A stretch of 54,969 nt of DNA from an uncultured bacterium (GCA_963997925.1 CAXEOX010000006.1:1-54969); one strand, 5' to 3'; counted from the stretch's first letter, positions 1 to 54,969 are shown. Notes: generated by a model from the letters alone, not told the origin. Made by a program: numbers and translations.

Positions 1-1
1 A

Positions 2-82
2 CAATGCGCATTACCTTCGGCTTTAGAACTTCTGGAACAGGGCGAGTCACTCGTAGAAATCAGCGATGCGAACCAGATTTGA
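2..82 (+). CDS. 3' end of a gene cut by the window edge (possibly PIN/DUF5615-like toxin)
   Basis: Frame 2 reads QCALPSALELLEQGESLVEISDANQI*. Its TGA (80-82) overlaps the TTG start of the DUF2283 gene (TTGA). The family guess comes from context only. Confidence 0.35.
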   Translation, partial: QCALPSALELLEQGESLVEISDANQI

Positions 83-273
83 AATTAGTTTATTTCCAAG
101 AAACAGATACGCTGCACATAGAATTCAAACCTGCGGACGTCGCAGAGACCCGGGATCTGGATGAAAACACCATCCTGGATCTGGACCGTAGCGGCAACAT
201 CTGCGCTTTGACTATCGAGCAAGCCAAAGACCGTACTGACATTCCCCAATTTTCTTACGAGCAAGTGAGCTAA
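79..273 (+). CDS. DUF2283 domain small protein (putative antitoxin)
   Basis: TTG start gives MKLVYFQETDTLHIEF...ILDLDRSGNICALTIE, matching the DUF2283 pattern YD.E.D.LYI.F...D.D..G.I.GIEI. Confidence 0.75.
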   Translation: MKLVYFQETDTLHIEFKPADVAETRDLDENTILDLDRSGNICALTIEQAKDRTDIPQFSYEQVS

Positions 274-375
274 CTGTAAAACCTGCTACCTTGCATAATC
301 CGGGCCTTTGTGTAAGATTATCTACAACCTACATTGATGGACTCGTCCAACATCGGCATTACATAAGGAGGGACT

Positions 376-945
376 ATGGCGGAGACTGTAACGGTTAGGG
401 ATATGCGTTTGGTGAATCCCCGGGGGACCGACCTTTCCTCTGGCGAGTTCCACCTGAACGACCGGCCCAGTGAACTCAGCGGCAAGACTCTGGGATTGCT
501 GGAGAACCACAAAGCCAACTCGGACAAAGTTCTTCAAGAAGTGGCTGAGATTCTCAAAGAGAAGTACGACCTTAAAGAGGTGATAATGCTGAGCAAGCAT
601 TCGGCCTCATTGCCCACCAAACCGGAAGTCGTCCAACAGCTTCTGGACAAGGTGGACGTATTAATCACCGGGATAGGTGATTGAGGGTCCTGCAGTTCGT
701 GCAGTGTGCACGACGGCATCGAGATGGAGCGCTTGGGGATTCCCACTGCGTCCATCATCACCCACGTTTTCCTACCCACCGCTAAGGCTATGACTCGCAT
801 GATGGGGGTTCCCGACTATGAGTTCGTGGTCGCCCAGCACCCGCTGTCCAGCCTGACCGACGAGGAATGCAAAGCTCGGGCCGCCGAGATTGCTCCTGAG
901 ATCGAGCGTATATTGGTGGGCAGCACCGCCAGGCAGGCGGTCTAA
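376..945 (+). CDS. UGSC-family selenoprotein (189 aa, Sec at TGA 682-684)
   Basis: ORFs 376-684 and 706-945 are in the same frame. The junction reads ITGIGD-TGA-GSCSSCSVHDG, the U-G-S-C family motif. SD AAGGAGG lies upstream and a SECIS-like hairpin at 697-713. Confidence 0.9.
697..713 (+). promoter_or_regulatory. SECIS-like hairpin (UGSC gene)
   Basis: TCGTGC-AGTGT-GCACGA, with the stem starting 13 nt after TGA. Confidence 0.75.
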
Positions 946-982
946 CTCCCTAACCCCGATCGTGGGGTACAATCAGGCGTCC

Positions 983-1012
983 AAAGGGGCGGCAGAAATG
1001 CCGCCCCTTTTT
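983..1012 (+). terminator. Rho-independent terminator (possibly bidirectional)
   Basis: AAAGGGGCGGCA-GAAA-TGCCGCCCCTTTTT. Confidence 0.9.
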
Positions 1013-1035
1013 CATTCAAATCAAATACGTTTGCA

Positions 1036-1091
1036 TTGAAGGCCAACTGGGCGTGTGGTACCATGAATCCGGTTTGTTACCAAATTCACGA
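1036..1091 (+). promoter_or_regulatory. Sigma70-type promoter with downstream Rex-like operator
   Basis: TTGAAG (1036-1041), 17-nt spacer, TACCAT (1059-1064) with TG extension. TTGTTAC-CAAA-TTCACGA (1074-1091) resembles the Rex consensus TTGTGAA-N4-TTCACAA. Confidence 0.5.
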
Positions 1092-1145
1092 AGTCCGAAA
1101 TTTGGTTCAAACTCCCCGATCAACCTTTGCTTGGGAGCCCCGTAA

Positions 1146-1619
1146 ATGGATGGGCTGAAACCGCGGATAGTCGATGCGATACACCGCCAGTCCCAGCCAA
1201 CTGTTACCGTACTTTCCACCCTTTTAGCCGTTCAGGATGAACTCGGTTTCCTTCCCAAGGAAGCCATCGAAGAGATCGCTGCATTCAACGGTTCGACTAT
1301 CAACGATGTTTGGGCCGTGGCGTCTTTCTATCCCAACTTCCGTTTCGAACCGCCCTGTCTACATAAGGTTGAAGTATGCTGGGGTGCTTCTTGCCATCTT
1401 GTCGGCGCCATGCCGGTGATCGAGGCGGCGCTGGAAGCCAGTGGGCTTGAGGCAGAAGGGGATACTTCCGACGGACGTTTGACCCTGCATTTCAATACTT
1501 GCCTGGGAGCTTGCGCCCAAGCCCCGGTCATGGCCGTCGACCATCGTTTGATTGGGCGTATTACTCCGGATTCCGCCAAGGTAAGAATCGCCACATTGTT
1601 GTCAGAACAGAATGCCTAA
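1146..1619 (+). CDS. nuoE: NADH dehydrogenase/diaphorase subunit NuoE/HoxE-like (2Fe-2S)
   Basis: VASFYPNF, CWGASC...CLGACAQAP thioredoxin-like 2Fe-2S motif. Confidence 0.9.
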   Translation: MDGLKPRIVDAIHRQSQPTVTVLSTLLAVQDELGFLPKEAIEEIAAFNGSTINDVWAVASFYPNFRFEPPCLHKVEVCWGASCHLVGAMPVIEAALEASGLEAEGDTSDGRLTLHFNTCLGACAQAPVMAVDHRLIGRITPDSAKVRIATLLSEQNA

Positions 1620-3345
1620 TTTCGAACAGATCGCTGAAGAAAGCCAGCGGCGTTGGGAAGAACTGACTGTTGGTGGCCAGCCGTGGATCAGAATTGGCAC
1701 GGCCCTGTGCGGTCAAGCCGCCGGATGCGACGACGTTATCGCAGCCATCGAAACTTCTCTGGAGCAGAACGGAGTTTCCGCCCAAGTGAGCCGGGTCGGA
1801 TGCTTGGGCCTTTGTTTCGCCGAACCTTTGGTGGACGTCCAGACTCCCGGTGGGGCAAGAGTCTTTTACGGGAACGTAACTCCAGAGACCGCCGCGGAGA
1901 TTGTGGCGAACCATGTTGCCGGGGGAAAGCCGGTGGCCCACCTTGCGTTGGGTTACCTGGCGGCTGATGGCTCTGATGGTGACGCAGACCCTGCGCTCAC
2001 CGGTATACCCGACCTGAACCAACACCCTATGCGAGTAATGGAGCACCGAGTGGTGCTGCGAAACGCCGGGACCATTGACCCCGGAGACATCCATCAGTAC
2101 ATCGCCAACGGTGGTTACCAGGCCTTGAACCGGGCCTTGACGGAGATGACTCAGGAAGAGGTTCTGGAAGAGGTGAAAACCTCGGGTCTACGTGGCAGGG
2201 GCGGCGCGGCTTTCCCGACTGGGGTGAAGTGGGGCTTCCTTGCCGGGTCTAGTGCACCGCAGAAATACATACTCTGTAACTGCGAAGAAGGAGACCCGGG
2301 AGCCTTCAACGACAAGGCGATTCTCGAAAGCGACCCTCAGACGTTGGTCGAAGGGATAATCCTGGCGGGGTTCGCCACAAACACCAGCTATGCCTATATC
2401 TTCGTTCGGCATGGACATGATGGACCCATCGACCGGGCTCGCGCCGCCATCGTCCAAGCCGAGGAAATGGGTTTCTTGGGCGAGGACATCCTCGGGTCCG
2501 ATTTCAGTTTCCATCTGGAAGTGGCTCTGACCGGCGACTCCTATGTGGCCGGAGAGGAGAGCGCCCTGATGGAGGCCATCGAGGGGAAAAGAGCGATGCC
2601 CCGATTCCGCCCACCTTTCCCCGCTGCGGTAGGTCTGTTCGGTAAGCCTAGCAACATCAATAACGTGAAAACTTTGGCCTCCGTACCGGAGATTATCGCC
2701 AGGGGAGGCGAGTGGTTCGCTGGCATCGGCCACGACACTAGCACTGGGACCGTCATCATTTGTCTTTCCGGAGATCTGAGATATACGGGCATGATTGAAG
2801 TCCCCCTGGGGGTCAATCTGAAAGATGTGCTGTACCAGGCCGCCGGAGGTGTTCCGAACGGAAAAGCGCTGAAGTTTGTGCAAACCGGTGGACCGTTGGG
2901 TGGAGTGCTGGGCGCTGATAACATCGACGTCGTGTTGGACTTTGATATTCTGAGAACCGCCGGCGCTATCCTGGGCTCCGGTGGCGTCATCGCCGCCGAT
3001 GAAGACAACTGCGTAGTGGACCTGACCAGAGCATTGATTGCCTTCTGCCAGTACGAGTCCTGCGGCAAATGCTTCCCCTGCCGTATGGGGATGAGCCATC
3101 TGTTAGAAGTTTTGGAGAGAATCTGCCGTCTGGAAGGCATTCCAGCCGACCTGGACCTGATGCGCAAAGTGGGGCAAGACATGCAGGCAGGCTCTCTTTG
3201 CGGGCATGGCCAACTCGGCTTCAATCCCGTTTCGTCCGCCCTGCGTTACTTCGGCGACGAGTTCGACACTCATATCCTGGACCGACGGTGCCCCACGGGA
3301 GTATGCGCGGAACCCAGGTTCTCGCCGGCCCTGACCCGCCGGTAA
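1612..3345 (+). CDS. nuoF: NuoF/HoxF-like FMN/NADH-binding subunit with N-terminal 2Fe-2S thioredoxin-like domain
   Basis: GLRGRGGAAFPTGVKW, CNCEEGDPG, YVAGEESAL, ESCGKCFPCR...LCGHG. Confidence 0.92.
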   Translation: MPNFEQIAEESQRRWEELTVGGQPWIRIGTALCGQAAGCDDVIAAIETSLEQNGVSAQVSRVGCLGLCFAEPLVDVQTPGGARVFYGNVTPETAAEIVANHVAGGKPVAHLALGYLAADGSDGDADPALTGIPDLNQHPMRVMEHRVVLRNAGTIDPGDIHQYIANGGYQALNRALTEMTQEEVLEEVKTSGLRGRGGAAFPTGVKWGFLAGSSAPQKYILCNCEEGDPGAFNDKAILESDPQTLVEGIILAGFATNTSYAYIFVRHGHDGPIDRARAAIVQAEEMGFLGEDILGSDFSFHLEVALTGDSYVAGEESALMEAIEGKRAMPRFRPPFPAAVGLFGKPSNINNVKTLASVPEIIARGGEWFAGIGHDTSTGTVIICLSGDLRYTGMIEVPLGVNLKDVLYQAAGGVPNGKALKFVQTGGPLGGVLGADNIDVVLDFDILRTAGAILGSGGVIAADEDNCVVDLTRALIAFCQYESCGKCFPCRMGMSHLLEVLERICRLEGIPADLDLMRKVGQDMQAGSLCGHGQLGFNPVSSALRYFGDEFDTHILDRRCPTGVCAEPRFSPALTRR

Positions 3346-3350
3346 AATTT

Positions 3351-3442
3351 GCCACAGAGACACAGAGCAACGGAGATAGAAGATTGAAATCCGTCAGCGA
3401 GGAAATCTTTTCCAGTTCTCCGTGTCTCCGTAACTCTGTGGC
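3351..3442. repeat. Imperfect inverted repeat built from CACAGAG(A) units
   Basis: GCCACAGAGACACAGAGCAACGGAGA (3351-3376) matches the reverse complement of 3417-3442 at 21/26 positions. Confidence 0.75.
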
Positions 3443-3465
3443 CAAAATCCATCGGAGCGATATCC

Positions 3466-6306
3466 ATGGCCGATGACATAACTATCTCCATCGATGGAGT
3501 AGAGATAACTACCCAGCCGGGGAAGATGATTCTGGAGGCGGCGATAGAGGCCGGAGTGTATATCCCTTACCTCTGCTACCATCCCGGTATGAAGCCCTTT
3601 GCGGCCTGCCGGATGTGTGTGGTTGGCGTGGAAGGGGGCCGAGGCTTCCCCGCCGCTTGTGTCCAACCGGTGGCCGACGGGATGAAAGTCCGCAGCGAGG
3701 CCCCCGACGTTCGGGAACTGCGCCGGTCGGTGATGGAGATGCTCCTTGCCGAGCATCCAGACGGATGTCTTACCTGCCACCGTGTAGACATATGCGGACC
3801 GAATGACGTTTGCCTCCGCCACGTGTCGGTCAATGATCGGTGCGTGACCTGTCCCAAAAACGAACGGTGCGAACTCAAGGACACTGTTCGATACCTGGGC
3901 ATGAACCTGGAATCTCCCCTTCAGTACAAATACCGCCAGATTCCATTGGAAGTCGCCGATCCCTTCTACGATAGGGACTACAACCTGTGCATCGTCTGTG
4001 GCCGGTGCGTCCGGGCTTGCGAGGAATTGCGAGGTGACGACGCGATCTGCTTCACGGAGCGGGGCGGCTCTGCCCTGGTTGGCACGTCGTTCGGTACGTC
4101 TCTTCTGGAGTCGGGATGTGAGTTTTGCGGCGCGTGCATCGACGTTTGCCCGGTGGGCGCCTTGGTGGAAAGGGACCACAAGTGGGAGAAAGCGGTCAAG
4201 GTCGAGCGCACCATCTGTCCCCATTGTCCAGTCGGCTGCCAACTCAATCTGGAGATTAACTCGGCAGGCCGATTCATCCGGGCCGTTCCCGACCTCAACT
4301 CGCCCTCGAACCGGGGTCAGGCATGTTTCAAAGGGAAATTCGGCCTGGAATACGTCAATAGCGGCGACCGGTTGCGGAGGCCCTTGATCCGCCGTGACGG
4401 GGAATTGGAGGAGGCCACCTGGGAGGAAGCCCTGGATCTGATATCAACCAGATTGGCCGGATACACTGGCGGCAATTTCGCCATGCTTACGTCTCCTCAA
4501 AGCACCAACGAAGAACATTACCTGGCCCAGAAATTCGCCCGGGTAGTGATGAACACCAACAACGTGGACCAGACATCCAACGTACAACCCGAGTTGGTTT
4601 CTGCGCTGGAAAACGCCTTAGGCTACGCCGCAGCAACCAACTCTATCTGGGACTTGGAGCAATCCGGTTGCATACTGGTGTTCAACTCCAATGTCACTGA
4701 AGAACATAACGTGGTTGGCGTGCCGATAAAGAAGGCTGCCAAACGTGACACCGATCTGGTAGTCATCGACCCGCGGGAAGTGGAGTTGACCCGCTACGCC
4801 GATGTCTGGCTAAGGCCGGTGCCCGGCACGGAACTGCTCCTTCTGGGCGGAGTTCTCCGGTCATTGATCGACCAGGGATTGGAAAAACTCGAATGGATGG
4901 AAGAGAACTGTGAGAGTCCGTCGACGCTCCGGTACGCCCTGCATAACTTGGATATGGACCAGGTTGTCCAGGTAACTCAGGTCTCTCTTGATGACATCGC
5001 AAAGGCTGCCCGCCTTTACGGACAGGCCGAGTCGTCCTCGGTGGTCTATGCTCTGGACAATGTCGCGTCCGATATAAGGCGGGATTGCGTTCGCGCTTTG
5101 ATTGACTTGGTTCTAGTGACCGGAAATCTGGGCAAGCCCGGATCCGGCATCTATCCCATGAGGCAAGGAGCCAACGAGCAGGGCGCTTGGGACGTAGGTT
5201 GCCTACCGGGACGGCTCCCCGGCTACGTCTCGGTCAGAGACGAAGATGCTCGTAAACCATTCGAAGAAGCCTGGGGCATCAGCTTGCCATCCAACCCTGG
5301 CCTTGGGCTGACCGGAACCATCCAAGGGGCTACGGACGGACGTATCAATGCAATGATGGTGATTGGCGACAGCGCTAATTTCACCAATGGAAGGCTGGGC
5401 GACGCCCTGGCAGCCCTGAAAACTCTGGACTTCCTGGTAGTTCAGGATACCTTCCTGAGCCAGGTGACTGAACTGGCTGATGTAGTCTTGCCCAGAGTTA
5501 CTTTCGCTGAGAAAGAGGGCACATTCACCAACTTGGAACGCCGGGTGCAGCGGCTGACACCTTCGATGCAAGTGAAGAACAACGACTCCCGTCCCGAGAG
5601 CTGGGTGATTTGCGAATTGGCCCGCAGGATGGGTGCCTCCGGGTTCGACCACCATTCCCCGGATCAGGTTATGGCCGAGATAGCTGGATTGAGCCCTATA
5701 TATGCCGGAATCTCTTACCAGCGCCTGGAAGAGGAAAGCCGTCTGGTGCTCAGAACTAATCTGGAGAGCCCCCAGCCGACTCAGGTACTCCACGCCAGCA
5801 GGGAGTATCGAGGCATACAGTGGCCCTGTAAGGAGCCCGGCGCTCCCGGCACGGCGACACTCTACGTTGAGGGTTTCCAAGAACGGAAAGCCGACCCCGC
5901 CACTCCCGAATTCCGGGTTACTGAGACACCAGAAGATTCCGAGCATCCATCGGTTCTGGTTCCGGGCCGGGTGTTGCAGCAGAATCGCCGGGATATGGAA
6001 ATCATCAAAGGTAAAAGAAACCGTATTCAAAGGCAGGAGTTGGTGGAGTTGAACTCCGCCGATGCCGCCGCTTGGGCCATCGTTGAAGGAGATGAAGTGG
6101 AGGTACACACCCAGGGAGGCAACCTGACGGGGCAGGCCCGGGTGGTTGATTCTGTCCCGACTGGTGTGGTTTCCGTCACTTCGTTGTTTGGACAGTTAGC
6201 GGTGGACCTACAGGACAGTCAAGACCCTGACCCGGCGTCGAAAGTGCCGGGATTAGATATTCGCCCTGCCAGGGTAGTCAAGGCCGGAGCCAATGGTTCT
6301 GGCTAG
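3466..6306 (+). CDS. NuoG/formate dehydrogenase alpha-like multi-Fe-S molybdopterin-fold protein
   Basis: N-terminal CYHP..ACRMC, His/Cys cluster motif, 2x CxxCxxC ferredoxin motifs, TICPHCPVGC...ACFKG, then molybdopterin oxidoreductase domains. Confidence 0.88.
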   Translation: MADDITISIDGVEITTQPGKMILEAAIEAGVYIPYLCYHPGMKPFAACRMCVVGVEGGRGFPAACVQPVADGMKVRSEAPDVRELRRSVMEMLLAEHPDGCLTCHRVDICGPNDVCLRHVSVNDRCVTCPKNERCELKDTVRYLGMNLESPLQYKYRQIPLEVADPFYDRDYNLCIVCGRCVRACEELRGDDAICFTERGGSALVGTSFGTSLLESGCEFCGACIDVCPVGALVERDHKWEKAVKVERTICPHCPVGCQLNLEINSAGRFIRAVPDLNSPSNRGQACFKGKFGLEYVNSGDRLRRPLIRRDGELEEATWEEALDLISTRLAGYTGGNFAMLTSPQSTNEEHYLAQKFARVVMNTNNVDQTSNVQPELVSALENALGYAAATNSIWDLEQSGCILVFNSNVTEEHNVVGVPIKKAAKRDTDLVVIDPREVELTRYADVWLRPVPGTELLLLGGVLRSLIDQGLEKLEWMEENCESPSTLRYALHNLDMDQVVQVTQVSLDDIAKAARLYGQAESSSVVYALDNVASDIRRDCVRALIDLVLVTGNLGKPGSGIYPMRQGANEQGAWDVGCLPGRLPGYVSVRDEDARKPFEEAWGISLPSNPGLGLTGTIQGATDGRINAMMVIGDSANFTNGRLGDALAALKTLDFLVVQDTFLSQVTELADVVLPRVTFAEKEGTFTNLERRVQRLTPSMQVKNNDSRPESWVICELARRMGASGFDHHSPDQVMAEIAGLSPIYAGISYQRLEEESRLVLRTNLESPQPTQVLHASREYRGIQWPCKEPGAPGTATLYVEGFQERKADPATPEFRVTETPEDSEHPSVLVPGRVLQQNRRDMEIIKGKRNRIQRQELVELNSADAAAWAIVEGDEVEVHTQGGNLTGQARVVDSVPTGVVSVTSLFGQLAVDLQDSQDPDPASKVPGLDIRPARVVKAGANGSG

Positions 6307-6453
6307 CCGGTCCGGAATGAGGTTTAGACGTTCCGTGTTGAATAAAATGATTTAACTACCCGTTTGGCCCCCGCATTCGGCGCTATCTACCTTAGGGTAC
6401 ACTGTAGAGGCGGCGGGTAATCTAACTGTCCGCAACGATGAAAGGAGTTCTTA

Positions 6454-7221
6454 ATGGTAAGTCAGACAAGCGGAGGAAGCGCTCAATCACCCAGAGTGAG
6501 GGCGGTCCCCAATCTACCCAAAGCGACACTGGTGGAACGTAGGGATATCACAGACGACCTGTTCGTAATCAAACTTGAACCGGAGCAAGGTCCACTTAAT
6601 TTCAAGCCGGGACAATACTGCACCCTTGGACTGGAAGGCATCGAGCGGGCGTATTCCATCGTATCCTCTCCCCACGAGACATTGCTGGAGATATTCGTGG
6701 AGTTGGTTCTCGAGGGCGAACTCACGCCCCGGATGCACCGGATGAATATCGGCGACCAGATGACCATTCGACCCCGTGCCAAGGGTCTCTTCGTCTTGAA
6801 TCAGAAGGTGCATCATCACTTCATGGTCTCCACCGTCACAGGCGTGGCCCCCTCTGTCAGCATGATTCGTAAATATATCAACGACGGCCTTGGCGATCAC
6901 AAGTTCTACGTCCTGATGGGAGCCAGCTATCACGACGAATTCGTCTACGACAAGGAACTGGCCGAGTACGCAGCCAAGTACCCGGAGCATATCCATTTCA
7001 TTCCCACGGTTAGCCGTCCCAATGAAGACAAGAACGCCAATTGGGAAGGAGCCAAGGGCCGGGCGAATGCGATAGCCGAGGAGTATCTGGAAAAGTACAA
7101 TCTACCCAAAGACGACACCATGGTCTACGCCTGCGGTCATCCGGGTATGATTTCTGACGTTAAGGACAGGGTAACTGCCAAGGGGTGGCAATTCATAGAA
7201 GAGCGGTTCTGGAAAGAGTAA
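6454..7221 (+). CDS. Ferredoxin--NADP+ reductase family
   Basis: FKPGQY, RAYSIVS, TVTGVAP, YACGHPGMI, ERFW C-terminus. SD AAGGAG. Confidence 0.88.
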   Translation: MVSQTSGGSAQSPRVRAVPNLPKATLVERRDITDDLFVIKLEPEQGPLNFKPGQYCTLGLEGIERAYSIVSSPHETLLEIFVELVLEGELTPRMHRMNIGDQMTIRPRAKGLFVLNQKVHHHFMVSTVTGVAPSVSMIRKYINDGLGDHKFYVLMGASYHDEFVYDKELAEYAAKYPEHIHFIPTVSRPNEDKNANWEGAKGRANAIAEEYLEKYNLPKDDTMVYACGHPGMISDVKDRVTAKGWQFIEERFWKE

Positions 7222-7255
7222 CTGGCCGCTTGAGACAACTTTTTCAGTCTTATAC

Positions 7256-7285
7256 AACCGGGGGCCGTAAAGCTCCCGGTTTTTT
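7256..7285 (+). terminator. Rho-independent terminator
   Basis: AACCGGGGGC-CGTAAA-GCTCCCGGTT followed by a T run. Confidence 0.8.
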
Positions 7286-7384
7286 GATCCCGGATCGAAC
7301 CTGCCATCATTGCGGTTTTTCGGTATCTATGGAACCGGGGGTGGGGTAGAATGGCTGGAGTAAACCGCTGGGCACGGGTGGATA

Positions 7385-10042
7385 GTGACGCCGATACGCC
7401 GCCAGTACCTGAAGATTAAACATTCCTTCCCTGACGCCATTGTCCTATTTCGTATGGGCGATTTCTACGAGATGTTTGACGAGGACGCTCGAGTCGCCGC
7501 CAGGGACCTGGAGATAACCCTCACCTCTCGAAGCATGGGCAAGGACGTACGGGTTCCCATGGCCGGGTTTCCCGCCCACGCGATGGAGAACTACCTGGCC
7601 CGTCTGGTAAGACGGGGTCACAAAGTAGCGATCTGTGAGCAGCTCACCGACCCGGCCGCCAGTAAGGGATTGGTGGACCGGGGGGTGGTTCGGGTGGTAA
7701 CGCCGGGCACCGTGGTGGAGTCGGCCCTCCTCGACCAGAACTCGAACAACTTCCTGGCTTCGGTTATCCTCGATGGAGACTCGGCCGGATTGGCCTACGT
7801 GGACGTTACCACCGGCGAGTTCGCTGCCACCCAACTTAACCTGGCCCAACTCTCCCCTGAACTAGAACGCGTCGCTGCGGCCGAGGTGCTTTCGCCTCGC
7901 TCGGATGACCCGGATCAGCCCTCCCTTTCCCCATCGTTAGCCGGCAACGGCGGAGGCCCTACCCTTTTGGACCCGGTCTGTTTCGAATACGAAGCCGCCC
8001 GCTCTGCTTTGCTGGACCACTTTGGGGTTGCGTCACTGGAGTCTTTCGGGTGCCAGGACCTGCCCTTGGCTGTCCGGGCCGCCGGGGCCATCGTAGACTA
8101 CTTGGGGCAGACACAAAAGTCGGGCAAGCTTCAGCTATCCAATCTGGCTGTTTACTACACCTCGGAGTTCATGGCTCTGGACAGCCAGACTCGCCGCAAC
8201 TTGGAGCTATTCGCCGCTGGCCGGGCTGAAAACAAAGACTTGTCCTTGCTGGCTACCCTGGATCTGACCAGAACCCCCATGGGCGGCCGGTTGTTGCGCC
8301 GTTGGCTGGGTCAACCGTTGCTTGAACTGGATGATTTGAACCGCCGTCTGGACTCGGTCGGATATTTCCACGACGACGGCTTTCGTCGGTCCAATACCAC
8401 CGCGCTTCTCTCCCACATCCCAGATATGGAGAGAATCTTGGGCCGGATAAATGCCGGGCTGGTCGCTCCCCGGGAGTTGCTGGCATTGAAGGAAGGCCTG
8501 GATGCCGTTCCGGGACTGGTGGAACAACTCTGCGCCCCTCTTGTAGGATCGGATGCGGAGGCCGGCAGCGGTGAAACCGGTTCGGATGAAACGGGTTCCA
8601 TGGATTGGTTAAGCCGGGAATTGTCTCCAATCCCGGAAGCCGCCGCCCTCATCGAAAGCTCCATAGCTGCTGAGCCGTCGGGCGCGGTGGGTGAGGGCAA
8701 CGTGATTCGGCAAGGCTTTTCGCCGGAGTTGGATGAACTGAAGCGAGCCTCCCACGACGCTCGGGGATTTATCGCCGGATTGGAGCAGAAGGAGCGTGAA
8801 CGCACGGGGTTGAGGGGCCTGAAAGTCGGCTACAACCAGGTGTTCGGCTACTACATCGAAGTAAGCAAAGCCAACGTGGCCCAAGTGCCCGAGGAATATA
8901 TCCGCCGCCAAACCCTGGTCAATTCCGAACGCTACATCGTTCCGGAGTTGAAAGAGTACGAGTCACTGGTGCTGAACGCCCGGGAGCGCCTTGATGAACT
9001 CGAGAAATCGCTTTACCGTCAGATATGCGGCCAGATCAGCGAGTCAGGATCGGCGATATCCCGCTTGGCCACCGCCATCGCCCAATTGGACGTCTTTGTC
9101 AGCCTAGCGGAAGTGGCGATGCGCAACGACTACGTCCGGCCGCGCCTGGACATGGGCGGCGTCATCGACATCAAGGATGGGCGCCATCCGGTGGTTGAGG
9201 GTGTGCTGGGACCGGGCGACTACGTACCCAACGATGTCTATCTGTCCAACGATGATGCCCGGATAATCGTTCTTACAGGGCCTAACATGGCGGGGAAGTC
9301 GACCTTCATCCGGCAGGCGGCTATCATCACCTTGATGGCCCAGATCGGCAGCTTCGTGCCTGCGTCCCAGGCCGTCATCGGATTGGTGGACCGGATATTC
9401 ACTCGGGTGGGGCTACAGGACGATCTGACCACTGGCCAGTCCACCTTCATGGTGGAGATGGTGGAGACGGCGGCTATATTGAACCAGGCCACTCCACGGT
9501 CCTTGGTGGTGTTGGACGAGATTGGACGGGGCACCAGCACCTATGACGGCATGTCCATCGCCCAGTCGGTGATTGAGCATCTGCACAACGACCCGCGACT
9601 GGGTTGCAAAACCCTTTTCGCCACCCATTATCACGAGTTGACCCAACTGGCCGGCACTTTGCCGGGAGTACGCAACTTCACCGTCGCAGTCGCGGAAGAG
9701 GATGGCGATGTCATCTTCCTGCATCGGATCGCTCCAGGGGGCGCTGACAAGAGCTACGGCGTTCACGTCGCCCGGTTAGCTGGTTTACCCAGTGGCGTAG
9801 TCAACCGGGCCTGGGAGGTGCTCTCCGAACTGGAGGAGAGTAACAACAGGGACGGTCGTCCCATCGGCAAGAAGAGCCGCCGGGACCGGACTCCGGACCT
9901 CCAGATGGCCTTATTCAACCCGGCGCAAGCCCTGGCCGACGAGGTCAAGGCGTTGGACATACCCAACCTAACACCTTTGGAGGCCATCAATCGTCTCTAC
10001 GACTTGCAGCAGAAAGCCCGGAACCCTGGGGATAATGTCTAG
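7385..10042 (+). CDS. mutS: DNA mismatch repair protein MutS
   Basis: FRMGDFYEMF, TGPNMAGKST, DEIGRGTST, FATHYHEL, SYGVHVARLAGLP. Confidence 0.97.
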   Translation: MTPIRRQYLKIKHSFPDAIVLFRMGDFYEMFDEDARVAARDLEITLTSRSMGKDVRVPMAGFPAHAMENYLARLVRRGHKVAICEQLTDPAASKGLVDRGVVRVVTPGTVVESALLDQNSNNFLASVILDGDSAGLAYVDVTTGEFAATQLNLAQLSPELERVAAAEVLSPRSDDPDQPSLSPSLAGNGGGPTLLDPVCFEYEAARSALLDHFGVASLESFGCQDLPLAVRAAGAIVDYLGQTQKSGKLQLSNLAVYYTSEFMALDSQTRRNLELFAAGRAENKDLSLLATLDLTRTPMGGRLLRRWLGQPLLELDDLNRRLDSVGYFHDDGFRRSNTTALLSHIPDMERILGRINAGLVAPRELLALKEGLDAVPGLVEQLCAPLVGSDAEAGSGETGSDETGSMDWLSRELSPIPEAAALIESSIAAEPSGAVGEGNVIRQGFSPELDELKRASHDARGFIAGLEQKERERTGLRGLKVGYNQVFGYYIEVSKANVAQVPEEYIRRQTLVNSERYIVPELKEYESLVLNARERLDELEKSLYRQICGQISESGSAISRLATAIAQLDVFVSLAEVAMRNDYVRPRLDMGGVIDIKDGRHPVVEGVLGPGDYVPNDVYLSNDDARIIVLTGPNMAGKSTFIRQAAIITLMAQIGSFVPASQAVIGLVDRIFTRVGLQDDLTTGQSTFMVEMVETAAILNQATPRSLVVLDEIGRGTSTYDGMSIAQSVIEHLHNDPRLGCKTLFATHYHELTQLAGTLPGVRNFTVAVAEEDGDVIFLHRIAPGGADKSYGVHVARLAGLPSGVVNRAWEVLSELEESNNRDGRPIGKKSRRDRTPDLQMALFNPAQALADEVKALDIPNLTPLEAINRLYDLQQKARNPGDNV

Positions 10043-10067
10043 TTTCATGTCTTGCGACACAAAACCG

Positions 10068-10211
10068 TGTTCCCCCGATTGAAGCGAGGGGTCTCAGAGC
10101 TTCTTGGGAAGGAGTCGCATGGGCGGATGCCGTCTCGATTGCAAGCCCAGGACTGTCTTGACCACGTAGACATGGGATTCATCGCCGCCTCCGGCCGGTG
10201 TCGGAATGACA
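10068..10211 (+). mobile_element. 144-nt MITE/REP-like element, copy 1
   Basis: Terminal inverted ends TGT...GGAATGACA. About 96/144 ungapped identity (hand count) to the reverse complement of 13111-13254. Confidence 0.7.
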
Positions 10212-10414
10212 TTGAAGCGCTGTTGGCGATCGGCAATCCTATTTCGGAGTGATGATGGGTGCATTGCACTAACACTATCTTTGCCCGTTGTGCGCACGGA
10301 TTAGTCCTTGACGGGCGCTCACGCTAAACCACTGCCGGGAACATCCCGATGGCCGTTAGCACAAGGTAGAATAACCGACGAGTCTTGATTAGATTAATCA
10401 CTGATGGAGGAACC

Positions 10415-10768
10415 ATGAGCAAAACCGCCTCTTTTTATTGGTGGCCCCGTTGATCGTCTTGCCGCAAGGTAAGAGAGTTGCTCTTACAGAACGGCGTTCA
10501 GTTGGAGGAAAGGGACTACTTCAAAGACCCCTTCTCGGAATCGGAGATTCGGGAGTTGGCCCAAAGCGATAGCATCTCCGCCATGTTTGCCCGCCGCAGC
10601 CCTAGCCTCAAAAAGCTGGGGTTGGCCGACAAGGAGTTGTCCGAAGAGGAGATGGTGTCTTTGATGCTGCAAGAGCCGCGATTAGTGCGACGTCCCTTGG
10701 TACTCATGGATGGAAAGTTGCTGGTGGGGGCCAACATCAAGGCGGTGGAGGCAGCCCTGGCGGAATAG
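10415..10768 (+). CDS. ArsC/Spx-like thioredoxin-fold selenoprotein (117 aa, UxxC, Sec at TGA 10451-10453)
   Basis: GGAGG SD, then ATG 10415: MSKTASFYWWPR-TGA-SSCRKVRELL, continuing in frame into ORF 10478-10768 (RDYFKDP...EPRLVRRP). Confidence 0.88.
10469..10487 (+). promoter_or_regulatory. SECIS-like hairpin (ArsC/Spx-like gene)
   Basis: GTAAGAG-AGTTG-CTCTTAC, a perfect 7-bp stem starting 16 nt after TGA. Confidence 0.7.
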
Positions 10769-10909
10769 GGCTTGCCGGATGCAGGTTTGCGCCATAGACA
10801 ATGAGCAACTTCCGGTGCTAGATTGCAATGTATTCGGAGCGTAGGTTACGATATAATCACATCCTCGGTTCCCAAATCTTGCTGTTGAAAGAAGGTCCCA
10901 GATTAGTCC

Positions 10910-11347
10910 ATGAATATATTCTTCGATGTTGACTACACTATCCTGGGACTGGACGATAGCCTGCGTCCCGGAACCTTGGAAACCCTTCAAAAAATCAAAG
11001 ACGACGGCCACGAGATCTACATCTGGTCCGGGATGGGTGAGCGCTGGGAAGTGGTCAAGAAGCACAACCTTGAGCCTCTGATCAGCGGCGTCTATGAGAA
11101 ACCCACCCATCACTTCCAAGAGCGTTTGGAGGAACTGGGCGTGCCCTTCGAGCCGGATTTCGTCATCGACGACTATCCAGAGATTGTCGCTGCATTTAGC
11201 GGCGTGTGGGTCCCGCCCTACTTCTTCAAGCGGACGGTCGACCAGGAGATGGACCGCATCTATCGGATAGTTTGCGATGTCGTCGAGTCTGGGTCTTCGG
11301 AAGATCGTCAGTACAAGGCCAAAGGCTCTATCATTCCTCTCTTTTAG
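10910..11347 (+). CDS. Cap-less HAD-superfamily hydrolase/phosphatase
   Basis: FFDVDYT (DxD), IWS, K, VIDD motifs. Confidence 0.75.
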   Translation: MNIFFDVDYTILGLDDSLRPGTLETLQKIKDDGHEIYIWSGMGERWEVVKKHNLEPLISGVYEKPTHHFQERLEELGVPFEPDFVIDDYPEIVAAFSGVWVPPYFFKRTVDQEMDRIYRIVCDVVESGSSEDRQYKAKGSIIPLF

Positions 11348-11356
11348 GGCTCTGCC

Positions 11357-13069
11357 ATGCCCATCAAGGTGCTCCCGCCGGACCTGGCCAACAAGATCGC
11401 CGCTGGGGAAGTGATTGAACGACCTGCGTCGGTGGTTAAAGAACTGGTTGAGAACTCCCTGGACGCCGGCGCAACCCGAATCGTCGTTGAAGTCGCCGGG
11501 GGTGGCACCGAGAAACTTCGTGTTACCGACGACGGCGAAGGTATCACTCCGGCGGAACTAGAGATCGCCTTCGCCCGCCAAGCCACCAGCAAACTACAAA
11601 CCCAAGAGCAACTTGACGCCATCGCAACCCTGGGCTTCCGGGGCGAGGCTTTGCCAAGTATCGCCGCCGTTTCCCGCCTGACGATGACCACCCGCCCCCA
11701 CGAGGCTGACGCCGGGCAGCGCATCGCCATCGACTGGGGCAATGTGTCAGCGGATGGACCTCAGGGATGCCCGGTGGGAACCTCGGTGGAGGTTGCCGAC
11801 CTCTTCGGTAACATGCCGGCGCGCCGCAAGTTTCTGAAGTCAAATTCCACCGAGACGGGCCGGGTCCAAGAGTTGGTGGCCCGCTACGCCCTTGCCTACC
11901 CGTCCGTAGCTTTTCAAATGGTCAACGAAGGCCGCCGTTTGCTAACCAGTTCCGGCAACGGCCAGCCACGGGAAACGCTGCTGGCGGTCTACGGAGCCGA
12001 AGCTGCCGAAGATATGCTGGAGATTCACGGCGAAGATCCGGAGAACGGCTACGACGTCGACGGCTTCATCAGCGCACCCAACCTCCACCGCTCCAACCGG
12101 ACCTACATGGCCTTCTTCGTCAACCGGAGATGGATTCAGAGCCGGATGCTGTCCTTCGCTTTGGAAGAGGCCTACCACGGCTTGTTGCCGGAGCGCCGCT
12201 TTCCCATGGCCGCCATCAACTTGACCGTGCCTTACGGCGAAGTTGACGTTAACTCCCACCCGGCCAAGCGCGAGGTGCGCTTCCATCAGGAAGGCAAGGT
12301 TTTTTCCGCATTGCAGAGAACAGTCCGGGCCGCGCTGATCTCAGACTCGCCGGTGCCTCCGCTACAATCGCCTAGCGGTCCTTCTACTCGGATGATTTAC
12401 CCTCCGTCGGGAAACCAATCGTATTTCCCCAAGACCGTGTTCTCCGGCCAGCAACAAGAGGCATTCTCCGGGCCGGTTGACGCAGCGGCTCCCGTCTCCG
12501 CCGCACCTCCGCTGAAAGTTGTGGGCCAGGTCAAGCTGACCTACATCGTCGCTGAAGGACCGGATGGCATGTTCCTCGTGGACCAGCACGCGGCCCACGA
12601 GCGGATATTGTTCGATAGGATCCAGGCCACGGACGCCGGGGAGCAGCCTGCGGAAAGTTTGCTGGAGCCCGCCATGGTGGACCTGTCGCCGGCCCAGGTC
12701 GAGGTCTTGCAGAAGAATTCCGAGACTCTGACCCGATACGGGTACCGGATAGAGTCCTTCGGAGCCAACGCCTACCTGGTGCGGGCGGTACCCAGCATCT
12801 TGAGCGATCAGGATCCGGGACAAGGGTTGCTGAACGTTCTTGATATGGTGGCCTTCGAGGGGTTGCTGCGACAACAAGAAGACGTGCTGGCTGCTTCGAT
12901 TGCCTGCCACAGCGCCATCAGGGCCGGGAAGTCGCTGAGCGATGCCGAGATGCGGTCTCTGCTTGAACAGTTGGAGGCCACGACGAATCCCCACACCTGT
13001 CCCCACGGCCGCCCTACCATGCTTCACTTCAGTTCTTTCCACATGGAGCGGGAGTTCGGCCGGCGTTAG
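11357..13069 (+). CDS. mutL: DNA mismatch repair endonuclease MutL
   Basis: IAAGEVIERPASVVKELVENSLDAGA, GFRGEAL, DQHAAHER, ACH, CPHGRP. Confidence 0.97.
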   Translation: MPIKVLPPDLANKIAAGEVIERPASVVKELVENSLDAGATRIVVEVAGGGTEKLRVTDDGEGITPAELEIAFARQATSKLQTQEQLDAIATLGFRGEALPSIAAVSRLTMTTRPHEADAGQRIAIDWGNVSADGPQGCPVGTSVEVADLFGNMPARRKFLKSNSTETGRVQELVARYALAYPSVAFQMVNEGRRLLTSSGNGQPRETLLAVYGAEAAEDMLEIHGEDPENGYDVDGFISAPNLHRSNRTYMAFFVNRRWIQSRMLSFALEEAYHGLLPERRFPMAAINLTVPYGEVDVNSHPAKREVRFHQEGKVFSALQRTVRAALISDSPVPPLQSPSGPSTRMIYPPSGNQSYFPKTVFSGQQQEAFSGPVDAAAPVSAAPPLKVVGQVKLTYIVAEGPDGMFLVDQHAAHERILFDRIQATDAGEQPAESLLEPAMVDLSPAQVEVLQKNSETLTRYGYRIESFGANAYLVRAVPSILSDQDPGQGLLNVLDMVAFEGLLRQQEDVLAASIACHSAIRAGKSLSDAEMRSLLEQLEATTNPHTCPHGRPTMLHFSSFHMEREFGRR

Positions 13070-13110
13070 CTAGCACATTCGAACAATTTTTCAGCCGGTT
13101 TTCATAACAT

Positions 13111-13254
13111 TGTCATTCCGAGTCCTTTCGCGAAGGGCGAGGAATCTCAGGTCAACTTCAGCAGGGCAGTTTGGGGTTTGCATCGCTGCCGGGATTCAGC
13201 CTTGCAAATGTTCTCGGAGAAGCCCTGAGACCCCTCGCTGCACTCGGGGTGACA
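13111..13254 (-). mobile_element. 144-nt MITE/REP-like element, copy 2 (inverted relative to copy 1)
   Basis: TGTCATTCCGAGT...GCGAGGAATCTCAGG pairs with CCTGAGACCCCTCGC...ACTCGGGGTGACA. Confidence 0.72.
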
Positions 13255-13275
13255 GTTTTGGAATGGAAGAGGCGG

Positions 13276-14136
13276 CTATATTCCTAGACAGTAACGCCGG
13301 CCCTCGGCTCGCATCACTTTACCGAACCCGCTGTGATGGCAGATCGCCAAAGTAGCATTCTCCGACTCGGACCGTTCCAACATGCCCGTCCTAGTCTGGA
13401 CAGCGACAACGGGTTCGGCATCGAAACTGAACACCCACTCAGGCTCGGTTACCTGGGCAGGACCGTGAAATACGTCGCCCATGATGTAAGCCCGTTCTCC
13501 CGACGAGACGACAGCCAAGCTCATTGAACCGGGAGTATGGCCCGGAGTGGGGATGGCGGTGATTTCGCTGGTCAGAGCATGTTCTCCGGCCAAGAAGTCG
13601 ATGACACCGTGGCTTTCCAAGGGAGCCAGTGTCTCTTCCCAGAAGGTCAGTCCGAATATCTCCTGATCCTTGGGCGTGCGGAATATCTCCCAGTCGGCTT
13701 GGTGAAAAACGTACCTAGCGCTTGGAAAGGTGGGAGATCCACCAGCTTGTGTTAGGTTCCAACCGACATGGTCCGGGTGCAGATGGCTTAAGAAAACGGT
13801 GTCAACGTCGCCGGGGCTAACTCCGGCGGCCTGCAATTCGTCCAGCAGCCGACCGTCCGTTCCTCCGGCGAAAGCGGAGACTGTTCCGGGGTTGGTGGCC
13901 ATACTGCCGGCTCCGGTGTCCATCAGAATCGTCTGTCCCGCCGACCGGATCAAATAGCATTCAAAGTGGATTCGCAGATTGTCAGTCCCATTGAACCCTT
14001 CCGGATATTTCTGCTGATAGGACGTCCATGCTTCCGGCGGCACGTCGGGGAAGGTCATGGCGAGAGGCAGGGCAGCTTCGTTATCGTGCAGGGCTATGAT
14101 TTCCACGTTGCCAACGGTTAGTTTGGCTCCAGCCAT
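13276..14136 (-). CDS. MBL-fold metallo-hydrolase
   Basis: SHLHPDHVG, TPGHTPG, GDVFH. Confidence 0.9.
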   Translation of the reverse strand: MAGAKLTVGNVEIIALHDNEAALPLAMTFPDVPPEAWTSYQQKYPEGFNGTDNLRIHFECYLIRSAGQTILMDTGAGSMATNPGTVSAFAGGTDGRLLDELQAAGVSPGDVDTVFLSHLHPDHVGWNLTQAGGSPTFPSARYVFHQADWEIFRTPKDQEIFGLTFWEETLAPLESHGVIDFLAGEHALTSEITAIPTPGHTPGSMSLAVVSSGERAYIMGDVFHGPAQVTEPEWVFSFDAEPVVAVQTRTGMLERSESENATLAICHHSGFGKVMRAEGRRYCLGI

Positions 14137-14173
14137 GGTCCACCTCCATAAGCGTTAGTGTGCTGCTACCAAA

Positions 14174-14259
14174 ATCACCCCCGAGTCAGACTTCTCACCG
14201 TCGAAGGGAAAGGTCTTATCCGCTCCCGGTATATTGGGAATGGCTAGAGTGGGGGTGAT
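14174..14259. repeat. Degenerate palindromic intergenic repeat
   Basis: ATCACCCCC...GGGGGTGAT termini with internal C/G-rich hairpins. Confidence 0.45.
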
Positions 14260-14371
14260 GAGCGGTTGGTAGAGCGTGCCTAGCAACCGCAGTCATGGAG
14301 TGACTATGTCGGAATCCGGCCTGACAACATTAGACCGGCCGGACGTGGTCCCGTATATGCCGGATCCGCCT

Positions 14372-14605
14372 CTAGGAGGATCGAGTGCGACGGGGGTCAG
14401 TGCGGGGGTCTTGGGCTGGGTGGAAGATGGAGTCCTCTCCGGGAAATTCTTGGGCTGCCGCAGCGGCAGTGGAATCCGAGTCGCGACGTCCCAGGGTAAA
14501 GGGAAGGGACACTGCGGCGGCTGCGGCTACGCCAAGACCGAGCTTGGCCAGGAAACCCCGTCGCGACTGGCTGCCGGTTACGGATTCGGAAGATTCAACA
14601 CTCAC
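14372..14605 (-). CDS. Small twin-arginine (Tat) signal protein
   Basis: SRRGFLAKLGLGVAAAAAVSLP is a canonical Tat motif plus h-region. AGGTG SD precedes GTG 14605. Confidence 0.65.
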   Translation of the reverse strand: MSVESSESVTGSQSRRGFLAKLGLGVAAAAAVSLPFTLGRRDSDSTAAAAAQEFPGEDSIFHPAQDPRTDPRRTRSS

Positions 14606-14752
14606 AACAAACACCTACTAAAGTTTACTAGGCGCCCTTGCGCCTCCTGGAACGTCTTGGCGGATTCGATTCTACACCGCCACTCAAGCTATTTTACTTG
14701 GTGGGCCGGATTTTGCAACTGCCGGGATGGTATAACCATCTGTTTCCTGCAG

Positions 14753-16084
14753 TTAGTCTACCGGCTCACCGGCGTCTTCTAGAACCATTCTGGCTACCTG
14801 CCGTCCCATGCGCACCGAATAGTTGGTGCCCCGGTCTTCGGGATAGATCTGGGTCGTGTTCGCCAGATACAGGTTCTTGATGGGCGTCCGGTGGTCCGGG
14901 ATACGCTGGCTATAGTTGATGCCGATGATTGGCTGGGCGCCGTCCACCTTGTGGTGGTGATACTCCAGTATCCATGAAGGGTCGAAATCGGGGTTGAGTT
15001 GGCGCAGATGGGGGGTAAACTCTGCCACCAACTCCTCGGCGCTTTTCTGATACAACTCGCTGTCCCGGTCGGGGTAGTTAGTGAGGTAGACGATGTGGTG
15101 TCCCCCATAAAGGGACCGGTCAATCATGTTGGTGTGCTCAATGATTCCAACAAAGGGGAGATCGTGGTCGGCTATGCTTATCCAATACTTGTCGGTCAGC
15201 GGCCGGTCCAGAATCAGAATGACCAGCACTGCCGAGAGGTATTGGACGTTCACCAACTTGTCGTGGTAGTCATCGGGCAAGTCCGGAACCAGGCGGGTAA
15301 AGATGTAAGAGGGAGTCGTTGCGATGATGGCGTCGTAGTTTCTGGGTTCAGCTTCTCCGTCCGAAAGCTGTACTTCCAATCCGGTGGCGTTGTTGTCTTC
15401 GACCAGTACCCGGTTGACCCCGGCGGATAGATGGACATCGCCGCCTTGCTGAGAGACTCGCTCCCCCAGAACGTCAAAAACCTCGCCGAAGCTTCCCATG
15501 GGGTAGCCTAGACGCTCTTTAGCCATACCCTTGCCCCGGGAGGCGACCCGGAGGTAAATCTTGCCCCAGATCCAAGTCATGCTGACTTGATCGTAGTAAT
15601 CGCCGAACTTGCCCCGTAACAGCGGCTCCCAGATAACCCGGTAGGCCTCGGCGCCCATGTGCTTCACCAGCCAGTCCCTGGCCGTTACTCCTTCGAACTT
15701 GCGCCAGTCCTTAGTCTTTTGCAGCAAGAAGGTCCAGAACCCCACCCGGATCCGCTGGAGCAGTGACAGGGGCTTGAACCGCATCAGGTCCATGGGCGTG
15801 CCGAAATTCCATATCGTTCCGCCGTGATATAGTCCCACCTTTGATTCCAGCCAGGCCAGCTTGTCACCCAGTCCCAACTCGTGAATCAGGTCGGTGATGG
15901 CCACGTCGCTGACGAAAAGGTGGTGGTAACCCCGCTCCAGTTGGCCACCTCCCACCGGGAAGGTCGAAGCCTGACCACCCAAGAAGGGAGTTCGCTCGAA
16001 CACTTCGGCATAATGGCCGCGCTTCGTCAGCTCATAGGCCGCAGCCAAGCCCGCCGCCCCGCCGCCGATGATTCCTACTCTCAT
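14753..16084 (-). CDS. FAD-dependent oxidoreductase (protoporphyrinogen/amine oxidase-like)
   Basis: MRVGIIGGGAAGL...FE...GG, ERGYHH, IYPEDRGTN. The ATG overlaps the upstream stop (ATGA). Confidence 0.85.
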   Translation of the reverse strand: MRVGIIGGGAAGLAAAYELTKRGHYAEVFERTPFLGGQASTFPVGGGQLERGYHHLFVSDVAITDLIHELGLGDKLAWLESKVGLYHGGTIWNFGTPMDLMRFKPLSLLQRIRVGFWTFLLQKTKDWRKFEGVTARDWLVKHMGAEAYRVIWEPLLRGKFGDYYDQVSMTWIWGKIYLRVASRGKGMAKERLGYPMGSFGEVFDVLGERVSQQGGDVHLSAGVNRVLVEDNNATGLEVQLSDGEAEPRNYDAIIATTPSYIFTRLVPDLPDDYHDKLVNVQYLSAVLVILILDRPLTDKYWISIADHDLPFVGIIEHTNMIDRSLYGGHHIVYLTNYPDRDSELYQKSAEELVAEFTPHLRQLNPDFDPSWILEYHHHKVDGAQPIIGINYSQRIPDHRTPIKNLYLANTTQIYPEDRGTNYSVRMGRQVARMVLEDAGEPVD

Positions 16085-17175
16085 GGTAGTTCTTCCAATG
16101 GCGGACCGCTCCATTCCGCGTCAGGCTCCGGTTCTGGTACATCGCCGGCTCCGATGAGTTGCTTGATGGATAGATTCTGCTTCCACGCCAATGCCAATCC
16201 GAGTAGATTCACCGGCAGCCATAGGGCTATCAGGTGTACGAATCCGGCATAAGCGGCCCCAACCGACGCTCCGACACCCATGGCCAAAAGTGTTTGCTGG
16301 GCCACAACTTCAAAGGGCCCGATGCCGCCGATGGCCGAGGGGAGCGACGTCGCCAGGTTTGATGTGGCGGTCAGGAGCAGAACGACCAGGATAAAAGTCC
16401 AGACGGAACCGAAGAGTTGGTCGATCCCGAAGGAATAGCCAATCAGGAAATAGGTGGAGGCTTCAAACAGCCAGACCGGAAGGGAAAAAAGGAAGAGAGC
16501 CATGTGCTGCTTTGGCGAACTTAGCACCTTCAGTCCCGCGACGAAGGTGAGCACCAGTCCTTGCACTTGGCTCCTACCCCACCGGGCCGGGATTATCCCG
16601 GTGCACCATTGGACGAGATCCATGAATCGCGGGACCACGGACAGACAGGTTAGAAATCCTAATGCCCCCAAGAATAGGGCCACCATCAACCCGCCTATCA
16701 ATACCCATGCGGTACGGGAAAGGCCGCCGCCGCCGTCGAGCTGACCTAGCAAGAATAGGACCGGCGCTGAAACGGCGGCAAAGGCCAGAAGGGTTACACC
16801 GTCGTAGACCCGCTCCACGGCGATGGTGGCCAGGGCTGCGCTGGTGTTGAAATTCTCCCTCTGGGCCAGGTAGTAGGAGCGGACCAACTCGCCCAACCGG
16901 GCGGGCAGCAGGTTGTTGGACATGTAACCGATGACAATGACCGGATAGAGCCGGCTCACCGGGAAGGTCCGCATGGGAGAAAGCAGGTATTTCCACCGTA
17001 GGCTGCGGAAGTAGACGGCCACGAAATACAGAGCGATGGCTGGAGCTACGTAGAGGTAGTTGGCCTCCAGAAGGGCGATGCGAATCTCCCCCAGGTCCAC
17101 CTGGTAGAGCAGCAGCAACATAAACAGGGCGCTAACCGCTAGAGCGACCCAGAACCGCCAGTTATTAACCAGCAA
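16081..17175 (-). CDS. Lysylphosphatidylglycerol synthase TM / flippase-like membrane protein
   Basis: RSLRW, NNLLPARLGELVR, ERVYD, PSAIGGIGPFE. Multiple TM helices. Confidence 0.85.
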   Translation of the reverse strand: MLVNNWRFWVALAVSALFMLLLLYQVDLGEIRIALLEANYLYVAPAIALYFVAVYFRSLRWKYLLSPMRTFPVSRLYPVIVIGYMSNNLLPARLGELVRSYYLAQRENFNTSAALATIAVERVYDGVTLLAFAAVSAPVLFLLGQLDGGGGLSRTAWVLIGGLMVALFLGALGFLTCLSVVPRFMDLVQWCTGIIPARWGRSQVQGLVLTFVAGLKVLSSPKQHMALFLFSLPVWLFEASTYFLIGYSFGIDQLFGSVWTFILVVLLLTATSNLATSLPSAIGGIGPFEVVAQQTLLAMGVGASVGAAYAGFVHLIALWLPVNLLGLALAWKQNLSIKQLIGAGDVPEPEPDAEWSGPPLEELP

Positions 17176-17374
17176 CGGCTAGCATCCTCGGTTTGATAAT
17201 TACGATCGGGGTAGTAGAGGTCACTTGTAGTCCCTTCCGCCTCGTCATCGGCCCCCGGTATCCAATGGTATTCAACGTGCCTAGTATACCGGAGCTTGAC
17301 GGCCCCGCTCAAGACGATTCCGGTATTTGGGCCTGCGAATCTCGTAGAACCGCTCTGGATATCAGGCACAACGA

Positions 17375-19990
17375 TTACTTGGGTAGGTAGCTGTAGTATT
17401 CAGACTTGTACCAATCGGTATCGAGGTCACGGAACAGCATGTAGCCCAAGATCTTCGCCCATTTTTCTTTGCTTGTGGCTGCCTGGCCGAAATAACGGAA
17501 ATCCTCACCGAACTGTTTTCCGCTGGGAATGCCGCGCAATCCCCACTGGAATCCCTCATCCTGACGGTTCTCATGGGGGCGCCGGTAGGTTTCCGGAAAC
17601 CACAGTAGGTCCAAGAACGGCCCATGTCTCTGAAATTTCATCAACGAAGTGGTGCTGCTCAGCTTATGCGCCTTCGTCAGAAGCAAAGCTCGGGATTCGG
17701 TGTCGTCCGACGCGGGATCGCAACCGGAATTCCAACCTTCATCCCCTTCGGCCTTGAAGCAGTTGAACCTGACGGTGTTGTTGTCCTGCTCTTTCCGCAC
17801 GTACCACTGGAACGGATACCACATGTCGTAGTCCACCAGGACAGATGGTTCGGAGCCCGGTGTTTCGGGCAGTGCTTTTTCTTCCAGTTTTCTGAATGTG
17901 ACCGGTAGGTCGGCACTGCCTTGGGCGTATACAAGAATCTCTTTGTTTGAATCGTCGAAGGTGTAAGCGGCTCTCGTGGCCGCCACCGTTCCGAACCCCA
18001 ACAACAACACGGCGACTCCCAGTCCGGCCAGGGCGCCTCCAGCTGGTTTGGGGGCAGTCCGAATCAGATAAGCCGCAGCCAAGGCCACCAGAGCGGTGAC
18101 TGCGACGACCATCCATTGTCCGCCGAGGAAGCTCCCTTGTGAAGTGACTAGCTTAAATACCAGAAAGACCGCCGACACCACGACGGCAGACGGCAATACC
18201 AACAATAAGACTTGGCCCCGGCGTAGAATGTCCCTCCACCGGACCCTCTCCACCAGGTCGCCCAGATACTTGCCGGACAGCAGAATGAATGGGAGGGTCA
18301 CGTTGACCAGCAACCATGGCATCTTCTCCGAAGCTAAGGTATAGGCCATGAAGGTCAGTGCGGCCCAGGCAGCCAACACCAAGCCGAAAACATCTCCCTT
18401 CTTCAAGAAATAGATGGCTCCGGCAATCCCGAACACCGCCGGTAACAGCTCGTACACGGAGAGACCGACGAAGTAGTAATACCAGGGCTGATTTCCCCGG
18501 GCCACATCCTGCTGGGCGATCCAGTAGCCCATGCCCAGCCAGGAGCCGCTGAATATCCCGGCGATGTTGCTGAATATAGTGGTGTAAAGGGTCGTCCAGA
18601 TAAAGTAGAAAATGCCTGCGCAGTACAACCAGCGAGCCCCCAGCCAACGCACTCCCAGATAGGCGGATATCGCCAGGGAGCCAAGAAGGAGCCCGCCGGC
18701 CACCAGGAAGTTGACTGGGATGGCGTTGGCGTTGGCGTCGACGTTGATTCCGGTCGGGAGAACATCGTGTAGCACCGAACTTACATCTATCACAGGCGTG
18801 AACACAGACAGGTAGATGGATCCGGCCACGACGGGGACCGATACAAGCAGCACTCCGCGCTTCCATTGATACTTGAGGGCCACCATGGCTGCCACGCCCA
18901 TGCCTATCATTATGACGGTGATTGCCAGGTCGCCCATCACCGCAACATCGATGGGTGAGGAGGCGGCGATCGGGCGGAATAGGATAACCACTGTGGCGGC
19001 AAGGGAGACCAAGGGTACGGCTATCCCCATAGCCGCCCTAGGAGAAGGCCGCCGGTTGAGGATCCCGAGCACGCCAAGAAGTATCGCGGCGGACAGGCCA
19101 TGGAACCACCAAGCTGCCTGATAAACCGGCAGGGCTACGAAGGGAGAACCCCAGTGGGGGGCCCCAATGATGCCTTGTGAGATTCCATTCGGGTTCGTCA
19201 AAGTCAATCCTAGAGCATCTTGGGCTAAACCGGTGATGGCCATCCACTGGGGGAGCGTTAAGGTGATTAACAGAAGGAAGAAACCGGCCGGACCGGTTAG
19301 CTGGGACAGCCTGATTCGCCCCAAGGCGGTGGGGGCCAACTCGGGCGCAGCCAGAAGGAACATTATGCCGCCATAAATCAGCACAATCATGTAGGCGGTC
19401 TCTTTGCTGGCGAACATGAAGGCCAACACCGCTGCCGACCAGTACAAGTAACGATCTTTTCCCTCGTGGAGATAGCGCCACATCAAAACAAGCAGTGCGG
19501 TAGCAAAGAACGCCATCAGGATATCGTTGCGCCCGAAGCGGCTGAAGTACAACAGTGATGGCGACAAGGTCAGCATCACCGACGCGATCACGGCTCCGGA
19601 CCGTCCGATGTGGTCTCGTAGGAAGTAGGGCAGCCCCACCAAGGCCGTCCCAAACAGGACGTAGGCCAAGCGCGCGGTGAATTCGGTGTCCCCCAAGATG
19701 GCAAAGATTAAGGCGGTGAGTTCAACTTGGAACGGGCCGTGCATCCAGGGCGAGTGGATGAACTCTTTGCCTTGGGAAAGTTTCCACGCGAAATGGACGT
19801 GGATGGCTTCGTCGTAGTGCATCGTGCGGCCGTCCAGTTCCCAAAGCCGCAGAACCAGGGCCACCAATGCCAATAGCAAGAAAGCCCCAAAGAACCAACC
19901 GGGACGCCATCCAGGCCACAGAGCGATCCACTGCCGCCACGCTAATTGTTGTGTTGGGTTGCCTAGGATCAACCTAATCTCCTCCCTCAA
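17375..19990 (-). CDS. GT-C-like membrane protein, TIGR03663/Agl23-type
   Basis: HYDEAIH, PWMHGP, YFSRFGRND, KE, EKMPWL, YAQ motifs. Many TM segments. Confidence 0.78.
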   Translation of the reverse strand: MREEIRLILGNPTQQLAWRQWIALWPGWRPGWFFGAFLLLALVALVLRLWELDGRTMHYDEAIHVHFAWKLSQGKEFIHSPWMHGPFQVELTALIFAILGDTEFTARLAYVLFGTALVGLPYFLRDHIGRSGAVIASVMLTLSPSLLYFSRFGRNDILMAFFATALLVLMWRYLHEGKDRYLYWSAAVLAFMFASKETAYMIVLIYGGIMFLLAAPELAPTALGRIRLSQLTGPAGFFLLLITLTLPQWMAITGLAQDALGLTLTNPNGISQGIIGAPHWGSPFVALPVYQAAWWFHGLSAAILLGVLGILNRRPSPRAAMGIAVPLVSLAATVVILFRPIAASSPIDVAVMGDLAITVIMIGMGVAAMVALKYQWKRGVLLVSVPVVAGSIYLSVFTPVIDVSSVLHDVLPTGINVDANANAIPVNFLVAGGLLLGSLAISAYLGVRWLGARWLYCAGIFYFIWTTLYTTIFSNIAGIFSGSWLGMGYWIAQQDVARGNQPWYYYFVGLSVYELLPAVFGIAGAIYFLKKGDVFGLVLAAWAALTFMAYTLASEKMPWLLVNVTLPFILLSGKYLGDLVERVRWRDILRRGQVLLLVLPSAVVVSAVFLVFKLVTSQGSFLGGQWMVVAVTALVALAAAYLIRTAPKPAGGALAGLGVAVLLLGFGTVAATRAAYTFDDSNKEILVYAQGSADLPVTFRKLEEKALPETPGSEPSVLVDYDMWYPFQWYVRKEQDNNTVRFNCFKAEGDEGWNSGCDPASDDTESRALLLTKAHKLSSTTSLMKFQRHGPFLDLLWFPETYRRPHENRQDEGFQWGLRGIPSGKQFGEDFRYFGQAATSKEKWAKILGYMLFRDLDTDWYKSEYYSYLPK

Positions 19991-22394
19991 ACTCGGTATT
20001 CACCTTGTAGATAACTACGCCGTCCTGGTCGAAAACGGTTTCCAAAAGACCGTCCAGGTGCGGCAAACGCAATCCGCCGTAAGAAGATATTTCCCTGTGG
20101 CCAAAGTATACGTAGGTTACGCCGTACTTTTTCAAAAGACGACCCACTTCGTGCGGGTCGTCACTTTGGTAAATCTTGGTGATGTCCTCATCCCGGCCAT
20201 CCAAGAGCCCGCTGCCGCCCCTCCATTGGAGTTCATGGCCTTTCCATCCCAGGACGGTGGGTAGACCGGTGCTTCCGGAGATTCTACCGTATTCGGAGTA
20301 GTCGTCGCCAACCGCCTCCACGATGCGGCCCCAAGGCGCTTGATCTCGCAGCCATTCGATCGCTGCGTATTCCCCTTGATTGGCGTCGGCGACGAATGCG
20401 AGACCGTCCAGTGTGTTGTCGGAAAACGTATGCCGCTCACCGGCGATTCCAGTACGGTCAAGGACCGCTGCTAGAGGATAGTAGGCCGAGGCCAACAGGA
20501 GTACCGCTAGGACGCCGGTCCAGGCGTAACGTCCCGATCGCACTGCCCGTCTAACTACGACGGGAGCAACTGGTTGACGGTTTGTTGTCTCGGGCTCGAC
20601 CGACACTCTGCTATGAGAGAACCAGAAATACAACCCGTATGCCCCGGCAACCGCCAGCAAAAGCCAAGCCTGATAATACACCTTGAACACGGTGTTCATG
20701 CGGTTTCCGAAGGAGTCGGCGACGAAATATAGTTCAACTCCTACCAGAAGATAGAACGCGGTTGCTAGCAACAAGAGGGGAAATGCCACCACTTGGTCCC
20801 GTCTCAGGAGGATGCGCTGAGTCGCGCTGGCGCCGGCTAGAACCACAATGGCCAGTCCGGGCAATACAAACAATGTCCTTGTAACGAGCTTGGTTATCGC
20901 TGCGGTGGCTCCATCGCTAAATGCCGTGACGATTAGCACGATGGCCGTCCATACGGCTAACGGCAGGAGAGCAACAACTAAGATTAGCAGCACGGCTGGG
21001 GCTTCCCGCAGGGATGGCCGGGATAACCCGCCGGTTTGGCGAAGAACGAAGGATGCACTCAGGAACAAAAACAGGCCCATAACGAGCAAGAAAGAGATTG
21101 GCCGGGAACCTACGCCGGTGAGTGGGAGGATGCCCGATACTTGACCTCCCAGCGTTTGGTAGAAGGGAAAGAACAAAATTACCGCAACAGCTAGGATGGG
21201 AATGAGCATGAATGCGGATCGTACGGAGGCCGCCGGTAGGTTTCCTTGATTCTGCCCGTAGGCCCTGAGCAGCACCGTGATGGACAGCAAGGCGGCGAGC
21301 AATGGAAAGTCCCAGGTGTTGATGAATGCCAACGATCCGATAATCAGGGCGATGGCCCCTGATTCAACCGGGTGCCGCCAAAGCCAAGCCGGACCGAACT
21401 TGCCGGGGGATAAGAAGAGATTTAGGGATATGGACAGCCCCAGAATCACGAAGGGCAGGCTGACCACATGGGGGTGGAGATCTCCCAGCAGAAAGCTGAA
21501 CATGGGGAATTCGGTGATGGTGTAGTCCAGGCTCTGTCCGCCCGAGAGGGTGTCTATCACCCGAGTCGCCCGCCACCACCACCAGAAGTCGTTGGGGAAG
21601 GCGCTGGAACCGGTCGCGCCCGCCTCCAAGCCTTTGACCCCAGCCCATGTCCAGAATCCATCCCCGCCCCAGCCCAAGGCATGGATGAACTCCAACGCGC
21701 CTTCTAGATTCCCGGCTAAAAGTAGCAGGGCCGGGGCCATGAGCCCGAAACCCAGAGCCGCCTTGCGGCTGCCTCCGGAAAGCCGGATGAGATTGTTGAC
21801 CAGTCCAAACGCTCCCATCGCCGCCATCGCTGGCACCAAGGACACCGATAGGTTGTAGCCGATGTTGGAAGCGATCCCAGTGATGTGGGTCAAGAACGCC
21901 ATGGTGAAGTGGCCGAAGTAATAGTAGCTGATGGATTGTCCTGCCAACCACGGGTCTTCCACCGGGAAGAACCGGCTCTGGAGCACTGCGTTCAAAAACG
22001 CAAAGTCCATGGGTTTCTCGGTGTGGCTGATGGACGGGATTTCGGAGACAATCAAAGCCCACAAGATGAAGAAGCCCAGGAAAATCCCTTCCGCCGCCAG
22101 CAACCAGGGCCATTCCCTTCGCACAAAAGCCAGCATCGATTCCCGGTTGCGCCAGATAATCAGAAATGCGATCAAGCCGCCCAATACCAAGATTCCCAAG
22201 ATTGTGGCTCTGGTATTCGGTGCGATGTGGCTGAGCCCCAGAACCCACAAGAGATAGGACCCTAGAATCAACGCTAGAGGTTTGGCAAGCGTGTATCCAC
22301 GGTCGGGAAGTCTATGGAATAGAACGAAGCCCAAGGGCAAGGCCAAGAGGCCCAGAAGCTCGATGGACAGGAGCCATATTAGAGCGTCAACCAA
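19974..22394 (-). CDS. DUF2298 (Chlor_Arch_YYY) membrane protein
   Basis: EKPMDFAF, DPWLAG..ISYYYFG, ITEFP.FSFLLGDLHPH, NTWDFP, RMNTVFKVY, TGLPTVLGW.GHE.QWR. Confidence 0.85.
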   Translation of the reverse strand: MVDALIWLLSIELLGLLALPLGFVLFHRLPDRGYTLAKPLALILGSYLLWVLGLSHIAPNTRATILGILVLGGLIAFLIIWRNRESMLAFVRREWPWLLAAEGIFLGFFILWALIVSEIPSISHTEKPMDFAFLNAVLQSRFFPVEDPWLAGQSISYYYFGHFTMAFLTHITGIASNIGYNLSVSLVPAMAAMGAFGLVNNLIRLSGGSRKAALGFGLMAPALLLLAGNLEGALEFIHALGWGGDGFWTWAGVKGLEAGATGSSAFPNDFWWWWRATRVIDTLSGGQSLDYTITEFPMFSFLLGDLHPHVVSLPFVILGLSISLNLFLSPGKFGPAWLWRHPVESGAIALIIGSLAFINTWDFPLLAALLSITVLLRAYGQNQGNLPAASVRSAFMLIPILAVAVILFFPFYQTLGGQVSGILPLTGVGSRPISFLLVMGLFLFLSASFVLRQTGGLSRPSLREAPAVLLILVVALLPLAVWTAIVLIVTAFSDGATAAITKLVTRTLFVLPGLAIVVLAGASATQRILLRRDQVVAFPLLLLATAFYLLVGVELYFVADSFGNRMNTVFKVYYQAWLLLAVAGAYGLYFWFSHSRVSVEPETTNRQPVAPVVVRRAVRSGRYAWTGVLAVLLLASAYYPLAAVLDRTGIAGERHTFSDNTLDGLAFVADANQGEYAAIEWLRDQAPWGRIVEAVGDDYSEYGRISGSTGLPTVLGWKGHELQWRGGSGLLDGRDEDITKIYQSDDPHEVGRLLKKYGVTYVYFGHREISSYGGLRLPHLDGLLETVFDQDGVVIYKVNTEFEGGD

Positions 22395-22463
22395 AGCGCG
22401 TTTATGAAGGCCTATTTAATGGTCTTTAATCGACCGTTGATAGTAGAATGCCAGAAGCCTGGC

Positions 22464-23420
22464 TTAGGAAACTGGAGCTAGCAAAGCGTCAACGAAGTCC
22501 TTGGTATCGAAGGGCGCCAAATCTTCCAGACCCTCTCCAGTCCCGATGAAGAGAATCGGCACCTGTAGCTCTTGCTTGATAGCAAGGACGATTCCGCCCC
22601 GGGCAGTTCCATCCAGCTTGGACAGGAAGATACCGGTACAGTTCACCGTGTCTTTGAACGACTTGGCCTGGGCGAGACCGTTATGCCCTGTCGTCGCGTC
22701 CATGGTCAGGATGACTTGGTGAGGGGCTGTCGAGTCCAACCGCTGCAGAACCCGGTTGATTTTCCGAAGTTCTTCCATCAAGTTGGACTTGGTGTGCAAT
22801 CGTCCGGCAGTGTCGATAATCAGCACGTCGGCTCCCCGGGCTTTGCTGGCCTGGTAGGCATCGTAGGCAACTGCGCCGGGGTCGGCCCCGGAACCGTGGC
22901 CAATGACATCTACGCCCACCCGCTCTCCGAGAATCTCCAACTGCTCTTCCGCTGCGGCGCGGAAAGTATCTGCTGCGCCGAGGATGACCTTTTTGCCGGC
23001 CTTCGTGAAATGGTGCGCCAATTTGGCGATGCTGGTGGTCTTGCCAACCCCGTTGACCCCCACCATCAATATCACGTAGGGAGAAGCGTCGACAGTGGAA
23101 TCCATCCATGGATCGCTGGACTCGCCTTCGTCCAAATCGCGCACCAGCGACTCTTTCAGAATCTCGAAAACCTGGTCCGGGTCTTCCAGTTTCTCGTCTT
23201 TGACCCTGGTTTTGAGTTCCTCGATGATTCTCATGGAACCGTCCACTCCCACGTCGGAAGAGATGAGTATCTCCTCCAGTTCCTCCCAGACAGAGTCATC
23301 CATCCGGGATGAGCGGAGCACGCCCAGTATCCGTCCGAACCAACGGTCCCGGCTCTTCTGAACCACGTCCTCGGTCTGCTTTTTATTTTCGTCGCGATTT
23401 CTTTTAAAGATTCTGAGCAT
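22464..23420 (-). CDS. ftsY: Signal recognition particle receptor FtsY
   Basis: [30 protein letters not shown]. Confidence 0.96.
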
Positions 23421-23493
23421 GGAGTGATGGAATCCTCGTCTAATTACCAGTTGTTGGAGTGACCGATTGCTGGCGATGGGTTTTATAGCTTTC

Positions 23494-24228
23494 TTAATCT
23501 TCTGATGCGCCAGGAATTGGGAAGGTCCTGCTCAAGGCGTCTCGGGCGGCGGCCTTTTCAGCGTCGGAGCGCCGCCCCCCCTGGCCGGTGCCGGAGACCT
23601 CTCCATCGACCAGAACCTCGACGGTGAAAAGAGGGTTATGGTCCGGTCCTTCGCTGGACGCCAGACGGTACTTGGGAGTGGATAGGCCGATGGCTTGGAC
23701 GCGTTCTTGAAGTCCGGATTTGGGGTTATCGGGAGGGGCGCCTTGCAGGGAGATCTGCTCCAGTTCCGGGTCCAATTGTTGGGCCACGAAGCAGCTTGCC
23801 TGTTCGTAACCTTGGTCCAGATACACCGCCGCCACCACCGCCTCAAAAGCTGCCGCAAGGATGGAATCCCGCTGGCGGCCTCCCGTGGTCTCCTCGCCTT
23901 TGCCCAGCAGGATGAAATCCCCTAGGTTCAGACGACGGGCCACTTTAGCCAAGCTATCACCCCGTACTAGAGATGACCGGAGCTTGGTCAGGTCTCCTTC
24001 GTTAAGGAGCGGAAAACGCCGGAATAGCTCCGTCGAAACGGTTAGCTCCAACACGGCGTCTCCTAAGTATTCCATACGCTCGTAGGAATCCTCAGGCTGC
24101 CCCCCCTGTTCGTTCAGGAGGGACCTATGGACTAAAGCTTGCTGCAACAGCGCCGGGTCTCGAAACTTCAAGCCCAAAGCGGATTCCAGGCGCTGTCCAG
24201 TCAAAAGCTCTTCCTTAGAGGACCCCAT
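23494..24228 (-). CDS. rnc: Ribonuclease III
   Basis: ERMEYLGDAVL signature and C-terminal dsRBD. Confidence 0.95.
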   Translation of the reverse strand: MGSSKEELLTGQRLESALGLKFRDPALLQQALVHRSLLNEQGGQPEDSYERMEYLGDAVLELTVSTELFRRFPLLNEGDLTKLRSSLVRGDSLAKVARRLNLGDFILLGKGEETTGGRQRDSILAAAFEAVVAAVYLDQGYEQASCFVAQQLDPELEQISLQGAPPDNPKSGLQERVQAIGLSTPKYRLASSEGPDHNPLFTVEVLVDGEVSGTGQGGRRSDAEKAAARDALSRTFPIPGASED

Positions 24229-24847
24229 GGGGCCAGGGCGGCTGCGGGCGCTTGAGTTCGCCCACGTGAACGAATTCGCTCATGGTTTTTACCAGTGAAT
24301 CGTATATCTCAGCGGCTTGCTCGTCCGGGGGAATGAACATCTTTAGGAAAGCAGCCTTGCCTTCCCCGAATACGAAGGTAGGCACTCCAAAGGCCCCAAC
24401 CTCTTCGATGGCCTTGGTGTGACTCTCGCCGATCTCTCGTAGCAGATCAGGATCGGACTGGTCCTCGCGGAAGCGGGCCATGTCCAAACCGGCTTTGATA
24501 GCGGCTTCTTCCATGACTGCCGGGTCGAGGAGGTCCTTTTTGTCTTCGTGACGAGCCTTGAGCAGGGTGATAAAGAAGGACTCAAAAGCCTCTTTGCCCT
24601 GGCGCTTGGCTGCCAGGCCGGACCGGTGAGCCAAGAACGTATGGTCAGAGCCGTCCAGATGTTCCGGCTGCTCCCATAGCTTGATGTCGTTCTCTTTGTC
24701 GCTGTTTACTTGGGACAAGGAGAAGGGCTGCCAGTCGACTTCGACTGTTTCTCCTTTGGAATCCTCCACTTTTGCCAGCCACATGGCGGCATTGTACACG
24801 AAGGGTCAACGGAAATCGTAATAGGTCGTGAAATTAGCCTCTGCCAC
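24215..24847 (-). CDS. DsbA/Rv2466c-like thioredoxin-fold selenoprotein (210 aa, Sec at TGA 24808-24806)
   Basis: AGGAGGT SD, then GTG 24847: MAEANFTTYYDFR-TGA-PFVYNAAMWL, in frame with ORF 24799-24215. Has the GVPT cis-Pro loop and a C-terminal ELKR. Confidence 0.87.
24773..24791 (-). promoter_or_regulatory. SECIS-like hairpin (DsbA-like gene)
   Basis: mRNA UGCC-GCC-AUGU-GGC-(U)-GGCA, starting 15 nt after UGA. Confidence 0.65.
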
Positions 24848-24967
24848 GATATTACCTCCTGTTATTTTCGTGATTGGATTGTATCCATACCCTGTTCCGT
24901 TGTCAAAGCGTTAAATGCACGCTCCGAGGCCAGGAATCACGAGTTTGCATGCTATAATACGGCGAAT

Positions 24968-26287
24968 ATGAGGCCCTCCACGCCGAATCCCCTTCACATC
25001 CATTCCCCCCTTGATGCTGTCTTGCGCAGCTTAACCGGCGCTAGCCTTGCCGTCCTCCTGAAACTAAGGGAAATCGCCCTTGAACAGATGCTTCCGTTGT
25101 ACCTTGTGGGGGGTCCGGTGCGGGACGCTTTGATGGGAATGCCCATCAAAGATCTGGACTTTGTTTTTGAGGGAGACGCGCCGTCGTTGGCCGCCAGATT
25201 GGCGGAAGAGATGGACGGCCGGTTGGTGGTTCACCCTACTTTTGGGACCGCATCCGTGCTTATCGAGGATGCCACCGTTGATGTGGTGACGGCCCGGCGG
25301 GAAACCTATCCCAGTCCCGGCGCCCTTCCCCAAGTGACGCCCTCCGGTATCGACGACGACTTAGCCCGGCGTGACTTCACCATAAATGCGATGGCCTTAC
25401 CGTTGGTTCAGGTGCATCCCCAAGTCTTGGATCCTCATGCCGGCATCGACGACCTGCAGGATGGAGTGGTCCGCATCCTGCACCCCCGAAGCTTCGTAGA
25501 TGACCCGACCCGCCTGATGCGTGCTGCGCGATACGAGCAGCGCTTCGGCCTTCGTATCGAAGAGGATACTCTAAGGGAAGTACAACAAGCAGTCGCCGAT
25601 AACTGTCTTTCTACTGTAAGTGGGGACCGCTTGCGCCACGAACTGGAGAGGATGTTTGAAGAAGAGCATCCGGAACTGGCGCTGGGCCGGTCTGTTGGGT
25701 TGGGTATCCTGTCTGTAATCCATCCTTCTCTTACCGATGCAAAAACGATAGAACGATTCGGGGCACTCGCCCAGGAATCGAGCGGTGAGCCAAGCACGGG
25801 TCAACGCTCGGGGGGCGCTTCGCTGCTTTCTAACTTGGCAGCTTTAACTTACACTTTGACGGTGGGTGATGCCGAAGGTGTGATTAGCCGTCTGAACATG
25901 CCCTCTGATTGGGCTAGGGTGGTTCGGGATGCAGTCGAACTAAGGCAACTGGAGCCAGGATTAGCAGACCCATCTCTTCTGGACTCCCAGTTGGTTGAAA
26001 TGGTTGAGGATTACGCCGAAGACTCCTTGATCGCGGTGGCAAAAGTGACAGGATCGTCGATGGCGGCGGAGCGGTTGGGAAGGTACCTTGAAGAATTACG
26101 GCATCTGTCTCCGGTGCTGGACGGAAGGGATCTGATGGCGTTGGGTGTTCAAGAAGGTCCCGTGATGGGTAGGATACTCAAAGAACTGAAAAACGCTAAG
26201 TTAGACGGAAGGGTTAGCGACGCCGACGACGAAAGGCGGCTGGCCCTGGAATTCCTGGCTCAAGGAGAGCAGATTGGCATCGAATGA
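24968..26287 (+). CDS. cca: Class II tRNA nucleotidyltransferase (CCA-adding family)
   Basis: GGPVRD..DLDF, ARRETY, RRDFTINA, DDPTRLMRA. The start is uncertain; an extended -10 TGCTATAAT lies just upstream of ATG 24968. Confidence 0.85.
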   Translation: MRPSTPNPLHIHSPLDAVLRSLTGASLAVLLKLREIALEQMLPLYLVGGPVRDALMGMPIKDLDFVFEGDAPSLAARLAEEMDGRLVVHPTFGTASVLIEDATVDVVTARRETYPSPGALPQVTPSGIDDDLARRDFTINAMALPLVQVHPQVLDPHAGIDDLQDGVVRILHPRSFVDDPTRLMRAARYEQRFGLRIEEDTLREVQQAVADNCLSTVSGDRLRHELERMFEEEHPELALGRSVGLGILSVIHPSLTDAKTIERFGALAQESSGEPSTGQRSGGASLLSNLAALTYTLTVGDAEGVISRLNMPSDWARVVRDAVELRQLEPGLADPSLLDSQLVEMVEDYAEDSLIAVAKVTGSSMAAERLGRYLEELRHLSPVLDGRDLMALGVQEGPVMGRILKELKNAKLDGRVSDADDERRLALEFLAQGEQIGIE

Positions 26288-26492
26288 AGAATTGGAACCG
26301 GAGTCCTGCGTCATCTGCGGCGATGATCTGGATGGGGTTCACCAAACTTCCTGCCAGATGTGCGGCGGGAAGTTTCACCAACCTTGGAGCCACGATAGCG
26401 ACATTCCCCAGTGCGGCCGCCTGGGCAGTCACGAAGAGGCCCTGGCTATTGTGTTCCTTTGTGATGACTGCTACTTTGGCCGAAGACCCTAA
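26274..26492 (+). CDS. Small Cys-rich putative zinc-finger protein
   Basis: CxxC-x11-CxxC-x4-H-x11-C-x15-CxxC. GGAG SD. Overlaps the end of cca. Confidence 0.7.
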   Translation: MASNEELEPESCVICGDDLDGVHQTSCQMCGGKFHQPWSHDSDIPQCGRLGSHEEALAIVFLCDDCYFGRRP

Positions 26493-26526
26493 TATCTCGT
26501 TCAATGTAACGTGGAATCCCCCTGCG

Positions 26527-26564
26527 TGAGTCCTTCGACAGACTCAGGACAGGCTTGTCGAACC
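26527..26564. repeat. Short palindromic intergenic repeat (CCTTCGACA..CTCAGG / CTTGTCGAA type)
   Basis: TGAGTC/GACTCA and TTCGACA/TGTCGAA complementary segments. Confidence 0.5.
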
Positions 26565-26605
26565 GCCCCTGCAAAGACTTCTAGTAGGTATGGAGACGCT
26601 TTTTT

Positions 26606-27643
26606 ATGCAAGCTGTATATATAGAGGCCCACGGAGGGCCAGAAGTTCTGACCCACGCCGAACGGCCCGAACCGGCCGCCCAACCGCATCAAGTAAAGAT
26701 ACAAGTAGGCGCGTCAAGCCTTAACCGGCTGGACCTTTATACCCGGAACGGTGACCGAGGTCTGAGCCGGGAGTTCCCCCCGCCGTTGATTCTAGGCGGC
26801 GACTGCTCCGGACAGATCGTTGAAGTAGGCGGAGATGTCCGCGGCCTCAGCGTGGGCGACCGGGTAGTCGTTAACCCCAAGATTACCTGCGGCCAGTGTC
26901 AGGCATGCCTGGCCGGCCATGACGACCTCTGCCCCCGCCCCCAGTTCATGGGCAGCGCCATCGACGGCAGCTACGCTGAATTCGTTTCAGTCCCCGCATC
27001 CAATGTTCACACCATTGCCGATGATGTCACCTACGAAATGGCAGCTGCCGTTCCCACGACTTATTTGCCGATGTGGAACATGCTCCAACGTAAGATTCAG
27101 CTCAAGCCCTGGGAAACAGTGCTGGTGTTGTCGGCTTCCGCCGGTGTGGGCACTGCTGCTATCCAGGTGGCATCCAAGGCTATCGGCGCCCGGGTTATCG
27201 CTACTACCAGCACCGCCGAAAAAGCGGCCAAGGCTAAAGAGTTGGGTGCGGACGAGGTCATCAATTACAACGAAGAAGACATAACTGAACGGGCCAGGGA
27301 ACTCACGGGCGGAAGGGGCGTTGACGCGGTGGTTGACCACGTGGGCGCGGACTTTTTCCCCAAGGCTTTCAGTTCCCTGCGGGCGGGCGGACGATATGGC
27401 ATCTGCGGCGCCACCACCGGCCTGCGCACCGAGCTACACCTGGGCCTATTGTTCAGCCGCCAGATCGAGATGTACGGCATCTTCATGGGAACCAAGCAGG
27501 ACATGCACGAAATCACGTCGACGCTTAACCGGGGAGTCATCCACCCGGTGGTCCACCAAGTATATCCCCTGGCTGAAGCCGCCGCCGCTCACCAGGCGAT
27601 GGAAGGGCAGAACTTCTTTGGGAAGCTGGTGCTGAAGCCGTAG
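26606..27643 (+). CDS. Zinc-binding alcohol dehydrogenase/quinone reductase (MDR family)
   Basis: GGPEVL, structural Zn CGQCQAC...C, ASAGVG, FFGKLVL. Confidence 0.9.
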   Translation: MQAVYIEAHGGPEVLTHAERPEPAAQPHQVKIQVGASSLNRLDLYTRNGDRGLSREFPPPLILGGDCSGQIVEVGGDVRGLSVGDRVVVNPKITCGQCQACLAGHDDLCPRPQFMGSAIDGSYAEFVSVPASNVHTIADDVTYEMAAAVPTTYLPMWNMLQRKIQLKPWETVLVLSASAGVGTAAIQVASKAIGARVIATTSTAEKAAKAKELGADEVINYNEEDITERARELTGGRGVDAVVDHVGADFFPKAFSSLRAGGRYGICGATTGLRTELHLGLLFSRQIEMYGIFMGTKQDMHEITSTLNRGVIHPVVHQVYPLAEAAAAHQAMEGQNFFGKLVLKP

Positions 27644-27718
27644 ACATTCCGCCGCTGTATCGAGTTGTTGGGTAGTGCTTATCGCCGCATCGGGCTATCC
27701 CACCCATAGGAGACAAAT

Positions 27719-28960
27719 ATGGAACCCCGAGCCCAATCATTGGTCCCTGAGCAGTTCGGACCCCTTCAAGGGGTCCGCATCATTTCCAGCGGGACCTATA
27801 TCGCCGAACCCTTCGCCGCGGCATTAGCCGCCCAGATGGGAGCGGAGGTCATCCAGATTGAGCGGCCTGGAGAGGGAGATATCTGGAGGTCGATCGGTCG
27901 AAAGATAACAGGGAATAACGGCTCCAGTGTAAACAGCGCCTGGGTTCAGGACCGGCGCAATGCCTTTAACGTCACCCTGGATATGGGCACCGCTGAAGGG
28001 AAAGATATGTCCCTAGGTTTGGTCTCTCAGGCAGATATCTGGATGGAGAGCTCTAAGCCAGGGACCTATAACGGTTGGGGTCTGGATGATAAAACTGTCC
28101 TCAACGCAAACGCCGCTATCGTCATCACTCATGTTTCAGGCTACGGCCAGGATGGACACCCTGACTACCTGGGCCGGGCATCATTCGACATGATTGGCCA
28201 GGCCTTCGGCGGCACGATGTATATGACCGGTTCTCCGGATCCTGATCCTCCGATGAGAGCTGCTCCTTTAACGGCACATTACATAACAGCTTATTGCTGT
28301 CTTTGGTCCTCCTTGGCAGCGTATATCTCTGCCCAACGCACCGGAGAAGGGCAGGTCATCGACCTGTCCCAATTTGAGGCCGTCCACCAAACCCTGGCAG
28401 GCGCCATGGTGAGTTGGTTTGAAGAGGGTGACGTACGGGAACGGTCAGGCAATATAGGAGCTACCGTTCAGCCGTTCGACGCCTTCTCAGCTAAGGATGG
28501 CCTGGTTACCATCATAGCCATAGGACCGATGTACAATCGCGTATGCCGCGTCCCGGGTCTTGACCCGGCAGATGATAAATGGCGTGAGGCAGTAGATCGC
28601 GACTCCATCCCCGGGATAGAATTCGACGCTATCCTGCGCGGCTGGGTAGAGGAGCGCACGGTTCAAGAGGTCGTGGAGGCGATGAATGCCGTTCAAGTGG
28701 CCTGTTCGGCCATCATGTCTTCCAAGGACATGGCCGAGGATCCCCATTATCAGGCACGCAATGTCCACGTTGAGTGGGAGGACGAGCAACTGGGGAGAAA
28801 GGTCAAAGGAGTCGGTATGACGCCCAAGTTCTCGCGGACCCCCGGTCAGATATGGAGGGTGTCGGTCCCTCTGGGCCATGACAATGAACTCGTCTACGGT
28901 CATTTTCTTGGCCTGGACTCCTCAGGCGTGGACCGATTGAGGGAACAAGGGGTTATCTAG
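27719..28960 (+). CDS. CaiB/BaiF family III CoA-transferase (possibly degenerate)
   Basis: GPLQGVRII, IAEPF, GAEVIQIERP, VSGYGQDG, GEGQVIDLS. Confidence 0.85.
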   Translation: MEPRAQSLVPEQFGPLQGVRIISSGTYIAEPFAAALAAQMGAEVIQIERPGEGDIWRSIGRKITGNNGSSVNSAWVQDRRNAFNVTLDMGTAEGKDMSLGLVSQADIWMESSKPGTYNGWGLDDKTVLNANAAIVITHVSGYGQDGHPDYLGRASFDMIGQAFGGTMYMTGSPDPDPPMRAAPLTAHYITAYCCLWSSLAAYISAQRTGEGQVIDLSQFEAVHQTLAGAMVSWFEEGDVRERSGNIGATVQPFDAFSAKDGLVTIIAIGPMYNRVCRVPGLDPADDKWREAVDRDSIPGIEFDAILRGWVEERTVQEVVEAMNAVQVACSAIMSSKDMAEDPHYQARNVHVEWEDEQLGRKVKGVGMTPKFSRTPGQIWRVSVPLGHDNELVYGHFLGLDSSGVDRLREQGVI

Positions 28961-28995
28961 GGGTACCGTTTGAAAGCCCGCCGGTGGACTATCCC

Positions 28996-29844
28996 CTACT
29001 TCTCCAGCCGCCTGCCGTGGAAGAGGTACTGCTGGGCGTAGCCGCAGTACTGACCGAAGTAGCCTTGGGCCCACTCCAGCAGAACCCGGTCCGGGGGTGG
29101 CTTCTCGCCGGGGAAGTACCAATCTCCTAAAGCTCTCCGCACCCAGACATCTATGGGGAACGCCTCCAGCTTGTCCAGGGAGAAGACGGCGATGCAATCG
29201 GCAATCTTCGGCCCAATTCCTTTGCACTCCATCAACTTTGCCTTGGCGTCTTCATAGGGCAGGTCTACCAAAACGTCCAGGTTAAGACGGCCTTCGGCGA
29301 CCAGTTGAGCAGCTTGGTCGACATAAGGCGCTCTGAAGCCTAAACCCAGATGGCGCAATCCCATCTCCCCGGCACCGGCCAGTTGCTCCGGGTTTGGGAA
29401 GGCGTGACGGACTGATCCGTCCATATATATGGGGCTTCCATAGCTTGCCGCCATCTTCTCCATGCCCTGATGGATCCGGGGGATGTTGGAGTTGGCGGAG
29501 GTGATAAACGCGATGAAACATTCCCAGGGCTCTTGGCGCAGTATTCTCAAGCCGGGGTAACGGTCCACCATGGTGGCGACCCGGTCGTCTCTGGTTATTT
29601 CGGAGTAGACGTCGTCCAGGTCGTCGTCCATCCTGAAATAGCTGCGCATCAGGGGCAGTATCGATTCTTCCGAATTGGGTGCGCAGTGGTACTCGATATA
29701 TTTGTCCGTCTGGCGAATCTTGATGTAGTTGCCTTGGACGACACTGGTGTGCCATCCATCCTCCCGCTTCCAACGGTGGGCTTGTCCGCTTTCCAGACTG
29801 GCTACCATGTCCAACGGTTGTTCAGGAACGAGTTGCACGGTCAC
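28996..29844 (-). CDS. 8-oxoguanine DNA glycosylase (Ogg1-type HhH-GPD)
   Basis: LESGQAHRW, GLRILRQEPWE, SANSNIPRI, GIGPKIADC, AFPIDVW, GYAQQYLF. Confidence 0.88.
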   Translation of the reverse strand: MTVQLVPEQPLDMVASLESGQAHRWKREDGWHTSVVQGNYIKIRQTDKYIEYHCAPNSEESILPLMRSYFRMDDDLDDVYSEITRDDRVATMVDRYPGLRILRQEPWECFIAFITSANSNIPRIHQGMEKMAASYGSPIYMDGSVRHAFPNPEQLAGAGEMGLRHLGLGFRAPYVDQAAQLVAEGRLNLDVLVDLPYEDAKAKLMECKGIGPKIADCIAVFSLDKLEAFPIDVWVRRALGDWYFPGEKPPPDRVLLEWAQGYFGQYCGYAQQYLFHGRRLEK

Positions 29845-32659
29845 CTCCCAACCAGTGGGCAGCTAACGTGCCCACCGTCCCCAGAGTGCTAGGTAGCTGG
29901 GTACATTCAGGTATCGACTGGAGGAATGACTTTCCATAGGAACGCCCGGTTATCCTCCGGTCCAACACCACTATGGTTCCCCGGTCTTCCTTGCTGCGGA
30001 TCAGCCGGCCTATCCCCTGGCGGAATTTCAACACCGCCTGAGGGATGGAATATTCCTTAAAAGCGTCCTCGTATTGGTCCGACCGGGATTTAACTATGGG
30101 ATCGGTCGGCACCTGGAATGGAAGCCGGGTCAGTACCAAGGCTTTGACCGCCCCGTTGGGCATGTCCACGCCTTCCCAGAAGCTGCTGGCTCCCAACAAA
30201 AGGTTGTTCGGGTTCTCGGCGAACCGGGTCATAAGCTGGGGGGCGGAGCCGTCGATACTCTGGGCCATCACTCCGATGTCGTGGGCCTGAAGGGCTTCAC
30301 GCACCCTCTGGCTCACGCCCCGCAAGGATGAGTAGGCGGTAAACAGGGCCATCGTATGGCCACCCAGGGACCGGGAAAGATCGACCAGAACCTTGGATAT
30401 GGCCTGCAAGTAACCTTCGGCATTGGGTTGGGGCATATCCTCCGGTACCAGCAAAAGAGCCGCTTTCTCGTAGTCGAAGGGCGAGCCGACGAGGAGTTCA
30501 TCGCTGTCTTGGGGAACACCGGACCGCCGCCGCAGGTAGTTGAAGTTGCCGTCGGTGCTGAGAGTAGCGCTGGTCATTACCACACTCTCTTTCTTGCCGA
30601 AAAGCTGGTCTTCCAACGTTGGGGCAACGTCCAAGGGAGCGGCGTGGAAGCTAATCTCGCTTTTGCCCTGACCTCTGCCTATCCAAAGAATCAGGTCATC
30701 GTTGGGCGGGCCAAGTATCGACGTCAACCGTTCTCGCAATTGGTCTAGGTTATCATACGTCGCTCCGGCCTCCATCACCATGGAGGGCTGGTCCGATGCG
30801 CCGGGAAGTTCGGTTGTGTCCAAGAAACGGTGCAATCTGGAAACTGCCTGGACGGTCTGTTGCAAGCCCACGTCCAGGTTCTCCCAGGCTAGGGAAAGAT
30901 CTTCCCAAATCTGGGTGGAGCGATCTTCTGAGCTAAGCAAAACGGGGGCTTGGTCGTCGGAATTGTGACGCCGCTGCTCTATGAAATATCTTTCGCCCGA
31001 CGCCCACAGGCGGGCCCAGAGTTCCCGCAAACGAGGCGGCTTTTGTTCCACTTCGGATGCTACTTTTTCCCCTTCCGACCGCACCGCCGGCGCCAGTCCT
31101 TCGGCCCGCAGAGCCGCCCGCATCTCCAGCGTCAACCTGCTCAGGTTTTCCACTGTCTCTTCCAGATTGTCCGAGGCAATCTCAAAGGCCAACTGGCTGG
31201 TGGCTTGGTCTTCCAGGTTGTGAGCTTCGTCGATAATCAGGTGCTGGTAATCGGGAATCAGGCTTCCGCCCCGAACCAAGTCGGACATCAAGAGAGCATG
31301 GTTCACCACGATGATATGAGCTTGTTCGGCCCGCTCTCTTGCGCTCCTCAAGAAGCAAGTGCTACCGTCTCGCAGTCCGGGACACCAACCTTTGTCTCCG
31401 GCTGAAACCTTGTTCCAAGTGAAAGCGTCTCTACCGGAAAGGTTAATCTCGCTGCGGTCCCCGGTAAGAGTGCTCTGAAGCCACACACCAGTCTTACCAA
31501 GGAGCCTGGCGTCGTCGACGCTGGGGTTATCGCTCCGAGCCAGGTAGTTCCAGCGTTTCAGGCACAGGTAGTTGGCGCGGCCTTTCAACGAAGCTGCTTG
31601 GACCACTCCCTCGTCAACCAGCCCAGCCCCTTCCAATATCTTGACCACTGCGGGGATGTCCTTCATGAGCAGTTGCTCTTGCAGGTTGATGGTGTTGGTG
31701 GAAACCACCACCCGGCCGCCGTGGGCCACCGCATAGAGGATCGCGGGGAGGAGGTAGGCCATCGACTTGCCGACACCGGTGCCGCCTTCCACCACTAGGT
31801 GGCGGCCTTGGTAGATAGCCTTGGTGACGCTGGCAAGCATCTCTTCCTGTTCCGGACGGTGCTCAAACCCGGAGAAGGCTTGGGCGAAGGGACCCTTAGG
31901 ACCCAGGAATTCGACGATTCGATTCTCGTCCATACCGCTGAGCCTACTGTCGGCTTGACGCTTCTCGGGGCGGCCCAAGCGGTTGGCTATTGCCTCAAGG
32001 TCCAGACCGGTCATCCCCACGGATGATGGCGTGGTCGATGAGATATCGTTATCCAGCCCCATCAAAAGGGGAGCGATGGACCACCGGCTGCGGGTGGCAA
32101 GGCCGACGATGTAGGACACAAGTCCGGGATCCATCTCGGCGGCCCGGCGTAGCAAGGCGACAAAAACGCCCTGGGTGGCTTTGGCGTCGTCCAAGGCCCG
32201 GTGGGGCTTGATGTGGGAGACGTTCAGATGGGTGGTGAGAAACCCCAGGGAGTACTGCATCGTGTTGGGGAGCAACATGGACGCCAGGTCCCAGGTGTCG
32301 TACGTGGGATTGTTGATGCTCAACCCGTGGGAAGCGAGGAATCTCAGGTCGAAACCGATGTTGTGGCCCACTACCGGGTGTTCGCCTACAAACTCCTCCA
32401 CCTCAGCGGCGATGGCGCCGAAGAAGGGGGCGCGGGCAACCTGGCTGGGAGAGATGTTGGTCAGGCGCTGGATGAACTCGGGGATGTTCCGGCCCGGATT
32501 GACGAAGGTCTGGAAGGTGTCGATTATCTCTTCGCCCTGGAACTTGACTGCGCCGACCTCAATGATGGTGTCTCGGTTCTCGTCCAAGCCGGTGGTTTCC
32601 AGATCCAGCGCGACGCAGATCTGCTCAAAAGGTGAAGTAGTCTGAGAAAGTAATGACAT
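29822..32659 (-). CDS. dinG: DinG-family helicase with N-terminal DnaQ-like exonuclease
   Basis: DLETTG, HRALDDA, EGGTGVGKS, DEAH, FWEGVD, QGIGRLIR. Confidence 0.9.
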   Translation of the reverse strand: MSLLSQTTSPFEQICVALDLETTGLDENRDTIIEVGAVKFQGEEIIDTFQTFVNPGRNIPEFIQRLTNISPSQVARAPFFGAIAAEVEEFVGEHPVVGHNIGFDLRFLASHGLSINNPTYDTWDLASMLLPNTMQYSLGFLTTHLNVSHIKPHRALDDAKATQGVFVALLRRAAEMDPGLVSYIVGLATRSRWSIAPLLMGLDNDISSTTPSSVGMTGLDLEAIANRLGRPEKRQADSRLSGMDENRIVEFLGPKGPFAQAFSGFEHRPEQEEMLASVTKAIYQGRHLVVEGGTGVGKSMAYLLPAILYAVAHGGRVVVSTNTINLQEQLLMKDIPAVVKILEGAGLVDEGVVQAASLKGRANYLCLKRWNYLARSDNPSVDDARLLGKTGVWLQSTLTGDRSEINLSGRDAFTWNKVSAGDKGWCPGLRDGSTCFLRSARERAEQAHIIVVNHALLMSDLVRGGSLIPDYQHLIIDEAHNLEDQATSQLAFEIASDNLEETVENLSRLTLEMRAALRAEGLAPAVRSEGEKVASEVEQKPPRLRELWARLWASGERYFIEQRRHNSDDQAPVLLSSEDRSTQIWEDLSLAWENLDVGLQQTVQAVSRLHRFLDTTELPGASDQPSMVMEAGATYDNLDQLRERLTSILGPPNDDLILWIGRGQGKSEISFHAAPLDVAPTLEDQLFGKKESVVMTSATLSTDGNFNYLRRRSGVPQDSDELLVGSPFDYEKAALLLVPEDMPQPNAEGYLQAISKVLVDLSRSLGGHTMALFTAYSSLRGVSQRVREALQAHDIGVMAQSIDGSAPQLMTRFAENPNNLLLGASSFWEGVDMPNGAVKALVLTRLPFQVPTDPIVKSRSDQYEDAFKEYSIPQAVLKFRQGIGRLIRSKEDRGTIVVLDRRITGRSYGKSFLQSIPECTQLPSTLGTVGTLAAHWLGGDRATRS

Positions 32660-32790
32660 ATTTGCCGGTCCTCCCGGTCCCCCCTACATCGCGAGACGAA
32701 CTGTTCTTTGAGTTAGTCTCTCCCACCGAGTTAAAACCGCGGTACCCAAACCATGCGGTTCGCTGAGAAGGTGATTATCCCAGGTAAACC

Positions 32791-33486
32791 TTAAACCGTA
32801 TAGGGCCGAAGTTCTCCGGTGCGAAGCCCCACTGCGGGATGGAAGCTTCCGGCATGAAGCGCCGCCAGGAATTCCTCTTGGTTGTTGATTTCATCGCGGA
32901 ATGCCGTTACGAAGCGTCCGATGCCGTGAGTCGAATGGGCGTCGCTGCCCCCGGTTACGGGCATATTTAGAACCCCGGCCACCTTCATGGCAAAGTCGTT
33001 TTCCTCATCAGCGGTACCACCGTTGGCGACTTCCACGGCGTTAACCAGCTTGAATATCGGGTGGTTCATGGCGTCTTCCGGCTCCACAGGAAGCTCGTCG
33101 TTCACCGCTTTGTATAGCAACGGGCGGTTGAATGTGGGCCTACTGAAGACTGCTCTGAAGGGATGGGCCGTTACGATGAAGCCACCGGCGGCCTTGGCGG
33201 CCTTGCTCAGCGTCTCCACTTTGTGGAATCCAGGTTGGTATTCGTCCATCCCGAAGGCCAGCACGTGTCCCATGTCGGTTTCCACTTCCATCGCCCGGAT
33301 CAATACGACGTTGTGAAGGTCGGCGAATCGGCGGAATTCATGAAGATCCCAGGGGCCGCTGTGTTCGGTGAGGCATAGACCTCGCAGGCCCATACGGTCG
33401 GCTTCCAGAATCAGATCTTCGGGGGAAAGATTACTATCGCTGCTGCCCTTGGTGGTGTGGATATGAAGATCGAATAATCGAGCCAT
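32791..33486 (-). CDS. PHP-domain metallophosphoesterase
   Basis: DLHIHT, LTEH, AHPFR, GGSDAH. ATG 33486 chosen as start. Confidence 0.85.
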   Translation of the reverse strand: MARLFDLHIHTTKGSSDSNLSPEDLILEADRMGLRGLCLTEHSGPWDLHEFRRFADLHNVVLIRAMEVETDMGHVLAFGMDEYQPGFHKVETLSKAAKAAGGFIVTAHPFRAVFSRPTFNRPLLYKAVNDELPVEPEDAMNHPIFKLVNAVEVANGGTADEENDFAMKVAGVLNMPVTGGSDAHSTHGIGRFVTAFRDEINNQEEFLAALHAGSFHPAVGLRTGELRPYTV

Positions 33487-33504
33487 AATGCTTGGAAACT
33501 CTGG

Positions 33505-33642
33505 GCGATCAGCCGTCAACAATCAGCTATACCGGCTGGTCTCGCTGCCAGCTAAGTCTATCGGTGATGACGGTTATCGTCAATGGGCGGGAGTCTGTTT
33601 TTTGGACCGGCCCCTGACGGCTGATTGCTGACCGCTGATAGC
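33505..33642. repeat. Inverted arrays of 7-nt (C/G)nnTCAG units
   Basis: CGATCAG-CCGTCAA-CAATCAG (33506-33526) faces CTGACGG-CTGATTG-CTGACCG-CTGATAG (33614-33641). Confidence 0.6.
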
Positions 33643-34121
33643 TATCGCGCCGCCGCTGCCAGATTGGGAAACTGTTCAAGTGGGAGGACTTCTCCGGTTT
33701 CTTCGAAATGGTTAATCAACTCTCGCATCTCATCTGGTACGGGCCAAGTGGCGCCGGTATCGGCGTGGTAGCCGACGTAGACGGACATGATGGTTGTCAG
33801 TAGGGTCTCCGAGTCCTGGGGGTATATCTCTATGTTCAAAATCAAGCTGGTGTTGCCGATGTGGGAGACGCGTACGTGTGTGTCCAGCATGTCGTCCACC
33901 CTAGCGGGGGCCTTGTACTCGATCTCTACTTTGACCACTGCGCTATCGAAGTAACCCTGTTGGGCGATCTTATAGATGCTGAAGCCCAGGTTTCTGAAGT
34001 ACTCAGCTTGGCCCACTTCCAGGTAGTCCATGTAAGCGCCGTTGAAGACGATGCCTTGGCGGTCGCACTCCATCCAGCGGACCCGCAGGGGTATTTGGAA
34101 TTTGAACTCTGATTTTGACAT
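33642..34121 (-). CDS. Acyl-CoA thioesterase (hotdog, YbgC/4HBT-like)
   Basis: RVRWMECDRQGIVFNGAY, IEYKAPAR.DD. Confidence 0.88.
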   Translation of the reverse strand: MSKSEFKFQIPLRVRWMECDRQGIVFNGAYMDYLEVGQAEYFRNLGFSIYKIAQQGYFDSAVVKVEIEYKAPARVDDMLDTHVRVSHIGNTSLILNIEIYPQDSETLLTTIMSVYVGYHADTGATWPVPDEMRELINHFEETGEVLPLEQFPNLAAAAR

Positions 34122-34128
34122 GGTTAGT

Positions 34129-34164
34129 CCCTCATCCCCGGCCCCTCTCCCTTAGGGAGACGGG
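34129..34164. repeat. CCCTCA..CCCTCTCCC..GGGAGA palindromic repeat
   Basis: CCCTCATCCCCGGCCCCTCTCCCTTAGGGAGACGGG. Confidence 0.5.
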
Positions 34165-34226
34165 TGCCTTCGCTGAGATTGTTGGCGGGGTGGGAGTTGT
34201 CTTTGGATGGGTAATGATTGGCATGG

Positions 34227-34991
34227 TTATTGGTTGGATGTTTCCGGTCTGGTGTAGCCTAGGGTGCTGAGGTACGTTAGGTCGGTTTTGTCTAACTCGG
34301 CGGTTTCTAGGAGGTCGGGCCGACGGTCTAGTGTGTGGCGGAGGGACTCCCGGCGGCGCCATTTGAGTATCTCGGCATGGTGGCCGGAGCGCAAAATGTC
34401 GGGAGCGGCCATCCCCCGAAATTCCGCTGGCCGGGTGTACAGGGGGTGTTGGAGCAGGCCGGAGGTGATGGAGTCTTCTTCTATATTCTCATGGGAGCCG
34501 ACGACACCGGGAATCAGCCGGGTTACGGAGTCGATCAGCACCATAGCCGGAATCTCTCCCCCGGTCAGCACGTAGTCGCCGATGCTGATTTCCCGATTGA
34601 CCAGATGACGGCGTACCCTTTCGTCTACACCGGCGTAGTGGCCGCAGATAATCATGATTTCCGGTAGCAAGGAAAGCTCTTGGGCGATGGCCTGGGTCAG
34701 GATTTCTCCCTGGGGCGACGTCATGATGATGGGAATAGTAGATCGTTCTTCGTCGGAATGGGAGGATAGAAGGTCATCCACCGCTTCGAAGATGAGGTCT
34801 GGCTTGAGGACCATGCCGGGACCGCCGCCGAACTGGTAGTCGTCGGCGGTGTGGTGAGGATCGTGAGCGTACGACCGGATGTCGGTAACCTGGATGGAAA
34901 CCAGCCCTCGTTGGGTGGCCAGGCCCACCATGCTGGATTCCAATGGTCCTTGGAAAACATCAGGAAAAAGAGTTAGGACTTTGAAAATCAT
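34227..34991 (-). CDS. trmD: tRNA (guanine37-N1)-methyltransferase
   Basis: LTLFP, GGGPGMVLK, SPQG, CGHYAGVDER, SIGDYVLTGGE, YTRP. Confidence 0.96.
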   Translation of the reverse strand: MIFKVLTLFPDVFQGPLESSMVGLATQRGLVSIQVTDIRSYAHDPHHTADDYQFGGGPGMVLKPDLIFEAVDDLLSSHSDEERSTIPIIMTSPQGEILTQAIAQELSLLPEIMIICGHYAGVDERVRRHLVNREISIGDYVLTGGEIPAMVLIDSVTRLIPGVVGSHENIEEDSITSGLLQHPLYTRPAEFRGMAAPDILRSGHHAEILKWRRRESLRHTLDRRPDLLETAELDKTDLTYLSTLGYTRPETSNQ

Positions 34992-35055
34992 GCCGTCATG
35001 ATACAGGAAGCCCTAACCCTGCTCCATTATCTTAGCGGTCTCGTGGCTATGCATC

Positions 35056-35154
35056 CGTCATTCCGGCGAAGGACGGAATCCAGAGATGCCTCGCTGCTAA
35101 AAGGCGCGGACCTTCCATCCCGCTAACTGGATTCCCGTCTGCACGGGAATGGCG
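35056..35154. repeat. dRS3/RPE-like palindromic repeat pair
   Basis: CGTCATTCCGGCGAAGGACGGAATCCAG ... CTGGATTCCCGTCTGCACGGGAATGGCG. Confidence 0.65.
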
Positions 35155-35295
35155 ATGGGGGTTAATGCTAAACCCTGTCATTCCGTCCCGCGCCGGGGTG
35201 ACGCGGTTATTCCCTGATGCGGGTTCCGAGTTTGCCGCTAGTGCAAAGCGGCCCAGTATGCGCGTCCACGGGAACATAGCTGAACCGCTCAGCGA

Positions 35296-36555
35296 TTAGC
35301 CTACCGGTTGGGGTGAACCCGTTGCTGCCGGTAGCTTGTCGACGAAGGCGTCTCCACCCTTCATCACCATCTTTATCTTGTCCCGGTTCCGCAATATGGA
35401 GATGTCTTTCGAGGGATCTCCTTCCAGCACAAGCAGGTCCGCGAACTTGCCCGATTCCAGCGTTCCGATGTCTTTCTGCAAACCGGCGCACTCGGCGGCT
35501 AGGCCGGTGGCGGCCTGGATGGCTTGCATGCCGGTCATGCCCCGTTCAACTAGAATCTCAACTTCACGGGCGTTGTCTCCGTGAACGAATCCCCCGGCGT
35601 CGGTGCCAGCGACCACCCGGACCCCGGCCTCCATGGCCTTGTGCAGGCTCTCCCGGTGTACATCCATCAGGGCCAAGGACCTTGCGATCATATGCGGCGC
35701 GCTGACGGTTCCGTGAAATTCGTATACTTCGAAGGTGGGGACGAAGAAGGTCCCTTGGTCTGCCATCATCTTTAACAGATCTGGGTCATCGGCCAGGTAG
35801 CAACCGTGCTCGATGGAGCCAGCTCCGGCTTCGATGGCCATTCGTAGTCCGGGTCCGCCCACGGCGTGACACATGGTGGCGCGGCCCAATGCCGTTGACT
35901 CTTCGATAAGGGCCTTGACTTCGTCATTGCCAAATTCAATGTCCATGGTGCCGTGGCCGGGGCGGGAACTGGCCCCGCCGGTGGTGGCGAACTTTATCTG
36001 GTCAGCCCCAACCCTGGCCATCTCCCGCACCTTGGCCCGGACGCCGTCGGGGCCGTCGGCCACTCCCACGGGAATCAGGGCGTCCACGTGGAATGGATTG
36101 CAGTGTCCGGAGGGACTGGGCTTGTCGGCCAGGCCGCCGGTGGGGGAAAGTATCCCCACCGTCAGAACCAAGCGGGGTCCGGGTATCAGTCCTTCTTCAA
36201 CCGCTTGTTTGAATCCGACATCCAAGCCGCCGGCTTCCCGGACGCAGGTGTATCCGGCGAGCAACGTTTCTTCCAGGGATTTGGCCGTTCGCAGATAGCC
36301 GAGGGACGTAGGCTCGGTGAGACCCCAGCGGCTGGCCATATCGTAGCTTTTGGAAGCCAGGTGGTCGTGGCAGTCGATGAGTCCGGGCATGATGGTCAGC
36401 CCGGTTACGTCTATAACCTCGGTTCCCTCCGGCCATGTGGCGGCGGCACGGGGTCCGGCGGATACGATTCTTTCGCCGTCGATCAGCACCGCTGCGTCAT
36501 TAACAACCGGCCCGCCCTTACCGTCGATCAGATTGGCTCCGATTAATATCTTCAT
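35296..36555 (-). CDS. Metal-dependent amidohydrolase (Xaa-Pro dipeptidase-like)
   Basis: PGLIDCHDH, KFATTGG, MCHA, IEHG, AGTDAG, GKFADL. Confidence 0.88.
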   Translation of the reverse strand: MKILIGANLIDGKGGPVVNDAAVLIDGERIVSAGPRAAATWPEGTEVIDVTGLTIMPGLIDCHDHLASKSYDMASRWGLTEPTSLGYLRTAKSLEETLLAGYTCVREAGGLDVGFKQAVEEGLIPGPRLVLTVGILSPTGGLADKPSPSGHCNPFHVDALIPVGVADGPDGVRAKVREMARVGADQIKFATTGGASSRPGHGTMDIEFGNDEVKALIEESTALGRATMCHAVGGPGLRMAIEAGAGSIEHGCYLADDPDLLKMMADQGTFFVPTFEVYEFHGTVSAPHMIARSLALMDVHRESLHKAMEAGVRVVAGTDAGGFVHGDNAREVEILVERGMTGMQAIQAATGLAAECAGLQKDIGTLESGKFADLLVLEGDPSKDISILRNRDKIKMVMKGGDAFVDKLPAATGSPQPVG

Positions 36556-36830
36556 ATAGTTCCTCCATAGGCGGTCGAGCGAATCACGTTTCGCTAGCTT
36601 CGCCGGTTTCCGTGATGCTAAAAGACCCTGTCACCCCTGTCAAGAGATTTGCGGAGGTGGTTATCGGAATCTGCCTGATGGGCGAATGTTCGCTGTTCGG
36701 GCTTTTCGTCAAACCGGGTGTTTTGCGGCTAGCTAACGTAGAGTGGCGATTGGGTATAATCCAGAGTAGGGTAGATGTGGGTATGGGGCGGCGGCCTTCG
36801 TGCCCACCTCAAGCCACTTGGGGATATGGA

Positions 36831-37853
36831 ATGAAAATGCCTCACTTATCCCGTCTCATCGGGTCGATCTCAGCCTCATTAATGCTGGTTATGGGACTTG
36901 CTTGCTTCTCCTCTTCTTCCAACGCGATTGTGTACGTATCTTCGGTCGATGGAGACACGGAAGTGCTTCTGCTTGACGCGAAATCCGGTGAAAGCGTCTC
37001 TTTGACCAACAACGGCAGCGCCGATTATGGCCCCCGGTTGTCTCCAGATGGAAAGCAGATAGCGTTTCTGTCCGACGAATCCGGAGACTTGGAAATCAAT
37101 GTGGTGGACCGGAAGGCCGAAACATTGATCCGGTTGACTCACGAAGAGGGCGATGACCTTTCACCCAGGTGGTCGCCCGATGGCGAGCGGCTGGCCTTCA
37201 TATCCCATCGTGACGGCCAACCAGAGGTGTATCTGATGAACGCCGATGGGAGCAGTCCCACTCGTATCACATCCAACTCCAGCGAGGAATTCCTGGGAGA
37301 TTGGTCCCCGGACGGTGTGTGGCTGGTCTTCAATGTTTTGGGCGGCGAGGAAGAACGGGGTCTTTGGGTGCGCAACCCTGACGGTGTGAACCTGGTCCGT
37401 TTGACGACTGGTCTTGATTATTCGCCCCTCTTTTCCCCCGACGGTCAACGCATCGTTTTCGTTCGGGGAGAGGGTGGCGAGGAAGAGATTTACACCCTTA
37501 GTAAGCTGAAGAGAAGGACCTGGCAAGATGAACCCGAGTTGACTCGTTTGACCCAGAACGACGTTTCGGACCGGACGGCTTCTTGGTCTCCCGACAGCAA
37601 GTCCATCGTCTTCGTTTCCTCCCGGGATGGTAATTCCGAGGTTTACACCATGCGCGGCGATGGGTCCAAGCAGGTCCGGTTGACCAATAATGAGGTGGAA
37701 GACCTGACGCCGGTCTGGTCCCGGGACGGCAAACGTATCGCTTTTGTATCCCATCTATACGGAGAAGGAGAAATCTTCGTGATGGGATCCGATGGAATCA
37801 ATCAACTGCGCCTGACCAATAACAGTTCCGAAGACCAGTCTCCCAACTGGTAG
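36831..37853 (+). CDS. TolB-like PD40 beta-propeller lipoprotein
   Basis: Lipobox GLAC and about six repeats of P.WSPDG..IAF.S...G..EIY...RLT. Confidence 0.85.
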   Translation: MKMPHLSRLIGSISASLMLVMGLACFSSSSNAIVYVSSVDGDTEVLLLDAKSGESVSLTNNGSADYGPRLSPDGKQIAFLSDESGDLEINVVDRKAETLIRLTHEEGDDLSPRWSPDGERLAFISHRDGQPEVYLMNADGSSPTRITSNSSEEFLGDWSPDGVWLVFNVLGGEEERGLWVRNPDGVNLVRLTTGLDYSPLFSPDGQRIVFVRGEGGEEEIYTLSKLKRRTWQDEPELTRLTQNDVSDRTASWSPDSKSIVFVSSRDGNSEVYTMRGDGSKQVRLTNNEVEDLTPVWSRDGKRIAFVSHLYGEGEIFVMGSDGINQLRLTNNSSEDQSPNW

Positions 37854-38083
37854 GGTTCGACCGCTCCTATCCCTGCGTCATGACGAACAGACTTCTTCCG
37901 AGTTTCCTGCCAGTCTCGGGGGCAAGCTCATTGACAGTTTGATGATGAAACCATGAGCCGGGTTCCTTCGTTATGTATATATATGAGGGCCGACCACCAC
38001 TCCAGGCAGAATTCGCCGCCAATCAGCCCCGCTAACTCCCCCTGACCATTCCTAGACCGCAACTGACGCTTTGTTCATAACTT

Positions 38084-39817
38084 ATGGGTGATTTGGGATC
38101 GAGGGTGCGAATGTTAGCAACAAACCCAGAAGACCGTGCTTCGACGAAGATTGGTATAAAGCTCGGAGGAATCTTGTCGGTAACTCTGTCCTTGGCCGTC
38201 GGCTTGGCCTGTAGCTCTCCGGCGTCACCAATCGTCGATGTCCCGCCGCCTGAACCGGCTCTATCCTCCCTTCAGTGCGACCTGCCCAAGTCCAAGAATC
38301 GCCGACGTTGACACCCACTTTCTTAGTAGCAAGTGACGGACTGCGTGTTATTGATGCCAGTCAACCGCTGCCACCTACCGTCGGCCCGAAGCTCTCCAAT
38401 CCTGGAAATCTCGCCTACGATGCCCTGATGGCCGCCGCCCTGGATTCCTTACCCCATTTCAACCGCCTGGGCGACGACTCCGGAGTGTCCAGATTCGGGC
38501 GGGTACCGGTTAACCTGGACCAGGTGGCGGGGCAGATGGTGGATTCCGGTGACATCGCTTACGCGCCGGTCCTGATAGATTTTCTGAGGATGCAGCTTTA
38601 TTACGAAGGGCGCACCACCCTGAGTTCCTACCTTGAACAGCTTGTTGGCAGTGAAGAACAACCGGACATTGATGAGCAGGGCGAATGGAAGTTATGGAGC
38701 GAGTGGCTGGGGAGCCACCCTGAGATTGAGCCACCCCAAGGCTACGCCGCATGGAAGGGACGGTTCCTAGCCCACATCGACCCGGAAATGGGAGCCTTCT
38801 TCTACGAAGGCGTGAAGACCAGGATACGATTGGAGGCGGCGGTTTGGGGAGGGGTGCCCAAAGACGGGATACCGGATCTGATTAACCCGCCTGCGGTGAC
38901 CCCTCAGGATGCTTGGTACATGAATCCCACTGACCGGGTATTTGGTATTTCCATAAACGGGGAACACCGGGCCTATCCTCTGCGGATCTTAAACCCCCAC
39001 GAGATGGCAAACGACGTTCTGGGCGGCGAGCCGATCGCTCTGGCCTATTGAACTCTCTGCGGTTCTGGAATCGTGTATTCCACAAAGATAAATGGAAAAG
39101 TCTTGAGCTTTGGTACGTCGGGCATGCTATATCACAGCAACAAGCTGATGTACGACCGGGGCACCAAATCCTTGTGGCATCAGTTCTTGGGCGAGCCGGT
39201 TGTAGGTCATTTGGCGGACAGCGGCACGAAGCTTGATCTGATTCCAGTCACCCTCACCACCTGGATAGACTGGTTGGCGATCCATCCAGACACCACCGTC
39301 CTGGACATAAAAACCGGGGTGTATCCAATCACCAGCTATTCGCCGGAAGATGACCTGCAATCGATATATTTCCGCTACCGAAACACTCCGGTGACAATAT
39401 TCCCCGTTCCCGAACGCGCCGATGTTCTGGAGACTAAATCTCAAGTCCTAGGGTTGACCTTGAACGGGAAGTCCATCGCATACCCTTTGGAGTTGTTGTC
39501 CCGGCGGCTGGTGGTTAACGACACTTTGGGTGGCCAGGATTTGGTTGTCGTTGCCACAGATCGGGGAGTCGGCGCTAGGGCTTATCAAAGAAAAACTCAT
39601 GAGTTCTCGCTGCTGCTGACCGGGCCTGAGGACGGGAGTCTCATCTTGACCGATCTGAATGACCGGCGGTGGCGGGTTGAGGAAGATGCGCTGGTCCTGC
39701 TTGAAGACCCGCGTCAACGATTACTACGGCTCCCCAGCCGGGCTTCCTATTGGTTCGGATGGTACCGTTTTCCATCCCGATACTCAGATTTATGCTGGCT
39801 TGGATGACGCCCCCTAA
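38084..39817 (+). CDS. DUF3179-family lipoprotein, selenoprotein (Sec at TGA 39049-39051), with two apparent frameshifts
   Basis: GGVPKDGIP, RAYPLRIL, HEMAND, LAY-TGA-TLCGSG, FGTSGML, MYDRGTKSLW. The signal peptide (GLAC) and the conserved FHPDT tail lie in other frames. Confidence 0.75.
39066..39082 (+). promoter_or_regulatory. SECIS-like hairpin (DUF3179 gene)
   Basis: TGGAAT-CGTGT-ATTCCA, starting 15 nt after TGA. Confidence 0.7.
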
Positions 39818-39914
39818 CCAACTCTCTGTCAGGCAGCCGGCTCGGTGCAGATGCACTGTTCACCATAAGGCTGCGATGCTACACTCGGGTTGCCTGTTTT
39901 AGGGGGTTGGTGGC

Positions 39915-40568
39915 GTGAATGATTCTAACGCCGCCGAACCCGTTGCCACCAACCCTTACACCTTTTGCGAGCACGACATGGAGTATGCCCGGATCGCGCC
40001 TATCATGGGGCGCTTGTGGTCCCCCATCGCGGCCGTCACCAGCAACTGGCAAGGCAAGTCCAACGCCCAGATAGCGGTGGCGATTGCAGCGGCTTCCATC
40101 GTTCCGGATATGCCCCGTGTCTTGCTGCAGATATACAAGAACAACTATAGTCACGACCTGATTTACAACAGCGGGTCCTTCGCCCTGAATTTCATCCGCC
40201 GGGATCAACTTCAATTAATCAAAGACTTTGGCCTGGTTTCGGGTAGGGATACCGACAAGTTGTCGGATGTCGGCCACGTGTTTAGAGAGACTGGAAGCCC
40301 GATTTTGGACGACTGCTGGGGTTTCCTAGACTGCCGGGTCGTCAACGCCATGGACGGCGGCGACATGACCTGCTTCCTGGCGGATGTTTTGGAAGGGGAA
40401 ACCCTCACGCAAGCCGAGCCGTTATACTGGCGGGACGCCCGCCGGGAGATTCCCGCTGAATGGAACGAGGAATGGGACCGGAAAATCACCGGTGAGATCG
40501 AGGTCTCAAAGCAACGCATGCCCAACATTGATCTCAAGCCGTGGCTGCCTACCGGGCAAGAATCTTGA
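39915..40568 (+). CDS. Flavin reductase-like (DIM6/NTAB) protein
   Basis: SGSFALN, FGLVSGRDTDK, TGSPIL, CRVV..GD. Confidence 0.82.
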   Translation: MNDSNAAEPVATNPYTFCEHDMEYARIAPIMGRLWSPIAAVTSNWQGKSNAQIAVAIAAASIVPDMPRVLLQIYKNNYSHDLIYNSGSFALNFIRRDQLQLIKDFGLVSGRDTDKLSDVGHVFRETGSPILDDCWGFLDCRVVNAMDGGDMTCFLADVLEGETLTQAEPLYWRDARREIPAEWNEEWDRKITGEIEVSKQRMPNIDLKPWLPTGQES

Positions 40569-40581
40569 TTCGGACTGATCT

Positions 40582-41715
40582 ATGAGCGACTTCCGGGAAT
40601 TGGTGCAAAAGATTCACGACTCCCAACCCCAAGCGGTGCTGGCAGTGGCCGGCGCCGGTAGCGAGGCAGTTGCCTGGCTCTTGGGCGTGGCCGGGGCTTC
40701 CCGCTCCCTTCTGGAGGTCGTGGTTCCCTACGGTTCGCTATCGATGGTTGATTTTATCGGCAAGGAGCCGTCCCAATATGTATCGGTGGAAACCGCTACG
40801 GACATGGCTAGAGCCGCTTACAAACGGGCGTTGCTCCTGCGAGAGAACCCCATACCGGTGGTGGGCTTAGGTTGCACCGCCACCATAGCCACCGACCGTC
40901 CCAAGCGCGGCGAACACCGCTGTTGCATCGCCACGTGGACCGAGACTGGCTCGGCAACCTATTCTCTGCGATTCGACAAGGGACGCCGTGACCGGGCTGG
41001 TGAGGAAGGTGTGGTCAGTTGGCTGTTGCTACAAGCCTTGTCCACCGCCAGCGGGCTGGAAGAAGATGTTGCACTGGGACTGGTCCCAGAGGATGAGTTG
41101 GTAACCGGTGGGAGTGACCACGGCGATGCCCTGTCGCGCCTTCTGTCCGGAGAAGTGGACAGCGTCTTGGTGGAAACTGACGGGGCGATGTCGGTTGACG
41201 CAGCCTTCGACGGCGCGTTGTTGCCGGGCTCTTTCAGTCCCGTCCATGATGGACACCGGGAGTTGGCTCGCGCCGCTGGGGATATGCTGGGCAAGGAAGT
41301 GTGCTACGAGATATCGGTGTTGAACGTGGATAAACCCCCTTTGGCCAAGGAAGAGGTTGAGCGGCGGTTGACTCAGTTCTTGGGCAATGCCAGAGTTGTG
41401 CTTACCAGAGCGGAGACCTTTCGTAAGAAAGCGGACCTGTTCCCCGGTGCTGCCTTTGTGATTGGGTGGGACACGGCGGTCCGGCTGGTGGCCCCCAGAT
41501 ACTACGGAGGCGAGAGTTCGGCCATGCTAACCGCTCTGGCCGAGATGTGGGCCTCCGGTTGCCGCTTTCTGGTGGCGGGCCGAGAGGCTGACGGCACATT
41601 TCATACACTGGACAACGTGGAGATTCCCGAGGGGTTCAGACCATTGTTCCAAGAGATACCCGAGTCTCGATTCCGCATTGACATCTCATCCACCGCCTTG
41701 CGGGCAGAGTCTTGA
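40582..41715 (+). CDS. CinA-C-like domain fused to HxGH nucleotidyltransferase-like domain
   Basis: N-half GASRSLLE..PY, VSVETA..MA. C-half PGSFSPVHDGH, IGWDT..RL, ISSTALR. Confidence 0.7.
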   Translation: MSDFRELVQKIHDSQPQAVLAVAGAGSEAVAWLLGVAGASRSLLEVVVPYGSLSMVDFIGKEPSQYVSVETATDMARAAYKRALLLRENPIPVVGLGCTATIATDRPKRGEHRCCIATWTETGSATYSLRFDKGRRDRAGEEGVVSWLLLQALSTASGLEEDVALGLVPEDELVTGGSDHGDALSRLLSGEVDSVLVETDGAMSVDAAFDGALLPGSFSPVHDGHRELARAAGDMLGKEVCYEISVLNVDKPPLAKEEVERRLTQFLGNARVVLTRAETFRKKADLFPGAAFVIGWDTAVRLVAPRYYGGESSAMLTALAEMWASGCRFLVAGREADGTFHTLDNVEIPEGFRPLFQEIPESRFRIDISSTALRAES

Positions 41716-41763
41716 AGACCTTGAAAACATTCCTTTCCCAGTTTGAAAAGAGGTCCTGCTGAA

Positions 41764-41798
41764 TTGACACTCCCCATAGCCAATGATATATTATTGGC
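41764..41798 (+). promoter_or_regulatory. nuo operon promoter with palindromic operator over the -10
   Basis: TTGACA (41764-41769), 17-nt spacer, TATATT (41787-41792) with TG extension. Near-perfect palindrome GCCAATGATATATTATTGGC (41779-41798). Confidence 0.7.
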
Positions 41799-41853
41799 GC
41801 TTGGCAGGCGTGCCTCTAGACCTTCTTTGCAGAGTATTCTCCAACGCTAAACT

Positions 41854-42276
41854 ATGCTGTTTACCGCTGGTCTTAATCTACAAGCTTTTAACCCCGGTCT
41901 GTTCGCTGAAAACTGGACGGCCGTCGCCCTATCTGCATTGGTGGCGGCAGTAGCCATTATCGGCATGTTTACTGCTTCCCAAGTCCTGTCGTCCAGAAGG
42001 CGCTCCGAGGTTAAACTTACCACCTACGAATGCGGTATACCAGTCACGAATTATGCTTGGTCCAACATCAATGTACGCTTTTATATCTTCGCCATCTTGT
42101 TCTTGATTTTTGATGTTGAGGCTGTCTTTCTATTCCCATGGGCCGTCATCTTCATGGAGCAGAAAGTTGTACATGGCAACGTGATACCGTTCTACGCCAT
42201 GATAATGTTCCTGGGCATTCTATTCTTTGCCATAGTTTACGCATGGCGAAAGGGGGTGCTTGAATGGAGGAAATAA
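41854..42276 (+). CDS. nuoA: NADH-quinone oxidoreductase subunit A
   Basis: [27 protein letters not shown]. Confidence 0.95.
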
Positions 42277-42797
42277 CTCTTGGCGCGGGCAATCGTCCCG
42301 GCGCTAGCCTCTATGACCAAGCCACGTCCGGCAGGGTGCCCGGCGTTATAACAACGACGACGGACCAACTGTTCGGGATGGCCCGAAAGTCTTCATTGTG
42401 GGCGCTTACCTTCGGTCTAGCCTGTTGCGCCATCGAGATGATGTCCACCTACATGGCCCACTACGACTTTGACCGTTTTGGGGTGGTTACCTGGCCGTCT
42501 CCCCGCCAATCGGACGTGATGATAGTAGCGGGCACGGTTGTTAAGAAGATGGCCGAGCCCATCCGGCTCCTTTACGAACAAATGCCCGAACCCAAATGGG
42601 TCATCGCCATGGGCAGTTGCGCCACCAACGGCGGCCCCTACTACCGGTCCTATTCGGTGGTGATGGGTGTCGACCACATCATTCCGGTGGATGTTTACGT
42701 GCCCGGTTGTCCGCCACGGCCGGAAGCGCTGCTCTACGGCATTCTCAAGCTTCAGGAAAAAATAATGCAGGACGCCAAGAGCAGTGGTGGAAAGTAA
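42264..42797 (+). CDS. nuoB: NADH-quinone oxidoreductase subunit B
   Basis: [28 protein letters not shown]. Confidence 0.96.
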
Positions 42798-43323
42798 CAA
42801 CCCCGAAGCCACTCAGGCTCCCGAAGAGGTTGAGTCTGTTGACGAGGCTATCACCAGCCTGACCCGAGCTAATCTGGACCTCTTGGAAGTCCTCAAGGAC
42901 GTATTTAGCGATTTCGACCCCCAGCCCGGAGCCCTAGACAATCTCCCCCAGGTTACCGTAAAGTCCGGAGAAATCGAGCGGGTGTGCCGTTTGGCCAAGG
43001 ACGACCCCAGGCTTGGTATGGTCCAACTGTCCCTGATAGCTTGCGTGGACTACCAAGAGTATTTTCAGATGGTGTATATCCTTCACTGTTTGGACCCGGA
43101 CCGAACTGCGGTCATCAAGACGGATGTGCCCTACGAAACACCCGCTTTGCCCTCGGTAACCTCGGTCTGGCGCGCCGCCGATTGGTACGAACGGGAGGCC
43201 CACGATCTATTCGGTGTTCACTTCGAGGGCCATCCTGACCTGGCTCCCCTATTGTTGTATGACGGTTTTGAAGGGTACCCAGGCCGGAAAGAGTATCCCT
43301 TCAACGACTACCAGGAGTTCTGA
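42784..43323 (+). CDS. nuoC: NADH-quinone oxidoreductase subunit C
   Basis: [23 protein letters not shown]. Confidence 0.92.
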
Positions 43324-43592
43324 TGACTATGGAATCAGTGATGCTAACGGCACGGGTAAGTTGGGATAGCGATCACTTTGTCGCCAAGGTGGATCAACTC
43401 CCGTTGGAATGCGATGGGGAGTCTCTTGAGGAAGCGCAAGACCAGTTGATTCAAATGATGCGGTCCTGGATCGAAGAGAACGACGGCACCGATACTTTGG
43501 AGGAACTCTTGGCCGACGCCGGCTTTCCGGACGTGGCCGAAGATACCGAATTACAACTGGAGTTTGTGGACGAGCCCGGCGTGGCGGAGTGA
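43323..43592 (+). CDS. HicB-like (RNase H-like fold) small acidic protein
   Basis: FVAKVDQLP...GESLEEAQDQL. Coupled to nuoC (TGATG). Confidence 0.6.
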   Translation: MTMESVMLTARVSWDSDHFVAKVDQLPLECDGESLEEAQDQLIQMMRSWIEENDGTDTLEELLADAGFPDVAEDTELQLEFVDEPGVAE

Positions 43593-43616
43593 GCGATCGC
43601 ATCGGAGTGGTGTTCT

Positions 43617-43997
43617 TTGGAATACGACGGGGAATACGATGAGGAAAACGGCTCGCCTGGGGATCGCGTAGTTTATCAGGTAGAAGAGTCGCAGTCCGGC
43701 AAGACCCATCAGGCGTACTGCCCTGAGCTGATTCTGTTGGGGTTCGGCGATACGCCGGAAGAAGCCAAGGAGGCTTTGCAGACGGAAGTTAGGTCCTACC
43801 TTGAGGACTGCGACTGGCTGGGAATCCTAGAGGATGTACTGATTGAGGCAGGGTTCTACGACGATGGAGACCGTTGGGTCAGCAACGCCGTGACTCCGGC
43901 CCATGAACCTAAGATACTTATGTTGGACAGTGAGACGGGGTTGATGGAAGGGCTTCTGGGCCTTGTGCCGGAAATCCCCCCTGACCCTCCTTTATAA
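43617..43997 (+). CDS. HicB-like small acidic protein
   Basis: AYCPEL...GDTPEEAKEAL..EV..YLE...G.L..VL.EAGF. GGAG SD precedes TTG. Confidence 0.6.
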   Translation: MEYDGEYDEENGSPGDRVVYQVEESQSGKTHQAYCPELILLGFGDTPEEAKEALQTEVRSYLEDCDWLGILEDVLIEAGFYDDGDRWVSNAVTPAHEPKILMLDSETGLMEGLLGLVPEIPPDPPL

Positions 43998-44092
43998 AGG
44001 GAGGAGAGCTTCGAAGCGTGGTTTCGCGCGGACCACGGATTTTGACTAACAGAGGAATGCTTGGAAACTGAAGACGGACAAAGGGTTAAGTG

Positions 44093-45223
44093 ATGGCGGA
44101 TATCTCAACTGAGATGGCTGCCCGCGGCGAACCTGTGGAGATGCTGCTCAACATGGGTCCGCAGCACCCGTCTACCCACGGGGTGTTCCGCATGGTGCTG
44201 TGGGTTGATGGGGAGAAGGTCACGGATGTGGAGCCCTACATCGGCTACCTGCACCGTGGTTCGGAGAAGCTGTGCGAGGGTGAGCAATACCATCAGGTAA
44301 TTACCCTGTTCGACCGCATGGATTACCTCGCCAATTTCAACAATGAATTGGTTTATTGCGCCGCCGTGGAAAAGCTGATGGGTCTTGAAGTACCTGAGCG
44401 AGCGGAGTACGTGCGGGTTATCCTGTGCGAGTTGAACCGCATAGCCAGCCATCTGCTCTTCGTGGCGACCATGGGACTGGATGCCGGGGCTATGACTCCT
44501 TCCATGATTTGCTTCCGGGGGCGGGAGCGAGTCCAAGCCGTCTTCGAGGCCGTCTCCGGCGCCCGCATGATGCACAACTACTTCAGGATCGGAGGCCTAA
44601 AGGACGACCTTCCTGATAACTTCGAGGAAATGATTGGGGAGTTGATGCCCCTGTTGCAAGCGGACATCGAAGAGGCCGACCATCTTCTGACCTTCAATGA
44701 GATATTCCTGGCACGGCTCAAAGGGGTGGCGGCTATATCCGTGGAAGACGCTCTGGATTTCGGATTAACCGGTCCTTGCCTGCGAGCCTGCGGTGTCGAC
44801 TACGACCTTCGCAAGGCTGACCCTTATTCGATATATGACCGGTTCGACTTCAACGTGCCCGTCGGATTGGATGGCGACTGTTGGGACCGACACTACGTAC
44901 GGGTTCGAGAGATGTACGAGTCCATGAAAATCTTGGAACAGGCCCTGGCCGGGATGCCCAAGGGCAATGTCACGTCCTCTTTGGGAAAACGATTGGCCCG
45001 TCCTCCGGAGGGACAAGTCTACTTTAGAGCGGAGAACCCCCGGGGAGAATTAGGGGTTTATCTCGTCAGCGACGGCACCGATAAGCCCTATCGACTAAAG
45101 GTTCGTCCGCCGTCATTCTGCAATCTGTCCGCCATCAAACATATGTTGAAAAACACCTGGATCGCCGATACGGTGGTGGTGCTAGGCTCTCTGGATATCG
45201 TGCTGGGTGAGGTAGACCGGTGA
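44093..45223 (+). CDS. nuoD: NADH-quinone oxidoreductase subunit D
   Basis: NMGPQHPSTHGV, GYLHRG.EK, ELNRIASH, E.PRGE, DIVLGEVDR. Confidence 0.96.
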   Translation: MADISTEMAARGEPVEMLLNMGPQHPSTHGVFRMVLWVDGEKVTDVEPYIGYLHRGSEKLCEGEQYHQVITLFDRMDYLANFNNELVYCAAVEKLMGLEVPERAEYVRVILCELNRIASHLLFVATMGLDAGAMTPSMICFRGRERVQAVFEAVSGARMMHNYFRIGGLKDDLPDNFEEMIGELMPLLQADIEEADHLLTFNEIFLARLKGVAAISVEDALDFGLTGPCLRACGVDYDLRKADPYSIYDRFDFNVPVGLDGDCWDRHYVRVREMYESMKILEQALAGMPKGNVTSSLGKRLARPPEGQVYFRAENPRGELGVYLVSDGTDKPYRLKVRPPSFCNLSAIKHMLKNTWIADTVVVLGSLDIVLGEVDR

Positions 45224-46359
45224 GCATGCCGATTCCCCTCCTGGCCATGGATCTGCTTACGTTCATATGGATCGTAGCCGGATTGTTGGCTATGTTCACC
45301 GCCCTTTCCGTGGTGGTCTTGTCCCTGACGTGGTTGGAGAGGAAGCTGCTGGGCCGGTTGCAACGCCGTCTGGGCCCCACTCGAACCGGACCCATGGGTT
45401 TGATGCAACCCATAGCCGACGCACTGAAGCTGATTCTCAAAGAAGACATCATCCCCACGTCGTCGGAGAAAGCCATATTTTGGGTGGCGCCGATCCTAGT
45501 AGTGGTGCCGGCGTTCATGATTTGGGTCACGATACCGGGCACCGAGAATCTGGTATTGAGCAACCTGGAAGATCTAGGGTTGTTTTACATCATCGCCTTC
45601 TCAGTAGTTGGGATTCTGGGATTGGTATTGGCTGGCTGGGGGTCCGCCAACAAGTACGGCACTATAGGCGGTCTTCGGGCGGCGGCCCAGTTAATCAGCT
45701 ATGAGATACCGATAATCATGGTGGTGATTGCCGTCAGTATGCTGGCTGGGACTCTGAACATGGTCGAGATTGTGGAGAAGCAGGCCTCGTATCCCTACGC
45801 ATTGATATTGCCCCTGGGTTTCGTGATTTTCTTCATAGCCGGGCTGGCCGAAGTCGGGAGAACGCCCTTCGACATCTATTTCGCCGAGTCGGAGATTGTG
45901 GGCGGCCCATTCATCGAATACAGCGGCGCCCACTGGTCCGTATTCTTCCTGGCGGAGTACATCAACACTTTTGCCGTCGCTGCGCTGACTGTCCTACTGT
46001 TCCTGGGCGGATGGTCCGGTCCCTTCTTGTCGGGAGATTGGGATATCCTCTGGTTCCTGGCCAAAGTGTACCTGGTGATAATGGTGATTTTCTGGATCAG
46101 AGGAACCTTCCCACGCCTGCGTATCGACCAGTTGATGGCCTTTGCCTGGAAGGTGATGGTCCCCTTATCTTTCTATGCCATCGTAATCACTGCGGTGTAC
46201 CTGTTCTACGGCTGGCCCGAATGGTCGTTGACGCTGATGTCTCTGGCAGGATTATTGGTGGTGGGATACTCGATCTACCGGCGCTTTGCGGGACCGTCAA
46301 GTCAGGCTGCACAGGTCCGCGCCAGGTACCAAGCCCTGGAAGCTCGGACCGGACAGTAA
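45220..46359 (+). CDS. nuoH: NADH-quinone oxidoreductase subunit H
   Basis: ERK..GR.Q.R.GP, QPIADALKL..KE, SYEIP, R.PFD..AESE, PRLR.DQL. Confidence 0.96.
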   Translation: MSMPIPLLAMDLLTFIWIVAGLLAMFTALSVVVLSLTWLERKLLGRLQRRLGPTRTGPMGLMQPIADALKLILKEDIIPTSSEKAIFWVAPILVVVPAFMIWVTIPGTENLVLSNLEDLGLFYIIAFSVVGILGLVLAGWGSANKYGTIGGLRAAAQLISYEIPIIMVVIAVSMLAGTLNMVEIVEKQASYPYALILPLGFVIFFIAGLAEVGRTPFDIYFAESEIVGGPFIEYSGAHWSVFFLAEYINTFAVAALTVLLFLGGWSGPFLSGDWDILWFLAKVYLVIMVIFWIRGTFPRLRIDQLMAFAWKVMVPLSFYAIVITAVYLFYGWPEWSLTLMSLAGLLVVGYSIYRRFAGPSSQAAQVRARYQALEARTGQ

Positions 46360-46389
46360 GGGTAGAACGATGGCACATAGGAATAGCCG

Positions 46390-46977
46390 ATGATATATAG
46401 CATTAAAGGTCTTTGGTTGACCCTGGTCTCCACCATGAACGGACTGCGAAGTCCGGTGACCCGCCAATATCCGGAGCAAGGAGTCCTCTGGAAGCACACT
46501 GAAGCTCCCACTCCGGTTCAGGACCGGTTCATGGGTTTCCCTGCCCTGACTTGGGATGGTGATGTGGTCGAACCCTACTGCACTGGTTGCATGATTTGCA
46601 TCCGCAATTGCCCGACGCAGTGCATGTCTGCCAATATGAAGGACAATCCCCTGCAACAAGAGGGGAAAAGCAGCCGTAGAAAAATTATCGATACCTTCGA
46701 AATCAATCTCAACCGGTGTATACTGTGCGGAATCTGCGTCGATGTGTGTAACTTTGACGCCATCGTGATGAGTCACGAGCACGAAATGAGCACCTTCCAG
46801 CGCAACGGCGACCGGGTAAATCTCCCCGTCCTGCTGGAGATTGGGTCCAAATACCAGAGAGAGACCGGCTGGACCCCGCCGTCCAAGCGGACAAAGCCGG
46901 AGGCAGAGGCTAAACCCGCTGTCGAGGCGGCTGCGGCTTCATCTGGGGAGACCGCAACCCCGGAAGCTTCTTCTTGA
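46390..46977 (+). CDS. nuoI: NADH-quinone oxidoreductase subunit I
   Basis: T.QYP, CTGCMIC..NCP, RCILCGICVDVC. Confidence 0.93.
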   Translation: MIYSIKGLWLTLVSTMNGLRSPVTRQYPEQGVLWKHTEAPTPVQDRFMGFPALTWDGDVVEPYCTGCMICIRNCPTQCMSANMKDNPLQQEGKSSRRKIIDTFEINLNRCILCGICVDVCNFDAIVMSHEHEMSTFQRNGDRVNLPVLLEIGSKYQRETGWTPPSKRTKPEAEAKPAVEAAAASSGETATPEASS

Positions 46978-47141
46978 AGATACTTGAGCCGTTGTCTAGC
47001 GCCATGCTGAACGGTTTACAATCAGCACCGGTCCTTACCGGAGCCGCCGTACAGGTGGCTTATTATTTGCATGTCTCCGGGTGTTGGCATGAGAATACCG
47101 GCGTCTAATTATTCCTATATGGGTGGGTTGTTCAGCTAAGT

Positions 47142-47630
47142 ATGTCCTTGATTTTGTTCATAGCATTGGCGGTGTTAACCCTCGGCGGAGGGCTGGGTGT
47201 GGTGGCGACTAGAAACGTTGTCCATGCCTCCTTGGCGCTGCTTCTGTCCTTGCTGGCAGTGGCCGGTATCTACCTGATTCTCTTTGCCGAGTTCTTGGCC
47301 ATCGTTCAAGTGCTCATCTACGGCGGGGCCATCACCATCGTACTGTTGTTCGCAATCATGCTAACCCGCACTGCCGAATATCCCCGAATCACCGACAATC
47401 GCCAGTGGCCTTTGGCGGCGGCGGCGGCAGTAGCCACTTTGGCCGTGCTGGCGGGATCCTTCTGGACTAATGCCTCTGTCGGTACCGAGCCTCACAGCCC
47501 GGCTCTCACCGATCTGGCCAATTCGTTGTTCACCAGATGGGCCATACCTTTTGAGGTGGCGTCGCTGGTATTGCTGGTGGCGCTTATCGGCGCGATTATC
47601 ATCGCTCGGGAAAGCGAGGAAGGGAACTAA
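47142..47630 (+). CDS. nuoJ: NADH-quinone oxidoreductase subunit J
   Basis: AEFLAIVQVLIYGGAI, PFEVASLVLLVALIGA. Confidence 0.94.
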   Translation: MSLILFIALAVLTLGGGLGVVATRNVVHASLALLLSLLAVAGIYLILFAEFLAIVQVLIYGGAITIVLLFAIMLTRTAEYPRITDNRQWPLAAAAAVATLAVLAGSFWTNASVGTEPHSPALTDLANSLFTRWAIPFEVASLVLLVALIGAIIIARESEEGN

Positions 47631-47960
47631 TTGGTCGATCTAGTTTACTTCCAGTTGTTGAGCGCGGCCCTGTTCGTTATCGGGATGTACGGCGTTCTAG
47701 CACGGCGGTCGGCGGTCTTGATTCTGATGTCCATCGAGTTGATGCTCAACGCCGTGAATATAAATCTGATCGCCGCCGCTTCCCACTTGGGCTACCGTAG
47801 CGCCGGGGAAGCCTTCAGCAACTTCGACGGGCAAATCATCGCCATCTTCGTGATTACCGTTGCCGCTGCCGAGTTGGGATTGGCCCTGGCGATAATCCTG
47901 CGCATCTACCGGAACCGGGGCACGGTGAACGTGGACGAAGTGGACTTGATGAAATGGTGA
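47631..47960 (+). CDS. nuoK: NADH-quinone oxidoreductase subunit K
   Basis: [17 protein letters not shown]...VAAAE. Confidence 0.94.
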
Positions 47961-48062
47961 CGAGCTGTCTGATTTCAGCTTTCAGCGGTCAGGGGAAATC
48001 CCCCCAACCCCCTTTTACGAAAGTGTGGCTATATGACCTTGTGACCTGGGAGAGCGTCTAGT

Positions 48063-49985
48063 ATGGAGTGGGCCTGGTTGATTCCAGTGTTCAGCTTTGC
48101 CGCCGCCCCGTTGATTGTGGTGTTCGGACGGGTGCTGCCGGGAAAGGGTTCGGTCCTGGCTATCCTGGCCATCACCGCCGGTTTTGGTCTGTTCTGGTGG
48201 GTGTTCGCTGGATTCCTGGGCGCGGGCGCTGGCACCGAGAACTGCGAGATAAGCCACTATACCGAGACCTTGACCTGCCATTATGAGATGGCCTGGTTCA
48301 ATGCAGGGCTGGCGGGTGAGGCGTCGAGTGTATTGCTCACCTGGGGGTTCATCGTAGATCCCCTGACTGTAGCTATGCTCGGACTGGTTACCTTCGTGGC
48401 CTTGATGGTTCAGATATATTCCCTGGGTTATATGAAATGCGACTCCAGGTTCGGCTGGTACTACGCCGTCCACGCCATGTTCGCCGCCGCCATGTTGACC
48501 CTGGTATTGGCCGATAACTTCCTCCTTCTATACGTAGCTTGGGAGTTGGTCGGAATATGTTCCTACTTGCTGATCGGCTTCTGGCACGAAAGACCGGCCG
48601 CCAAGGAAGCTGCCAAGAAAGCATTTATAGTTACCCGCATCGGCGATGTGGGGATGCTTATCGGTATCCTGCTGATTTACCGGGAGGTAGGCAGCTTCAG
48701 CATGTTCGACGCCTTTGAGGCGGTCAGCAGCGGAGCTATGACTCAAGGAGTGACCACTATAGCGGCCCTGCTGCTGTTCCTGGGGGCCATGGGCAAGTCG
48801 GCCCAATTCCCCTTCCACGTTTGGCTACCTGACGCTATGGAGGGCCCGACTCCGGTAAGTGCGCTGATACATGCCGCCACGATGGTCGTGGCCGGTGTTT
48901 TCCTGGTGGCCCGCGTCTACCCGATATTCAGCGCCTACGACGGCGATGCTCTGTTTGTTGTGGCAGTCGTCGGTCTTATCACGGCCCTGATGGCATCGAC
49001 CATCGCCCTGGTTTCGGTGGATCTGAAACGCATCCTGGCTTACTCAACCATCAGCCATCTGGGTTTGATGATGCTAGCTCTGGGGGCAGCGGGTTACACC
49101 GCAGCGATATTCCATCTGCTGGCCCACGGCTTTGCCAAGGCGTTGCTGTTCCTGGGAGCAGGAAGCGTGATGCACGGCACCGACGAACTGGACATAAGAA
49201 AGATGGGCGGTCTCCGAAAGGCGATGCCCATGACAGCGTTTCTATTTTCGTTAGGGGCACTGTCCCTGGGTGGTATTCCCATCCTCAGCGGCTTCTGGAG
49301 CAAGGACGAGATATTGCTAGCCGTCAATGACCACCTTAACAAGTCCTTCATCGTGCTAGCCCTTTTCACTGCGTTCCTCAGCGCCATGTACATGGCCCGG
49401 GCGATGTTTGTGCCCTTCTTCGGCAAGATGGGCGAAGACATGGATCACGCCCACGAATCCCCGATGGCGATGATTGTGCCCATGGCGCTGTTGGGAATCT
49501 TTGCGGCCTTCTTCGGGTTTGCGGCTTTCAACTGGCCCGGCAGCTACGATGGTATCGGCAGCTTCATTTTCTTCCATGAGGCCGAGGGCTTCCACTTTAA
49601 TTGGTGGCTGGGCATCACTTCGATAATCCTAGCGGTGGGAGCATTCGTCCTTGGGTATCTGATATACCTGAAGGGCAGCGTCTCGCTGGAAGGATTTCAT
49701 TCCAAGATGGGTAGCTTGGTCCGGGTGGCGGAAGGCAAGTATTACTTCGACGAGGTATACCAGTGGATGGTGGACCATGTCGTGATGCTCCTAGCCAATT
49801 TCATCGGTCTCTTTGATCGGGTCGTAGTTAACGACCTGGCGGTCAACGGTCCGGCCAATACGGTGCGGCGGCTGGGAATCGTCATGCGGCTGCATGTGAC
49901 TGGTCATGTCTATAGCTATGCTCTGGGCATGGTGGTCGGCACAGTAGCGCTTTCCCTCTTCTGGTGGTTCAGGGCGGTCTCGTAA
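48063..49985 (+). CDS. nuoL: NADH-quinone oxidoreductase subunit L
   Basis: WELVG..SYLLIGF, GKSAQFP.HVWLPDAMEGPTPVSALIHAATMV. Confidence 0.96.
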   Translation: MEWAWLIPVFSFAAAPLIVVFGRVLPGKGSVLAILAITAGFGLFWWVFAGFLGAGAGTENCEISHYTETLTCHYEMAWFNAGLAGEASSVLLTWGFIVDPLTVAMLGLVTFVALMVQIYSLGYMKCDSRFGWYYAVHAMFAAAMLTLVLADNFLLLYVAWELVGICSYLLIGFWHERPAAKEAAKKAFIVTRIGDVGMLIGILLIYREVGSFSMFDAFEAVSSGAMTQGVTTIAALLLFLGAMGKSAQFPFHVWLPDAMEGPTPVSALIHAATMVVAGVFLVARVYPIFSAYDGDALFVVAVVGLITALMASTIALVSVDLKRILAYSTISHLGLMMLALGAAGYTAAIFHLLAHGFAKALLFLGAGSVMHGTDELDIRKMGGLRKAMPMTAFLFSLGALSLGGIPILSGFWSKDEILLAVNDHLNKSFIVLALFTAFLSAMYMARAMFVPFFGKMGEDMDHAHESPMAMIVPMALLGIFAAFFGFAAFNWPGSYDGIGSFIFFHEAEGFHFNWWLGITSIILAVGAFVLGYLIYLKGSVSLEGFHSKMGSLVRVAEGKYYFDEVYQWMVDHVVMLLANFIGLFDRVVVNDLAVNGPANTVRRLGIVMRLHVTGHVYSYALGMVVGTVALSLFWWFRAVS

Positions 49986-49992
49986 GGATAGG

Positions 49993-51504
49993 ATGGAGAA
50001 CTTCGATCAAATAGCTCTGGCGCTGGTCATTTTCGTTCCCTTGGTGGGGGCGATCTTGGCTATGTTCATGCCCGCCGACCGACAGAAGGACGTATGGTAC
50101 TTCGCCATCGTGGTGGCCGGATTGAGCCTTATTCTCTCCGTGTATATCTTCGTCCGGTACGACTACGGGGCGGGCGGGTTCCAATTCCACGACAATTACC
50201 CGTGGCTGCCCGCTCCGGTGGACATCAACCTATCACTGGCCGTTGATGGGATAAGCGCCCTCCTGATTCTGCTGAACGGCATCATCCTGTTCGGCGGCGT
50301 GCTGATATCACAAACCATCGTCTATCGACCCCGGGACTTCTTCGTCCTATTGCTGGCCTTGGGTGCCGGCGTCTTTGGGACTTTTGCGGTAAGGGACTTG
50401 TTCTTCCTGTTTTTCTTCTACGAACTGGCTGTGCTGCCCATGTATCTGCTGATTGGAGTGTGGGGCAGCTCGACCGACTTCCGCACCTTCTTCCGCACCA
50501 AAGACTACGCCGCTATGAAGCTGTTTATATTCCTGGTGGCGGGGAGCGTGCTGGTATGGATCGGCATCCTGGCGATGTACATGGGAGCTTCGGATGCGGG
50601 ATTCTCCACCTTCTCGCTGGAAACCCTGGGCGGCTTGGCCGAGGCGGGGCGGTTCAGCGAGAGCTTCCAGACCTGGGTGTTCCCCCTGTTCATGGTCGGG
50701 TTTGGAGTCTTGGCCGGTCTATGGCCTTTCCATACTTGGTCACCGGACGGACACGTTGCCGCGCCCACGGCGGTCAGCATGTTGCACGCCGGGGTGCTGA
50801 TGAAGCTGGGAGCTTACGGCATCATCCGGGTCGGCATGGTGCTCCTTCCCGAGGGAGCGGAAAACTGGATGCCCGTGTTGATAACCTTGGGCACGGTGAA
50901 CGTCCTTTACGGTGCGGTCTCGGCCATGTCCCAGACCGATCTCAAGTACGTGATTGGCTATTCCAGCGTCAGCCACATGGGTTACGTTCTCATGGGAATC
51001 GCCACCTTGGATCGCATCGGCGTTGGCGGGGCGGTCCTGCAGATGTTCTCCCACGGAATCATGACGGCCCTCATGTTCCTTTTGGTCGGGGCGATCTACG
51101 ATCGGACCCACACTAGGGACATCAATGTTCTGCGGGGTCTGTTCAGCCGGATGGGGGTTACTGGTTTCTTCTTCGCCATCGCCGGTTTGGCCTCGCTGGG
51201 CCTGCCGGGGCTAAGTGGGTTCATCGCCGAATTTATGGTATTTACCGGAGCGTTCCGTACATATCTACCGTTGGCGGTTTTGGCCGTGATAGGCGCTGCG
51301 CTAACCGCGGTCTACATCCTACGGTTGCTGGCTCTGACCTTTCTCGGTGAGTCCGACGAGCGGTGGGAACACCTCACCGATGCCAGTCCCGTGGAGAAGA
51401 CAGTGGGTGGAGTTTTCGTATTAATCTTGATTTTTGTGGGTGTCTGGCCTGAGCCGTTGATGCGGCTCATCAACGTCAGCGTAGACGCCCTCCCCGGAGT
51501 GTAG
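49993..51504 (+). CDS. nuoM: NADH-quinone oxidoreductase subunit M
   Basis: FFYE..LPMY, PFHTW.P..H..APT, KLGAYG, YSSVSHMG, LPGLSGFIAEF. Confidence 0.95.
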   Translation: MENFDQIALALVIFVPLVGAILAMFMPADRQKDVWYFAIVVAGLSLILSVYIFVRYDYGAGGFQFHDNYPWLPAPVDINLSLAVDGISALLILLNGIILFGGVLISQTIVYRPRDFFVLLLALGAGVFGTFAVRDLFFLFFFYELAVLPMYLLIGVWGSSTDFRTFFRTKDYAAMKLFIFLVAGSVLVWIGILAMYMGASDAGFSTFSLETLGGLAEAGRFSESFQTWVFPLFMVGFGVLAGLWPFHTWSPDGHVAAPTAVSMLHAGVLMKLGAYGIIRVGMVLLPEGAENWMPVLITLGTVNVLYGAVSAMSQTDLKYVIGYSSVSHMGYVLMGIATLDRIGVGGAVLQMFSHGIMTALMFLLVGAIYDRTHTRDINVLRGLFSRMGVTGFFFAIAGLASLGLPGLSGFIAEFMVFTGAFRTYLPLAVLAVIGAALTAVYILRLLALTFLGESDERWEHLTDASPVEKTVGGVFVLILIFVGVWPEPLMRLINVSVDALPGV

Positions 51505-51507
51505 GTC

Positions 51508-53013
51508 TTGATACCGGGTTTAACCGACAATCTACAACTGCTGACTCCGGAGTTCGCTCTGGCTGGGCTGGCACTGCTGGTGTTCGCCGTGGACTTGGTT
51601 ATTCCAGAGAGCCGAAAGAACCTGCTGGGTTGGCTGTCCATCGCCGGGTTGGCTGGCTTGATTGTGCTGTCTCTGTGGTTGCTCTGGGGGGAGAGCGAGT
51701 CCCTCTATAACGGACTCTTGGCGGTTGACGCATTCTCCCTGTTCTTCAAGGTATTCTTCTTGGGACTGGGTATTTTCATCATCCTCAGTTCCATGGACTA
51801 CGTGGAGAAAAATCTGACCAGCAGGGGCGAGTTCTACGGACTGATACTGTTCTCCATCCTGGGCATGAACGTGATGGCCCAATCCCGGGAGTTGCTGACG
51901 GCCTACATCTCCCTCGAGCTACTTAGCTTCTGCCTATATGTGCTGGCGGCCTACGCCCGGAACGAAGCTAAGTCCAACGAGGCCGGGTTGAAGTACATCA
52001 TCATCGGCGCGTTCTCGTCTGCGCTCTTGCTTTATGGCATAAGCATGGTCTACAGCACCCTGGGAGTGACCCAGTTCGATTCCATCAGCGCGGCGCTGAC
52101 GAATGCCGGAGATGTTAGCCCGGCATTGTGGGTCGGCATGTCCTTGATTCTGGTAGGACTGGGATTCAAATTGGCGGCGGTGCCGTTCCACATGTGGGCG
52201 CCGGACGTCTACGAAGGAGCGCCGTTCCCGGTAACGGCGTACCTGGCGATCGCTTCCAAGGCAGCGGCTTTCGCGCTGGTGCTGCGGTTGTTCGCCGAAG
52301 GCTTTTTGCCCGCTGCCGACCAATGGCAGATCGTGGTGGCGGTGCTGGCCAGTATAACCATGCTGGGAGGCAACCTGGTAGCCCTGGCCCAGCACAACAT
52401 AAAACGGTTGATGGCATACTCAAGCATCGGTCAGGTCGGGATAATCTTGACCGGTATCGCGGCATTGTCCGCCGACTCCATCTTGCCGGCCAGCGGTGTG
52501 ATGCTGTATCTGGTCGGTTATTCCCTGACCAACATGCTAGTGTTCGCCGGTTTGATTTCCTTCTTCAACATGACGGGAAAGGATGAGATAGCCGATTTCA
52601 GAGGATTGGCCGATGGGCAGCCCTTCTTGGCGGCGACCATCGCCATCGGTCTGTTCTCGCTGGGTGGATTACCCATCTTCGCCGGGTTTACCATCAAGTT
52701 CTATCTCTTTACCGCCTTGGCCAGCCAAGGGATGCTTTGGTTGGCCGGTCTGGCAATCTTCAGCAGCTTAATCTCCCTGTATTACTATCTACAGGTCATT
52801 CGGCAGATGTACATCAGGCCGGTTGAAGAAGTGGCGGAGGCCATCGCCGGGGGAGAAGTTCATGTTCCCGAAGGCACCGACGCTTCGACGTCGCCTTTGA
52901 TTCTGGCGGTTCAAGCGGTTACTCTAATGGGAGTATTCTGGGTGGGGGTTTATCCTGCGCCCTTCCTGATGGTCATCGACGCAGCCAGTCACGCCATCCT
53001 ACCTGGCCTTTAA
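51508..53013 (+). CDS. nuoN: NADH-quinone oxidoreductase subunit N
   Basis: EAGLKY, FKLAAVPFHMWAPDVYEGAP, KRLMAYSSI. Confidence 0.95.
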   Translation: MIPGLTDNLQLLTPEFALAGLALLVFAVDLVIPESRKNLLGWLSIAGLAGLIVLSLWLLWGESESLYNGLLAVDAFSLFFKVFFLGLGIFIILSSMDYVEKNLTSRGEFYGLILFSILGMNVMAQSRELLTAYISLELLSFCLYVLAAYARNEAKSNEAGLKYIIIGAFSSALLLYGISMVYSTLGVTQFDSISAALTNAGDVSPALWVGMSLILVGLGFKLAAVPFHMWAPDVYEGAPFPVTAYLAIASKAAAFALVLRLFAEGFLPAADQWQIVVAVLASITMLGGNLVALAQHNIKRLMAYSSIGQVGIILTGIAALSADSILPASGVMLYLVGYSLTNMLVFAGLISFFNMTGKDEIADFRGLADGQPFLAATIAIGLFSLGGLPIFAGFTIKFYLFTALASQGMLWLAGLAIFSSLISLYYYLQVIRQMYIRPVEEVAEAIAGGEVHVPEGTDASTSPLILAVQAVTLMGVFWVGVYPAPFLMVIDAASHAILPGL

Positions 53014-53055
53014 TCCTGATTGTGCGACAGTAGTCGCTAAGGTGGGTTTGGAAAA

Positions 53056-53544
53056 ATGATTATATCTGTTATCGGTGGAAGCAACCCCACTAATCCAGAG
53101 CACGTTCGGTTGGCCGAAGAAGTTGGCCGGGAGTTGGCAACCCGTGGCGTGAGCCTGGTCTGCGGTGGGCTGAGCGGAATCATGGAAGCGGCCTGCAAAG
53201 GGGCTAAATCGGCGGGCGGGACCACCATCGGGATATTGCCGGGACGTTCCAACCGGGACGCTAATTCCTACGTAGATATTCCCATCGTCACAACCATGGG
53301 CTTCTCGCGAAACGTCATAGTAGTTCACACAGGGGAAGCCGTGATTGCCATCGGCGGTGCGTTCGGGACTCTATCGGAGATCGGCCATGCCCTGGGAGAC
53401 GGTATTCCGGTGGTTGCACTGAATACCTGGCCGTTGTCCAAGAACGGCGACGGGCAACCGGTCAACGGAGCAATGATTCAAGCGACCGGTGCCGTGGACG
53501 CCGTGGACAAAGCAATCGCTGCAGCAGAGGCCCGGAACAGCTAG
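53056..53544 (+). CDS. LOG/TIGR00725 family protein
   Basis: LVCGGLSGIMEAACKGA, TIGILPG, RN..V, GG.FGTLSE. Confidence 0.85.
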   Translation: MIISVIGGSNPTNPEHVRLAEEVGRELATRGVSLVCGGLSGIMEAACKGAKSAGGTTIGILPGRSNRDANSYVDIPIVTTMGFSRNVIVVHTGEAVIAIGGAFGTLSEIGHALGDGIPVVALNTWPLSKNGDGQPVNGAMIQATGAVDAVDKAIAAAEARNS

Positions 53545-53643
53545 GGTTATTCCTGGGTTAGATTCCCGGCGGTACGATATTGGTGGGTCGAGGATGCGAC
53601 AAATCATGCGTCATATAGCTGGTTTCCCTCGGACCGAAACCCC

Positions 53644-54969
53644 ATGGTAGGCCGTGACGCTGGAGCGACGATTGCCAGTGTCCGGGGCAGGGAGATCCTG
53701 GATTCTCGGGGTAATCCCACGGTGGAAGCCGAGGTGACCCTCTCCAACGGGACTCAGGTTCACGCAGCGGTCCCATCCGGGGCCAGCACCGGCAGCCATG
53801 AAGCCTGGGAACTGAGAGACCGGGACCCGGACCGCTATCGGGGCAACGGGGTCCTCAAAGCGGTGGCCAACGTAGACGACATGCTAGGCGCATCGTTAGT
53901 GGGCCGTTCCCCAACGGACCAGGAGGGCATAGACCTCCGGCTCATCGAACTTGACGGCACCCCCGACAAAAGCAACCTGGGCGTCAACGCCGTTCTCGCC
54001 GTTTCCATGGCTGTGGCCAAAGCCGGCGCCGCCGTCCAGAACGGAGGCGAAGGCGTATCTTTCTGGCGCTATCTTGCGGCTGGGGGCGAAGTGAGCCTGC
54101 CAGTCCCCATGTTCAACATCCTCAACGGCGGCGCCCACGCCTCCAACTCCACCGATATCCAAGAGTTCATGGTCGCCCCGGTGGGATTGGCAAGTTTCTC
54201 TGAAGCATTACGGGCCGGATCTGACATCTACCACGCCCTTCGAGGTCTGCTTAGAGAAGGTGGACATAACCTGAATGTTGGAGACGAAGGAGGGTTCGCC
54301 CCGACTTTGCCTTCCAACCGGGACGCCTTGGAGTTGGTGCTGAGGGCAGTGGAAACAGCCGGATACATTCCGGGCCGGGACGTTTATCTGGCACTGGATG
54401 TCGCTGCCTCCGAACTTTTCCAGGAACGAGCGGGCAAGTACCTACTGGAGCGTGAGGGAACGAGTTTCACTGCGGAAGAGATGGGCGATATCTACGCCCG
54501 TTGGGTCGTCGAATATCCCATCATCAGCATCGAAGATGGATTGGATGAGAACGATTGGGCAGGCTGGTCCAATCTAACCCAACGAGTGGGAGAAACCGTC
54601 CAATTGGTGGGAGACGACCTGCTGGTCACCAACACAAGCCGCATCCAAGAGGGCATCGACACCCGCGCGGCCAATTCGGTTCTACTGAAACCCAATCAGA
54701 TCGGCACCATCACAGAAACCCTTCAAGCTCTGACCTTGGCCCGGTCGGCGGGCTGGAGCGGCGTGATGAGCCACCGTTCGGGGGAGACTGAGGACACCAC
54801 AATCGCCGACTTGGCAGTGGCCTGGAATGTTGGGCAGATAAAGACCGGCGCGCCGGCCCGGTCGGAGCGGGTAGCCAAGTACAACCGGTTGCTGCGCATC
54901 GAGGCGGAGTTGGGGCCGTCGGCCAAGTATGCCGGGCTTGAGGCTTTTAAGCATATCAAGGTGGGGTGA
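53644..54969 (+). CDS. eno: Enolase
   Basis: [52 protein letters not shown]. Confidence 0.97.

Follow-up and report, generated by a model that had tools for sequence, protein, structure and literature searches.

Four in-frame UGA codons in a marine Dehalococcoidia genome: probable selenocysteine codons of catalogued selenoprotein families

The question raised by this locus is whether four TGA triplets lying within reading frames encode selenocysteine (Sec), and whether the hairpins that follow them belong to a new kind of bacterial SECIS element. The window, which is the whole stretch of 54,969 nucleotides that was analysed, comes from a 3.54 Mb MAG that is 95.5% complete and whose relatives are marine Dehalococcoidia (Chloroflexota). 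A preliminary description of this DNA had proposed four cryptic selenoproteins that share a compact, lineage-specific SECIS at a fixed distance from UGA, and all four sets of in-frame TGA, redox motif and downstream hairpin were located at the positions it gave (Table 1). The answer, given with high confidence, is that the four TGAs are ordinary Sec codons in known families (UGSC, ArsC/Spx-like, DsbA-like form 2 and DUF3179), read by canonical decoding.

Table 1. Coordinates of the four genes, their UGA codons and hairpins in the window
Feature	Position	Strand	Description
UGSC-family selenoprotein gene	376..945	+	189 aa, U103; PF24696 and NF041046 matches
Sec-UGA, UGSC gene	682..684	+	in frame; context GIGD-U-GSC
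SECIS hairpin, UGSC gene	697..713	+	7 bp, loop GUG, or 6 bp, loop AGUGU; spacer 12 nt
ArsC/Spx-family selenoprotein gene	10415..10768	+	117 aa, U13, U-S-S-C; PF03960 and TIGR01617 matches
Sec-UGA, ArsC-like gene	10451..10453	+	in frame; context WPR-U-SSC
SECIS hairpin, ArsC-like gene	10469..10487	+	7 bp, loop AGUUG; spacer 15
DsbA-like (Rv2466c-like) selenoprotein gene	24215..24847	-	210 aa, U14, D-x-x-U-P; PF01323 and PF22234 matches
Sec-UGA, DsbA-like gene	24806..24808	-	in frame; context DFR-U-PFV
SECIS hairpin, DsbA-like gene	24773..24791	-	7 bp, one bulged U, loop AUGU; spacer 14
DUF3179 selenoprotein gene	38275..39817 (approximate 3′ end)	+	~513 aa, U259, U-T-L-C; PF11376 match
Sec-UGA, DUF3179 gene	39049..39051	+	in frame; context AY-U-TLC
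SECIS hairpin, DUF3179 gene	39066..39082	+	6 bp, loop CGUGU; spacer 14
T4 run, +1 shift of the DUF3179 reading frame	39768..39771	+	one-base frameshift near 3′ end

Protein families and the reading frames across the UGA codons

The UGSC protein is the most straightforward to assign. It scores 193.2 bits against Pfam PF24696 (residues 12-181) and 149.7 bits against NF041046, the "UGSC family (seleno)protein" model with a cut-off of 125, so that it passes both curated cut-offs; it has the name-giving U-G-S-C motif and shows no notable difference from this family. All eight paralogs in the genome carry TGA at the U103 column.

The ArsC-like protein matches PF03960 (Pfam ArsC) with 69.5 bits against a cut-off of 24 and, only just above the cut-off of 75.05, the Spx/MgsR subfamily model TIGR01617 (76.4 bits). 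In alignments with solved Spx proteins, U13 falls on the leading Cys of their CxxC motif. The protein shares the ArsC fold family with both Spx/MgsR and the ArsC-like selenoprotein (COG1393, UxxC), and the UxxC form is tabulated in PMC9312934. Its score against NF041106 ("ArsC family (seleno)protein") is 30.3 bits where 85 is demanded, which places it outside that NCBI subfamily.

The DsbA-like protein scores 64.8 bits against PF01323 (cut-off 25.6) and 44.3 bits against PF22234. The combination of PF01323 with the motif D-F-R-U-P assigns it to DsbA-like form 2, for which PMC13188914 tabulates the motif DxxUP. U14 aligns with the lone active-site Cys of PDB 7dk9, of which 7dka is a Cys-to-Ser variant; like 7dk9, its closest solved homolog, the protein has only one active-site residue and lacks a resolving Cys at +3.

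The DUF3179 protein matches PF11376 with 241.2 bits (cut-off 27) over residues 196-499, and its U-T-L-C agrees with the UxxC/T motif of the DUF3179 selenoprotein tabulated in PMC9312934 and PMC13188914. The full-length domain match and U-x-x-C are shared with that selenoprotein; the protein differs from it in an N-terminal extension of about 195 aa ahead of the domain, and the window copy also in its 3′ frameshift. Its own genome holds further DUF3179 paralogs, one with TGA and two with Cys at the U column. All 11 orthologs compared (11/11) run unshifted to a conserved end, W-F-G-W-Y-x-F-x-P-x-T-x-[VI]-[YF], and the frameshift at 39768-39771 is likely an assembly error.

The placement of each TGA at a redox-active Cys position, as first proposed, is borne out; in the alignments U falls on the catalytic Cys, either that of a solved homolog (ArsC-like and DsbA-like) or that of paralogs with Cys (DUF3179). 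The proteins are not cryptic novelties: published tables of prokaryotic selenoproteins include all four families, and the motifs agree (UGSC; UxxC/T for DUF3179; UxxC for ArsC-like; DxxUP for DsbA-like form 2).

A different account would take the TGAs for genuine stops, for lesions in pseudogenes or for errors of the assembly, and the frames beyond them for chance or for separate genes. Two observations speak for it: at least one likely assembly error lies in these genes (the frameshift at 39768-39771), and neighbouring genes in the same frame do yield false candidates (the TGA at 43590, eight of 20 further candidates, and C63 and C113 among the first 40). Against this, a single Pfam domain spans each of the four TGAs, and coding potential continues in frame on both sides of each, as measured by a dicodon score (a codon-usage score alone is too weak). 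The TGA is retained in orthologs of all four genes throughout the family and order, down to 40-50% identity. Other genomes carry it in the same column in 50/50 UGSC matches (E<=1e-40, 26 related genomes), and also, as one TGA per match, in 33/33 ArsC-like matches, in 36/38 DsbA-like matches and in 26/26 full-length DUF3179 matches with at least 50% identity. This refutes the account based on stops or errors and leaves it practically no probability.

Under table 11 all four genes would be truncated or split at TGA, and annotation of their Sec codons is due. In an NCBIfam search, zero models score the DsbA-like or the DUF3179 protein, so annotation by family models has no means of recognizing them.

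Decoding machinery and the inserted residue

The genome was searched for the Sec machinery, as the preliminary description had advised, and the machinery is present, with tRNA-Sec as a fragment only. selA (560 bits), selB (352 bits) and selD (392 bits) all score over their cut-offs; both selA and selD are intact, and a conserved in-frame TGA within selD makes it a Sec gene in its own right. The tRNA-Sec candidate is an 83-nt fragment truncated where contig C30 ends; its anticodon is UCA, and its variable arm and D-stem are both long. It was traced through weak matches to the Rfam tRNA-Sec model combined with inspection of the anticodon loop, and its 39.2 bits lie below the 47-bit threshold of that model. 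ARAGORN lists 37 tRNAs in the genome, with tRNA-Sec not among them, and Rfam at gathering thresholds returns 0 matches in the whole window.

TGA also functions as an ordinary stop, in agreement with what had been reported for this DNA. It terminates 13 of the 46 well-scoring ORFs of at least 120 aa in the window and 556 of 2470 well-scoring ORFs in the genome (22.5%, with TAG at 45%), and the genome encodes RF2 (prfB, 445 bits).

These components bear on the possibility that the UGAs are read as Cys or another standard residue, either by a Cys-charged tRNA-Sec-like tRNA or by near-cognate readthrough. The truncated tRNA-Sec gene, whose identity elements are only partly checkable, leaves some room for such decoding. 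It is nevertheless extremely unlikely in view of the intact selA and selD, the conserved UGA within selD, the presence of RF2 alongside so many TGA-terminated ORFs, and the occurrence of the UGAs solely at catalytic Cys positions, each followed by a SelB-type hairpin under selection. The residue inserted at the UGAs is presumably Sec. Following the established pathway, SelD would make selenophosphate and SelA would turn Ser-tRNA-Sec into Sec-tRNA-Sec; SelB-GTP would bind the apical loop of the intragenic bSECIS and then deliver Sec-tRNA-Sec to the ribosome. In each gene the UGA takes the place of the nucleophilic Cys in a thiol-redox motif, and SelB would be expected to read all four hairpins.

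Hairpin conservation and frequency across the genome

The hairpins are conserved at the RNA level. In UGSC paralogs a C-G pair is exchanged for G-C with the register unchanged, a compensatory change. Across 13 orthologs of the ArsC-like gene, the six codons of the stem-loop contain 4 minority codons among 78, each of which retains the pair as G-U, and the synonymous sites flanking the hairpin are variable. The DUF3179 hairpin is kept in 12/12 orthologs, two of which show a compensatory change from U-A to C-G, and its synonymous sites are frozen. For the DsbA-like element, nine of 14 aligned rows have a GUGU loop, and AUGU is limited to the window, the three same-genus genomes and L103. In the relatives L102, L110 and L111 the stem is altered such that the bulged U is now paired. 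The fraction of minority codons is 0.10-0.16 in hairpin-overlapping codons compared to 0.30-0.35 outside. Synonymous sites within the hairpins are under purifying selection, and this near-freezing, together with the compensatory changes and conservation in relatives, upholds the view of the hairpins as SECIS elements.

The stems have no sequence in common, as had been noted before, and for this reason explicit patterns were counted against true stops in place of a covariance model. The strict pattern called for at least 6 bp with at most one bulge and a loop of 3-6 nt that contains GU and starts 16-26 nt past TGA. It occurs after 56 of 700 TGA stops (8.0%; ORFs of at least 200 aa), after 156 of 1994 TAA/TAG stops (7.8%) and after 1881 of 19924 random TGA trinucleotides (9.4%). 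Its presence at 4/4 window sites has a p of ~4-8e-5, a post hoc value, as these four sites themselves supplied the pattern. An independent set of 29 Sec candidates, chosen by peptide motif while ignoring structure, contains it in 17 (binomial p 6e-11). Folding z-scores over 60 nt at the four window sites (0.09, -1.97, -0.77 and -0.09) are unexceptional and uninformative.

Genome-wide, the loop of the best consensus-type hairpin lies 16-27 nt past UGA in 39/39 validated Sec sites, and in 37/39 it has an energy of -7.5 kcal/mol or lower. Among the controls, 101 of 300 true TGA stops (34%; Fisher p 5e-14 versus Sec sites) and 110 of 300 out-of-frame coding TGAs (Fisher p 6e-13) have a hairpin that reaches this energy. 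Equal frequency after genuine stops had been named beforehand as grounds for abandoning the SECIS proposal. This applies in part: such hairpins do prove common there (8% strict, 34% consensus), which means that a hairpin alone is unable to identify Sec codons. Searching this genome by hairpin alone would have very poor specificity, returning 8-37% of control TGAs depending on strictness.

At least ~39-40 well-supported Sec genes were found in the genome, and the predicted large selenoproteome is therefore real. This count is a lower bound, since the initial filter missed the known DUF3179 site and one UGSC paralog on C12. Its size is not new: two Dehalococcoidia MAGs, one with 49 selenoprotein genes and one with 46, already stand in the BSepDB top ten (Table 2 of PMC13326102). 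That paper alone emerged from a literature search on Dehalococcoidia and selenoproteome, and a search joining SAR202 with selenoprotein returned nothing.

Several other TGAs were screened and set aside. Among 40 candidates, a Pfam family was not found for C160, C212 and C3; the domain is confined to one side of the TGA in C63 and C113 and abuts it in the KaiC-like C126, and C199 (DUF4349), where the domain spans the TGA at a non-redox position, is uncertain. None of 20 further candidates was convincing. Eight (L115, L120, L121, L128 and L130-L133) have unrelated domains flanking the TGA, and each most likely represents a pair of genes in the same frame; for seven a family was not found, and in three the domain is confined to one side. 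In the remaining two (C95, a 2-hydroxyacid dehydrogenase, and C12:32954, Thioredoxin_10) the domain spans the TGA where Cys is not expected, and a lesion or an error may account for them. The window has a fifth in-frame TGA at 43590, which was rejected: it truly terminates a small gene, and a second small gene follows in the same frame.

Comparison with known bacterial SECIS elements

PMC13188914 gives a bacterial SECIS consensus with an apical loop of 3-9 nt, an upper stem of 4-16 bp, a UGA-to-loop distance of 16-37 nt, and a G within the first two positions of the loop, the next base mostly being G or U; the published energy limit is -7.5 kcal/mol or lower. All four window elements fall within the consensus for size (loops of 3-5 nt, stems of 6-7 bp) and spacing (19, 22, 21 and 20 nt for the UGSC, ArsC-like, DsbA-like and DUF3179 hairpins). 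The loop G is present in three of four, the exception being the DsbA-like AUGU, which has no G at loop positions 1-2. Local energies in the same order are -12.4, -15.7, -8.9 (with an alternative loop) and only -4.3 kcal/mol, from a local-hairpin computation that differs from the published one.

The preliminary description had seen in these hairpins a new lineage-specific minimal class (UGA-N12-15-stem-N(G)UGU-stem), apart from known bacterial SECIS. Some features lean that way, namely the short stems, the restriction of the loop in 39/39 sites to the lower part of the published 16-37 nt, the GU loop on a stem of at least 6 bp in 17 of the 29 independent sites, and the conservation of a hairpin of -4.3 kcal/mol in every DUF3179 ortholog examined. 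However, loop length, stem length, spacing and the initial loop G[G/U] lie within the published consensus, and the geometry matches the E. coli functional core, an upper stem-loop of 17 nt that lies 11 nt from UGA and in which G23 and U24 are essential (PMC8659212). Many other validated Sec sites in the genome have GGC, GGA, GGU or other loops without GU, so that N(G)UGU does not hold generally in this genome, and canonical SECIS elements are recorded for 87.4% of BSepDB entries (PMC13326102). A separate class is thus very unlikely; its novelty is not supported, and the elements are best described as standard bacterial SECIS, neither new nor specific to the lineage.

A narrower proposal is that SelB of this lineage accepts an unusually small and weak SECIS (6 bp, -4.3 kcal/mol; a loop without an early G) within a narrow window of 16-27 nt. 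This is unlikely, though less so than a new class. If true, the low sequence cost could ease Cys-to-Sec conversion, and could explain both the expansion of the selenoproteome, as in the UGSC paralogs that are Sec in 8/8, and why TGA serves as a stop less often than TAG.

With the families catalogued, the hairpins fitting the established model and ~40 such genes in the genome, the observation of Sec codons at this locus is real but not new. It confirms existing knowledge and raises no new question, and its practical value lies in annotation. Like the minimal SECIS of E. coli fdhF, the window elements are intragenic, directly 3′ of UGA and short-stemmed, and in three of the four a G followed by U lies within loop positions 1-3, as in fdhF and the bSECISearch model. 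They differ from the E. coli element in lacking an obvious extended lower helix, and the bulged U of that element is matched only in the DsbA-like hairpin of the window. By the local-hairpin computation, the DUF3179 element does not reach the published energy limit.

Four in-frame TGAs and the families that contain them

Each of four genes in the window is crossed by an in-frame TGA, and translation with TGA read as selenocysteine (Sec, U) places all four codons and their peptide contexts where the preliminary description had put them.

Positions of the four genes, their in-frame TGAs and the hairpins 3' of them
Gene	Strand	ORF	TGA	Context (TGA = U)	Hairpin	Hairpin form
UGSC	+	376-945	682-684	GIGD-U-GSC	697-713	7 bp with loop GUG, or 6 bp with loop AGUGU
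ArsC-like	+	10415-10768	10451-10453	WPR-U-SSC	10469-10487	7 bp, loop AGUUG
DsbA-like	-	24847-24215	24808-24806	DFR-U-PFV	24791-24773	7 bp with one bulged U, loop AUGU
DUF3179	+	38275 to ~39817	39049-39051	AY-U-TLC	39066-39082	6 bp, loop CGUGU

In each gene a single domain extends across the TGA, and all four domains are known Pfam families: PF24696 in the UGSC gene (193 bits), PF03960 (ArsC) in the ArsC-like gene (69.5 bits), PF01323 (DSBA, Rv2466c-like) in the DsbA-like gene (64.8 bits), and PF11376 in the DUF3179 gene (241 bits). NCBIfam identifies the UGSC gene as a "UGSC family (seleno)protein" (149.7 bits against a cut-off of 125) and places the ArsC-like gene barely over the cut-off of the Spx/MgsR subfamily; no NCBIfam model scores for the DsbA-like or DUF3179 genes. 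The recoded residue falls at catalytic cysteine positions of related proteins. In the ArsC-like protein, U13 lines up with the leading Cys of CxxC in solved Spx proteins. In the DsbA-like protein, U14 lines up with the one active-site Cys of PDB 7dk9, a position occupied by Ser in the companion entry 7dka. Among the genome's four DUF3179 paralogs, the same column is TGA in two and Cys in two. The UGSC family has eight paralogs in the genome, every one with TGA at the U position. These eight lie on contigs C2, C6, C7, C12, C20, C87, C141, and C259 of the assembly, and the ORF on C141 runs about 390 residues past the UGSC domain, as a fusion or a same-frame neighbor.

The DUF3179 gene also has an extra base in a T4 run at 39768-39771, 15 codons from its end, which puts the conserved C-terminal F-H-P-D-T-Q-I-Y in the +1 frame. 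None of the 11 orthologs examined has this frameshift, whose probable origin is an error of assembly or a very recent lesion.

Conservation and specificity of the hairpins

Folding confirmed the small hairpin previously described 3' of each of the four TGAs. The spacers between TGA and hairpin are 12-15 nt, and folding the 60 nt from the TGA region to minimum free energy also yields each hairpin.

Both the codons and the hairpins persist among relatives. In a search of 40 related genomes, drawn from the genus, the family, and the order, the DUF3179 ortholog has a single in-frame TGA in 26 of 26 matches (50-100% identity), the ArsC-like gene has one in 33 of 33, and the DsbA-like gene has one in 36 of 38, the two exceptions being the most distant matches. 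Among the weaker, paralogous DUF3179 matches are TGA forms as well as stop-free (Cys) ones. For UGSC, TGA is found in all 50 matches at E<=1e-40, from 26 genomes. Selection on the hairpin was measured at columns with an invariant amino acid, where the minority-codon fraction is 0.10-0.16 in codons overlapping the hairpin versus 0.30-0.35 in flanking codons. Within the strict stem-loop, minority codons number 4 of 78 in the ArsC-like gene and 2 of 60 in the DUF3179 gene, with the pair retained as G-U. Furthermore, compensatory changes occur at the base of the DUF3179 stem (U-A to C-G, in two orthologs), at one pair in UGSC paralogs (C-G to G-C, in the same register), and in three DsbA-like orthologs, where the bulged U becomes a paired base. 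The hairpins are thus conserved at the RNA level. The DsbA-like loop is GUGU in 9 of the 14 rows examined, and the AUGU loop in the window is a local variant.

A strict pattern was drawn from the four genes: a stem of 6 bp or more with no more than one bulge, and a loop of 3-6 nt that contains GU and starts 16-26 nt after the TGA. This pattern follows 56 of 700 true TGA stops (8.0%), 156 of 1994 TAA or TAG stops (7.8%), and 1881 of 19924 random TGAs (9.4%). Its presence in all four window genes (p about 4-8e-5) is post hoc, as the pattern was defined from the same four. Outside the window it occurs at 17 of 29 Sec sites chosen before structure was inspected (p 6e-11). Published consensus constraints were applied to 39 sites, comprising the window's four, selD, and 34 others (with the GrdB-like paralog C212 and without the C12 UGSC gene). 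In all 39, the best hairpin has a loop 16-27 nt after the UGA, and in 37 its energy is at or below -7.5 kcal/mol; the same criteria hold for 101 of 300 true TGA stops and for 110 of 300 TGAs that lie out of frame within coding sequence. The hairpin is strongly enriched and positionally constrained, yet far from specific. Taken alone, it could not tell Sec codons from stops. Lineage-tuned SelB requirements are an unlikely explanation for the narrow range of loop positions and for the great weakness of the DUF3179 hairpin.

Sec machinery and the genome-wide selenoproteome

The assembly in which the window is contig C6 (3.54 Mb, 279 contigs, 95.5% complete) encodes selB (352 bits), selA (560 bits), selD (392 bits, with an in-frame TGA of its own), and RF2 (445 bits). 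No tRNA-Sec is among the 37 tRNAs called by ARAGORN in the genome. At the extreme end of contig C30, Rfam gives a weak match to tRNA-Sec, its 3' side cut by the contig end, with UCA in the anticodon loop, a long variable arm, and a long D-stem; it is read as an incompletely assembled tRNA-Sec gene. The machinery for Sec insertion is present, with the tRNA represented by this match. On contig C28, prfB (6630-7655) and selA (15390-16730) lie about 8 kb apart.

TGA also serves as an ordinary stop, as previously stated: of the well-scoring long ORFs, 13 of 46 in the window and 556 of 2470 genome-wide terminate with it. Because it ends so many, the code is standard, with local recoding. Among these 2470 ORFs of at least 150 aa, TAG (1109) exceeds TAA (805) and TGA (556), an order unusual for a genome of 57% GC; the rarity of TGA could reflect avoidance of TGA stops in a Sec-rich organism. 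Between the ORFs that had been named nuoC and nuoD, the presence of small genes looked unexpected: two small same-frame ORFs occupy 43323-43997, the first stopping at TGA 43590 and the second resembling, by eye only, a HicB/UPF0150-type antitoxin.

A scan of the genome sought in-frame TGAs flanked on either side by coding potential, and candidates chosen by peptide motif only were searched against Pfam. A family match crosses or abuts the TGA in 31 of 33, and likewise in two further candidates, a ferredoxin-thioredoxin reductase and a single-domain rhodanese. The selenoproteome is large, as had been suggested, with 39 well-supported Sec genes (including the window's four, selD, and an eighth UGSC paralog), or 40 if a GrdB-like paralog without a Pfam match is counted. 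At 40 genes per 3.54 Mb, a 55-kb stretch should hold about 0.6, and the four seen here amount to a modest local excess (Poisson p 0.004). The four share no common operon: they are spaced at intervals of 10-15 kb, and the block holding them shows synteny across the genus.

Several other loci stood out in the scan. In-frame TGAs fall within a D-2-hydroxyacid dehydrogenase domain (C95:5910-6908) and a Thioredoxin_10 domain (C12:32090-33166) where Cys is not expected; these could be lesions, sequencing errors, or non-canonical Sec sites. A DUF4349 protein (C199:2943-4139) has a TGA inside its domain (N-M-T-V-U-V-P-Q) with no visible redox motif, and DUF4349 is absent from the selenoprotein table searched. 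In a Prx-like Sec gene (C131:4888-5583, L066), the AhpC-TSA match stops after residue 181 and the rest looks unlike the family, which may be another assembly frameshift.

Relation to known SECIS elements and selenoproteins

Families, machinery, and the conservation of both TGA and hairpin agree with the core of the original proposal, and on this comparative evidence the four TGAs are best read as Sec codons with SECIS hairpins. The bacterial SECIS consensus, as summarized in one source, has an apical loop of 3-9 nt, an upper stem of 4-16 bp, a G at one or both of the first two loop positions (mostly G, then G or U), 16-37 nt from UGA to loop, and an energy of at most -7.5 kcal/mol (PMC13188914). 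The E. coli element is described as an upper stem-loop 17 nt long, placed 11 nt from the UGA, in which U17, G23, and U24 are critical (PMC8659212). The proposed lineage-specific minimal element, "UGA-N12-15-stem-N(G)UGU-stem", restates this core. Nor does N(G)UGU hold throughout this genome: GGC, GGA, or GGU loops occur at many validated sites.

The four families are likewise already catalogued. The selenoprotein tables list a UGSC-containing protein, a DUF3179 domain-containing protein (UxxC/T), an arsenate reductase-like protein (UxxC), and DsbA-like form 2 (DxxUP) (PMC9312934; PMC13188914). Other families of the genome also appear in these tables, namely GrdA, GrdB, deiodinase-like, Prx-like, SelW/Rdx, OsmC-like, rhodanese, CMD/AhpD-like, BtuF-like CxxU, MerB-like, and ferredoxin-thioredoxin reductase. 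With a canonical SECIS, catalogued families, and a large selenoproteome documented for the class, novelty is not supported for any of these claims. Marine Dehalococcoidia/Chloroflexota MAGs are the nearest relatives that bear a name, and the BSepDB table of the ten richest bacteria, in which the highest count is 63, includes two Dehalococcoidia MAGs with 49 and 46 selenoprotein genes (PMC13326102).
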